A stretch of DNA of 64,000 nucleotides from Malacoraja senta (lineage: Eukaryota). A model generated the notes under the pieces. The model saw only the letters and a program-made list of their open reading frames with translations. It searched no databases and had not been told where the DNA came from. Below are positions 1 to 64,000 of the stretch, piece by piece. The position numbers and the translations under genes are program-made. The stretch spans positions 1-64,000 of the forward strand of contig JAXLNO010004798.1 in the NCBI GenBank assembly GCA_038087875.1. The letters are read 5' to 3'. How positions within the stretch are numbered: the first letter of the stretch is position 1; each line of letters starts with the position of its first letter.

Positions 1-650
1 GCATTTCATTCCAAAGAGGAAGAACGATTCTAAGGGGAGTAAGAGGCAACCGTGGCTGACAAGGGAAGTGGGGGATGGAATAGATCTAAAAGAAAAGGTG
101 CATAACATGGCAAAGAGTAGCGGGAAGCCAGAGGGTTGGAAAACTTTCAAAGGACAACAGAAGATAACAAAAAGGGCAATACGGGGTGAAAAGATGAAGT
201 GCGAGGGTAAGCTGGCCAATAATATAAAGAAGGATAATAAAAGCTTATTTATGTTTGTTAAGATAAAAATATTAGTAAAGACAAACAAGGGACCCTTGAT
301 GGTACAAACAGGTGAAATTATTATGGTGATCAAGGAAATGGCAGAAGAGTTGAACAGGTACTTTGGTTCTGTCTTCACTAAGGAAGACACAAACATTCTC
401 CCAGATGTACTAGAGGAAAATGGATCTAGGGAGACAGAGGAACTGAAGTTACATTCGGCGAGAAATTGAATTGGGTAGACTGAAGGGACGGAAAGCTGAT
501 AAATCCCCGGGGCCTGATGTTCTGTATACCAGGGTACTCAAGGAGGTGGCTCTAGAAATCGTGGACGCATTGGTGATCATTTCCAATGTTCTATCGATTC
601 AGGATCAGTCCCTGTGGATTGGAGGGTAGCTAATGTTATCCCACTGAAAA
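1..650 (+). mobile_element. CR1-clade LINE fragment (ORF2 linker and RT N-terminus), degraded
   Basis: ORF 68..469 (MAEELNRYFGSVFTKED) followed by KSPGPD..RVLKEVALEIVDALVII and a DWRVANV-type sequence; homologous to the CR1 at 27400-27950. Confidence 0.85.
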
Positions 651-2083
651 ACTATTCGACTGACATAGCATCCATTTTGCTCAGACACCAAGAAAACTAC
701 ATATTTGATAACGCATGAACCAAATGTCCCAAGGAGGTCGGTTATTAAGCAAGAATCTGACCACCGTGTCTTTGTGAACCACCGATAATACCCAACAAAG
801 TCTCGGTTATTTTTGAAATAAGTTGTTACCCAGTACTTTACCAACAAAATATCACGGTTCCTTTGTACACTCTCAAGTGCATCTGAAAATTCATTACGAA
901 ATGTCCCAATATTCGACACTACTATGGCCCAGACACCGCTTGCCACCATCCTTTTCCAACCTCATATATCGTGATCCTTTTCATATCCAAAGAAAATCTA
1001 CCTATGTTTATTTTTTGGTACAGTCCCTGCAACCCTCTTGGGCAGAGCGTTTCATAGATTTTCTACCCTCTGTGCGACGAGATCTCTATTCATTCCGCCC
1101 TGAATGGTTAAACTCTTATTTTATGGCAATTTGCTCTCTGCTCTGGACATCCAAATAAGATGTCCTTGAATCTTGTACCTTTCAATGAAACCAGCCTATT
1201 ATCCAAACTCTGTAGTACACAGGGTAGTCAGTTATATTTCTCCCCAGAGGACAACTCCAATTCCCAATTACAGAAATAATTTCAGCAATATTCCGCCCTA
1301 GATAAGACAACTCTCCAGTCACATGTTAATGGGGAGAGATGTTTATCTACCTACTCAAATGCCCTTGCAATATCGTTTGCTTTCCAAATTGCTCGTGTTA
1401 GCTATATGTTGAATTCAGGAATTCATGCACAAGTATGCTTTGATTCATCTGAACGTGAACACTTTTCTACCTCTCAGCATTTGAAAATAATATATTTCCA
1501 CGTTATTTACAGCCTGGGGGCATGACCTCAGACGTTTCACTCTAAATTCAATATGTCATGGCTTCGCCAGTTCAGTTATCGTTTCTATATCCCATTAATG
1601 CAAATGCATTTGCATCAGAACTCAGACTGCACCCATTCTTTCTTCATCTAGGTTCAATAATAACTTCAGTTTATTGTTCTCATTAGCTAGTTTCCAGATT
1701 GTGATGTAATTCAGAATTGGTCACTTTCGCTAATCATAGTTCCTCCACCTTCCACCATCCAATGTTTATTACGCTATTTATTTCTTCACGGATTAGTTAC
1801 TCGTCTTATTTTTCGTGGAGCCACATTTCAGTATTACTGAACTATATCTCCATCCTCTTTTCTTATCAGTTACCCCTTCTTGACTATGGACATCGCTTGC
1901 ATTTCCATACCGATTGATTTCCTCTTTTTAATATTGGTGTCATTTGCTAAATTTTACACTATTATGCTTGCATTCAGAATCGGTTCACTTTACTCAGCCG
2001 CAATCTAAACCAGCAGTCAAAGTAGTGACAAAACTTGCACATATTGGTTTAAAGCAAACTTACGAGTGTTATTATTATCTCAC

Positions 2084-4555
2084 CTCGTCACTTACTGTGC
2101 TGCTTTTGTTCGCGTACTTTGCATTCAATGTGGATTTCTCTATTTCCATGACTTCGCTATCCATATAATTCTCACCCGTTGACTGAATACACACTTTAGG
2201 AACCAAACCAGTCGCCTTCGACGAATTTAATGTTGAACATGCCTCATAGCGGAAACTTTGGGAAAGTGGATCCCCTCCAAAGACATCGACGTAATTAGGA
2301 GCGATGTGAATATTTCGGCTAGCTTTTTGAATCCCATTCAGCGGATTCCTTGCTTCAAAGCAGCAACAAATTTCTATATAGCAAACGGTATCGGCAAAAC
2401 GAAGCCTCTGCCTTTGAACTTTAGAAGCCAAGATAATTAAAACCATGAAGAATATCGACGATATTATCCCCAAAGAAATTACTAGGTAAAGACTTAAGTC
2501 AGAGGTTACGTCACGATTTTCAGAGAGACTACTTGTACCAGAGTTCAGCTCTGTCTCCCTCTCCACGACTGACAAGGCAATAGTAATTGTGGCAGTTAAA
2601 GATGGCGCTCCACTGTCTTTTACTAAAATCAGCAAACGTTGGCTATTACCATCTTGCTTTTCTATCCTACGGGTGGTCCAGATATCGCCTGTGTAGGCTG
2701 AAATGGTAAAAAGGTCAGGAACAGTCCCTTGTCTTATTTCATAAGAAAGCTGTGCGTTTTGGCCGGAGTCTGCGTCAGTAGCTGATACCTTAGCAACCAT
2801 ATATCCAGGTTCAGCGAAGCGAGGCACAGTCTCTGTCACAGTTGATCCAAACACAGACACTGGGTGCACAATTACGGGGGCATTGTCGTTCTGATCAACC
2901 ATAATAACATCCAGGGAGGCTTTGCTACTGAGTTGTGGAACTCCAGAGTCCCGGACTTGAATTTGGATCTGGAAGTTTTTAAGATCCTCGTAGTCAAAAG
3001 ACCGCTGAGAATATATGATTCCATTTTCAGAGTTGATTTGAACGAAAGAGGTCGCCAGCTCGCCCTGAATATATGTCTCGGCGATGGAATATGTTAGTAG
3101 CGCATTCTGATTTACATCTGTATCAACGGCGGTCACTTGAAAAAATGAATTCCCAATGATATTATTCTCCATGATGTAAGCGTTATAGGAAGATTGTGTA
3201 AAGCGCGGAGAGTTGTCATTTACATCAGAAACCTCCACCAAGATAGTTTTGTTGGAAGATAGTGGAGGGCTCCCTGCGTCGCTGCAGGTGATAATAACGT
3301 CATATTTAAAGACGCTTTCGCGGTCCAGTAGTCGCCGAGTGACTAATCTATAATAGTTCTTTAAAGATGCTTCCAGTCTGAAGGGAAGATCACGCCCGAT
3401 TTCACATTTTACCTGTCCATTCTCTCCAGAATCTTTGTCAGCTGCGCTGATCAGGGCCACAACAGTTCCAGATGGGGCATGTTCACTAACTGGACTAGAC
3501 AAAGACGCCAAGGTAACTTCAGGGGTATTATCATTCTCATCAGTAATATCCACCAACACATTACAATATACGGGCACGGCAGTAGGGCCCTTGTCGACAG
3601 CTTGCACGTTAATAGCGTAGACATTGTTGTCTTCGTAGTCTAAGGAACCTTCAACAGTAATCTCGCCGGTTTTCGAATCTACAGAAAATAGCTGAAGTAC
3701 TTTAACTGTTATCTGGCTGCTAAATGAGTATTCAATCTCTCCATTAGTACCGGCGTCGAGGTCGGTAGCATTTACTTGGATCACCAGAGTATTTTTAGGT
3801 GCATTTTCTAAAAGACTGACCTTGTAACTCGTTTGCAGGAAAACAGGTAGATTGTCGTTTGCGTCCTGTACCTCCACTGTGACCTCTGCTGTACCCGATC
3901 TTTCGGGGGACCCGCTATCTTTAGCCGTGAGCACTAACCGATGGGTTGATTGCTTTTCTCTATCCAGAGACCTCACCAGAACCAACACCGGAAAATTTCC
4001 CAACCCTCTTCGCGTCTCCACATCCAGTGTAAAATAATCGTTCGGAAGGAGACCATAGCTTTGTACCGAGTTGCTTCCGACGTCTGGGTCGAACGCAGAT
4101 TCGAGGGGAAAACGCGTCCCTGGTGCGGCAACCTCGGAGATTTCTAGGTGCAGTTTGTCCTTCTGAAATCTCGGCGCATTGTCATTTACATCTAGAATCT
4201 CCACTTCAACATGAAATAAATTAAGTGGGTTCTGAATTACGGCTTCCAACGAGAGCACACACGTAAGAATGGACCCGCAGAGCTGTTCTCTGTCTATTTT
4301 CCTATTCACGAATAAAATTCCGCTCTCTAAATTTACCTCCAAATACTGTTCCTTGGTTCCGGCCACAATCCGCAATCTGCGAGACCTGAGCTGGTTTACG
4401 TCAAAACCTAAATCGGCTGCGATATTCCCAACAAAGGCTCCGTGTTGTAGCTCTTCAGGAATTGAATACCGAATCTGCCCAAAAACCGCACCGCACGAAG
4501 ACAATATGTGGAACAATAGATGCCATTTTAGCGACCAAATTATTTTACATCTCAT
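2084..4555 (-). CDS. Clustered protocadherin variable exon 1 (signal peptide, EC1-EC6, TM, variable cytoplasmic domain)
   Basis: 826-aa ORF with QIRYSIPEE start, EC1 C-X5-C (CGSILTC), repeated DRE/DxNDN/AxDxG calcium motifs and TM LYLVISLGIISSIFFMVLIILA; donor GAG|GTGAGA at 2084/2083 (unspliced stop at 2075). Confidence 0.95.
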
Positions 4556-4739
4556 TTCTACACCGAATCATACCAATAGTTTTTAGACCAGATGGCGCCG
4601 TTTACAATCTCTGCATCAGTAAAATAAATATAATTTCTTAATCTGAAAACGGTGTTGTACAACTATACCTCTGGGTATTTTCAGAATCGCCACGTTCATT
4701 TAATTTAAGATATCTGATTTCCCTTACATTTGCCGGAGG

Positions 4740-4900
4740 GACAGTGCGCAGCAGTTCTCTACCCTGTCCTCCGCTGGTTTGATGAAAGATGAGAAGAGAG
4801 AGGGGCAGTCCGGATCACCACTCACATGGTAGCCTCTGATTGGTTGCCAGACGGTCTCGTATTGAACCAATCAGAATAATTCTCATTTGTTAAAGCGAGG
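4740..4900 (-). promoter_or_regulatory. Promoter module of variable exon 1
   Basis: TGCGCA 4745-4750; CCGGATCACCA 4810-4820 shared with the exon 2 promoter; ATTGG 4839 and CCAAT 4867; CGCTTTAA (minus strand) 4890-4897. Confidence 0.65.
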
Positions 4901-5249
4901 ACGCGGTATTTTCCTTTCGCATTTATTGCTGTACAACCACTAATTAATTTTGCAATTTTGCCTTTTATTCGCTTCTTTTTCAAAATCAGATCGAAGACAG
5001 TATTACAGCTGACGTTAAGTGTCTGTTTTACACAATTACCGGCAAGATTCATGTCTCATTAAATATGTAAACGTGGGGCAGTTCTGTAAACGCACGGAGA
5101 CCCTTACACCCGCTGAGTTTCTCCAGCATTTTTGTCGACACTTACAAGATATGAGCTTCATTACATCCATTTATTTCAGCGCAGATATTTGCTTGCAACA
5201 TACTGTTTTGATTTAACAATCTCATTCATTGGTGCATAGAATTTCAAAT

Positions 5250-5584
5250 NNNNNNNNNNNNNNNNNNNNNNNNNNNNNNNNNNNNNNNNNNNNNNNNNNN
5301 NNNNNNNNNNNNNNNNNNNNNNNNNNNNNNNNNNNNNNNNNNNNNNNNNNNNNNNNNNNNNNNNNNNNNNNNNNNNNNNNNNNNNNNNNNNNNNNNNNNN
5401 NNNNNNNNNNNNNNNNNNNNNNNNNNNNNNNNNNNNNNNNNNNNNNNNNNNNNNNNNNNNNNNNNNNNNNNNNNNNNNNNNNNNNNNNNNNNNNNNNNNN
5501 NNNNNNNNNNNNNNNNNNNNNNNNNNNNNNNNNNNNNNNNNNNNNNNNNNNNNNNNNNNNNNNNNNNNNNNNNNNNNNNNNNNN
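5250..5584. other. Assembly gap (N run)
   Basis: Run of n. Confidence 1.
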
Positions 5585-5877
5585 TGTATCTTGATTCTTC
5601 CCTGTAATTATCAGGCACCTGAACCCATCCTATCACTAACTAGAGAGTGGTCCTGATCCTCCATCTACCTCATTGGAGACCCTCGGACTCTGTAATCGGG
5701 CTTTACTGGACTCTATTTTGCATTAAACGTCATTCCCTTTATCCTGCAACTGTACACTGTGGACGGCTCGATTGTAATCATGGAATGTCTTTCTGCTGAC
5801 TGGATAGCGCGCAGCCAAAAAAAAAACACGTTTCACTGTGCCTCGGTACACGTGACAATAAACTAAACTAAACTAAA
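5585..5877 (+). mobile_element. LINE 3' end (Rex1/L2-like) with GACAATAAA and (CTAAA)n tail
   Basis: Ends tttcactgtgcctcggtacacgtgacaataaactaaactaaactaaa; the same tail type recurs at ~53165-53212 and ~51135-51230. Confidence 0.55.
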
Positions 5878-8800
5878 GATTAACGGGACTCGTAGCGTGA
5901 TGCTAATCGAGAGAAGCTAGGAACATGACTTATGTATTCCCATGGCTGATATTAAGCACGTCCGGTGTTTTCCGGAAGGTGCATTCCTTCATCGGTTTGG
6001 AAGGTATGAAGTAGAGGAACATTTGTAATTACCTTCCAATTGTTAATGTGTGCCACTATCTTGAACGGGTTGGAGTTCATATATGAAGGCGCACATCCTG
6101 CAGAGACGCGCATATGAAATTTTGATACAACTAAATGGGTTATACAGTGGGTTGCGAGGTCAATTCGTGACACGAACATCGGTACATGGAGTAAGTACTG
6201 AGAATCATTTTCACTGGGTGGAAATGTGCAATACTAGAGGGCATAGTTTTCAGTAGAGACGGTAAAAGTTCTAAGGCGTTTTCAGTGGCACGTTCTTTAA
6301 ACGGAGGTTGGCGGGTGCCTGGAAAACACTGCCAGCGTTGGCGGCGGAAGCTGATAAGGCCGCTGTAATGTTTAAGAGGCTTTTCGATAGATACGTGAAT
6401 ATGCAGAGAATGGAGGGATGTGGGTCACCTGGGGACTTGGATTTCAACGGGCATTATGTTTTGAAATCCCGTTTTATTTCTTCAGTGACACCTATCGCCC
6501 CAATTTACCTCTCCAATGTACCCATGTCTCATAGCACATCGGCGCGAGAATAACGTCCATCTAAGAACAAGGCAATCGGTTCCTTGTCACCATAATCACG
6601 AGCTCTCCAATCATGTTCGTTTGCTAATTGCGCAAAGATTCGGCTGAGAAAACAAAATGTTAACTGGTAACATCAGATGGTAAACGTGAACTAGTCCTCA
6701 TCTACCCGACGAGCCCACAATTAAATATGATGGTCAGAAATGTTTCAGGTCATAATCTGTACAAACATAAATATTACAAAATTAATACTGACTGATAATT
6801 CGTAATAAATGTCATGCGTCGGTCCAAAACCTACTGACACAGAAGTGAAAATAAGTGTTCTAGTATGGGCCTACGAAGGGCTGTCGATGAAACTGATAAC
6901 GGCTTTTATTTCTACATGTAATGCTAGAAAGGGTCCATCGTTTCCCATTTTAGCTTGCCATTTCGTTTCAGGAAGTATGCGATGCGCAACTGCAAACTTC
7001 CGAAATCTCTACTTGCATTTAATTCTCTAATTTGTGAGAACAATTTTGAGAATGTGAGGAATGATAACTGCCAAGACCTTTAGCCCTGCAATATTATCTT
7101 CGCCGATTGTAAATGATTGGGCCTTTTTATGCCGCCTCTCTGTTAGGAAATATATGCGATTACGAATTAGCAGATTTATTATATGTGTGGCAATCTTAGA
7201 GAATGTTTTATATATATGGTTTATATATATTTTCTTGTTGAATTTCAGTTTTATTTATTAAATATATTTTGGGAAACTCTGCACATTTTACAATGCAATG
7301 TGTAGAAAGGAACATCAGATGGTGGTTCAGTCCTTTCTACACACTTGCCTGCTCCACTGCGAAATCTCCTCAAGGTGTACCTACTTAGAAGTGGTTCTCC
7401 TTCTCTCTTCGACGGGAGTTCTTTGAGACCTTCACTCACTGTTCCCCCTCTGGGACCGGCTCTGCTTTATGTGGCATTTTCTTACCTGCAGTCCCGCCCA
7501 CCCCCCCCCACCTCCACGTCCCCTACTTTCAGGTGGAAACGTCACCCATCCTTTTTCTCCGGCGATTCTGCCTGCCTCGCTGAGTTAATCCAGCACTTCG
7601 TATCTATCTTTGGATAGCAATGTGTTTGAAATAAAGAAATGTTGAGCCTGCTTGAATTGTTTTCCCGATAACGTGGGAGACAGAGGATGAAATGATATTA
7701 TTTTACAGGATGATGAGCGGCAGACAATGTTGATATTTAAATTATTTCATTCCTGGGAGAAAATGCCCAGTACCAGGTGCCATACGTTTTTGGTGAGTAA
7801 ATAAATTATGGTGGAGATTTGTGAGGCTGATTTTTGGTACAAAGTGTGCTAGGTGGTAGACGCAAATATAATAGCAACTTTTAAGAGGAATTTGGGGAAA
7901 TACTGAAGGGGTAGGATATGGAGGGATACACATCGTGTGCAGGCAAATGGCATTAGTTTAGACTGGCATCGTGGTCGGCGCAGACAATGTGGGTTGAAGG
8001 ATCTGTTCTTGAGCAATGCTCTTCAATGTTGGGAAATTGATTGGCCGTGTACTTTTATACATATGTCTCCTAAAATGTCCACATATTTTAATTGGAGCAA
8101 TGCAGCGTAATGTGGTCAACTTGTATGAGATCGCGTTGATTTGTGCAGATATGACACTCAATTTAAATATATGTATTGAATTCTCATAGTTACCATTATA
8201 TTTGTCCCCCTAATCCAATTGTTTGACTGGTGCTCCTTCTCTCAATACTGATCTTAAGACTTTCGGCTTTCTTTTAACACCATAACCTACCAACAACCTT
8301 TGTCGTGGAAGTCTGTCCATTTTATTACATTTATCCGTTTTTCCCACTCCCGTGCATCAAGTTGATATTACTTTGTTTTCCCCAAATTCACCTCATCAAA
8401 CGTGTTCACATTGAACATTCCCCTCAGAATAACATGTCTAATCACTTCCAGCTCCTTCTAATACACATGAAAAACCTCATAGACACTGGAAGATAAAATA
8501 ATAACACAAAGTGCTTGTTGTACTCATTGGGTGAGGCCGTCTGTGTGAGAATAACACAGAGCGAAAGTTTCTGGTCGAAGACCACTTGTCAGAACCGGAA
8601 AAGAGTGGAGAGAAGCATGAGGTGTAGGAAGGATATATCTGATAGGGTAAAAACGAGTGACCACGGGGATAAGTTGTAAACAAGACTAAATGATCAATGA
8701 GGGAGTGTGACCATTTACAGACTGAGAACATAGCCAAAATATTGTGGACAAAAGATTGAAGTAGTTCAGGAATACAGAGCAGGGAAGCATGCTCGGCAAG

Positions 8801-9119
8801 GCAGGCTAAGCATGTCCTACCCTCCAAGAGGGAAAAATAGTTCAAAGAGGAATGCAGTCTGTTCTAGTTTACTGGTTATTTGACTGATTCAATCCTCTCA
8901 CCAAGGTTTTCTTACAAGTCCTGGGACTGCACTTTTTCGATTACTATCTCGAAAAAAAGATAAAATCAGGACCAAAGAGTATGGAGTTAAAAGGTTCAGG
9001 TGTTCAATATTCACTCATACTAGTCCTTAAATAGGTTAGCATGGAATATTTGCTGCAAACTTAAGGAGCTCTCTGCGACTCTGAATTGAAGTTGAAGTGT
9101 TTTGTTCAGAGCTACTTAC

Positions 9120-11567
9120 CTCATTGTGCTGGCAGATTAAATTATTCGCAATTTCTTTGATCTCGCGAGTGATACTAACCTTGCGTCCAGATGCGTTGTC
9201 TATTTTAGGAAACATGGCATGCCTCTTCGCAGTGCCGGAACTCGAACACGTGTCATATCGAAAACTTTGAGAAAGCGGATCACCCCCAAACACTTCCACG
9301 TAATTTGGAACAATTTCAAGATTTCTGCTGGCTTTTTGTATTCCATTCAACGAACTGCGTGTTTCAAAGCAACGGCAAGTGCCCAGATAACAATCGTGGG
9401 TCTCAAATCGACTCCTCCCTTTATAAACCTTAACGGCGAGCAAAATCACAATGACGAGAAATGTAGACGAGGTCACTCCTAAGCATATGACTAAGTAAAT
9501 GCTGAGATCCGCAAACGTTGTGGGTTCTTGAGCCGAACCGTTCGCATCAGTAAGTGTTTCCATATCATTGTCTGCCAATGATAAGATAATAGTCAATGAA
9601 GCGGAAAGTGGCGGTGAACCGTGATCTTTTACACCGACGACCAACCTTTCTCTTGTGCTGTCTTTGCTCATTATACCACGGATTGTCCAGATCTCGCCAG
9701 TATCTGGTGAAATGGTAAAAAGTCCACGATTAGTGGCCTGGATAAGTTGATAGGAAAGCCGGGCATTCTGGCCATAGTCCGCATCCTTCGCCGACACCTT
9801 GGCAACCAGATAGCCTGGTTCTGCCGAACGAGACATTGTCTCTGTTACTATTGATCCATAATCGGGTAATGGGTGTACAATTACCGGAGCGTTGTCATTC
9901 TGATCAAGGATAATAAATTCCACCGTAACATTGCTGGATAATGGCGGCTGTCCCGAGTCCGTCACCACAACCCATATCTGAATTTGTTTGAGACTCTCGT
10001 AGTCGAAAGATCTTTGCGAAAATATAATTCCTTTTTTTGATTGGATATGTACATAATTGAACACTGACTCGGTCTGAACCTGGCTCGGTACGATGGAGTA
10101 GTTTAATTCAGAGTTCTGATCTAAATCTGGATCAAAAGCTGTTACTGAAAAGATGGACGCCCCGATAACATTGTTCTCCATCACACGTGCTGTATATAAA
10201 GGCTGAGAAAAGTACGGCGAATTATCATTTATATCAGAAACTTCCACCACAATAATTTTCTTCGAGGTGAGCCCAGGTGACCCCGAATCACCGCAGATGA
10301 TTGTGATTTCATACCTCGAAATATTTTCACGATCAAGATGGTGTTGCGTGTGCAGTGTTAAATATTTTTTAGAGGATGCATCCAGATGGAAAGGAATGTC
10401 ATTTGCGACTTGACAATTCAACTTTCCATTGTCTCCAGAATCTTTATCTGTGGCACTGATTAAAGCCACAACCGTGCCTGGCTCCGAATCTTCGGGAACG
10501 GGGGTGAACAGTGTAGATACAGTGATCTCTGGCGCATTATCATTCATATCGATAACGTGAACGAGCACATGACAATAAGATGAAATCGCGGCGGGACCGG
10601 AGTCATCAGCCTGAATATTTAATTCAAACATACCGCTTTCTTCATGGTCCAAATTTCCATTGATCGTTATTTCACCTGTTTTGTAATCTACATTAAAAAG
10701 CTCACGTAATCTATCGGAGGTTTGGCGACCGAAAGAGTAAATAATCTCTCCATTTGATCCATCATCTAAATCAGTGGCATTTAATTTGATAACCAGTGAT
10801 CCTATGGGCATATTTTCCATCACGTTAACCCTGTAAACGGACTGGGAGAACTGGGGAGAGTTATCATTTACATCTTTCACAATTATTAATATTTCTGCGG
10901 TTCCTGAACGCGCGGGGACTCCGCCGTCCTTAGCAATCAGCAGTAGCATGTGTCTGGATATTGTTTCTCTATCCAGTGCTCTTTTTAAAACTAACACGGG
11001 CATGACTTCATTTCCATCTCGAGTCTCAACGTCCAATGAGAAGTAATCATTCTCAACTAACTGATATGATTGCACCGAGTTACTTCCTACGTCTGGGTCA
11101 TGAGCGCACTCAAGCGGATTACTTGTTCCTGGTGCGGCCATTTCTGAGATGTCAAGGCGCATCGAGCTTTCGGAAAAGGTCGGTTCATTGTCATTTATAT
11201 CCAGAATTTCCACTTCAGCTTCGTGCAGACTGAAAGGGTTTTCGATCATTGTTTCTAAGGAAAAGATACAGACTGCGCTCGGTCCACAGATCTGTTCCCT
11301 GTCTATCTTCTCCTTCACAAATAGATTGCCATTGTTCTCATTTACGTCGAAAAATTGTTTCGTCGGACCAGGCACAATACGGAAACTGCGAATCTTGAGC
11401 TCTTTCACGTCTAAACCCAAATCAACCGCGATATGTCCAACAAAGGCACCCACCTGCAGCTCTTCTGGAATTAAGTAACGAATCTGTCCAGAAATTAGAT
11501 CCCAGAAAGAGAACACCCAACACAGTAATATCCATGTTAACAGCCAGTGATGTCTATAACGTTTCAT
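9120..11567 (-). CDS. Clustered protocadherin variable exon 2
   Basis: Intact ORF (first ATG 11567; the track's 11576 start is GTG), QIRYLIPEE, C-X5-C (CGPSAVC), six EC repeats and a TM; perfect donor GAG|GTAAGT at 9120/9119; unspliced ORF continues to 9036. Confidence 0.95.
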
Positions 11568-11839
11568 TTCTAGCACAACACATCCCAGTTGTCTCGGCGT
11601 GACGGTTTCCTTTGTTACTTACGATTGTAGTCACTTACATTTGTTTCCCTCGACAATGTGTGAGAACAGATCAAACTAACTATCCTTTAGATCTCTGAGG
11701 ATTTCGTCTCGGTTTTTCTCAACATTTTTGCAACATTGTCCAGATTTCCGACTGCCAAATGGACGTCAGTGCTGCACGGCTCGAGATGCAGCATTCGACT
11801 GTGGCAAAATCTACGCAATGGTGTATGGGGAGGAAAGCG

Positions 11840-11950
11840 GGCGGGCCGGATCACCAGTCACAATCCAGCCTCTGATAGGCCGATGCCAAGTAATAATATT
11901 CAATCTATCCGGCATCTTCGTATTTATTAAAGCGGTGCTGTCTTGTGTAA
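11840..11950 (-). promoter_or_regulatory. Promoter module of variable exon 2
   Basis: CCGGATCACCAgTCACA..AGCCTCTGAT.GG 11846-11879 and TTAAAGCG 11927-11934, with the same spacing as the exon 1 promoter. Confidence 0.65.
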
Positions 11951-13479
11951 TCGTCACATCACATTTCACATTATTGGTTGTTCAATGAAAAATACAAACG
12001 ATGCTTTGACTATTTTGTGGGTTACATTCTTCCACGAATATAAACTCCCACTTTTATAATGTGTATGTAACAACGGACCATGTTATGCACAAGTTGTAAA
12101 CCCATGTTGTGCTGAAATGTAAAGAGTTTTAAATTCAATTGAAGCAGATATGTTTTCTAACACCCATTAGAACGGTTATCTATATTTCATAAATAATCAA
12201 AATTGAAACATCTAGAAATTGGATATCACCTCATGTTAATGCACTTGACACACGACGTGCTACTTACAACGCAATTAAATTCCCCACGAATAATTGTGAA
12301 ATTATGTAAAATATATACTGGAGATATGGCTATGGTGGTCTACGCTCCAGGTTGTGAACCAGAACGGGTAACGAGCAGCTGCATTATAGGCTATTAGTTC
12401 CCGGCACCGTTGCCTGCTAATTACTATCAGACATATAAGATATTCGCTTCATAGAGTACAGAGCTGATATCAAGAAGCGACGGGAAAATGAAGACTGGTT
12501 CGTGTACAAATTAATGCCCAGACGAATGGTGTTCCCCAATGAAGTTCTTCAATGATGTAGTATATGCAGTGCCACGCAAACGACGAAGTGTTAGAAGATC
12601 TTTGTAGGCACATCCACTCTGATTACTTTAATATCCACGATGCTGAACATTGTAAATGTAGGTAGCGCATGTAAAATGCAAAGTGATTTCGGATATACGA
12701 TATGTCAACGTGCCCTGCCTAAATCCCGTTGGATGTGATTGCATAATAGTGACCATAATCCGGCTAAGGTAATATTTAAGCATGGTTTACTATGTTCACT
12801 AAAATATGTGATGGATCCTTGTCTAACAATAACATTGCCCCATATCATTAGCGCGGTTGTACAGCAAAGCGTAAATATCTGGAGGAAATCAGCGAGTCCA
12901 ATAGCATTTGTGGAGGGAGAAATTGTCTCGTGGGGTCCGTGCATCAGGTAAAAAGGTCAATAATTCCTCCCACGTCTTAAATGCTGCTCAGCCGCCTAAA
13001 TTCCCCCCATCAATTTTTAATCCAGTTTCCACCACCTTCAGTCCATTGCGTCTATTATTGGTACAGTTTCTTTAGTATTTGGATGTACCTTTTAAATTTG
13101 TAAATATGAAATATACTTCCCAGATGATAGAGCTTCGAGTCACGTATAATTCATTCCATGGTGGATACCGAGAGAGTTGACGGGTTAAAGACAGATAACG
13201 ATACATTTTTGTTAGTTAAGTGATGACATATCCCATACAGACTGGACGTCAGTTCAAAGCTTATGGACGCTGCCATCAAGAAAAGCATTGTTTGGTCATT
13301 GACAATATTGCTTTGAGTTGCTTTCTTGAATTGTTCCAATCATCTGATGAAGTTACACCCCCAAATTATTGGAGTGTGCGATTTTCCCTAGTTAGCAATA
13401 TCATCCGAACGACGACTTATTTCGAGCGATATTGTTGCTCTTGATTTTGTACGTCCTAACGATTGCAGATTTGGTAGTT

Positions 13480-13770
13480 ATAGTCATAGAACCATAGAGT
13501 CGTAGAGTCATGGAGTCATACAGCGTGGAAACACAAGTCCTACCTGACTGCGATAGGCCAATATCCCATTATACCAGTCCTATCCATGTGCCTGTCTAAC
13601 TGTTTCTGAAACGTTGCCATAGTCCCTGCATCAACTACCTCCATTTGTAGCTTGTTCCATACACCCACCACCCTTTTTGTGAAAACGTTAGCCCTCAGAT
13701 TGCTATTGTTTTTTCGCCTTCACCTTAAACCTAAGTCCTCTGATCCTCGATTCCCCTACTCTGGGATGTA
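13480..13770 (-). mobile_element. CR1/HER1-type LINE 3' end fragment
   Basis: (AGTCATAG)n-like tail repeats and ccctcagat..ccttaaac..tcctcgattcccctactctggg, typical of a CR1 3' region in reverse orientation. Confidence 0.6.
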
Positions 13771-13828
13771 AGGCAGTAACTACCGCTGTATCACTGTGTC
13801 ACCTCCACAACTTGGTTAGTCCTCATAT

Positions 13829-14494
13829 TGTAATTTCGGTCCTAATCTCACCCCGTTAGTCTGGTTCAGTAAAACACTGAGTCAAGCATTGGATCAAAAA
13901 ACTTTATTTTCCGAACACAAACACACAACCTATACGATACCTAACCAACACCGCGGGTCCGATCCTTGTCTCTACTCGTCCAAGCCCTTCAGCCTCGTGC
14001 GGATAGACACCTCCAGATGGTCAGCACGGTCCCAAGTGCTACCCCAGAAGATCGACATACACTCATATGCTCTCCCCTCTTTTATACTGTATCGGACCCT
14101 TGGCGCGAAATACATGGGGGGGGGGCAACCCCTACAAGCCAATCATAAATAAAGATCATACAATACATTAATTGTTTGATGTCATACAATACTTTATCAG
14201 TATATTGATTCATGTGTGTGTATATTTATAGAATGCCTTGTAGTCAATGCCTACTATGTTCTGTTGTGCTGAAGCAAAGCAAGAATTTCATTGTCCTATC
14301 AGGGACACATGACAATAAACTCACTTGACTTGACTTGACTTGACTTGAATTGAGAGTTCCCCAACCCAATGACAGAATATCCCATAACATTGATCCTCAT
14401 GGTCTTTGCAGCCTTTGCAAAAAGATGCCAAGCAGGTTTTGCAAAGGCAGAAATCCTCCATTTTGTCAGGCACTTAAAATGCCCAATATTATCA
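13829..14494 (-). repeat. ERV 3' LTR (carries a ~180-bp LINE-tail insertion and lacks ~300 bp of U3)
   Basis: TG...CA termini; aligns with 22493-23261; TATAAAA (minus) ~14080-14086 and AATAAA (minus) ~13903-13908. Confidence 0.9.
14172..14353 (+). mobile_element. 5'-truncated LINE 3' tail inserted in the 3' LTR
   Basis: Absent from the 5' LTR; ends gacaataaactc followed by (ACTTG)n. Confidence 0.7.
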
Positions 14495-14506
14495 TTCCCC
14501 TCTTTT
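14495..14506 (-). other. Polypurine tract (PPT)
   Basis: AAAAGAGGGGAA on the minus strand, immediately before the TG that opens the 3' LTR. Confidence 0.85.
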
Positions 14507-14789
14507 ATCATTTATGATAACCAATAATACAAAAAGAGATGAAACGGTTCCTGTTCTATAACCTAACATGAAGGTGATTTAATTTGTCAGAACTCTAAGT
14601 AACTTCCCGAGTTTGCATGGGGATAGTTCCATGACTTCTGACTGATGAGTCTTCATCTCCTGAGTTTGCATGGGCATGAATCCTCTTCGTCCATCCTGTT
14701 GGTTGAAAATGTTCTTGACCCTCGATGGGTATGATGTTACCTAAGAGATATATTGATAAAACAAGTTAGCAGTCTGCTCTCCCACTAAT

Positions 14790-17700
14790 ACCCTTGCAGT
14801 GATGAAGATGTACCCATTCGTTTCGCCTACCTTCACTGCTGTTGGAGTTGTTAGGACAACCTGGTAAGGTCCTTCCCAACAAACCGCCAACCCTTTCCTT
14901 ACCCAATTCTTCACTGGTACATAGTCAACAGGCTTCACCTTGATAGAAGAGACCAACAGAGGCAATTCACCATTTGCTGCTCGCACCTCGAATGCAAATC
15001 TCTTAGTGCCCGAGTCAAGGCCAGAATGTAATCGGTCATCTCCGTGGTCATATGATGGAAAATTATAACTTTCATTGCATTTTGGTTCCAAGGGGTTTTC
15101 AAAGGTCTACCATAAATAATTTCAGCTGGGCTCAGTCTAGATTTCCCTGCAGGCGTGACACGCATTTGAAATAAAGCTATGGGGAGTAATTTGATCCACC
15201 CAATTCCTGTCTCCGCCTTCAATTTAGCTAAATTAGTTTTCAGGGTCTGATTTGGCCTTTCTACAAGTCCAGCAGCCTGTGGTCAATAAGCACAGTGTAA
15301 TTGCTGTTGGATACCCAGCTGCTCGCAGAATTCTTTATTAATTTGCCCAATAAAATGAGGACTATTGTCAGAACTATGCCGAATTGGGATACCGAATCTA
15401 GGGATAATTTCTCTCATTAGCACCATGATGACAGTAGCCGCTTTGTTTTCAAGTGTTGGATAGGCCTCGATCCATCTGCTGAATACATTGACAATTACGA
15501 GTACATATCTGTATCCCTGGCATTTCTCTAGCTCAATATAATCCATCTGTAGAGTATCAAAAGGACCCATGGGCAAAGGTGACTTCCCATCTCCACAAAT
15601 TACTCCTTTTCCTGGATTGTACTTCTGACAAATAATGCAGCAGCTACTCACTGTCTGGGCCAAAGTTTGTATTCTTGAATGCCACCAAGTAGCTAAGAGA
15701 GCATTTCCAATTGCTCTTGCACCGCCGTGAGTTGCAAAATGCATACACTCCACAACCCAAACTGCAAGAGGATCTGTCATACAAATCTGCCCTGCCGGTG
15801 TAGTCCACAACTCCGTCATGCAATCTATTGTACATCCAAGCTGTTTCCACAATTTTACATCCCATTCAGAAGCTTCCTCCTGGAACTGAACAATTTCCTG
15901 GATGGTTGGCATTGGCTTTTCCGAGGGAGACTTGTTACCTAAACTTTTAGTCTGCCTCATCATTTTTGGCACCACCACCTTGCGTTCCCGGGATACTTCC
16001 TTTGCTGCCTGGTCAGCACGACGATTATCTATGTCTGTCGGGGTCTGTCCTTTTGTGTGTGCGCTACACTTCATCACTGACATTTGTCTAGGCAGCATCA
16101 GGGCCTTTAATAGATAAGTCACCAATTTCTTATGAGATATGTGTGTTCCTGCCGAGGTTAGGAATCCTATATTCCTCCATAGTTGTCCAAAGTCTTATAC
16201 TACTCCGAATGCATATCTAGAATCTGTATATATGTTCATGCTTAAATGTTTCCCAATAATGCGAGCCCTAATTAAAGCAAATAATTCAGCCTGTTATGCG
16301 GAATAGGGTGACTCAAAAGCAGCTGGTTTTACACTCCTGGTCCACAATCGCGTACCCAGAAAATTTCTCTCCCCGGGGCCCAATGGATGCACCCCCGTCT
16401 ACGTACATTGTTATGTCAGGGTCCTCGATAGGAACGTCTTTTAAATCCTCCCTTACGGATGTTTCTTCTTCAATTATGAACAAACAGTCATGTCCTACCT
16501 CTGACCGTTCCTCTGGATGTGAAATAAGGAAAGATGCCGGATTAATTGTGGTACAGAGTTTAAATTGGAGTTTTGGATTGTTCAATAAGTAAATTTCATA
16601 TTTAGTTTGACGAGCCATTGTCAAATGCTGAGTTTGAATTTGGCCTAACAAGGCTGCCACTGAATGGGAACTGTATACTACTGTCTCCTGTTGTAAGGTC
16701 AGGTTTGCAGCAGACTGTAAACTATTATAAATTGCTGTCAGGATCTGGGTGCATAATGGGTGTCCCCTTGCTACTGGGTCGAGTTTGGATGAATAGTATG
16801 CTACTGGTCTGTGCTTATCCCCATGTTTTTGGGTGAGGACTGCAGTTGAGCACTCAGAAAGAATGGTGCAGTAGAGTTGGAAGGGTCTATCATGGAGTGG
16901 TCTTCCTAGTGCTGGGGCGTGCATTAAGGATCTCTTCAGACTTTCAAAAGTTTCCTGAGCTTCTTTGGACAACTGGAATTCGCCCTCTAGGCTAGTATAA
17001 GGAGTCAATTCTTTGGTGTCTAGTGCAATATTAGGGATCCACGGTCTGCAGTAGTTCACCATACCGAGCCACTGTCTCATTTGCTTTGCCTCTTTAGGAA
17101 TAGGAAATTCGCAGATTGGTTTGAGTCTACTCTTTTCTAAACTTCTTTCTGTAGCCGAAATTATCACTCCTAAAAACTTCACTTTTTGTTGAGACATCAA
17201 TACCTTGGGCTGAGAGACCACATATCCTAAATTTTCCAGATGATTCAATAATTGAGCAGTGTCCTCACGATTACTTTGCTCATCCATACTAGCTACCAAC
17301 AAATCATCCACGTACTGTAATAGTGGATTTTCTTTTAAAATTCAAAGTGCTTAACTGTTCTTCATGACATCGAGAAAACAAGGTAGGCGAATTAATGAAT
17401 GCCTGAGGTAGTCTTGTCCACGTATATTGTTGTCCCCTATAAGTAAAGGCAAATAAATACTGGCTGTTCTTGTGCAGAGGTCACGAGAAGAAGGCATGTT
17501 GTCGGTCTACAATTGAAAAGATTCTTGCTTCTGCTGGGATTAAAGCTAGGATATGAGCCGGGTTTGGCACTAGAGCATGGAGCAGTTCCACCACTACATT
17601 AACTGATCTTAAATCTTGGACCAACCTGTACTGGCCCTCTTTTTCTGGTTTTGGCACTGCAAGGATTGGTGTGTTGCAAATAGACTGGCACTTCACTAAG

Positions 17701-18480
17701 ATGTCTTGTTCCAACAATCCCCGAATTAGATTGTCTATGCTGGGGATGGCCTGTTGTTTTAATGGGTATTGTTGTATTGAAGGCAGTGTCACCCCTTTCT
17801 GGAGAGCTACTTCATTGGGATTAATGCGAACACATCCAACCTGAGTTGCGTCTTCTGCCCACATTTGCGGGTCCACATACTCACATACCTTACTCCCCAG
17901 ATGGTGGCGTAGCTGGGCAACAACTGTCCTCTGGCCTGATAAAACTTAACAGTACATTGATTAGACAAGTCTTGTTGTTCATATACATTCGGATCTGCCA
18001 GATTAATTGCTTTCTTTACCATTGCTCCCAAGTCTTTTGCACTTGCTGGAAAATTCACTTTTCTTGTAATGAGTGGAGCAACCTCTGCAGCTCGTTTCGA
18101 TAGGTCTATGGGTATTTCCGCGTACTCTGCAGTTCCTTCCTTTCCTGTTACCAGTGCCAACATATTTACATTCCAATCTTTGCCTTTTTGTTAAGAGCAG
18201 TTACTTTGCTTCCCTTTTTAGTTTCTCTGTAGCCTCCCAATTGCTCTTGCCATAATCTCTTTTCTTCTGTCTTCGCGATGGGCATTCCCTGCGTTTTCAG
18301 GGGAATATGGGATTGACTGTTAATTTTCCATGATTTGGGGATATTTTTCATTGTCTCTTTTCTTGCACTATTTTCGGTGGTTATTATAATTGTATGTTTT
18401 ATTTTCTTGTCTTGGTACATTTTTTTGATCGGTCCAGGGATCGGGATCAGGCACTTTTGTCCATTGACTGGACAGACTGG
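14790..18480 (-). pseudogene. pol: ERV pol remnant: protease largely missing, 2H-phosphoesterase-like segment, RT, RNase H, integrase
   Basis: ORFs 17481-17876 (QYPL, NTPILAVPK, YRLVQDLR), TWTRLPQAF near 17400, LQYVDDLL at ~17311, RNase H MYVDG, integrase H-H-C-C zinc finger, LQMDYIEL and WEGPYQVVLTTPTAVKV; multiple stops and frameshifts. Confidence 0.9.
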
Positions 18481-18484
18481 CTAA

Positions 18485-20618
18485 TCAGGACCACAAACTA
18501 ATCTGTGAAAATTGATTAGTTTGAGAGAAGGGTGTTTGTCTTCTCTGCCCCTGATTTCTCTGCCAGTTCCCTCTTTGCTCCCTCTGATCTCTTTGATCTC
18601 TGAAATTGATCTCTCTGATCTCTGAAGTCTCTTCGTTGACCCCCTCCTTCATTTCGTCCTTTGATTGGGCACTGCCTACTTCAGTGACCTGACCCACCGC
18701 AAGTGTAACATTGGTCTGGTCCTAGTATTCTATTGCTTCACCGGCTCGGTCTTGGGGAAATTGGTTCTAAAGAAGGCATGTCATCATAATAGTGGTCTGG
18801 ATTCTCTGGTACCCTTGTCCATTCTGTCATTCCATGCCTTGCTCTTGTTTTAGGATTCCACAAATCTAAATCAGACCTTGGCGCCTCCTTTTTTATCACA
18901 TACTCAGTTTTTGCCTTTCTGCCGGCTGACTTTCCTGTTTTTTAATATCCTTCCAGTGATACCTCACTGCATGAGCCATTTGACTAGAGCTATTTTCTGA
19001 CCAGTCCATGTGGTTTGTTTTAATTGCTTCGGCCACATTAGTTGGTAGGCAGTTTAATAATATTGCGCAGTACTGAGTAGAATTTGCCCCATTCCGAAAA
19101 ATTAGATCTCCCGACTGGTCCATATATAATACCGAGAACCTTCCTAAAAACTCATCTGCTCCCTCTCCTTTCTTTGGTCTTACATCCAGAATCCTAGAAA
19201 TATCTATCGGCTTTTGAAGGGTATTAGCAAGGGCAGTTAAAACTGCATCTTCTCTTGCATTATTATCTGCGATCACATTAGCCAGTGCTTCATAAGTTGG
19301 GTGTCCAAAGGTGGTTTAGAATCTGGTATACTCTGCAGGATGTATGATCTGTTGTATTACAGCCCACATATCTCTCGAGTCTGCGTGATACACACGCTTA
19401 GTGGTCCGTCTCGAGTCTGCGTGATACACACGCATAGTGGTCCGGATATAATCCACAAAGGAAGCAAGTGATTTCTTTCTGTCAGGCATTTTACTCAGTA
19501 CTGCCATCATCTCATTAGGTTTCCATGGGATATATACATCAATGGTTCGGGGATTGTTTGCACCCACTGCACTAGCCGGATCAAAGGGTGGGCCAGGCAT
19601 TGACTAACTGGGAATTGACGACGGGATATTTGTTCTGCTTTCATAATATTAGCTATATCTGACTCACTCTCAATGTCCCCTGTTACTGTTTCACCCTCCG
19701 ATATATCCTCCTCAACACTAGCGGGAATACGGTACTTTTTAAATGCACATCTCTGATCTCTAGGTGGTCGTCTTATTCTTCTAGGCTCAGGCTCATAAAA
19801 TGGTTCTGGTGGTCGTACATTATCTTTAGTGAATTCTTTATCCTTAAACGTGGGAGCTATTTTCTTTGTTTTATTCCAAGTACCGTGCGTTACTGGACTA
19901 CCTGCCAGTAGTGGAGCGGTTGGAGTCAAATAACTCTGCACTGGTGCTGCTGTCTGGGAATCAGGTTTTATTATAGGGTCAGCATGAGGTGTGGGAGGTG
20001 CTGAAGGCTCAGGAGGAGGTCTGTGATACAAGGTGCTGGATGTGAACGTGGAGTATAGGGAGCACAAGGGGAATAAGGTGGCGGCTGCAAACTTCTCCTA
20101 ATTCTTACGTTCTCCCAATCTTCTAAATATTTATCATCTCCCCCTTCAAAACCAAAGCCAACCAACGGGTCCCTGAACTTTGAGTCCACAAATTCCCTTC
20201 AAGAGTTTTATTTTTCTCGCGTTCCTTATGTTCTTTAATACATCCCTTCTTCAAGGTATCTAGAGGTTTGTCTCCTTCATCGTCTTTTAACTATTCCAAG
20301 CTTCAAAGTTGTCTCCTGCCAATTCGCACTGATCGCAGCATCTTTTCGTGCTTTTACTTCTTCATAATATTTTCTCCATAGCCCAATAGGTTCCTTCGCT
20401 ACATCACTGTTACTACATTGCCAAATAATCTTCTCTATGTATTTCACTCCCTTCAATGTTCCAACCCCTCCTTCTGGCCACAAATCCAATCCTAATTTCT
20501 TATTTAATGCTCCTGAAAAATACTTCAATCTTTCCGCTTTCTGCGGGAACTCGCTGCATACTAATTGTAGCGGGCTTTCTGGATCTTCCATCGTATCTCG
20601 TTCAATTTGGTTCCCCAT
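18485..20618 (-). pseudogene. gag: ERV gag remnant
   Basis: MGNQ start at 20618; PPPY, PSAP and PTAP motifs; capsid-like YIPWKPNE and ADEFLGRF; CYTCGGSGH*SRQC zinc knuckle at ~18668-18710 containing a stop; frameshifted. Confidence 0.85.
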
Positions 20619-22473
20619 TGTTACCAACAATATCTCAAACGATTCACACTCCATTCGCAACTTCCCAAGACTTAACAAGTTCGCTCCCAAACAATGGCCA
20701 AAAGATCTTCACTGCGCAAACAAGTCTCTCACACAATCAATCTCTCCTTTCAAAACAATCGGTCTCTCGTTTCAACCCGGGTACCCCAAAATTCTTTCAT
20801 GAAATCTCACGCACAAAAATTAACACAAGCTTTCAAAGCTGTAAACAATTTCAAATCTGTAAACAATCTTAAATCGGCAAACGATCTCAGGTGCTTTAAT
20901 CTAAGGTGCAACGGAACGATCAAACACACTTCAGCAGCAAATCTCCTACACTCAAAACACTTCAATCTAAACAAAAACAGATGAGCTCGTAACATTCAAG
21001 CAAAATCATATTTAAACAAGAAATTATACTACTAATAACTATCATGCAAAACACACTGCAATATAAAACACAAGCATTCGACTAATAAAGCATTCGCTAA
21101 CTGTACAGTTCTGAAATATATCGCAATATTTTAAATTACCCAAATCATGCTGGTGTCAATCATGGGTACAGGAGACCTTCCCTTCAAAGTACTTTTTCAC
21201 TTGGCGGTACTACTCCCTTCAAGGTACTTTATCCACTAACAGGTACATATTCCTCTCCTAAGTTATACTTGACGGTACTATTCCCTTCAAGGCACTTCTT
21301 CCACTAACAGGTACTTATTCCTCTTCCGAGTTACTTTTCCACTAACAGGTTACTCGTCCCTGGAACCGAAGGATATGCGCCCTTGATCGCACAGCCACGA
21401 TTCGGACTCCAATTACAACAGTAGTCTTAATCACACTATATTAACATACAGTCACGATTCAAACCACGATTACAACAGTAGTATCTAACACACAAACACT
21501 CTAAATTAACGGCAATACACAATAAATCAATGGCAATATTAAACGGACTTTACACTATAAATCAACGGCAATATTAACCATATATTATTTTTTACAACAA
21601 GTTATAAGCAATCTAATATATACAATTTTATTAATGTACAGTAACCAGTTCCCCCAATATGAAAGTCCTGAATAGATCAATAAAGGATCTCTATAAAATA
21701 ACCAGTCCTTCAATATGAAGCCCTGAATTTGGTAAAATTTTGATTGAAAAATTTTAACTTTTAAACCACCGTAACTATCGTTCCCACTATTCCCACTATT
21801 TCCACTATTCCGAATAATAGACGCGTCTCCCAATTCATTTCTCAGTATTGCTTTAAATATTTTCAGCCAATTATACTCCAACACTGAGTTCCCAGTACTG
21901 TTCCGAAGTTCTCAAACTTGTCCGAAGTTCTTAAACAACACACATAGGCTTCATCACGTCTCTGCTTCGCGCTAGCTTCCTATGCTGATTTTTGAAGTGT
22001 CTTTTCCAATCACACTCTCATCACTGGTACAGTACTTACTCCTCTTAGTGCTTTCCCTATTCAGCCATGTCTATTAAGATACCCCGTACTCCAATTCTCG
22101 TATCCAAGTCTGAGCAGAGCCTCAAACCCCTCAAATATAGTTGTCGGGCCAACCCAATGGTACCCAGCTGCAAAAGCTGTTGATTAACTAAGGTGTGGGG
22201 CCTTTAACCCACAAGAGAAACGCCTTGTGAGCCTAACTCCCACCGTCTTCCCTTAGGCAAGGACTCGAACTCTCACCCTCAGTGCTTGCCAGACTACTAT
22301 TATTTCCGATCTCGTCGGGAATCCAAACACAAGCACGTGAATGATCGATTCTTCCCGATCAGTGAAGCGGGGAAAACCGATGCGAAAACCGCACCGTGGC
22401 GTTGATTTCTCCTCTCGCAATCTGAAATGACTCAACTCCCTGACCACAAATTTATGTTTGGCATTCACTTCAG

Positions 22474-22491
22474 ATCCCGGACGAGCACCCA
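22474..22491 (-). other. Primer-binding site for tRNA-Pro
   Basis: TGGGTGCTCGTCCGGGAT, 17/18 match to the canonical PBS-Pro TGGGGGCTCGTCCGGGAT, 1 nt from the end of the 5' LTR. Confidence 0.9.
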
Positions 22492-22492
22492 A

Positions 22493-23261
22493 TGTGATTC
22501 CAGTCCTAATCTCACCCCGTTAGTCTGGTTCAGTAAAACACTGAGTCAAGCACTGGATCAACTAACTTTATTTTCCGAACACAAACACACTACCTATACG
22601 ATACCTAACCAACACCGCGGGTCGGATCCTTGTCTCTACTTGTCCAAGCCGTTCAGCTGGTCAGCACGGTCCCAAGTGCTACCCCAGAAGTTCGACACAT
22701 TCTCATCTGCTCTCCCATCTTTTATACTATATCGGACCCTTGGTGCGAAATACATGGGGGGCGGGGGGCAACCCCTACAAGCCAATCATAACTAAAGATC
22801 ATACAATACATTAATTTACAGTTCCCTAAACCAATCACAGAATATCCAACAACATTGTTTCTACAGAAAGTTCTTAATGGAAAACTGTTCCCTTAAGTAA
22901 AGAAACATTTTACCAGGTAATGTAAACAATTTGGGCAAGGCTCCTCTCCTTGACCAATCACAAATAGCAGTGCAGAGACCATACAACATAGTTAAAAATA
23001 GTATTCTAACCCATCATTTCCCAACCAATTCTGATCATGCATTTGCAGCAGGACCCAGCTCCTTCTGCAAAACCCTCATACATATTATCAATTAAAGGAC
23101 ATCTGGACATCACCCTGTACTCAACTTCCTCCCAAGCCACAGACATTCTGGAGCCATGATCCTTGTGATCTTTGCAGCCTTTGCAAAAAAGATGCCAAGC
23201 AGGTTTTGCAAAGGCAGATATCCTCCATTTTGTCAGGCACTTAAAATGCCCAATACTATCC
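22493..23261 (-). repeat. ERV 5' LTR
   Basis: Direct repeat of 13829-14494; PBS-Pro on one side and (C)ATAT TSD on the other. Confidence 0.9.
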
Positions 23262-25587
23262 ATATCTTCAGCAAATGGTATCGTGTTGACAGATCACACA
23301 AGTCTCTGTCGTGCATCCATCGTGTGAGCATAGTTTTTGCTATTGTGTTTCCCATTGAGACCACAAAGATAAAGGCCTGGAGTGTAATTTGCCCAGGGCA
23401 GCACGTGCGTCAATGGCGTTGCCATTCGAGCTTCGGATCAGTATCCATGCAGTTACATGTATATTAGGGTATGCGCCAATATCTGAAGAGATATTAATCA
23501 GGAACTCACTCCCTTCATCAATCTGAAGAAGGGCCCCGACCCAAAACGTCGTCTGTCCATTTGCCTCCCCCTTTCCCGCTTCACCCGCTGAGTTGCTCCA
23601 TCGGTTTGTTTTCACTCCCTGTAAAAGTCTGTCCGATACGCGGCATGTGATTTACCTCGCTCGAGATGTTCGTGGACTTCGCACTTTTCGCGTAGTCTTC
23701 AGTTTCAGGGGGGTTTCACACCTTATTCAGACTATTTACCTTTAACAAGGACCATTTCAACTACAATCAGTTAAGTACAGCAGCGCAAACCTGCGTAGCT
23801 TGTATAAAATATGTCGTCAAATTTTCTCTCCCCAGAAAAAGACACGTTGTTTTTAAATAACGAACTACTTACTCCTGAATCGACGGGAATATTTCTGAAA
23901 CGGTTAGTTTATTTTTCTCGTGGAGTGACAAACCAAGCATAAGGTACACTGCGGCCTTTCTGACACTAACCTGCGTCCGTCTGTGATCATTAAGGGGGGT
24001 GGTTTGATATCCAGCAGCATTTCACTCTTTTAACGTTTTCAGACACATTCATCAAACGTTAAGCCCCAGGAATGACATTTTTGCTTGTGTGTTTGCGTAA
24101 TGAAAATCAATTGGAGCCTTATGAATACTTCGCAATTATTGGCGCCTGGAAGTTTATTTTTCCAGGCAAATAGCAATAAAACAACGGCCTGATATACAAT
24201 TTGTACTGATATATCTGTGCACCGATCACTGACCTTCAGTAATTGAACATGAAACTACGGTTGGAAAAGTAGCAAAATGTTGTCAATATTATCCTGTTTA
24301 AACAAGAGTAAGACATGAAAATTCGTACGTAATACTCTTTTGGAACTGGACGCGTGTATATCATAGAAATATTCCAAATTTGACTGCCGGTTACGGAATA
24401 TGTTAAACCGATTGAAGGATATGGCAGATGAATATGTGGCTGAAGAGTTAGCGGAGGAGGCAAGGATTCGGATATTTGGTGCTTAGGATCTCATCCGGGA
24501 CAGAGACGACATGCACAGGAGGGACGGAATGCACTTGATATGGTCGGAGACTAATGTCTTGGCTTGCAAGTTTGGAAATAATACTCAGGAGGGTTAAAAC
24601 TAGATTGACACGGGAGAGTGGGGTGCTATCCTTTGTGTAGTGAGGCAGCTTGGACGTCGGATGTCGTTACAGCAGTCAATTACAGCAGGTTCAGTAGACA
24701 GGATAGTTTTCAGTACAACAGGGGACCAGGAATGTCTGTTGAAGTAAATTGCCAATATTAGCAGGGACCACTCGCACCCCATCCATTCTCTCTTCTTCCC
24801 TCACCCGTTGATGGGTATCACAAAGGCTTGAGAGTGCATGTCACCAGAATAAAGAGCAGTGTTTTTTCTCTCGATATTATCGTGTTCTTGAAGGCTCAGA
24901 AGTTCTGCATTTATCCCCGAACTACCTCGTGCGCACTGGCACTTTATCTGCATTTTCTCTATGGCTGTAACACGACATTCTTCTCCTATTTTCTTTTGCC
25001 CCACCTGTTATACTCGTGTATAGTATGACACTACGCTCAAAAAGCTTTTTCGCTATATTTCGCTATACTTAACAAAAATAAACCACTACAATATGAGTAC
25101 CAAAATATGTTGTGTTGATTTGTATTAAAAACTCAAAAAGTTGAAGGTATACAGTAGGCCAGTTTGTTGTTGTGAAGGGGAGAATCGAGATTCTGTTTCA
25201 GTCCAATCCTGTATATGTGCTTTTATTTCAATTTCTCAAATCTGTGGTATTTCCCTTTTCAATGTTTCTTGCTGCGACGTCACCTACCTTAAAATGCATG
25301 ACTTTATGTATATAGCGTATCAAATTTATCTGTACTATTTCATCACGGTCCATCAGTATTGTCGCCAACATGTATCAACCACGAGCATTTAATTACGACA
25401 CCTCTCACTTGAAGGGGGCATACAAACCATGTCAATTGCACGTTAAGGTAATAGGGTCACTTCACTTGCAAGATGTATAGAATTATCTCATTAACAGTCG
25501 TGGAAAAGAAATCGTCTTCATTGCACCAACAGTTGTCAGTGTCGTGCAAAATTGCGCAATCAACGTTGGACAGAAAGTTGCTTTGAG

Positions 25588-25745
25588 ATAGACACAAAAT
25601 GCTTGAGTAACTCAGGGGGTCAGGCAGCATCTCTGGAGAAAATGGGCCCTCCATTTTCAATTTTTTTTCGAGAGACGCTGCCTGATCTGCTGAGTTACTC
25701 CAATATTCTGTGTCCATGTTTGGTATAAATCAGCATCCGCAGTTG
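25588..25745. repeat. Penelope-like terminal repeat in inverted (tail-to-tail) arrangement
   Basis: ~47-bp imperfect inverted repeat of the dispersed gatgctgcctgacccgctgagttactccagcattttgtgtcta motif, also seen at ~5100, 7540, 23520, 32060, 33700 and 60010. Confidence 0.6.
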
Positions 25746-26604
25746 CTTTTATTTCATTTTATTTGGTACAGAGGACGGGCCCCACGGGTATTCGCTGAAA
25801 TAATAATGCAGTTTAATCACATTGATAGTTTAGAAACTCTCACTGTCCTCATCCACGGGTAACTGCGCAGAAAGGCGCAGCCAATCTTGAAAACGTTAAT
25901 ATTACCAACTGTGTATAAAGGCTCTGGCATGGCGGCAAAAATCATCGACCGTCAGCTTCAATGTCTGTAGTGATAGAGGTATAGAGTCATAGAGTGATAC
26001 AGTGTGCAAACAGGCCCTTCGGCCCAACTCGCCCACACCGGCCAACAATGTCTCAGCTACACTAGTCCCACTTGCCTGCGCTTGGTCCATAACCCTCCAA
26101 ACCTGTCCTATCCATGCACATTTGAGTTCAGTTGACTCTTCAAGGAATGTGGAATATTTTGGCTTCCAATAGACTATTGAATCGGGGTTTAATGCATATC
26201 GATCAATGCCTTGGAGTTGCCACATCGTTGAATTACATGAACATATTTCCAACCCTTGTACAGCAGAGTTGGAGTACAACAATCTTGAAAATGTTACCTA
26301 AATCAGACGTGAGTCTAAGGGAAGATGACTGGTCTGATTTAATGGTGGAACAATACGAAATTGTTAAACTGTGAATGAGTTCATGAGGACCGCGCATAAA
26401 TAATTTCAGCGGGTACGAAACAAGCAAGCATGCTATAACTGTAGGTATTAGTCACTCTAAATTAAGCAAATTCTGCATTGAGTGCACACTATAATATTGC
26501 ATTTGTCACATTGTACAAATTGACACGGGGCTGGCATCTTGTGAGCAGAATATTCCCTTGCGATGGTGCAATATAAATGAAGGTTTTACCTGTTGTTTTA
26601 GGTT

Positions 26605-29466
26605 TATTTATCCAGGGATATTGAATATTTAGGAGGGATAGACAGAAATGAAAAGGAGGTGGGGTAGCGTTGCTGGTCAGAGAGGAGATTAACGCAATAA
26701 AAGGACATTAGCTTGGAGGATGTGGATTCGATATGGGTAGAGCTGCGAAACACTAAGGGGCATAAAACGCTAGTGGGAGTTGTGTACAGGCCACCTAACA
26801 GTAGTAGTGGAGTTCGGGATGGCATCAAACAGGAAATTAGAAATGCGTGCAACAAAGGTAAAACCGTTATAATGGGTGACTTCAATCTACATATAGATTG
26901 GGTGAATCAAATTGGCAGATGTGCTGAGGAGGAGGATTTCTTGGAATGTATGCGGGATAGTTTTCTAAACCAACACGTAGAGGAACCAACGAGAGAGCAG
27001 GCTATTCTAGACTGGGTATTGAGTAATGAGGAAGGGTTGGCTAGCAGTCTTCTTGTGTGTGGCCCCTTGGGTAAGAGTGACCATAATATGGTTCAGTTCT
27101 TCATTAGGATGGAGAGTGACATATCTCATTCAGAAACAAGGGTTCTGAACTTAAAGAAAGGCAACTTTGAGAGTATGAGACGTGATTTGGCCAAGATAGA
27201 CTGGCAATTGATTCTTAAAGGGTTATCGGTGGATATGCAATGGAAGGCATTTAAAGACCGCATGGATGAACTACAACAATTCTTCATCCCAGTTTGGCAG
27301 AAGAATCAATCAGGGAAGGTAGTGCATCCATGGATAACAAGGGAAATCAGGGATAGTATCAAAACAAAAGATGAAGCATACAAATTAGCCAGAAAAAGCA
27401 GCCTACCAGAGGACTGGGAGAAATTCAGTCCCGCAGAGGAGGACAAAGGGCTTAATTAGGAAAGGGAAAATAGATTATGAAAGAAAACTGGCAGGGAACA
27501 TAAAAACTGACTGCAAAAGCTTTTATAGATATGTGAAGAGAAAAAGATTAGTTAAAACAAATATAGGTCCATTGCAGTCAGAAACAGGTGAATTGATCAT
27601 GGGGAACAAGGACATGGCAGACCAATTGAATAACTACTTTGGTTCTGTCTTCACTAAGGAAGACATAAATAATCTGCCGGAAATAGCAGGGGACCGGGGG
27701 TCAAATGAGATGGGGGAACTGAGTGAAATCCAGGTTAGTCGGGAAGTGGTGTTATGTAACTGAATGGATTAAAGGCCGATAAATCCCCAGGGCCAGATAG
27801 GCTGCAACCCAGAGTGCTTAAGGATGTAGCCCCAGAAATAGTGGATGCATTAGTGATAATTTTTCAAAACTCTTTAGATTCTGGCGTAGTTCCTGAGGAC
27901 TGGAGGGTAGCTAATGTAACCCCACTTTTTAAAAAGGGATGGAGAGTGAAAACGGTGAATTACAGACCGGTAATCTCACGAGTCTGCGTTCATTGGCGGC
28001 GAAACAGGAACTATCTACCGCTCCTGGGCCGCCAGAGACCGCGGGCTCTGTCAAACGCACAATTCAGGGGCCGTGCGGCGTTGTTCCCAACACCGCACGG
28101 TGCTAAAAAAACAACAACACTGTCCAAAAATATGTTCCTTACCGCACAGCCGCCGCTAGTGAGGTACGCGTGTGGCACGGCCGCCGCCACAGCCGCCGCC
28201 AGTGAGGTACGTGTGCGGCACGGCCGCCGCCACAGCCCCGCGATCCGAAAGACGTCATCAGCCGAAACCGCAAGCTCGTTGAACCGGCCGTACTTGGCCC
28301 CCCGCGCAGCATCCGTGCGGCGGTGTCGTGGTTGCCGTGCGGTCCCCTCTTCCGGCGACGCCACGCTTCACCGCCAACGACCGCAAACCCGTGGGACAGA
28401 GCCAGTCTAACATCGGTAGTGGGGGAAATGCTAGAGTCAGTTATTAAAGATGGGATAGCAGCTCATTTGGAAAGTGGTACAATCATTGGACAAAATCAGC
28501 ATGGATTTATGAAAGGTAAATCATGTCTGACGAATCTTATAGAATTTTTCGAGGATATAACTGGTAGAGTGGATAAGGGAGATGCTAGGAGGCTGCAAGG
28601 TGACGGATAGGTTGGGTGAGTGGGCAAATCCATGGCAGATGCAGTATAATGTGGATAAATGTGAGGTTATCCACTTTGGTGGCAAGAACAGGAAAGTAGC
28701 CTATTATCTGAATGGTGGCCGATTAGGAAAAGGGGAGATGCAACGAGACCTGGGTGTCATGGTACACCTGTCTTTGAAAGTAGGCATGCAGGTGCAGCAG
28801 GCAGTGAAGAAAGGTATGTTAGCATTCATAGCAAAAGGATTTGAGTATAGGAGCAGGGAGGTTCTACTGCAGTTGTTCAGGGCCTTGGTGAGACCACACC
28901 TGGAGTATTGCGTACAGTTTTGGTCTCCTAATCTGAGGAAAGACATTCTTGCCATAGAGGGAATACAGAGAAGGTTCACCAGACTGATTCCTGGGATGGC
29001 AGGACTTTCATATGAAGAAAGACTGGATAGACTCGGCTTGTACTCGCTGGAATTTAGAAGATTGAGGGGGTATCTTATAGAAACGTGCAAAATTCTTAAG
29101 GGGTTGGACAGGCTAGATGCAAGAAGATTGTTCCCGATGTTGGGGAAGTCCAGAACAAGGGGTCACAGTTTAAGGATAAGGGGGAAGTCTTTTAGGACCG
29201 AGATGATTAAAAAAAAAATCACACAGAGAGTGGTGAATCTGTGGAATTCTCTGCCACAGAAAGTAGTTGATGCCAGTTCATTGGCTATATTTAAGAGGGA
29301 GGTAGATGTGACCCTTGTGGCGAAAGGGATCATGGGGTATGGAGAGAAGGCAGGTACTGGATAATGAGTTGGATGATCACCCATGATCATATTGAATGGC
29401 GGTGCAGGCGCGAAGGGCCGAATGGCCTACTGCACCTATTTTCTATGTTTCTATGTTTCTATGTTT
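26605..29466 (+). mobile_element. CR1 LINE ORF2 (APE endonuclease + RT), with a GC-rich insertion and an internal RT deletion
   Basis: VGVVYRPP, IMGDFN and GKSDHN (EN); KSPGPD, NYRP, QHGFMKGKSCLTNL and RPHLEYCVQFWSP (RT); (TTCTATGT)n 3' tail at 29440-29466. Confidence 0.92.
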
Positions 29467-29469
29467 AGG

Positions 29470-30110
29470 TTTAGACTTACTTTTGACACGTTTACAAAGG
29501 TACAGTTACAAGATGAATGCTATCCAAACAAATCAGATATGCCATGCATAAATGCAATCAAGTCAAACTCAAGTACAAAAGATCGAGCAAAGGGGAACAT
29601 ATGGAATGCAGAATATTATGCTCAAAGATGTGATGCGTTTTTACCATCAGTTCGATAGACAAAGTCTAATGCCCTCAGTGCAGGCGAGATGAATCAGACA
29701 GCTTTTGGAAAGGCCGTTCAGAAGCCTGATACCAGGAGGATAAGCTGTTCCTGACTTGGTGGTGCGCGCTATCAGACTCTTTATTTTCTCCCGGACGGGA
29801 GGAGGAAGAAGGAATAATTGGTGTGGGATATGTCTTTGATTGTGTGGGCTGCTTTTACGAGACAGTGTGATGTGCAGATGGAGTTAATAGGTGTAAGGCT
29901 GGAATATGTGACGGACTGCGCTACTTCTACAACTCTGCCATGTATTACCCTCTTGGGCAGAGCCGTTCCCATAACAAACTGTGATGCAACCCAACATTAT
30001 GTTTTTTAATTGTGCTTTCGTAAATGTTTGTAAGCGTCACTGGAGACAAACCGAATTTCCTTAGTCTTCTCAGGAAGTAGAGGCGTTGGTGTGGCTTCTT
30101 GGTGTTCCAC
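29470..30110 (-). mobile_element. Old Rex1/Babar-like LINE 3' fragment
   Basis: Minus-strand RLYFLRRLR-like sequence near 30065-30085 and ORF 29781..29972 (HCLVKAAHTIKDISH..FFLLPSGR), matching the 3' end of the 56286-56923 element. Confidence 0.6.
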
Positions 30111-31636
30111 TAATATGGTAATTTAACGGCTCAGCATATGCCCTTTTCTTCTGGCAGGTGCAGCGTGTAAACACTTTACAGGAATAGCCACAATGTACAT
30201 CGTTTGCATCGACTTCTCACGAGCTCTTGCGCCAATGTTTATGATTTGCCCTTTAACAAGAAATACCGGAAGAGGCAACCTCGACGACGGGCATAATTCT
30301 GCAAGAGGAATCAAAGGTGAGTTTTCTTGTGCCACATATCGGCGATTGGATCGTTTAATCCGTTGGGCCACATACTAACCATGCCTTCAGTGCACGATGT
30401 AAAATCTCTCCAAGTCTCAAGGCATCTTTTTACCCTAACAATGTAACCATTCATTTGCTCCCCTGTCTTTAAAGTACATGTTCCAAATCTTCCGCTCAAT
30501 ACAATCTCGGTGAACTACGGTTTGAAGTAGATTTCGAACGTTTTAATAACCTCTAACTTTTACCTTTCTGCAGTGCCCTTAAATCAGTAAATGTGCCATA
30601 TACATTAAACTGATTTCTGCAAGATAGCTTTCTTACATTTCCTCTAAGTAAGGTCAATACATCGTGTTTTCAGCATTGATTCCCATCTCAAGAATTTTAC
30701 GCTTTCATATTTGTAAAAGTATTTCAACCATACATAGATAATTTAAATTATCAGCAACATTTAGATATGTCGCCAAAAACGTACGAGAGCATGCGCTGTT
30801 GAAGACTAGAGGACAGTCCTTCAGCGGAAACGGCACTCTTCCTTTAGTCACTCAAAACAGTCTGCTCAGCCTTGCGCAAAAGCGTGGCAGCGAGACCCAC
30901 AGACCATTAATAAAAATATCTTTGCAAAACGAAATTGCAATGTCGCCATGCCGAGAGAGGCAACAGCAAAGCAATAGGCGGCTCAATATATTCTGAGATA
31001 GACTTTGGACTGTAACATAACGATTAAACCGGAAATTCAATCATTATCCCTAGGATAATTTGGGTTACCAAAAATGCATGTGCCTTTCGGAATAATGCAC
31101 TCAGTGGTGCAATTACATTCTATAATTTCATAATGTTTAGATTGTCTATAGATAATTAGAAATCTACGATTAAAGCATTTGAAGGCTCGATACTTAATCC
31201 AGTCCACTAATACGATCCACGATTCAACCAACAATTTGAATCTTTGTATAGTATGAATGCCAATCAGTAACCGGAGGCCTTGTGTGACCTCCGTATTATC
31301 TCTCCCTTCCTTATATTAAGCACTGTGGCCTATCATATGGTATTTGACCGTATCGAGTATTTGTTTAGACTTCTTGCCTTACGCCTGTATCTCAACATAA
31401 TCGGAACTTTATTTTCACTGACTGTCTCCTTATCATTATGGCCAATTCTACAATAGCCGTAGTTCAATTGTGCGCCCAACTATTTAACTGGTCAATCTAA
31501 CAATCAAACAAAACAGATGGCTGTATTCTGTTGATAACCACGACCACGGAAATCATGACAAATGGTTGAGGTTGGACAAGCGAAACCCTCTTATTACGTG
31601 ACTCCTATAAGAAAACACGGGAAGTGGTTTGTGCCC

Positions 31637-31958
31637 GGCGACACGGTTGGGCAGTGGTAGAGTTGTTGCCTTACAGCGCCAAGGACACAAGTTTGATACT
31701 GACTACGGGTGCTGTCTGTACGGAGTTGGTACGTTCTTCCTGTGACGGCTTGGGTTTTCTCTAGGATCTCCGGTTTCTTCCCACATTCCATAGACGTGCA
31801 GGTTTGAAGGTTAATTGGCCTGGGACAATTTTAAATTGTCTTTAGTGAGTGTAGGACAGTGTTTTTTTGTGCGGATATTGCTGGTCGGCGCGGATGAGGT
31901 GGGACGAAGGGTATTTTTCCGCGCTGTATCTCTAAACTAAACTAAACTAAACAAAACT
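31637..31958 (+). mobile_element. tRNA-derived V-SINE (HE1-like)
   Basis: tRNA-like head, V-domain core (gtacgttct..gggttttctc..ctccggtttcttcccaca), CR1-like 3' end and (TAAAC)n tail. Confidence 0.75.
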
Positions 31959-34900
31959 ATGCCTGAAAATGGTGGAGGCATATTCCATCGTAGACCTCAA
32001 ACGGTTGCTGGAATCGATCTGAAAGGAAAATACTTTATAAGACATTTGATGGAGAAGAAACGTCGCCCATTCCTTCTCTCCAGAGATGCTGCCTCACCCG
32101 CTGAGTTACTCCAGCATTTTGTGTCTACGTTCGATTTAAACCAGCATCTGCAGTTCTTTCTTACACATGCTATTAAATATACACAGAAGGATGACCTTTC
32201 CCCGAACTATAAATACTCGTTAATACAATGGTCCCGAGAGATAACAATCAACATTAAAGCAAAGACCCAGGTCCAGGATCTGACATTTGTGAAAGCTTGT
32301 TGAAATTCAAAAATATGTTCGGAAGGCCTTCCGCCTAAATACGCAGATATACCATTAATTTAGAATTTGGAATTTAGGTTTTAGATGATGAAGAATTATA
32401 CAATCATATTTCACGGAAGCAAAACTCAGGGCCAATTTATAAGAATCTAGCACACTTTTATCCCTTCCTCTGGCCTAACACCTAAATCCTCCTCTTCTCC
32501 CCTATCTGACATGCTTTCGGCTCCTTTTCATCTCTCGCCTTTGCCACTTATTCCACTCATCTGCCCGCATCCTCACATGTATGCACCTATAACTAGCGAG
32601 GCTTTGCTGAGCCCCCACCTCTCGTTTGCAGATTTCTCGACCATTCTCCCTACCACGACGATGTGAGTAAGGGCCCCGAGCAGATGCTGCTTGACCTGCT
32701 GATTTCATCTCGCATCTCTGCCTTGCTGAAGACTCATGTTCCTTTCACTCCATTCATTCCATTGTTTCCCCCGACATTCCCATACAATTATCACACTATA
32801 TCCGCTCCAGAATCTACACCTCATCCAAACATCAAGGATATTTTTAAGGAGACTATTGGATGTGAAAAGGATGTGCAATCTCTGTATCCACAGCTCAGGA
32901 GGTCAGGTTTGAAGATAGGAGCTGCGAGACCGAAATCTGACCAGCAACCATGTTCCGCCGCCCTAATGTTTGGAGAATCGCACAGCTCGCATCGAGAAGC
33001 GGTAGGACACGGGATTCTAACTGCAACGGACCTGATGCCAGTTACGATTGCTTCAGATTACTTTAGGGAGATAATTAGTGCAAATAATGGGGACTTTTAA
33101 CAGTAAATCCACTAAATGTTGCCGTAAAGCAGGTGGAAATTCGCTGTTGGTGATTATCTTTACCAGCCATTTATGCAGTTCGTGTTTATCTTTTATGTGT
33201 TATTTATCTGTTAATCAAATGCGATGATTTGCTTTTACCAAGAGTTATTAGTTAAACGTCATACGTGGACATGAAGGCAACCTGCCCGAAACTAAAATTA
33301 ACATCTTAAAGGAGAAGATTGAGTGGCGAATTGCATAGAGATCAAATGAGCAAGACTATTAACCAATAGTGAGTACCCAGCCATAAACCTTCCGACAAAC
33401 AGGTGATCAAATAGTTATCTTAGCATCCAGCAGATATGTATTAAAACGACTAAGTTCATTATTGGCACCAGACACGTTTTACTCCTATCACTGATTTCTG
33501 TTTGAAATTGGGACCACGAATACTCTGAATAATTCGTCATGTCATTTTAAAATAGCGAATTTTACATTTTGTATTAGCGAATCATTATAATTCGCTAATA
33601 CTTTAATATTTGCATCTGATATTTTCTCATCAATTTTATTATATTATCCTACTTCATATTACGCTGTGATAATTAGGTAACCCATTACACGATGTGTTGC
33701 AAGGAACTGCAGACACTAGTTTACACTGAAGATAGACACAAAATACCGGAGTAACTCAGCTGGAAAGGCAGCGTCTCTGGATAGAAGGAATGGGTGGCGT
33801 TTCGGGTTGAGATCCTTCTTCTATGATGTTGTTTCTTCGTCCTTTACATCACAATAAACCTAGGTCAACGATGACAAATTGCTAAAAGACAAGAATTAAA
33901 GTTAATTCAAACTGGTTATCGTGCAAGGCACCACTCTGGAACATGTCAACTGTATGCCTATTTGGAATGTAGAAATGTGCGTAGTTTATCACTCAGAAGA
34001 CAATTGCGTTTACACTTAGTTCCTTGCGAAATATTTAGCCATATACCAAATTAACAGTTTTTACCGCACAACATCGCAGCTTTATTTAACGAAAAGAATG
34101 AGATCATAGGCTGAGAGTGCTGTTGTGACCCTGGCCTATCATGTTCACGGCATAATGACCGGCCAATCGTGTCAACTATGAAACGAAACTCATCAGATTC
34201 TACATATCAAAATACAGCAGAATTTGAATTACCAGTCATTTTGTTATTTAAAGTTAATTCGATTACGGACTCTTGAAATATTAGTTAGTCACATTTATTC
34301 TCGTCTAGTCGTGCGGAATTGAAGTTAACGTTTATTTGATATCATTGGCCTGCACTTGTTTGATTCGTTCTCATGAGAACACGATAAAGCAGGATTCGAC
34401 CAGTTATTTTTATTTAGGTTAATTAATTTTGGGAACAACAAGACATTCTTCAGAACACTAAGAGCGGTACTTTTCGCTACAAAGGACTCCTAAACATTTT
34501 CGTGATATTGAGAAATATAACATAGCACGTGAAGATTTACGGACACAACAACAAATTGGAAATGCTAAATAAGTAAGCGAGAATCGAATTTCAATGCAGA
34601 AGCAGGTCAATGCCATCAACTGAAGTCTCTAACACGGTAAAAAATAATCATTTCTGCAGTCCTTCTTGTCTTCGCTTGCAATTTTAATCGCATTCTAAAA
34701 TGATGTCTGTTGTGATATTCTGTTTCTTTGAGCAGAATTTGACCCAATCGTTCAATGGTGCCTCGTCCTGTCATTGTCTTAATTAAGCTTTATTCAACCA
34801 ATTCACTTCTTGATTGTTGCGAAGTGAACGAGAAAGTGAAGACTCCACCCGGAATATAGCTTTCATTTCTCTAAATGCAAATTCGTTCTTTGATCATTGG

Positions 34901-35647
34901 AATTGTATTGGCTATCGATGGACCAGCAACAATTTCTCTCGAAGTCCTTCCAATGTCCGAAAAGAAACATTACAACAGAATACGGTCGTGAAGAGTATTT
35001 GCTGATGGCAAGTCTACCTTTTTAAACACCTAATCCCAGAATAGGTTCTGTTTTGGAGACGTATGTTGCGATAAATGCCCATGAGACGATGTGTGGTCAG
35101 CAGAATGCTGCCGCAAATCGACTTGGCTCATTACGAAGACTTGCAGTTACAACCGTATTAGACATGAAGCGTAATCATGCACAATGAGATGGCCACTTGA
35201 GGAAATATAACGGAGAACAGGCAACATCTATGCAAACTGCTCGCCGCAATTAAGAGACAAAATCATTTCCATGTATTCGTGCATCCTATAAGGCGTGGGA
35301 ATGTATTTCCATAAACCTTCTGTGATCCGGTTCCACTTCATTTTCAGCCAAATTATACTGTCCAGAAGGGTACATTTCCATGGAAGATTGCTCCAAATCC
35401 CACTGACGGTTACCGCAGATCTGAAATCGAAAGAGAAACCAGGTTTCAGAAATATATATTGTTAAGCTCTCTTATTTCGATAACAATGTGTATTACTGCA
35501 GAAACCTCAGAACCATTTACGTCATGGTGATACAGTGATTACGTTCGCATTACGTTCCCAGACCTCTCAACTAACAAATCCCACCTTGGCAACAATGTAA
35601 TTTAATTCAATTCATAATGTGATCTCAAAAAAATAACGTTAGCAATT

Positions 35648-35946
35648 TTGTTTAATTTAAAGATACAGCGGGGAAACAGGCCCTTCGGCCCACCGAGCCC
35701 GCACCGACCAGCGACAAGCCTACACACACAAGGGACAATTTACGCTTATACCAAGTATACAAACCCAAACCAATTAACCGACAAACCTGTACGTCTTTGG
35801 AGTGTTGGGAGGAAACCGAAGATCTCGGAGAAATCACACAAACCACAAACTCCCAACTCCGTACATACAGCGCCCGTAGTCGGGGTCGAATGCTGGTTTC
35901 CGGCGCTGCAAGGCAGCAACTTTACCGCTGCGCCACCGTGCCGCCC
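35648..35946 (-). mobile_element. tRNA-derived V-SINE (HE1-like)
   Basis: Reverse complement of the family at 31637-31958. Confidence 0.75.
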
Positions 35947-36997
35947 AGTAATGATCACCACTAAAAGGTCTTAATGAGATTGTGGCGGAAAGAGCAAGAT
36001 TTGTCCATTATGTGACAATGCTGTTGATTCTAAAATGCACCTTGAAGTTGTAAAATACTACGTTATCAATCATTCCAAAACCTTCCACGATAATCCGGAA
36101 ATGGCTCTCTAATTTGGGAACTGTGCCTGGCAGATTAGTTCAGCAACAGTCTGACAGTCATTCCTGCATTGTCAGCGTATAGTGTATGTGTTATGCACCA
36201 TCGACAGAATTCACATTGCAACTCACCTCGGCTACTCCAACACTGCTTTTAAAACTCGTGAACTATGAAGGAGAAGAGAAGAATACGCATAGAAAGGCCA
36301 GTACCCGTTTATCCCTTGAAGCTGCACATTATCCTGACTTCGAAACATAATACAATCCATTCAATCTTCCAGCGTCTAAACCCTGCAACACCTTATCAAC
36401 AGCATAAAGGAGAACTATCTCCAGAATAACTGCAGCAATTCAAGCATCATGCTCACAACCGCCTTTGCAAAGGCAATTAGTTGTCAGAGACAGTCAGTTG
36501 ACAAAAAATGGAATAGAAATAGTGGCACATATAAGCAATGGTAGACATCCTACTAAAACATTTTCAAAATATGTTTTCGAAATATGTCGCAATTGACATT
36601 AGCATTCTAGTCCATGGGATTATACATTTATATAATCTTAACTATTGTCTATTTACCTGAAACATGTTTAGACTGCTTGAAATCAGCTTGTCGTCGAGTG
36701 CGTCCACTCAGCGCAAGAAATATGTTTGTGACTGTAACTGGGTATTATCGAGGTCAACGTGGTGACCATTTGTACATCCACTTGGCGAGTGACACCGCTG
36801 CGTAATTTCTACTATCATGTTTATCGTATTTATGTTAGTTCCGAACCTAAGGTCTATACGCAATTTTCTGACGTTACACTTAAAAAACGATGCACAGTTC
36901 ATTAAAGATAGAAGTGTAAAACGAATGCAATACTTATATGTGGTGATAATACCACTCAGGCAGCAGTGCATGAAATATTTAGTAACTCATAACCGAA

Positions 36998-39900
36998 TTT
37001 TTTGTTCAAAATATACTTTATTCAGGTACATGAACCGTGCAAAAAAATTCATCCGACATTTTCGGAAGCTATATAAAATATTCAATACAGTCTACATACA
37101 TTGCTCACATTTCGCAGATGTATCCCCCACCCTTGCCACTCATGTGGCCCACTGGCGTGGAATCCCTTCCCTTATTTTGACGGGCATCTGCCCTCCATGT
37201 CTTGCAGAGGAAGGAACCTAGACTGTGGTCCTCCCCCACCGAGCCTTGGCGTTGGCTGCACGGAGCTTCAGTGCGTCCCTCAGCACGTACTCCTGCAATC
37301 TGCAGCGGGCCAGTCGGCAACATTCCCCGACGGACATCTCGCTCAGCTGGGTGTTGAACAACGCTTGGGCAGATTAAGAGCGTCTTTCACCGAGTTAATG
37401 ACCTTCCAGCAGCACTCGATGTCAGTCTCTGAATGCGTCCCTGGGAACAGTCCGCAAATCACAGAGTCCTCTGTGACGGAGCAGTTCGGAATAAACCGTG
37501 ACAGGGTCCCTTGCATACTTCTCCAGACTCTCTTTGCAAATCCACACTCTGCAAAGAGGTGGGCAACCGTCTCCTCTCCATACCAGCCGTCCGGAGGGCA
37601 GCGTGCGCTGGTAGTGAGGTTCCGACGGTGCAGGAATGATCTGCCTGGGATGACTCCCGTCACCGCCAGCCAAGCCAGGTCTTGGTGCTTGTTGGTGAGT
37701 TCTGGCGATGAGGCATTTTGCCAGACAAGCTGGGCAGTCCGCTCTGGGAACCACGCCACATGATCCATGGAGTCATTTCCCTGCAGTGCCTCCAAGAAGT
37801 TCCGTGCTGACCACTGCCCGATGGGCTTGTCGTTAAAGGTGTTGGTGCGGAAGAACCTTTCCACAAACGACAGATGGTGCGGCAATGTCCAGCTGACTGG
37901 CACATTGCGTGGCATCTGCGCCAGGCCTATCCTTCGCAACACCGGGGACAGGTAGAACCTCAGCAGGTAGTGACACTTGTTGCCCACGTGCCTTGGCTCT
38001 ACGCTCCGCCTGATTCAGTCACACACAAAGGTGGCCATCAGGGTGAGGGCGACGTTGGGCACGCTTTCACGCTGACGTGTATTGTGGCCTGTCGCACCTT
38101 GTCCATCCTCGACCCCCAAATGAACTGGAAGATGGCACGGGTGATCCCTGTGGCGTAGGAGGGAGGGACAGGCCACACTTGCGCCAAGTACAGCAGCCCC
38201 GAGAGCACCTCACATCTGATGACCAACTTGTTCCACATTATGGAGAGGGACCGTTGCTTCCACAGCGCCAGTTTCTTCACAACATTGGCTATCCGCTTCA
38301 GCCAATTCTTGTCACACGCCTCAGCCCCCCCCCCCCCCGAACCAGATCCCCAGCACCTTCAAGATGTCAGGCTTGATGCTGAAGGGGACTGAAGATCGGT
38401 CGGGCCAGTTGCCAAAGAGCATGGCTTCGCTCTTCTTGCGGTTCATCCTGGCTCCCAAGGCCGACTCAAACTGGTCGCAGATGCTGCTCAATCTGCGGAC
38501 CGACCCTGGATCCGAGCAGAAGACGGCGACATCGTCCATGTACAGGGAGGATTTGACCTGCCTTCTCCACTGCCTGGGAATGTCACTCCTCTTATGCTCG
38601 CGTCCTTCGTGATGGACTTGGCAAAAGGTTCAATACAACAGATGAACAAGACAGCGGAGAGATGGCAACCCTGCCTGACTCCAGACCTGACGGGGAAGCT
38701 GTCTGATTCCCACCCATTGATTTGGACTGCATTATAGATATCCAAGAACAGTTGGATCCAATTTCTGATTCCTTCTTCAAAGCCCATTTTGGAGAGAAGT
38801 CCCTCATTTACGTGTGCGATATCCTGTCAAAGGCCTTCTCCTGGTCCAAGCTATCTAGGCAGGCATCCACCCGTCTGTCCTGCATGTAGGCAATTGTATC
38901 TCTCAGCAGCACCAGGCTGTCTGAGATTTTCCGGCCAGGTACAACACAGGTTTGGTCCGTGTGGATCACCCGTCCCAGAGCAGACTTGACCCGGTTGGCG
39001 ATGGCCTTAGACAGAATTTTATAATCAACATTCAACAATGTGATGGGTCTCCAATTCTTTATATCCTTCATCTCCCCCTTCTGCTTGCAGATCAGAGCGA
39101 TGCTGCCCTTCCTCATTGAGTCTGACATGCTGCCGACTAGAAGCATGTCATTGTATATTTCCAGCAGGTCCGAGCCCACCCAGTCCCACAGAGCCGAATG
39201 CAACTCAGCCTGTAAGCCATCGCCTCCGGGAATTTTACTCGAGCCAAAGGAACGGATGTAGCCAGTCACATCCTCTAGGGTCAGTGGTTGGTCCAGACTC
39301 TCCCGCTTGCTGTCCTCCAAGATAGAGGACAGGAAGTTCTGGGAGGCGGTGCTGTCTGTGGCCTTTCTGTCATACAAATACGTATAAAAGGATTTGCAGC
39401 TCCTCAGCATATCCGTCTGCAAGGATGTTACCGAGCCGTCCTCCTCCCTAAGGCTGTTCACCACAGAGCTCCCCCGTGAACCTTATGGAAGAAGTAGCGT
39501 GAGCACGTCTCATCCTGCTCCATGTGGCGGACCCTAGATCGGAAGATGATTTTAGAGGATTCAGAGGTAAAGAGTCGAGCTTGCTGGCCCTTCAACTTGC
39601 TGGTTGATCCCTCACATCCACCCATCTCGACTGCAGAGGGATTAGTTGCTGCAAATCTGTCTGGAGTTGACACAATTTCCTGTGACTGTCTTGCTTTCTG
39701 AACCCCTTTAAATATCACCTTTCTCCAACATGAGTAGTCCCTCTTTAGTTACTCAATGTTCTCTCGGGTCAACAGCTTCACATTTAACTTACACGTTCCT
39801 CTGCCTGCCTTCCGGTCCTCCTGTAGGTGACAGGAAGCCTGAAGGAGGCAGAGAAGAACACCGGCGTGAGGTCGGTGTGTCTGACCATGACGGCCTTCGA

Positions 39901-41980
39901 TGTGAAGAGAAAGTCTATCCGGGACCGGACTGAACCGTCTGATCTCGACCAGGTGAACCTCGACTGGGACCTGCCTGGAGGGTCGCTGAAGGCGTTGCGC
40001 AGCTTTGCGTCGTTGACCGTCTCCATCAGGAGCTTGGAGGTGTTGTCCAGTCTGTGGTTGGCACTGCCGGATCGTCCAGCCGCATCGATGATGCAGTTGA
40101 AGTCACCGGCCAGAACGAGCTGCCGGGATGTCGCCAGCGGCGGTGGGAGCTGCTGGAGAACGGTCAGCCACTCGCTCTGGGGTGAGGCGTACACTTTAAT
40201 CAGCTGGAGCGGAGAGCCCTGTACATGACATCCACCACGACGAGACGCCCCCCAACCACCTCCCTGACCTCAGTGATGGCGAAGCTCCCTTCCCGCAGCA
40301 AGATCCCCAGACCGGAAACGCGACAGTCATTGCCCCCCGACCACACCGATAGTCTGTGGGGCCACCATCGTGACCACATCCGATAGAAGCGGAGGTGTGG
40401 CAGCCCGCACTCCTGCAGAAAGGTCACGTCCACCTTGACCTTGGCCAGGTACTGCAAAGCAATCGCACATCGCGCACTGTTCTTCACACTGCCAACATTT
40501 AATGATGCCAGTTTTAACTCCATTGCCCTTTAGAGTCACTGACAGTCATCTTGTCCCCTCATGCCCACCGCTTTGGTGAATTGCAGCACCTTTCTGGGGC
40601 TCAGGTACTGGATGCCAGCATCCTCAAGTAGGGGGGTCTCCTCTGTCCTAACCGGAGTTGTCATAGGGCGGGGGACCCTACTTGTTCCACCCCCTTCTGG
40701 GTGCACCACCCCTCCTTCTACTGTAGCCGGGGTACGGTGGCTGATTCAGTGCTCCCAGTCTCCCGGAGCTGGGGCCCATTGGACGCTGCCCTGCTCCCGG
40801 TCTCCCGGAGCTGGGGTCCATCGGCCGCTGCACTGCTCCCGGTCTCCTGGAGCTGGGGGATTATAGGCGTGGCCTCTCTTTTCCTCACCCGTTTTCTTCC
40901 TCTGCCTCTGTCGTCGGGTCCTCGATGTCACCTCATCCTCCGACGAGGAGAGGTTTCTGCCGTCTGTCCGGGAAATAACTATTTTCTTGGACTTACCCGT
41001 CCCTTCTGGCCTTTGCTCTTTGGGCAGAACCCTCCGGTGTTTCTTCCTGTTCACCACCTGCCATTACTCCCGCTGTTGCCCCTCTTACATCGACTCTCGC
41101 TCCTGGACAGGGCGCTGGGTGTCTCTGTCCGGCGCTTGGAGCTCGAGGTGGTAGGGCTGTCCTGTTCTCCCTTTCTGCTGGGGTCTTGGCAGTGGTGGGG
41201 GGCGTCTCGCCCAACCTGGGGATGTTGGCAACAGCCCCTCTTGTTGCCTGTGCGTAGGTAAAGGCTCTTTTATGGCAGGCCCTGTAAAGGCGGCCTGCCT
41301 CCCCGCTCAGGTTGCAGTTCTTGCAGACTTGGCAGTCCTTTGTCTCGTGGCCCTCCAGCTTGCAGTTATTGCAGACAACTGCACTGCATTGGGCCGCCAC
41401 ATATCCCGCGTAGATGATGTACTCTCGGTTCCCTCCGATAGCGAACACCGAGGGAGGGTGGATGATGGCTTCCTTCTCGTCCACCCTCAGCTTCACCTTC
41501 ACTTGCTGCTTACTCGTCCAGATCCCAAACAGGTCCTTCACATCCACACAGTTCCCTGCTCCCTCGACATAACGAGCAAGGAAGGTGAGGACATCCATGA
41601 CGGGCACATGTGGATTAAACATGTGCACCGTGATCATCCGTTCCTTCTGGGTGGGGGGGGGGGATGAAGAGCGGCTGCACCTTCAGCAGCGACAGCGGAG
41701 CTTCGTTCCCCTTCTCCCCGGAAGTTTTGCATCAACTTCTGCCATCCCGTCGGATACCTGAAAGTAACATCAAAGTATCCATTACCCGGGAAGTCCTGGA
41801 GGCAGTAGGTGTCCTTGGCCTCGAATTTGCAGGCCTCTAGCAAGACCTTCCTCACGAACAGGTCCCGTGAGAAGGGAGTCCCCTTGCTGAGGTCCTTCAC
41901 ACTGACTCGCAGGGTATTGCGGATACCCTGTCCTCCCGCTCCAATTGCTGCTGCCATTGTGACTGGAAAGGTGTAGGTTG
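36998..41980 (-). mobile_element. Tx1-clade (L1 superfamily) non-LTR retrotransposon, near full-length and degraded
   Basis: ORF1 remnants from 41957 (YCLQDFPGNGYFDVTF, CNNCKLEGHETKDC knuckles); ORF2 EN (LASLNV, FLQEC, LAGDFNC, SRID) from 40523; RT (NWRPITLLNVDYKI, DQEKAFDRI, GVRQGC, MDDV); C-terminal C..C..ETVAHLFAEC; AATAAA and short A-tail at 37022-36998. Confidence 0.9.
40750..40858. repeat. Three tandem 42-bp units in the Tx1 ORF1 C-terminus (PAPGDREQ)
   Basis: tgctccc.gtctcc.ggagctgggg at 40750, 40792 and 40834. Confidence 0.85.
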
Positions 41981-42277
41981 ATCATTTATTGTACATTAAT
42001 ACGGGTTTTGTAGCTGAAGTTCAGATAACCTTTTAGCTAGTGCAGGTGTATTCATCGGTTCCACTTTGTAGACAGTATAAGGCACTTTTTCAAACAACTC
42101 CAATAAAGTAATCAGGCACGATTTCTCTTTCACAATCCAAGCTGGAAGTGTCTGGTAACTTAGAATTTTATTTTACAAGTGCCTTGTTATTAACAGCTTC
42201 TAATATGTTCACATGATCGGTTTAAAGATAATTACTTTCTGTGCGCTTGCCTTCTTTCAATAAGGATTATGTTTGAT

Positions 42278-42611
42278 ATAGAAACAAAGAAACATAGAAA
42301 CATAGACAATAGGTGCAGGAGTAGGCCATTCGGCCCTTCGAGCCTGCACCGCCATTCAATATGATCATGGCTGATCATCCAACTCAGTATCCTGTACCTG
42401 CCTTCTCTCCATACCCCCTGATCCCTTTAGCCACAAGGGCCACATCTAACTCCCTCTTAAATATAGCCAATGAACTGGCCTCAACTACCTTCTGTGGCAG
42501 AGAATTCCAGAGATTCACCACTCTCTGTGTGAAAAATGTTTTTCTCATCTCGGTCCTAAAAGATTTCACCCTTATCCTTAAACTGTGACCCCTTGTTCTG
42601 GACTTCCCCAA
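42278..42611 (-). mobile_element. Young 5'-truncated CR1 3' end
   Basis: Highly similar to 29140-29466 (RTRGHSLRI..FFTQRVVNLWNSLP); (ATAGAAAC)n tail. Confidence 0.9.
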
Positions 42612-42952
42612 GGGGTCACAGTTTAAGGATAGGGGGGAAATCTTTTAGGACCGAGATGAGATATGTCTTCATCTAATAACATTTTAAGAAACTTCGAAAC
42701 TAAAATCAGCAAATGAGCTCTTACTAATCCCTTCTTTGAAATCCCGAGTAAACTGCCCACGAGGACTATGAGCGGCAACATTTCTTTACATTCCCAACTT
42801 ACTTCTGAGAGAAAGTTCACTACGCTACTTTGTCACTTCCAGTGACAGCTTTGTAGAACTTTTTGGTGCAATGGATTGAGTTCAATGGATTAATGCAAAC
42901 TACTAATATGCACCTATTTGTCTTTATTTTCCTATTATTAAATCCCCAGATA

Positions 42953-43802
42953 GATAGATAGATAGATATTTATTTGTTGTCATTTGAACCTAAGTTCAAA
43001 CGAAATTCTGTTTCTGCAGTCATACAAACAAGTAAAAAGAACCAAGACACAACACAATTTACACAAACATCCATCACAGTGAATCTCCTCCTCACTGTGA
43101 TGGAAGGCAAAGTCTTATCTCTCCCCTGCACTCCACATTCTCCTCCCGATGTCAAAGTCAAAGCCCCCGGCGGGCGATTGTAGATATGTCCCGCGGCCAT
43201 CAAAGTCGCTCCGGGCGATGCAAGGCCACGCTCCGGGTCTTGATGTTGTAGCCCCCTGTAGCGCCAGCAAGTCCCACGGCCACCAATGCCGCGCCGGGCG
43301 ATGCCAGACCCCGCTCCAGCTCATCCTCAACCCCGCAACTCGGGCGGGAGTGGCTGCCGTTGCGGGAGCCCCGAAAAGCGGTCTCGCACCATGGACCCGC
43401 GAGCTCCCAAGTTACCATCCACCATCTGCGGCTGAAGCCTTCGAATCTCCGGGGTCGGGTAGCAGCAGCGCGCCACCACAGCTCCTCCCGCTCCGAACTC
43501 GGCCAGCTCCACGATGGTGAGTAGTCCGCAGGCTCCGCGACTGGAGCCCCCAGGTCGTTCCGGTTGGAGGCCGCTCCACGGTGCTAGGCCCCAACGACAA
43601 CGGAGACCCGACAGAGAAAGGCCGTGTCTCCCGTGCAGGGAAAAGATTTTAAAAGTTTCCCCACCCCACCCCCGCCCCCCGCCCCCCCCCCACACATACC
43701 CAGTGAAAAAAAACACACTATACAAAACTCAAACAAAAAAAATAAAAAAAAAGACAGACGGACTGCAGAGGCCGCTGCAACGTGAGTCGCGCCGCCAACC
43801 AA
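42953..43802 (-). mobile_element. Non-autonomous GC-rich retroposon with a 35-bp TSD
   Basis: TSD ttgtctttattttcctattattaaatccccagata at 42918-42952 and 43803-43837; minus-strand 3' end gacaacaaataaa followed by (TATC)n. Confidence 0.8.
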
Positions 43803-43899
43803 TTGTCTTTATTTTCCTATTATTAAATCCCCAGATACATGTTTTATCAGATCCGTGCTCATTTTAAAATATTCATAACAAATTTTGCTAGCTTTGTCC

Positions 43900-44460
43900 T
43901 ATCTTGTTACCTACTCCGTTTTTCCTTTATTAGCCTATTGCCATATTGTGAAAGATTATAAAATACTGATGGTCCGGTTTCTTCATGATATGTATCTCCC
44001 CCCCCCCCCCACCTAAATTGGATAATACATATAATTGTTTTAGTTAATGTGGATGGTGTGTCTAGCCATAAATAATCATGTTGCAATGGATATATCGTCT
44101 GTGCTCTTAAATATCCTTTTAAATAGTCCCTGTTAAGGAACATAACACTTTTCCTTGTTGGGCCATCTACATATTGTTTGAGAAAATTTTCCTGCACACT
44201 TTTAAGAAATTCTGCCACATTTTGGAGTTTGTGCGCTATGGCAGTTCCGATCAATAAGAGGGAAGTTTCAACACTTACTACGACCCTACTATTTTTACAG
44301 TTATCTGCAACATCCATACACACCTGCTCCTCTAGTTTGCGGTGACTATTGTGGAGGCTGTAATACAACCGCTAAAAAATAATTACCCCCTTCTTATACC
44401 TAACTCCCACCCATGCAGCTTCACTCGGTCACCCCCCAAGCATATTCTCTCTCAATAGTG
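43900..44460 (-). mobile_element. Old CR1 endonuclease-region fragment
   Basis: ORF 43907..44368 contains EFLKSVQENFLKQYVDGPTR, similar to CR1 EN. Confidence 0.6.
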
Positions 44461-44579
44461 CCGTGGTGTTCCTTCTCGTGAAAATTCGACTGGTACCATA
44501 GACAAGATATAGTACATCTACTGTAAATAAATGGGATTATTATCACTTCAATGGAATGGATTGTGCAATTTGGCGTAGT

Positions 44580-44850
44580 TGCTTTTAAAGATACCGCATG
44601 GAAACAGGCCCTTCGGCGTCCAAATCCTCACCGCCCATCGATCACTCGTTCACAATCATTCTATGTTATCCCATTCCCTCCACACTAGGGGCAATTTACG
44701 CAGGCCAATTTGCCTACAAACCGGCACGTTTTGGGGATGTCGGGGGAAACTGGAACACTTGGAGGAAATCCACATGTTCGCATGGAGAATGTGCAAACTC
44801 CACATAGACAGTACCCAAGGTCAGGATCAAACTCGGGTATCGGGCAAGCT
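44580..44850 (-). mobile_element. Degenerate V-SINE (HE1-like)
   Basis: ggaaacaggcccttcggc tail and ggagaatgtgcaaactccacatagacag core, as in 35648-35946. Confidence 0.65.
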
Positions 44851-45984
44851 CTGCCTGCTGCGCCAATGTGCCGACCCTGTTGTCCTCATATTCACAGTCC
44901 TACCAATATTAAAACAGATGTGATGGGAAAGAAGGCCAAATGACCGGGTTTTAACTCGAATAAAGGCAGCACATGTTATTGTTTAACAATGTTAATTAAT
45001 CTCTGTTTATATCCCTATCGTACCGTACAGTCCCATATCGTACCATACAAAGACTATCTCCGAAACAAATATGCTTCCACTGTTAGATTCGGCTTGTCAC
45101 TGAATATTCAAAGAAACCTCGACAGATATACCATAGAAAGTATCGCTCCAAATAAGCGATACTTATTAATTGCTGGCATTTCTACTTCTAATTTGGAGAT
45201 ATTTTCTATACGGAAGGCTCTTTTTCATCTCATTCCCTTCATTGTTACTAACTTGAATTCATTGTCCTGCAAAATAACTTATATTGAAACGATGGCATCA
45301 GCTATAGTTTCAATATAAATGTACGCGAGTCATTGCGCCAATGTATACTAACTTTGTTTAACTGGTTACTTCAGATTGACCAATTTAGTTAGCCTTTAAC
45401 GTTAATGCTAATTTTAGTTCAGTTGAGTAGTAATCTTTTTTAAATAGATCAATCATGCGATTTACAGGAGATACCACAATGGGCGCACTACTACCCCCTG
45501 CCCCCCACCACTCCCCAATCTACCTTGCGTTATTCCCTCAATTGCTCGGAGCTTTCAAGATGATAGTAACTAATGTAAGAACTGGAACCTTCTCCAAATT
45601 TCATTGAAGACTCGACATTTTATTGGCCTGAAATAAGAAGAATGTTCTTCTTCGAATTCGTTTGAATTTACTGGTTACAGGGCAGTAGACTCTTAAACAA
45701 TGTGACGATTCAAGAGCAACTGGATAGATATTTTAGGGAAATCGCTGGATTTGGTGGTGAGAGCAGGAAAGTGACATTGACTTAAAAATATAGTTATAAT
45801 AGCAAATGGTTAAACAGTTACCAGAGGCTGCTTAGCCTAACACTGCTTCGATTTCTTATGGAGATTTGCCAGGCCTAAAAAAACATTATTATAAGGTTTC
45901 GCAAACAAGCAAACAATTCTCACTCTGTTTATTTCTTAACATAACCTATTTCTATCCAAGAGGTTTTAAGAATGCACGCCTCAC

Positions 45985-48444
45985 CTCGTAAAATCCTGTT
46001 GTATCCATGTTCAAAGTGTATGATGTCTTTTCATGTTCTGCAGACACATTCGCTCTATTCTTGATATTATTCGTGAGTGCGGCCGATTCATGCAGCTTTG
46101 GAAGCTTAAGATGACTCACGGCTTCATTTGGTGTCACCTCATCAATGAAATCTTGTGGGTAATTTTCATTATCACGAGCCTCCCTGTAACTGGGCGGCAT
46201 TTGAAGATTCGCGCTGGCCTTTTGAACTCCATGGGGCGAATTCCTCCTCCGCGGGAAATATGACGTGTCTCCAACGCAACAATGACTGCCAGAGTAATTT
46301 CCACTTCTATGTACCTTAATGCCGAGGATTACAATTGCCACAAATAAAATAAATGATGTTGTGCCAAACAAAATCATTAGATATAGTTTTACGTCAGTTT
46401 TCCATGGCCCAGTTGTCCCAAACAAGCCTTCATTGGATGAATTTTCTGCTAAATCGTCCTGTACTGATACATTAATCGTGACGGTGGACGAAAGGGACGG
46501 AGTTCCTTTATCCTTCACGACAATCACGATTTTCTGCTTGAGCGAATCTTTGTGTCGAAAGCGGCGAATTGTCCAAATCTCGCCAGTTTTTGGAGCTACA
46601 GTAAACAGGCTTTCATCCGTAGGGCGACGAAGCTCATAAGAAAGCTGTGCGTTCCGTCCAGAATCGGCATCAGTGGCCGTGACTTTTGAAACCAAGTAAC
46701 CTGAGTCTGCAGATCTTGGTATAGAATCATCAACTGCAGATAAAGGCGATATGATCACTGGAGCATTGTCATTCTGATCTATGATGACCACTTTCACGGT
46801 GGCGTTGCTGCTGAGCGGCGGGATCCCTGCATCCTTTACTTGCACATGGAATGTAAAGGTTTTTCTTTGTTCATAGTCAAACGACCTACGAGAGAACAGC
46901 GCCCCACTGGTCGGGTTTATTGAGACGAAAGTGGATGACGGCAACCCGTTTATCAGGCTATCCAAAATGGAGTACGACAATTGAGCATTCTGATTAGAAT
47001 CTGGATCAATTGCTGGCACAGAACCAATTGAAGAACCAATAACATTATTTTCTGTTACGTGCACCGTAAAAGAAGCCTGCGTAAATTGTGGGGCGTTGTC
47101 ATTTATATCCGCAATTTGAACTCGGATTAATTTCTTGGTCGAAAGTGGAGGCGAGCCACTATCTGTGCATGTAATTGTAACATTATACTCCGGCACCTTT
47201 TCACGATCTATGTTACCACGGGTAATTAACGTGAAGTAATTATCAAAAGAACCATTCAGATTGAAAGGGATATCTCCGGGGATGCTGCAAGAAACATAGG
47301 GTGAGTTTTCGTAATCTCGGTCCCTAACTCTTATAAGAGACACTGCCGTATTCGCAAAAATATTTTCTGGTATTGTGTTGAAGGTGGACGTTGTTATTAT
47401 TTCAGGCCAGTTATCATTAACATCGCTAATCCTTAATACAACTTTACAGTATACTGGTATTTGCTGAGTGCCTCTGTTTTCAGCTTGTACCAAAATCTGA
47501 TAGTTATTTGCTTCTTCGAAATCCACAGCACCAATTACCCTGATCTCCCCGCTTGCTGGGTCCAAACTAAACAATTCGCGTACTCTATCAGGAGTGTGAT
47601 CGCTGAAGGAATATATTACCTCGCCGTTTAGGCCTTCGTCCAAATCCTCGGCTATTACCTGCACTATCAAGGAATCTTTAGGCACATTTTCTGGTGTTGT
47701 GATTTGATAAATGCTTTGCTTGCAGACCGGAGCATTATCGTTCACATCAAGCACTGTAATAATGATTTGGGAGATTCCGATTTTTTTCGGGTTCCCGCCA
47801 TCAGTGGCCGTCAAGGTTAATCTATGTGTTGTTTGCTGCTCGCGATCAAGTGGTCGTTCCAGTACCAATTCTGGGATATCACTTTGTTCACCATTTGATT
47901 GCAGTTTTAAACTGAAATGCGCGCTTGGATTTAGCTGATAGGAATGAACACCATTTATTCCAGCGTCTGCGTCCATCGCACTCGGGAGTGGAATAATCGT
48001 CCCGACCGGCGCTACCTCAGATATTGCTTTGTTAATTTCCTCTCTCTGGAATAGGGGCGCGTTGTCGTTTATGTCGAGTATCTCAACTTCAATGCGATAT
48101 ATCTCAAGCGGGCCCTCGATTATGGCCTCTAACATCAACAAGCAACTGAAACGTTGTCCACAAAGCTCTTCTCTGTCTATTTTTTCTTTGATAAATATTG
48201 CTCCCGTCCTCAGGTTCACGGCTAGGTGCTGTATTTGCTTTTCTGATGCAACTCTAAATCTGCGCTGCGAAAGCTGCTTAATCTCCAACCCGAGATCCCG
48301 GGCAACATCACCAACAAAGGCACCAACCTCCAGCTCTTCCGGAATTGAGTAACGAATATTACGTTGTAGTGTATCAGAAAGGTGGAAGAGTAGCACATGG
48401 AAAACGGAAAGTTGCAACACTCGGTTGTTTAGCTGTGCGACCAT
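45985..48444 (-). CDS. Clustered protocadherin variable exon 3
   Basis: 830-aa ORF, NIRYSIPEE, C-X5-C (CGQRFSC), six EC repeats, TM LYLMILFGTTSFILFVAIVILGI; donor GAG|GTGAGG at 45985/45984. Confidence 0.95.
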
Positions 48445-48674
48445 TCTGAATTAAATTAGCCCGGTCATAGCCGCCGAATTTAAGGATTTCTTCCACCACG
48501 TTGGAAAGAACGCCGACAATGTAAATGCTGATTACCTTGAATATGTCGCCGAAAAGCTGTATTTCTTTCCTAAGCATACGAGCGATTTTTCTTCTGCGTT
48601 AATATGAGGTACAGAAATCCTTTTAGCTGAAATATGAGTCCAGAGTGTGGAACAATGAAACCGTTCCCTCTCCT

Positions 48675-48815
48675 CGATACTGCGCAGTGCTTGTTCAAAG
48701 GAGACTGATGCAGGATCCTCGACTACATTTCCTCCCCTCATTGGTAGAGAGCGACACATAGGGACTTGACCAATTATAACAGCAAATGCTCTTAAAGCAA
48801 CAATGCCTCCACTAT
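48675..48815 (-). promoter_or_regulatory. Promoter module of variable exon 3
   Basis: TGCGCA 48681, ATTGG 48740, CCAAT 48770, CTTAAAGCAACA 48791; aligns with 56050-56185. Confidence 0.65.
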
Positions 48816-50409
48816 GCTTCGGAAGATCTGCTTTGTGTATTTATCGGTGTGCAACTTTAGATTTTGCAGCCTTATATTTATAAAATTATGTTATGTACTC
48901 TTTGAGATGCAGCGTAATGAAAATTATACTTCCCATTATTGTAAATCATGTATTTGACGGATATTACTTACCTATTTTTGAAGATAGATTGCATTCAATA
49001 ACTGAAAGCGTTTGCTCCAAGTGCCTTTGAATATTATTTACATGCTTGTGCAACTAATTTATTATTCATCTACTAAACATACATTTAAAGTAATCTTCCA
49101 TTAACATACAAAGTCTCTCATCATATGAAATGTGGCTGCCTTGTAACAATATTCCTAGTAATACAGAGAATATTGCTAGTAATACACAATATGGAGCAGC
49201 TGAATGTCCCTATATTTTGAACGTTATTGTGTTCAATATGCAAGAAAATTTATCAAACTATAAAAGTAAACGTGCAGGATAGCCCGTTCTGCTCGCTCAA
49301 GCATAAACATTGGATTCAACGCAGACTGCAGTGGAGGTGATCGAGATCTTCATATTCCGATGTGTAAATGTTACTGATAGTGTTTTCCTTATACGACTAC
49401 AGTACATAAACGACATGAATTAATCCAGTGTCTCTTCGTCCCCAGAAGGCAAAGGACGTTCGTCATTTCTTCATTGATTCTGGCCAATTTCCACAGTTGC
49501 TCTAGAGAAAGCATCCCATCCGGATGCATCACAGCTTGAGGTGGCAACAGCTATGCCCACGGCCTCACGAAATTGCAGAGTTGTTAACCACATAATCCAT
49601 CTTTTCCCCACCGTCGACGCTATCTATGCCTCACGCTGCCTCAGTAAAGCAGCGATATACCAAAATACCAGTGGAATTCGATCATTCTCTCTTATCTGTT
49701 CTCCGGTCGGACAGATGAGACAATAGCTGGAAAGAATGAACCACCACATTCAGACTCTTGACCGGAATCTTGATGGGCTACGGATGATTTTTTGATGTCT
49801 TAGTCTACTTCGTTATAGCTCATGCCCTTTTCATCTGCACTTTCTCTGTAGCTATAATGCCAAATCCTGACTTTAAAAAAAAAACTATTTTACTGCCATG
49901 CGCTACATTGTTGCACTTATTATTTTGGTATAATTTGCCTGTATTGCACAGGAACGATGCTTTATACTGTATCTCAGTGCACGTGGAACGAATCATATGG
50001 AACTCTACTGTTCAAATCCCTATTGCATAAAAGTATAAACCAATCTGTAACGTTTCTAGCAATTATTCACTTGGTACACCTTTGGTCACACGCTTCCACT
50101 GCAAAATACAACACTCCATCTTCACGCTCTGCCTCCTAATATAAAGCCAGGTTTTTGATCCAATTGCATTGGATCCCATGGGCCCGAACATTTTGGACCA
50201 ACATCCTTCGTGGGATCTCATGTCCAAAAGCACTATATCAACCATGCTGCCATCGTCAATGCATTTTCTTCCAAACATAACCATATTGAAAGTCTATGAA
50301 TAGTTCCTGACTTTGCAAGTGTAGAGTAATCCTTTGCCTCAGTTCTTTCTTTACAATAGACTTTCTTGTCACTGAACTTAGTCTAATGGAGTGTAAATAC
50401 TGCCGTAGT

Positions 50410-51230
50410 TTGGTCGGTTGAGGGCGCTGCGAGTCGGCTGCCCTGCCAGAAGCGTGTTCGTTATTTCGACTTTTTTTGTTTTTGTAGTATGTCCAAATTA
50501 TTGTTTTAGTGTCTCTCGGTATGTCTTATGTGGGGGGTGGTGGGGGAGATAAGGGGGAAACCGTTTTTCAGTCACTTCCTTGACGGAGAGGCAACTCTTT
50601 CCATGTCACTTCTCCGCCTCCCCTCTCGCGGCCTAACAGCTGAAATTGGAGCGGCCTTTCCCGGAGTCGGGCCCAGAGCTTCAGCAGCGGGCGCAGCGTG
50701 GACTTTTCCATCGCGGAGCGAAACCCTTGCCGGGGGTCGCCAGAAAGGAGTGCTCCGATCGCTGGCCTGGTGACTTTGGCATCAGGGGCTGTGGTCTGCG
50801 GAGCTTCTAGCCGCGGGCGTGGCGTGGACTTACCATCCGCAGACTGGGATCCCTTGCCGGGCATCGCCGAAGAAGAGCTTCGACCGCCTGCCTGCGGCTT
50901 ATAACATCTTGAAGCCGCGGAGTGTGTTCGACCGTCCAGACGTCGGAGTTTCGATCATCCCAATGAGAGGGCCTATACATCTGGCCATCCGTAGCGGCGA
51001 CTACGGAGGGTTCATGGACCCGACCACGGGTGAACAAAGGAGGAGAGGACTGACTGAACTTTGGTGTATGTTTATGTTAAATTCTATTGTGTATTGTGTG
51101 TTCTTTTTTCAATTGTATCGCTGCGTGACAAATTCATTTCACTGTACCTTAGTTGGTGCATATGACGAATAAATTTGTATTGTATTGTATTGTATTGTAA
51201 TAAATTTGTATTGTATTGTATTTCTATTGT
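50410..51230 (+). mobile_element. Non-autonomous GC-rich retroposon with (TATTG)n tail, similar in architecture to 42953-43802
   Basis: GC-rich head, T-run, G-run, CpG-rich body, then tttcactgtacct..gacgaataaa and a microsatellite tail; interrupts an old minus-strand CR1. Confidence 0.65.
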
Positions 51231-52910
51231 TCTTCCTGAATAAAGTTACTCTGTCCTCCGTGAATCTGCATGTTTCCTGCAGAGATGTAAAAATGTCTGC
51301 CGTGCCTCGGCAATCTCCTCCTTTGTCTCCCATAGCACCCTGATATATTCCTCCTTAAGCCCTAACGATCTATCCACTTTTATGCTTGCTAAACATTTTA
51401 ATATCCTTTTTTTAAGGATACGAATTTCATTTCATATTCATTTCAATTCCCCATTACAACTTTCCTCTGCTGAGTAAATGAAGATGAAAAATATTAATTA
51501 ATAAACTCATCTCCATCCATTGACTCCAAGTACCAATTCTCCCTCATGGAACTGATTCTTTATTTTCATTTGCGGACCCGTATGTCCTTCAAGTACTTAT
51601 AAATGCATTTTAATTATTTTGAATCTTTTCAGCCAGTTATATTTCTTGTTCCCTCTTTGCCTTTCTAAATTATTTTTAATACACTGACGCTAACTTTAAA
51701 CTCCACAACCAAGGCTCTCACTGCCTGTCACTTACACGAACGCATATTGTAGCGTTTCTGAAGGGCTATCCCAATTTTTAGCTCTCTATACTTCTCGTAC
51801 ACTTCATCGTTTATCATCATCCATTCCACGACATCCCTTGAATTGTGGATTCCTTGCACTACCTGCATTTATCTTTCTCCCTCGTGGATACACTGTGGCC
51901 CTGAAATCTCATTATTTCGCTTTTGTATGACTCCCACCTGTCGGATATAAATGTACCTGAAAGTAACTGCTCCACGTCTATTTTTGCCAGGTCCTATCAT
52001 GTAATATTGAAATCGGTCTCACCCAATTCAAGCTCTCAATAACCAAACCATTCCTATCTATTTCCAAGACTATCTTGAAACTTACACTATCAACAATGCC
52101 TATTCATACTGGTACAACTTGGTTGGTTACATTCCCTAAGATAAGTTTCAGTATTGCCTTTTGTCTGGTTGGGTCATCTACATAATTGCTCAAAAGGATC
52201 TCCTGGAAACAGATGAAAAACAGACTTTCTATATTCGTTCCATAGTAAAATGATCCCGTTTGATACTAGGAAAATGTTATAACCATATCATCGTTAAATC
52301 TCCGTTTCACTGTATCCAACTGACTGTAATGTGACCCGCACTGTTTTGCCAACACAGCGAGTTTTATTCTCTCTAACCTCTGCACATGTGGTCTCATTGG
52401 AAGAGCCTTCTACTATGTTGTTCTTCCATACCATGGTAATAGGCGCACGAAACACACCTTAATCGATACCCTGAAATGTTGAATTACTACCCCCGCTTAT
52501 TTTTTCAACCCTACCTCTATGATAGGTAACTTATTTCGGTGTGCTAATCAATGCTCAATATTATTGTGCCTCACATTCTTGTCTTCGACCCTTGAATTAA
52601 AATTGATGCAATTTTACCATCTTTCCTTTATTGTGAATTATCACGCCAGGTCTACACTACCACTGGAATGACTTAACTTATCTTCTATATTTGACTGAAC
52701 ACGCCCCCGATCCAAACACTAGGTTTCCAATTAGTTTTGCCAAATTAGTTTAAATCATTCCCAACAGCACTAACTAATAAGCCTTTCCGCAATTAAGCTA
52801 GTTCATTCTGGTGCCATTTCCATCCCAACTTCTCTGCAACTTGCTCCCTACATTAATGCAGCAGGGCCTTATCCTGCTATTTACCCACTCTGTTCCAAAA
52901 TAGCGACTCT

Positions 52911-53157
52911 GTGGTGTGCTCGGCGCAACACTGAGCAGTTAACGGTAAAGCATATCTTATTGCACATCGAACATAATTGGTGAAATGCATCTTTGCTTTG
53001 AATGCAATTAGTGACATTGATTAATTCAGGGACAGTGTCTGAATTAATCAATGTCACTAATTGCATTCAAAGGAAAGATGCATTTCACTAATCATGTTCG
53101 ATGTACAATATGATATGCTTGACCGTTAACTGCTCATTGTTGCGCCGAGCACACCAC
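52911..53157. repeat. 247-bp near-perfect palindrome (119-bp arms, 9-nt spacer)
   Basis: 52911-53029 is the reverse complement of 53039-53157 with about 7 mismatches. Confidence 0.95.
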
Positions 53158-53403
53158 TTAAATAAAACTTTTCATTGTACCTCTGTACACGTGATAATAA
53201 TAAACTAAACTCAACAGTGGCCTTTTTTCATATTTGATGCGCGAACTTTTCTTTTAAAATGCATAGGGAACATTTGTTCAAACGTTCATTCCGCAATCGA
53301 CGGCTAAAGTCTGATTACTTAAATTTACGTCCAGAAGCTTTGTTACTACAGTACATGGATATTTCAAAAGTCAGTTGCAGTATGTGGACGTTGCAGCATT
53401 CAC

Positions 53404-55855
53404 CTCGTGAAATTCAGTGATATTCCTGCCCGTGAAGATTGATGTCTTTCCATGTTCAGTTGTGACATATGAGGCAGTCTTGGTATTAGTCAGGGGTTCG
53501 GGCATACCTTGTAATTTTACCACATGAAATCGTTTATTGTTGATTCTTTGCCAATATCACCTGGCAATACTTGTGGAAGAATCTTATTGTCGTACATCTT
53601 GGTGTAATTGGGCGGTAATTGAATATTTACACTAGCCTTTTGAACTCCAATTGCTGTATCTCCTCGAAAGAAAATCCGTGTTCCAACAGCAACAGTATCC
53701 TTCTTGATCTGTGCACCTTAATACCGAGAACTGCAATAGCCAAAAGAAGTAGCAAGGACGTTGCGCCAACGGTAACAGTTAAATAGACTTTTAAGTCATA
53801 TTCCATATGCCAGAGGTCCCCCATCATGCAAATATTAGATGCATTTTCTACACTGTCATCCTGCACTAATACGTTGATGGTAACTGTGAATGAGAGTGAT
53901 GGCGTGACCTTGTCCTTTACCATAATTACGATTTTTTGAGAGAAAATATCTTTATGCAGAAGACGGCGAATTGTCCAAATTTCCCCCGTTTCCGCAGCCA
54001 ACGTAAACAGACTTCCATCAGAGGGATGATGTATGTGATAGGATAGTTGTGCATTTAAACCAGAATCTGCATCTGTTGCGGTAACTTCTGCCACCAAGTA
54101 ACCCGAGTGTGCTGATCTTGGGATTGTTTCTTCTACTATGGCAGCTTTAGTTGGCAGAGGTGAGACTATTACCGAGGCATTATCATTCTGGTCTACGATA
54201 ATGATATTCACTGTCACATTACTACTGAGTGGTGGCGATCCAGCATTCCTAACTTGCACTTGGAACTAAAATGATTTAATTTCTTCAAAATCAAAGGATC
54301 GTCGTGCAAACACCACCCCATTTACTGGGTTTATCGAGACGAGTGAGGCACAAACAAACCATGCACAAGCACATCTAAAACCGAGTCGGATAACTGGGCA
54401 TTTTCATCAGCATCTGGATCAAAGGCTGGAACAGTAGTAATAGAATCGCCAATTATATTATTTTCTTTCACATATAAGGCGAATGACGGTTGCGTAAAAC
54501 GTGGCTCGTTGTCATTTGTATCCGAGACGTGAACGCTGATGGTTTTCTTTGTCAAGAGCGGCGGGGAGCCCCGATCTGTACAAATAATAGTAATGTTGTA
54601 CTCAGGCGTCTTCTCCCGATCTATATCGCCGTCAATGACTAAAGTGTAGTAATCGTTAGATGAGTTATTCAACTTAAAGGGTAACTCAGTTGCGATCCAA
54701 CAATAAACCTCTGCTTCCTTTCGAGAATCCCGGTCGGGAACTTTGAAAAATGCTACCGCAGTGCCTGATGAAGTGTGTTCTGTGCTAATGCTCGGAGTTG
54801 AGGTTATTGTTATTTGGGGACTGTTATCATTAGCATCGGTACTCTCTAACAAAATGTTACAGTATTCTGATACTAACAATGTGTACCCTTGTCTCTCGCC
54901 TGAACTAAAATGTGATAATTTTCTGCTTCTTCGATGTCCACGACACCGATTACCCTGATTTCCCCGCTTGTTGAATCCAAACTAAATAAATCGCGCACCT
55001 TATCAGGAGTGTGATCGCTAAACGAGTAGGTTACCGCTCCGTTTAGGCCTTCATCCAAATCATTGGCTGTTAATTTCGCAATCACGGTATCTTTTCCCAC
55101 GTTCTCTGGTGCTGTGACTTCATAGATGTTCTGTTCGCCGACCGGAGCATTGTCGTTCACATCGAGCACAGTGATTATAATCTGGGCAGTTCCCATGATT
55201 CTCCGGCTCCCTCTGTCAAATGCTATCAGTGTTAGGCGGTGAGTTGTTTGCTGTTCTCGGTTTAAAGGTTGTTCCGGTATCAATTCTGGGGTGTCCGTTT
55301 TTTGGTCTTCTGACTGCAATTTCAAAGTGAATTGTTCGCTCGGGCTCAGCTTGTAGGATTGAATGCTGTTGCTTCCAGTGTCCCCGTCCTGCGCGCTGGG
55401 AAGTGGGAATGTTGCTCTGACTGGCGTCAATTCTGACATTGCAATACTAACTTCCCTCCTCTGGAACACGGGTGAATTGTCATTGATATCAAGAATTGTA
55501 ATTTCTAAACGATAGAGCTTCAGCGGATTCTCGATTACACCCTCCAGTTTAAGCACACATGAAATGCTTTGTTCGCACAGCTCTTCCCTGTCTATCTTTT
55601 CTTTTACATACAATTTTCCGTCGTTTAAATTTACACCGATATATTGTTTTTGAAACTCAGATGATATCCGAAACTGACGCGCCAATAACTTTCACATTTA
55701 TGTCTGCATCCGTTGCAATATTTCCAATAAAAGCGCCGTTCCATTTCTTCAGGAATTGCATAGCGAGTAGTCTTGCAAACTGAAACAGTCAAATACACGA
55801 ATACCCAGAAAATAACCTGGCATTGCGACAATAAAGTACTTCTCGTGGAGGCCAT
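53404..55855 (-). pseudogene. Clustered protocadherin variable pseudo-exon 4
   Basis: Pcdh sequence split over ORFs 55631-55855, 54873-55685, 54331-54879 and 53627-54259 by several frameshifts; in-frame TAG at 54268-54266 (KSF*FQVQV); donor GAG|GTGAAT retained at 53404. Confidence 0.9.
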
Positions 55856-56049
55856 TCCGGTGGAAAAAGCTACAAATACAGCTGTTCTTTACATTCAAGC
55901 ATATCTGTACATTACCGTGTTGGTCGAGATAAAACGCTGCACCTTCTGTGCGAGCGCCAGGTTTTTTTTGCACAAATAAACAGACGTTTCACAGCTTTTG
56001 GTAAAAAGCTAACAAAGAGCTGGAGCTGCTAAGTGTTCCTCCATTTTGC

Positions 56050-56185
56050 GACACTGCGCAATGCCGGTGTTGGGGGAGTGCTGCCAGATCTCCAGCCGCA
56101 TATCTTCACCTCATTGGTAGACAGCGTCACAAAGGGACCAGCCAATAATAGCATCACACAATCTTAAAACAACAGCGCCCCTACA
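56050..56185 (-). promoter_or_regulatory. Promoter module of pseudo-exon 4 with a CGCT-box/CTCF-like site
   Basis: TGCGCA 56055, ATTGG 56113, CCAAT 56142; minus-strand TAGGGGCGCTGTTGTTTTAAG at 56163-56183. Confidence 0.65.
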
Positions 56186-56285
56186 TATTACGAAATAACT
56201 TGCTCGCCGAATGTATGCTGTGCAACCTTAAGGCACATTCCACTCCACTGCTTTGCATGTGACCTAATTCGCGTCCTTATTAGTG

Positions 56286-56923
56286 GGGGGTTACCATCGA
56301 CTCCACAGTCAAAAAGGCACAACAGAGGATGTACTTCCTGCTGCAGCTGAGGAAGCACAATCTGCCACAGGCAATGATAGTCCAATTCTATACGGCCATC
56401 GTAGAGTCTGTCCTCGCCTTCTCCATCATGGTCTGGTTTGGCTCAGCCACGAAGCACGACATCCGGAGGCTGCAGCGAATCGTCCGATCAGCTGAGAAGG
56501 TTATTGGCTGCAACCTTCCCTCCATTGACGAACTGTACACTGCAAGGGCCAGGAAGTGAACGGGTAGGATCATCTCTGACCCCTCTCACCCGGGCCACAA
56601 ACTCTTTGAATCACTTTCCTCTGGAAGGCGAATCCAGACTGTCAAAGCTGCCACAGCCTGACATAAAAACAGCTTTTTTCCACGAGTAGCTCTACTCAAT
56701 AACCAAAAGCCTTCTTTACTCTGGTATTTTAATTAATGCACATGTTTAATCAATAATGTTTTATTATTCATGTTTAATGTTTAATGTTTATGTATCATTC
56801 CTAACTGTCACTGTATGTCATGTTGTCACTTGCGGGCGGAGCACCAAGTCAATTTCCTTGTATGTGAATACTTGCCCAATAAACTTATTCATTCATTCAT
56901 TCATTCATTCGTTCATTCATTCA
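56286..56923 (+). mobile_element. Rex1/Babar-like LINE 3' fragment with a 9-bp TSD
   Basis: KKAQQRMYFLLQLRKHNLPQAMIVQFYTAIVES..VWFG; (ATTC)n tail; TSD ttattagtg at 56277-56285 and 56924-56932. Confidence 0.85.
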
Positions 56924-57297
56924 TTATTAGTGTGCAAGTTAACTACGATTATGTCATATATTGTTACACCATTTGGCTAATGAAATAATACTTTAGTTAC
57001 ACCTTAGGAACCACGAAAGAAATTGGATGATATCATTCAGTTGCCTTCCTTTGGAAGATGGTTTGGGAGCCCACTGGATACACTGGAATAGATGTGTTTT
57101 GTGATAATTACTGATCCTTGCCATTCAGAAGTACCAACATGTTAATAATTGAATATTTTACTTAGGCCAATGATTCCTACTTTCCTCGCCATGAAAATTT
57201 GACCAATATTAAACATGACATCGTTTCAACGAGAGGGTCAAGTGCCATTGCAGAAGGAGAAAATTATGATGGGCGGAGAATAAATACCAGCATGTCT

Positions 57298-57425
57298 NNN
57301 NNNNNNNNNNNNNNNNNNNNNNNNNNNNNNNNNNNNNNNNNNNNNNNNNNNNNNNNNNNNNNNNNNNNNNNNNNNNNNNNNNNNNNNNNNNNNNNNNNNN
57401 NNNNNNNNNNNNNNNNNNNNNNNNN
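57298..57425. other. Assembly gap (N run)
   Basis: Run of n. Confidence 1.
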
Positions 57426-57629
57426 ATGTTAATGTTAACTGAAATTTGAGACAAAAAATAATGGATATTTGCTTCAGTGACTCAAGAGAACCAAAGGCAA
57501 CTCTGTGAAAAGGCAAATGTGCAGCATTTGGCGCCTTTCTGAATTCTAGGAATACTTCTAAGTCCTTCGCAACCATTCTCCAACGTATGTCACTCTCATT
57601 CTGCCTGTAACACGTTTCATAACTTCATA

Positions 57630-58420
57630 CGGTCTGAGAGCAGAATTAGGCCATTCCGCCCATCAAGTCCACTCCGCTATTCAATCGTGGCTGATCTATG
57701 CTTCTCTTTCAAACCTATTCTCCTGCCTTCTCCCCATAACCCCTGATACCCGTACTAAACAAGATTATCTCAATCACCGCCTCAAATCACGGCTGACCTG
57801 GCCTCAACAGCCGTCTGTGGCAACGCATTCCACAGATTCACCACCCTCCGACTAAAGCATATAGAAAGCATTACTCATTTCGACGTTCTGTCAGAAAATA
57901 ACATTCCTCCTTCGTTACTCTCTATCTTCTATTGGAAGCTATGTTCGGTTGAATTTACCAAGTCATCGCCGCAACCATAGAACATAGAGCATCACCGTGC
58001 AGCACAAGAACAGGCTCCGCAGCCCACAAACTCTGTGCCGAACATGACGCCAAAAACATCTCTTATCTATCTGCGCATAATCCATATATCTCCATTCCCT
58101 CCATATCTATATGCCTATCCAAAAGCCTCTTGAATGCCACTATCATATGTGCCTCAACGACCAACCATTGCAGCGTATTCCAGGCATTCACCATGCTCTG
58201 TGCCAAACAATTTGCCCCGCACATCTCTTTTAAACCATGTCCCTCAGACCTTAATGCAATGCCCTCGTATTCGATTTTTTTCCATCCTGGAAAAAAGGTT
58301 CTGACTATCTCACTTATCTATGCCTCTTATCATATTAAATATTTCTATCAGGTCTCTCCAAAACCCCCAGCATTCAATAGAAAACAACCCAACTCTGTCC
58401 AATCTCATCCTGTAGCTTAT
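57630..58420 (-). mobile_element. Two CR1 3'-end fragments
   Basis: gccgtctgtggcaacgcattccacagattcaccaccctc at ~57810, and a catagaac tail plus ttccaggcattcaccatgctctg at 57975-58200. Confidence 0.6.
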
Positions 58421-58510
58421 ACATGAATGCGTAAATATAGACGGATTGGTTAGGGAGTTTGCAGATAACACCAATATTGCTGGTGTCGCGGTCTGTGAGG
58501 AAAGCTGTCA

Positions 58511-58655
58511 NNNNNNNNNNNNNNNNNNNNNNNNNNNNNNNNNNNNNNNNNNNNNNNNNNNNNNNNNNNNNNNNNNNNNNNNNNNNNNNNNNNNNNNNNN
58601 NNNNNNNNNNNNNNNNNNNNNNNNNNNNNNNNNNNNNNNNNNNNNNNNNNNNNNN
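58511..58655. other. Assembly gap (N run)
   Basis: Run of n. Confidence 1.
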
Positions 58656-59194
58656 TACCACGGCGGCTCTTGCTCCTAATATACACTTAAAATTCCATAT
58701 TTTTCTTAATCGAACCTCACAAGGACATGTCATATCATGTTTTCATGTCATGCCATGACATGTCCTCCCAAGGACATGTCATCTATAGAGAACCCAAACG
58801 AGAAGAGTGAAAGAGCCTCCAAATATTTGAGATACGTGTGCGAACTGCATGGTGGGCGACCAAAATGATTATGACAGCATGCCAAAGGAAGCCTTTCAAA
58901 TGAGTGCGAGGACATAACAATAATCTATTTATGGAATATAATGTGTTGACTCTGTTCGCGGTGGCAATGGCTGTTCGCCGTGGCGAGAATGAAATGTCCA
59001 GAACCGCATGATATCTGACCGGTGTCAGCATTCGCAATAGTAATCGGTATTGGACGGGGAATTACAAAGGAAATTGAAAATATTATTCTTGTTTTCTGTA
59101 AGGGTCGGTGACTTAGCCAAAATGCAGAAAGTGCCACTGCATAGCCAATGTATGGAGTCAGGCCTCAAATTAATGAGTAGAACCAAGGTTATGA

Positions 59195-61495
59195 GTCAAG
59201 ATTATATATCCTATTGGAAAGACAAATAGGCGGGCAGAAGGGATGGGGTAATTCTGCTGGTAAGGAATGAAATTCGGTCTTTAGCAAGGGATGACATAGT
59301 ATCAGAAGATGTAGAGTCATTGTGGATAAAGCTGAGAAATTGCACGGGCAAAAATACCCTAATGGGAGTTGTTTACAAGTCCCCAAACAGTAGCCAGGAT
59401 ATAAAGTACAAGTTATTTCAAAATGCTGGTAGACCGGGTAAATTAGGTTGGTACTGGACTCCAAGAACGGGAATTTGTAGAGTGCTTCCGAGATGGTTTC
59501 TTGGAGCAGCTTTTTGTGGAGCCAACCAGGGAAAATGCATTTCTGGATTTAGTGTTGTGTAATGAACTGGATTTGATAAGGGAACTCAAAGTAAACTAAC
59601 CACTAGGAGATAACGACCACAATATAATAAGATTATTCAGTTATATAAATAGTGATAAGGAGACAAGAGTGAACGTTGGACCGTTGGAAATGATGCAGGA
59701 GAAGTGATAATGGGGAATAAAGAAATGGCAGAGGAATTGAATAACTTTTTTGCATCAGAGTAAGACAATACCAATGTGCCTGAAATTCAAGACAGTCAGG
59801 GGGTGGAAGTTGGTGGAGTGGCTATTACTAAGGTGAAGATGCTTGGGAAGCTGAAAATGTTGAAGGGGGTGTGAACTGGACCGGATGGACTGCACCTTAA
59901 GTTTCAGAAAGAGATGGCAGTGATACCAGATGATTGAAAAATTGCCCATATTACCCCGCTGTACAAGAAGGGAGCATAGCCTAATAGTGGAAACTATAGT
60001 GCATAAGAAGGAACTGCAGATGCTGATTTAAACTGAAGATAGACATAAAAAGCTGGGGTAACTCAGCGGGACAGGCAACATCTCTGGATACAAGGATTGG
60101 GTGACGTTTCTGAGGCCTGTTAGTCTGGCTTCAAGATTTTAGAGTGCATTATAAAGGATGAGTTTACAGAATATTTTGAAGTTCATGATAAAATAGGCCA
60201 AAGTCAGCATGGTTTTATGAAGGGGAGATCTTGCCTGATAAATCTGCTGGAATTATTTGAAGAAGGAAATAGCAGGACAGACAAAGGACATTCAGTGGAT
60301 GTTGTTTACCTAGATTTTCAGAAAGCCTTTGATAAAATGCCACATGTGAGGCTGCTAAGGAAGATGAGAGCCCATTGTATCAAAGGGCAGATACTAGCAT
60401 GGATAGCAGGTTGGTTGGAAGGCAGAAGGCAGAGTGGCAATAAATTGAGCTTTTTCTACTTGGCTGCCAGTGATTAGTGGTGTTCCACTGGGGTCGGTGC
60501 TGGGGCCGCTACTCTTCACGTTGTATATTATTGATTTAGATGAGGGGTTTGAAGGATTTGTGGCCAAGTTTGCAGATTATGCGAAAATAGGTGGAAGGTC
60601 GGGTAGTGCAGCAAAAGCAGGACACTCTGCAGAAGGACTTGAACAGCTTGGAAGACTGAACAAAGAAGGGCAGATGCAATATAGTGTAGCAAAGTGTGGA
60701 GTCATGCATTTTGGTAGCAGGAATAAAGGCATAGACTATTTCCTAAATGGGGAGAGAATCCGTAAATCGGAGGTGCAAAGGGTCTTGGCAGAGCTGGAGC
60801 AAGATTCCGAAACAGTTAACTTGCAAGTTGAAACGGGAGTAAGGAAGGTAAACGCAATGCTGGCATTTATTTTAAGAGGGCTAGAATAAAAAAACAGGGA
60901 TGTAATGGTGAGGCACTAAAATACGCTGTTCAGGCCGCATTTGGGGTATTGTGAGCAATTTTGGGCACCAAACCTGAGGGAGGATGTCCTGGCTCTGGAG
61001 AGGGTCCAGAGGATGTTTACAACAATGATCCCAAAAATGTGGGTTAACATATAATTAACATTTGACGGCACTGGGCCTGTACTCGCTGGGGTTTAGAAGG
61101 ATGAGGGGAGGACCTCCTTGAAATTTACCGAATGGTGAAAGGCTTGGATAGAGTGGAAGTGGAGAGGATGTTTCTATTAGTGGCAGAGTCCAGGGATCAT
61201 AACCTCATAATTAAAGGGCGGTCCTTTGGGAAGGAGATGAGGAGGAATTTCTTTAATCAGAGGACGCTGAATATGTTGAATTCTTTGCCACAGAAGGATC
61301 TGGAGGTCAAGTAAATTGATAAGTTTAATGCAGAGATAGATAGATTCTAATTTTAGTACGGGTGTCAGGGGTTATGAGGAGAAAGCCGGAGAATAGAGTT
61401 AGGAGGGAGAGATAGATCAGCCATGATTGAATGGCGGAGTAGAATTGATGGGCCGATTGGCCTAATTCTGCACTTATCACTAATGACCTTATGAA
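59195..61495 (+). mobile_element. Degraded CR1 LINE ORF2 with a short Penelope-like insert at ~60005-60110
   Basis: WIKLRN..GVVYKSPN (EN); MKGRSCLINL, VDVVYLDFQKAFD, SGVPLGSVLGP and KFAD (RT); 3' tail near 61480. Confidence 0.85.
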
Positions 61496-63720
61496 TCTCA
61501 AGGGAAATAATTTCGGGATTAGAATCTGAGCCACGATTTTTGTTGCCACGGGGCCAATAACGATTAGCTTAAATAAATGCATGGATAAAAATAATCGACG
61601 GCTAGAGGCAGGTTCTGATTCTTAGAATATTTCCGCTATAATTTTGAAAATCGGGAGTTAATCCACTGAGATGTTCTAACGTTGAAACACTTTACGAACA
61701 ATTTTCAATAGTGTTGCCTGTGTGGAAAGTACAAGATAGTTGGCACGGGATTCTCGTAGGATCATGCAGTACAAGAACAGGAGAAAATAGCAACAGGAGT
61801 AGGTGTTCGGCCATACCAGCTTGCCCCGACATTCAATATACAGGTACCGCTGCTATAATAGGATTGTGCAGGATAGATTTCCAAGGTAGATTTGTTTTCT
61901 GCTTATCAATTTCAAGATAGCTCGTAAATGGTTCTCCATTTTACGATCGTTTTATAACCCATTTGTCCGTGTAAAACATAAAGTACTTCCTAATTCTCCA
62001 ATAGCGTTGTATCTAATTCGTGTTATGGAAATACGCGTTGTGACAGAACTGCGTGTAATGATAGCGATACAAGAAACTGCTGATGCTGGAATTTGTATCT
62101 GTAATCATAGCTGATCTCTGCTGACCTCGGCTGACTAAATACTTGATTGCGGGGTACCAGGTACATTTGAATAGATAATGTTGGCTGAGTTACTGCAGAT
62201 TGTCGAAGAAACCAAATTGGCCGTGATTAAAGTGGGTTCGGTGGTTGTACTATGCTTAGATTCCCAAAAGGTGCTAATATGAGGCGACATCAAAAGTTAT
62301 TGCAGATAATAAAAGCTTGTGATATAATATGTAACATATTCGCATGGATGGAAGATAAGAGACGTATCTCTGCTATATATATCCATACTTCAATGACAAA
62401 GCATTTGATTATTAACTCACTTTGTGGGCGGTTGCGGTTCAACTCAGACTGTGTGTGGCTTCAGTCAAGACCACTAATTCTTTGAATGAACCGGGTGATT
62501 TTATTGTTATTCTATGATTCTAAAAAATCTTTGGGCGTATGGAAATGGAAATGCTGGAGCAGAGTTGAGCGCAACTGAATGGGAGGCCTTTCCAACTATC
62601 TCAGTTACACCTCATATATTTTCTTCGCTATTTTTCCAAAGTTACTTGAACCTGAGAAAATATGTTTCGAATTGGAACTGCACCCACCACCTCAACTCGT
62701 TTTAGAGATCCATGAGTACAATTGAATCATATCCCCACGTGACGTTTTGTCATTACATGTAACCTGCCCACTCCTACCCACTATTATTCGCGTTCATAAC
62801 CTGTGAAATCCAACTTGGACCTGTGCGTATCTGTCATGGTCCTAAATATACAGTATTGTACTGTTTCCAATGTTATCAGATGTCTGTACTCCGATTATCC
62901 TTAGGTGGCGGACTCCTGCCTTCTTCCATTGCGTCAGTCTAGTCCGCAGAGATAACTAACTTGTGTATAATACTATTCCTTCATCTACATTTTAATTTGG
63001 CAGCCAGTAAATTACCCGTGGGCTGAATATCATCTAGACATTAGACCGTTCATTTAATTCAATGTACTTTGCTCTTATTAGTAGGTAACAATATTGCAAA
63101 GATGTTTTTGAATCATAGGGTCGTAATGAAATCACCAGGGGTTTATTCAACAGTTTACTGGTCTTGACTGAGATCTCACGGCTATGTTCACGCCATAGTC
63201 TGACATGAGCCAGAAGCGCATCAAATGTGAAATAAGAACCAAATGCTTCATACAGAAGCATAGAACAGCAGAGCACAGGCATGGCCCATAGTGACAGCGA
63301 GCGGCCTAAACTTCCAAAGCGGACGTCCAGCCCCTACGTTTATTTTCCTGTCCACCTAGTCTGCTAAATTCTGCACCAGGCTATGGGTACGTTGCATTTC
63401 AATGTTAAACATTTTGTCAAATATATGGCGATTAGTTTGATTGCGTAAAGACAGTTGATGTCATGTCTTAAATTATATTTAGAAAGTTAATAATCTGTTG
63501 AATTTAGGAATTCCTCCACTTTAATCAGCACGTTTACACGGCATACTCTATTTTTCCTTTAACCTTGGTTTAGTGTAATTGAAGACATTTTCACATGCTC
63601 ATTTTAGGATATGCAAGTTTCTCCTGGATTACAGGTCCAGGGCGTTAATTGTTGCATTATGATACACATTAAAGTACTTGATGAACGTTACACGTTTAAG
63701 CGCATGTTAATAGAATTTAC

Positions 63721-64000
63721 CTCATTAAATTCAGTTGGATCCTTGTTCGTAGAGCTTGCAGACATTATATGTTTGTCAGAAGGATGCGGACCATTCGTGT
63801 TACTTATCCAGGGCGTAGAAGTATCATGCAACTTTAAGAGCATGAAATCCTTTATAGCTGGATCAGAACAGACTTCATAGCGAAATGGTTTCGAGAGAGT
63901 CTCTCTCTGGTAAACATCTGCGTAATTGACAGGTACTTGAAGATTCACACTAGCCTTTTGAATTCCCTGAAGCGAGCCTCTTCTCGAGAAGTTGCTAATG
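63721..64000 (-). CDS. 3' end of protocadherin variable exon 5 (cytoplasmic part; rest lies beyond the window)
   Basis: GIQKASVNLQVPVNYADV..LSKPFRYEVC matches the variable cytoplasmic domains of exons 1-3; donor GAG|GTAAAT at 63721/63720. Confidence 0.85.

What the first reader, a model, noticed from the sequence alone, without database searches (positions are those of the whole stretch)
4810..56183. Fixed-spacing promoter grammar upstream of every variable exon: ATTGG-N23-25-CCAAT...TTAAA with an adjacent CGCT/CTCF-like box
Seen: about 260-350 bp upstream of each ATG, ATTGG lies 51-52 bp before TTAAA (4839/4890; 11875 as ATAGG/11927; 48740/48792; 56113/56164). An opposed CCAAT sits between them in exons 1, 3 and 4, and TGCGCA lies nearer the ATG (4745, 48681, 56055). 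Subtype-specific blocks are CCGGATCACCA.TCACA....AGCCTCTGAT.GG (exons 1 and 2) and CCTCATTGGTAGA.AGCG.CAC..AGGGAC (exons 3 and 4). Known: mammalian Pcdh promoters carry a CGCT-box conserved element bound by CTCF that underlies stochastic promoter choice. Inference: this is an elasmobranch version that adds paired NF-Y sites and a subtype-specific 'address' motif.
Basis: partly seen in the sequence, partly recalled or inferred. Interest (0 to 1): 0.7.

Follow-up and report, generated by a model that had tools for sequence, protein, structure and literature searches.

The report
Twin CCAAT-box protocadherin promoter module
Each protocadherin variable exon in this skate window has the same ~200-bp promoter cassette, conserved across sharks and rays: two opposed CCAAT boxes at fixed spacing upstream of a mapped transcription start, and no detectable CTCF motif, unlike mammals.

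Summary
The genes lie on the minus strand, so in gene orientation the order is GCTTTAA, then ATTGG, then CCAAT.

A profile built only from promoters of three other elasmobranchs hits the 64-kb window four times (E 1e-22 to 1e-29). Each hit lies just upstream of one of the four variable exons.

A full-length cDNA contig from a closely related skate carries the template-switch oligo at its 5' end and a poly(A) tail. It puts the exon-3 start at window 48688. That places CCAAT at -56, ATTGG at -86, TTTAA at -108 and an invariant GATC at -29. There is no TATA box.

This fits a TATA-less promoter with twin NF-Y-type boxes.

The CTCF reading is not supported. CGCT is conserved only in the exon-3/4 type. 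A CTCF matrix scores camel beta CSEs at 6.6-13.2 bits when anchored on CGCT, but scores the skate and shark CGCT elements at -1.2 to -3.6 bits.

The "subtype blocks" mark two different subclusters and are conserved in cow-shark orthologues. A teleost subgroup shares the same layout, so it is not elasmobranch-specific.

A CGCT element in elephant shark was already published. The twin-CCAAT architecture did not turn up in the papers I could search.

The parts
4743..4947 (-). Promoter module of variable exon 1 (nu-type). Upstream block 4921-4936, GCTTTAA 4890-4896, distal inverted box (ATTGG on the gene strand) 4867-4871, proximal CCAATCAG 4836-4843, block ending in GATC 4813-4826, predicted start 4783.
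   Evidence: Leave-window-out nhmmer hit, E 1.5e-26. Element coordinates. The boxes form an 11-nt perfect inverted repeat at 4835-4845 and 4865-4875. Start predicted from the alignment column.
11763..12015 (-). Promoter module of variable exon 2 (nu-type). Upstream block 11970-11985, GCTTTAA 11927-11933, degenerate distal box ATAGA 11904-11908, degenerate proximal box CCTATCAG 11872-11879, GATC block 11849-11862, predicted start 11819.
   Evidence: nhmmer E 1.5e-27. The Heptranchias orthologue keeps both boxes intact.
48653..48884 (-). Promoter module of variable exon 3. Upstream block 48839-48854, GCTTTAA 48792-48798, distal ATTGG 48770-48774, CGCT 48750-48753, proximal CCAATGAG 48737-48744, GATC block 48714-48727, start at 48688 (A of CACTGCGCAG).
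   Evidence: nhmmer E 1.2e-29. The cDNA contig L005 starts here directly after the template-switch oligo.
56013..56249 (-). Promoter module of the broken variable exon 4. Upstream block 56210-56225, GTTTTAA 56164-56170, distal ATTGG 56142-56146, CGCT 56123-56126, proximal CCAATGAG 56110-56117, GATC block 56087-56100, predicted start 56062.
   Evidence: nhmmer E 5.5e-22.
2075..4555 (-). Variable exon 1, intact 826-aa ORF with six cadherin repeats.
   Evidence: Closest relatives are Rhinoraja (92%) and elephant shark Pcdh nu17 (62%). It is a 1:1 orthologue of Heptranchias exon c.
9036..11567 (-). Variable exon 2, intact ORF; 54% identical to exon 1.
45985..48688 (-). Variable exon 3 with its 244-nt 5' UTR. 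The GT donor follows 45985.
53627..55855 (-). Variable exon 4, read in at least four different frames; a likely pseudogene or an assembly with indel errors.
   Evidence: The aligned pieces lie in different frames.
34391..35420 (-). Constant exon of the exon-3/4 subcluster: about 43 codons, a stop, a 3' UTR, AATAAA and the poly(A) site.
   Evidence: The cDNA L005 joins 45985 to this exon and ends in poly(A).

Best explanation
This is the core-plus-proximal promoter of each clustered-protocadherin variable exon: a cassette of about 200 bp that has been kept since before rays and sharks split.

In gene orientation it reads as follows (positions relative to the start):
- an upstream block, TTGyrCA..AATAAAT, at about -150;
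- GCTTTAAGAA at about -108;
- an inverted CCAAT box (CTGATTGG) at -86;
- a direct CCAAT box (CCAAT-C/G-AG) at -56;
- a block ending in an invariant GATC at -29, where a TATA box would otherwise sit;
- a C/T-rich stretch;
- an invariant CA at the start, followed by a nearly invariant CpG at +5.

The most likely mechanism is that two NF-Y trimers bind the opposed boxes and set up a TATA-less, initiator-driven promoter. The other blocks would bind factors that are still unknown.

The two sequence versions belong to two different subclusters. Exons 3 and 4 splice to their own constant exon at 35420-34391. Exons 1 and 2 are nu-type.

Shown: the conservation, spacing, orientation and one-per-exon distribution; one mapped cDNA 5' end; the lack of a CTCF-type motif.

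Inferred: NF-Y binding; the start sites of exons 1, 2 and 4; any role in promoter choice.
For: All 13 intact promoters from the window and from Pristis, Chiloscyllium and Heptranchias align over the cassette.

The profile finds one copy per variable exon, pseudo-exons included, and nothing else. The leave-window-out profile gives four hits at E 1e-22 to 1e-29.

The paralogues are old. Exon 1 and exon 2 proteins are 54% identical, and exons 1 and 3 are 46% identical. The exons are 1:1 orthologues of cow-shark exons with support of 100/98 or better. Recent duplication or gene conversion therefore cannot explain the shared block.

The cDNA contig L005 begins with the last 22 nt of the Smart-seq template-switch oligo (sequence confirmed in bioRxiv 10.1101/2021.03.24.436752). 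It then matches the window from 48688, is spliced, and ends in poly(A). All 13 promoters have CA in that alignment column.

The box positions of -56 and -86, with no TATA, roughly fit the published NF-Y pattern: CCAAT boxes typically lie at -60/-100, mostly in TATA-less promoters, and NF-Y is the primary CCAAT binder (PMC7692634).

The flanks CCAATCAG and CTGATTGG are the preferred NF-Y context as far as I recall (my own knowledge, not tested here). In exon 1 the two boxes form an 11-nt perfect inverted repeat.
Against: - No binding data exist for any factor.
- The start rests on one assembled contig, from a run whose species and tissue I could not identify.
- Exon 2 has an intact ORF and a well-kept cassette, yet both pentamers are mutated. 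Either NF-Y is dispensable there or that promoter is failing.
- One Pristis promoter has CCAAC and one Chiloscyllium promoter has a damaged distal box.
- The proximal box at -56 sits at the near edge of the usual NF-Y range.
- Several equally conserved blocks have no assigned factor, so NF-Y may not be the main determinant.
Confidence: 0.7

Rival explanations
1. The cassette is the elasmobranch homologue of the mammalian CSE and works by binding CTCF, which loops the chosen promoter to a distal enhancer.
For: It lies one per exon at a fixed distance from the ATG, as the CSE does (PMC7811963). The exon-3/4 type keeps TGTGTCGCTGTC between the boxes in both skate and cow shark. That element matches a Stegastes CGCT-type CSE at 15 of 18 positions. 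The top hit of the elasmobranch 25-nt matrix in the whole Stegastes locus is a CSE. A CGCT element in elephant shark is cited in PMC2926608.
Against: The CTCF matrix, checked on camel beta CSEs (forward hits of 9.2-13.2 bits; anchored scores 6.6-13.2 bits), gives -1.2 to -3.6 bits at the anchored CGCT. Nothing rises above background in any of the 13 promoters. The nu-type promoters have no CGCT at that place. CTCF-like hits in the window are no more frequent than in shuffles.
Confidence: 0.15
2. The opposed CCAAT pair is read not by NF-Y but by another factor, for example a dimer recognising the inverted repeat, an NF1/CTF-type protein at TTGGC half-sites, or a Y-box protein.
For: The pair is dyad-symmetric. 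Some copies read TTGGC. Exon 2 keeps the rest of the cassette without CCAAT.
Against: The conserved core is the CCAAT pentamer itself with CAG flanks, not TTGGC-N5-GCCAA. NF-Y is reported as the primary CCAAT binder (PMC7692634). The spacer sequence between the boxes differs between subclusters.
Confidence: 0.12
3. The similarity is only a trace of recent tandem duplication or gene conversion, with no function of its own.
For: The exons are tandem paralogues.
Against: The coding regions are 46-54% identical, and the flanks outside the cassette do not align. The same cassette is found in four orders of elasmobranchs, at orthologous exons.
Confidence: 0.02

Closest known systems
Mammalian clustered-protocadherin CSE (CGCT box, a CTCF site) with its adjacent gene-specific SSE
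   Same: One conserved element upstream of every variable exon at a fixed distance from the ATG. A variable-exon promoter feeds splicing to shared constant exons. There is a mild gene-specific signal beside the shared core, as with the SSE (PMC3333863).
   Different: The camel CSEs read GGTGGCGCTGCAGG.TAA and score 6.6-13.2 bits with the CTCF matrix when anchored on CGCT. They have no CCAAT pair. The skate and shark cassette has no such match, and the nu-type has no CGCT at all.
NF-Y promoters with twin CCAAT boxes (TATA-less promoters with boxes at -60/-100)
   Same: The pentamer is conserved, the flanks are of the kind I recall NF-Y preferring, the boxes sit at -56 and -86, and there is no TATA (and my own knowledge).
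   Different: Here the boxes face each other as an inverted repeat and are embedded in a much longer conserved cassette. NF-Y has not been reported at clustered protocadherin promoters in the papers I could search.
Non-canonical protocadherin promoter motifs in other vertebrates (zebrafish and Xenopus alpha CSEs without CGCT; a 13-bp motif in Xenopus gamma2 15-36)
   Same: These are precedents for whole subclusters using a conserved promoter element that is not the CGCT/CTCF type (PMC4978886).
   Different: The sequences of those motifs are not given in the text I could read, so identity with this cassette is untested.
Stegastes partitus protocadherin promoters, group B (L007; ATG at 22087, 25248, 31502)
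   Same: ATTGG then CCAAT 26-28 nt apart, start to start, in all three. GATC lies 27 nt after CCAAT in two of them; the third reads AATC at that spot. All sit about 210-300 nt upstream of the ATG on the gene strand.
   Different: The full profile does not hit them at E of 10 or better. The tree does not place these exons with the elasmobranch clade.

Membership tests
Protocadherin CSE (CTCF-binding conserved sequence element) | One copy upstream of each variable exon at a roughly fixed distance from the start codon | tested here: met
   Four of four exons in the window, and 13 of 13 intact plus 3 pseudo-exons in all. CCAAT lies 262-312 nt from the ATG in the window.
Protocadherin CSE (CTCF-binding conserved sequence element) | A strictly conserved CGCT box in the core | tested here: not met
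   CGCT is conserved only in the exon-3/4 type. In nu-type promoters it is absent, or occurs by chance within CGCTTTAA.
Protocadherin CSE (CTCF-binding conserved sequence element) | Sequence matches the CTCF motif in forward orientation | tested here: not met
   The best hit in 500 bp upstream is -4.4 to 7.7 bits, against a background median of 3.4 and a 90th percentile of 7.5. Anchored CGCT scores are -1.2 to -3.6 bits. The camel control gives 6.6-13.2 bits.
Protocadherin CSE (CTCF-binding conserved sequence element) | Bound by CTCF in vivo | not testable with these tools
   Needs ChIP-seq or CUT&RUN in elasmobranch neural tissue.
NF-Y-dependent CCAAT promoter | Intact CCAAT pentamer with the flanks NF-Y prefers (CCAAT-C/G-A/G-G) | tested here: met
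   The proximal box is intact in 11 of 13 promoters and the distal box in 11 of 13. The flanks read CCAATCAG or CCAATGAG. Exon 2 fails on both boxes. The preferred flank is taken from my own knowledge.
NF-Y-dependent CCAAT promoter | Box located about -60 to -100 from the start, in a TATA-less promoter | tested here: met
   For exon 3 the boxes lie at -56 and -86 relative to the cDNA 5' end, and GATC rather than TATA lies at -29. The criterion is from PMC7692634. For the other exons the start is inferred by alignment.
NF-Y-dependent CCAAT promoter | NF-Y trimer binds, and the box is needed for activity | not testable with these tools
   Needs EMSA, ChIP and reporter mutagenesis.

The most novel reading that the evidence does not exclude
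The ancestral jawed-vertebrate protocadherin promoter was a twin-CCAAT (NF-Y) cassette with a CGCT element nested between the boxes. The exon-3/4 type and teleost promoters preserve intermediate states. The CTCF-binding CSE of tetrapods grew out of that CGCT segment later. Sharks and rays therefore choose among variable promoters without promoter-bound CTCF.
Probability: 0.25. Interest if true: 0.75.

Novelty: new variant of a known kind. Interest (0 to 1): 0.55.

Why it matters
Stochastic promoter choice in mammalian protocadherin clusters is explained by CTCF binding to the CSE of each promoter. If cartilaginous fishes run the same gene architecture from promoters that lack a CTCF motif and instead carry twin NF-Y-type boxes, there are two possibilities. 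Either promoter choice works differently there, or CTCF is a later addition to an older promoter.

The cassette supplies precise, testable sites for ChIP, ATAC, methylation and reporter work in skate or catshark: two boxes, a block at -30, a start site, and one nearly invariant CpG at +5.

The 1:1 orthology of exons and promoters across sharks and rays also makes it possible to separate shared promoter signals from gene-specific ones.

Tried and rejected
- Papers not held in the library: Yu et al. 2008 (elephant shark cluster), Wu et al. 2001, and Noonan et al. 2004a and 2004b. I therefore could not see how the published elephant-shark CGCT element is described.
- No DNA could be fetched for Rhinoraja (not on record) or for Hypanus, Carcharodon and Scyliorhinus torazame (files too large). 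No holocephalan locus and no second skate genome were examined.
- Bird (Empidonax) promoters gave no CTCF hit above background and no CCAAT pair. More than half of that locus is N, so the bird was dropped as a control and camel was used instead.
- TTAAA as a TATA box was rejected, because it lies about 108 nt upstream of the mapped start.
- Exon 1's TGCGCA as a counterpart of the one in exons 3 and 4 was rejected, because it lies at about +34 in a different alignment column.
- A strand-invasion artefact at the cDNA 5' end was rejected. Only 1 of the 6 genomic bases upstream of 48688 matches the oligo's 3' end.
- NRSE: the fugu consensus from PMC2926608 has no match in the window with up to 2 mismatches.
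- Resemblances of the start-site block to ZNF143 or bZIP sites, and of the upstream block to C/EBP or Cdx sites, rest on memory only. I did not pursue them.
Full report
**What is in the window.** The window holds four protocadherin variable exons, all on the minus strand.
- Exon 1 is at 2075-4555, exon 2 at 9036-11567 and exon 3 at 45952-48444. All three are intact.
- Exon 4, at about 53627-55855, is split over several frames.
- All four have the Cadherin_2 and Cadherin domains.
- The closest protein to exon 1 is from the skate Rhinoraja (92%). The closest named elephant-shark proteins are Pcdh nu (62%).
- There are three runs of N.

The gap inside the finding (5250-5584) starts 303 bp beyond the far end of the exon-1 module and 695 bp from its ATG. 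Nothing described here crosses it.

**Checking the observation.** Because the genes are on the minus strand, the order along the gene is GCTTTAA, then ATTGG, then CCAAT.
- TTTAA to ATTGG is 22-23 nt.
- ATTGG to CCAAT is 28-30 nt.
- CCAAT to an invariant GATC is 27 nt in all four promoters.
- Two composite patterns each occur three times in the window, against 0.02 and 0.03 expected from shuffles. Every hit is on the gene strand upstream of an exon.
- Exon 2 has the same cassette but both pentamers are altered (ATAGA, CCTAT).

**Is it more than paralogy?** The four upstream regions align only over a block of roughly 90-200 bp. The proteins are 46-54% identical between paralogues.

I fetched protocadherin loci from the sawfish Pristis pectinata, the bamboo shark Chiloscyllium punctatum and the cow shark Heptranchias perlo. 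All nine intact promoters there carry the same cassette at about the same distance from the ATG.
- A profile of the cassette finds one copy in front of every variable exon, including three decayed exons, and nowhere else.
- A profile built without any window sequence finds exactly four hits in the 64-kb window on both strands. Their E-values are 1e-22 to 1e-29, and there is one hit per exon.
- A tree of the first 330 residues pairs skate exon 1 with Heptranchias exon c, exon 2 with exon a, and exon 3 with exon d, with support of 100/98 or better.

The paralogues therefore predate the split between rays and sharks, and the cassette has been held by selection, not by recent copying. Orthologous promoters are somewhat more alike (0.63-0.74) than non-orthologous ones (0.55-0.61). 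This is a mild gene-specific signal, reminiscent of the mammalian SSE (PMC3333863).

**Anatomy.** In gene orientation, the consensus of the 13 promoters reads:
- an upstream block, TTGyrCA..AATAAAT;
- about 35 variable bases;
- GCTTTAAGAA;
- about 13 bases;
- tCTGATTGG;
- a spacer of about 20 bases;
- aCCAAT(C/G)AG;
- ATGTGAcTGGnGATCC;
- a C/T-rich stretch;
- an invariant CA followed by yrCGyA.

In exon 1 the two boxes form an 11-nt perfect inverted repeat.

**The start site.** The closest relative of exon 3 in the protein database is encoded on a 3,777-nt contig assembled from the public run SRR13269327.
- It is 97% identical to the window.
- It matches 48688 to 45985 and then jumps to 35422-34391. 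The junction has a GT donor after 45985 and an AG acceptor before 35420.
- It ends in AATAAA followed by 22 A.
- Its first 22 bases are the 3' end of the Smart-seq template-switch oligo, including the ATGGG that distinguishes it from the oligo-dT primer.

It is therefore a spliced, polyadenylated cDNA whose 5' end was captured by template switching. That end maps to window 48688, the A of CACTGCGCAG, 244 nt upstream of the ATG. The genomic bases just upstream do not resemble the oligo, so strand invasion is unlikely.

Relative to this start, the proximal CCAAT begins at -56, the distal ATTGG at -86, TTTAA at -108 and GATC at -29 to -26.

All 13 promoters have CA in that alignment column, and 12 of 13 have a CpG at +5. 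By alignment, the starts of exons 1, 2 and 4 are predicted at 4783, 11819 and 56062. The TGCGCA of exon 1 (4745) then lies at about +34, so it is not the counterpart of those in exons 3 and 4.

**Most likely mechanism.** A CCAAT box at -60/-100 in a TATA-less promoter is the published signature of NF-Y, the primary CCAAT-binding factor (PMC7692634). The flanks seen here are the preferred NF-Y context as far as I recall; this was not tested. I therefore read the cassette as a TATA-less promoter with twin NF-Y boxes and an initiator-type start. The other conserved blocks have no assigned factors.

Against a strict NF-Y requirement, exon 2 keeps an intact ORF and cassette but has lost both pentamers, while its cow-shark orthologue keeps them. 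Two other promoters each have one damaged box.

- As a control, I fetched a camel Pcdh-beta locus. There the matrix finds forward sites of 9.2-13.2 bits about 255-350 nt upstream of three of four start codons. All four promoters share GGTGGCGCTGCAGG.TAA, the classical CSE.
- In the 13 elasmobranch promoters, the best hit in 500 bp upstream is -4.4 to 7.7 bits. None lies in a conserved position. Random 500-bp pieces of the window give a median of 3.4 and a 90th percentile of 7.5.
- Window-wide, CTCF-like hits are not enriched over shuffles.
- CGCT itself is not part of the nu-type cassette.

CGCT is, however, strictly conserved in the exon-3/4 type. TGTGTCGCTGTC lies between the boxes in skate exons 3 and 4 and in both cow-shark relatives. 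Anchored on CGCT, those sites score -1.2 to -3.6 bits, against 6.6-13.2 for camel.

**Link to the CSE of bony fishes.** A locus of the damselfish Stegastes has two promoter groups.
- Group A carries a CGCT-type CSE (cCGCTGTTGaCCAG) that also scores poorly with the CTCF matrix.
- Group B has an opposed CCAAT pair 26-28 nt apart. In two of its three promoters GATC follows CCAAT by 27 nt, which is the elasmobranch layout.
- One group-A CSE matches the cow-shark inter-box element at 15 of 18 positions.
- The best hit of a 25-nt elasmobranch matrix in the whole Stegastes locus is a group-A CSE. However, the other three group-A promoters are not among the top hits.

This suggests, but does not prove, that the CGCT element and the proximal box region share ancestry. 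The full profile does not reach bird, teleost or camel promoters.

**The two 'subtypes'.** The cDNA shows that exon 3 splices to a constant exon at 35420-34391. That exon lies between exon 3 and exon 2. Exons 3 and 4 therefore end one subcluster, which has a short one-exon constant region, and exons 1 and 2 begin the next, nu-type subcluster. They are shared by all members examined and by other species, so they are not addresses of single exons.

**Novelty.** A conserved element in front of each variable exon is textbook for this locus. A CGCT element in the elephant-shark cluster is cited as already identified (PMC2926608), and I could not read the source. Departures from the CGCT type are known in zebrafish and Xenopus (PMC4978886). 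Searches for protocadherin together with CCAAT or NF-Y found nothing relevant. I therefore rate this as a new variant of a known kind, with three additions: a mapped start site, the twin-box architecture, and the lack of a CTCF motif.

Noticed in passing
window 34391-35420 (-), with donor after 45985: A constant exon (about 43 codons, a stop, a 3' UTR, AATAAA and a poly(A) site) lies between variable exons 3 and 2. The cDNA contig L005 splices exon 3 to it. The window therefore spans the boundary between two protocadherin subclusters.
   Followed up: yes
window 53627-55855 (-): Variable exon 4 is readable only as pieces in at least four frames, so it is a likely pseudogene or carries assembly indels. 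It still has a recognisable promoter cassette, the weakest-scoring of the four.
   Followed up: partly
window 11872-11908 (-): Exon 2 has lost both CCAAT pentamers (CCTAT, ATAGA) although its ORF and the rest of the cassette are intact. Its 1:1 cow-shark orthologue (L003, ATG 7814) keeps both. This is a natural double mutant worth testing.
   Followed up: partly
L007 (Stegastes partitus) 21850-21908 and 31205-31261; also the promoter of ATG 25248: A subgroup of teleost protocadherin promoters has an opposed CCAAT pair like the elasmobranch cassette, and two of the three also have GATC at the same spacing. Neighbouring promoters (ATG 1108, 4118, 7219, 10001) have a CGCT-type CSE instead.
   Followed up: partly
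L008 (Camelus dromedarius Pcdh-beta) 11991, 17166, 24658 (-): Each of three camel beta exons carries an identical 14.9-bit CTCF-matrix hit in reverse orientation about 2.2 kb downstream of its ATG. It is stronger than the promoter CSE hits.
   Followed up: no
window 15283-17311 (-) and 26713-27459 (+): There are retroelement ORFs between the subclusters: integrase, RNase H and a reverse-transcriptase fragment, and a LINE-type endonuclease.
   Followed up: no
window vs L003/L004 (Heptranchias perlo): Skate variable exons 1, 2 and 3 each have a 1:1 cow-shark orthologue with strong support. These paralogues are therefore older than the split between rays and sharks and have seen little gene conversion.
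   Followed up: yes
window 58445-58475, beside the gap 58511-58655: A fourth ATTGG...CCAAT pair occurs here. The cassette profile does not hit it and no exon follows. The simple two-box pattern alone is close to chance expectation (4 hits against 1.5 expected).
   Followed up: yes
window 40685 (-), 43759 (+), 50411 (+): These are the best CTCF-matrix hits in the window (13.7, 12.2 and 11.9 bits). They are intergenic or intronic, and their number is no higher than in shuffled sequence.
   Followed up: partly
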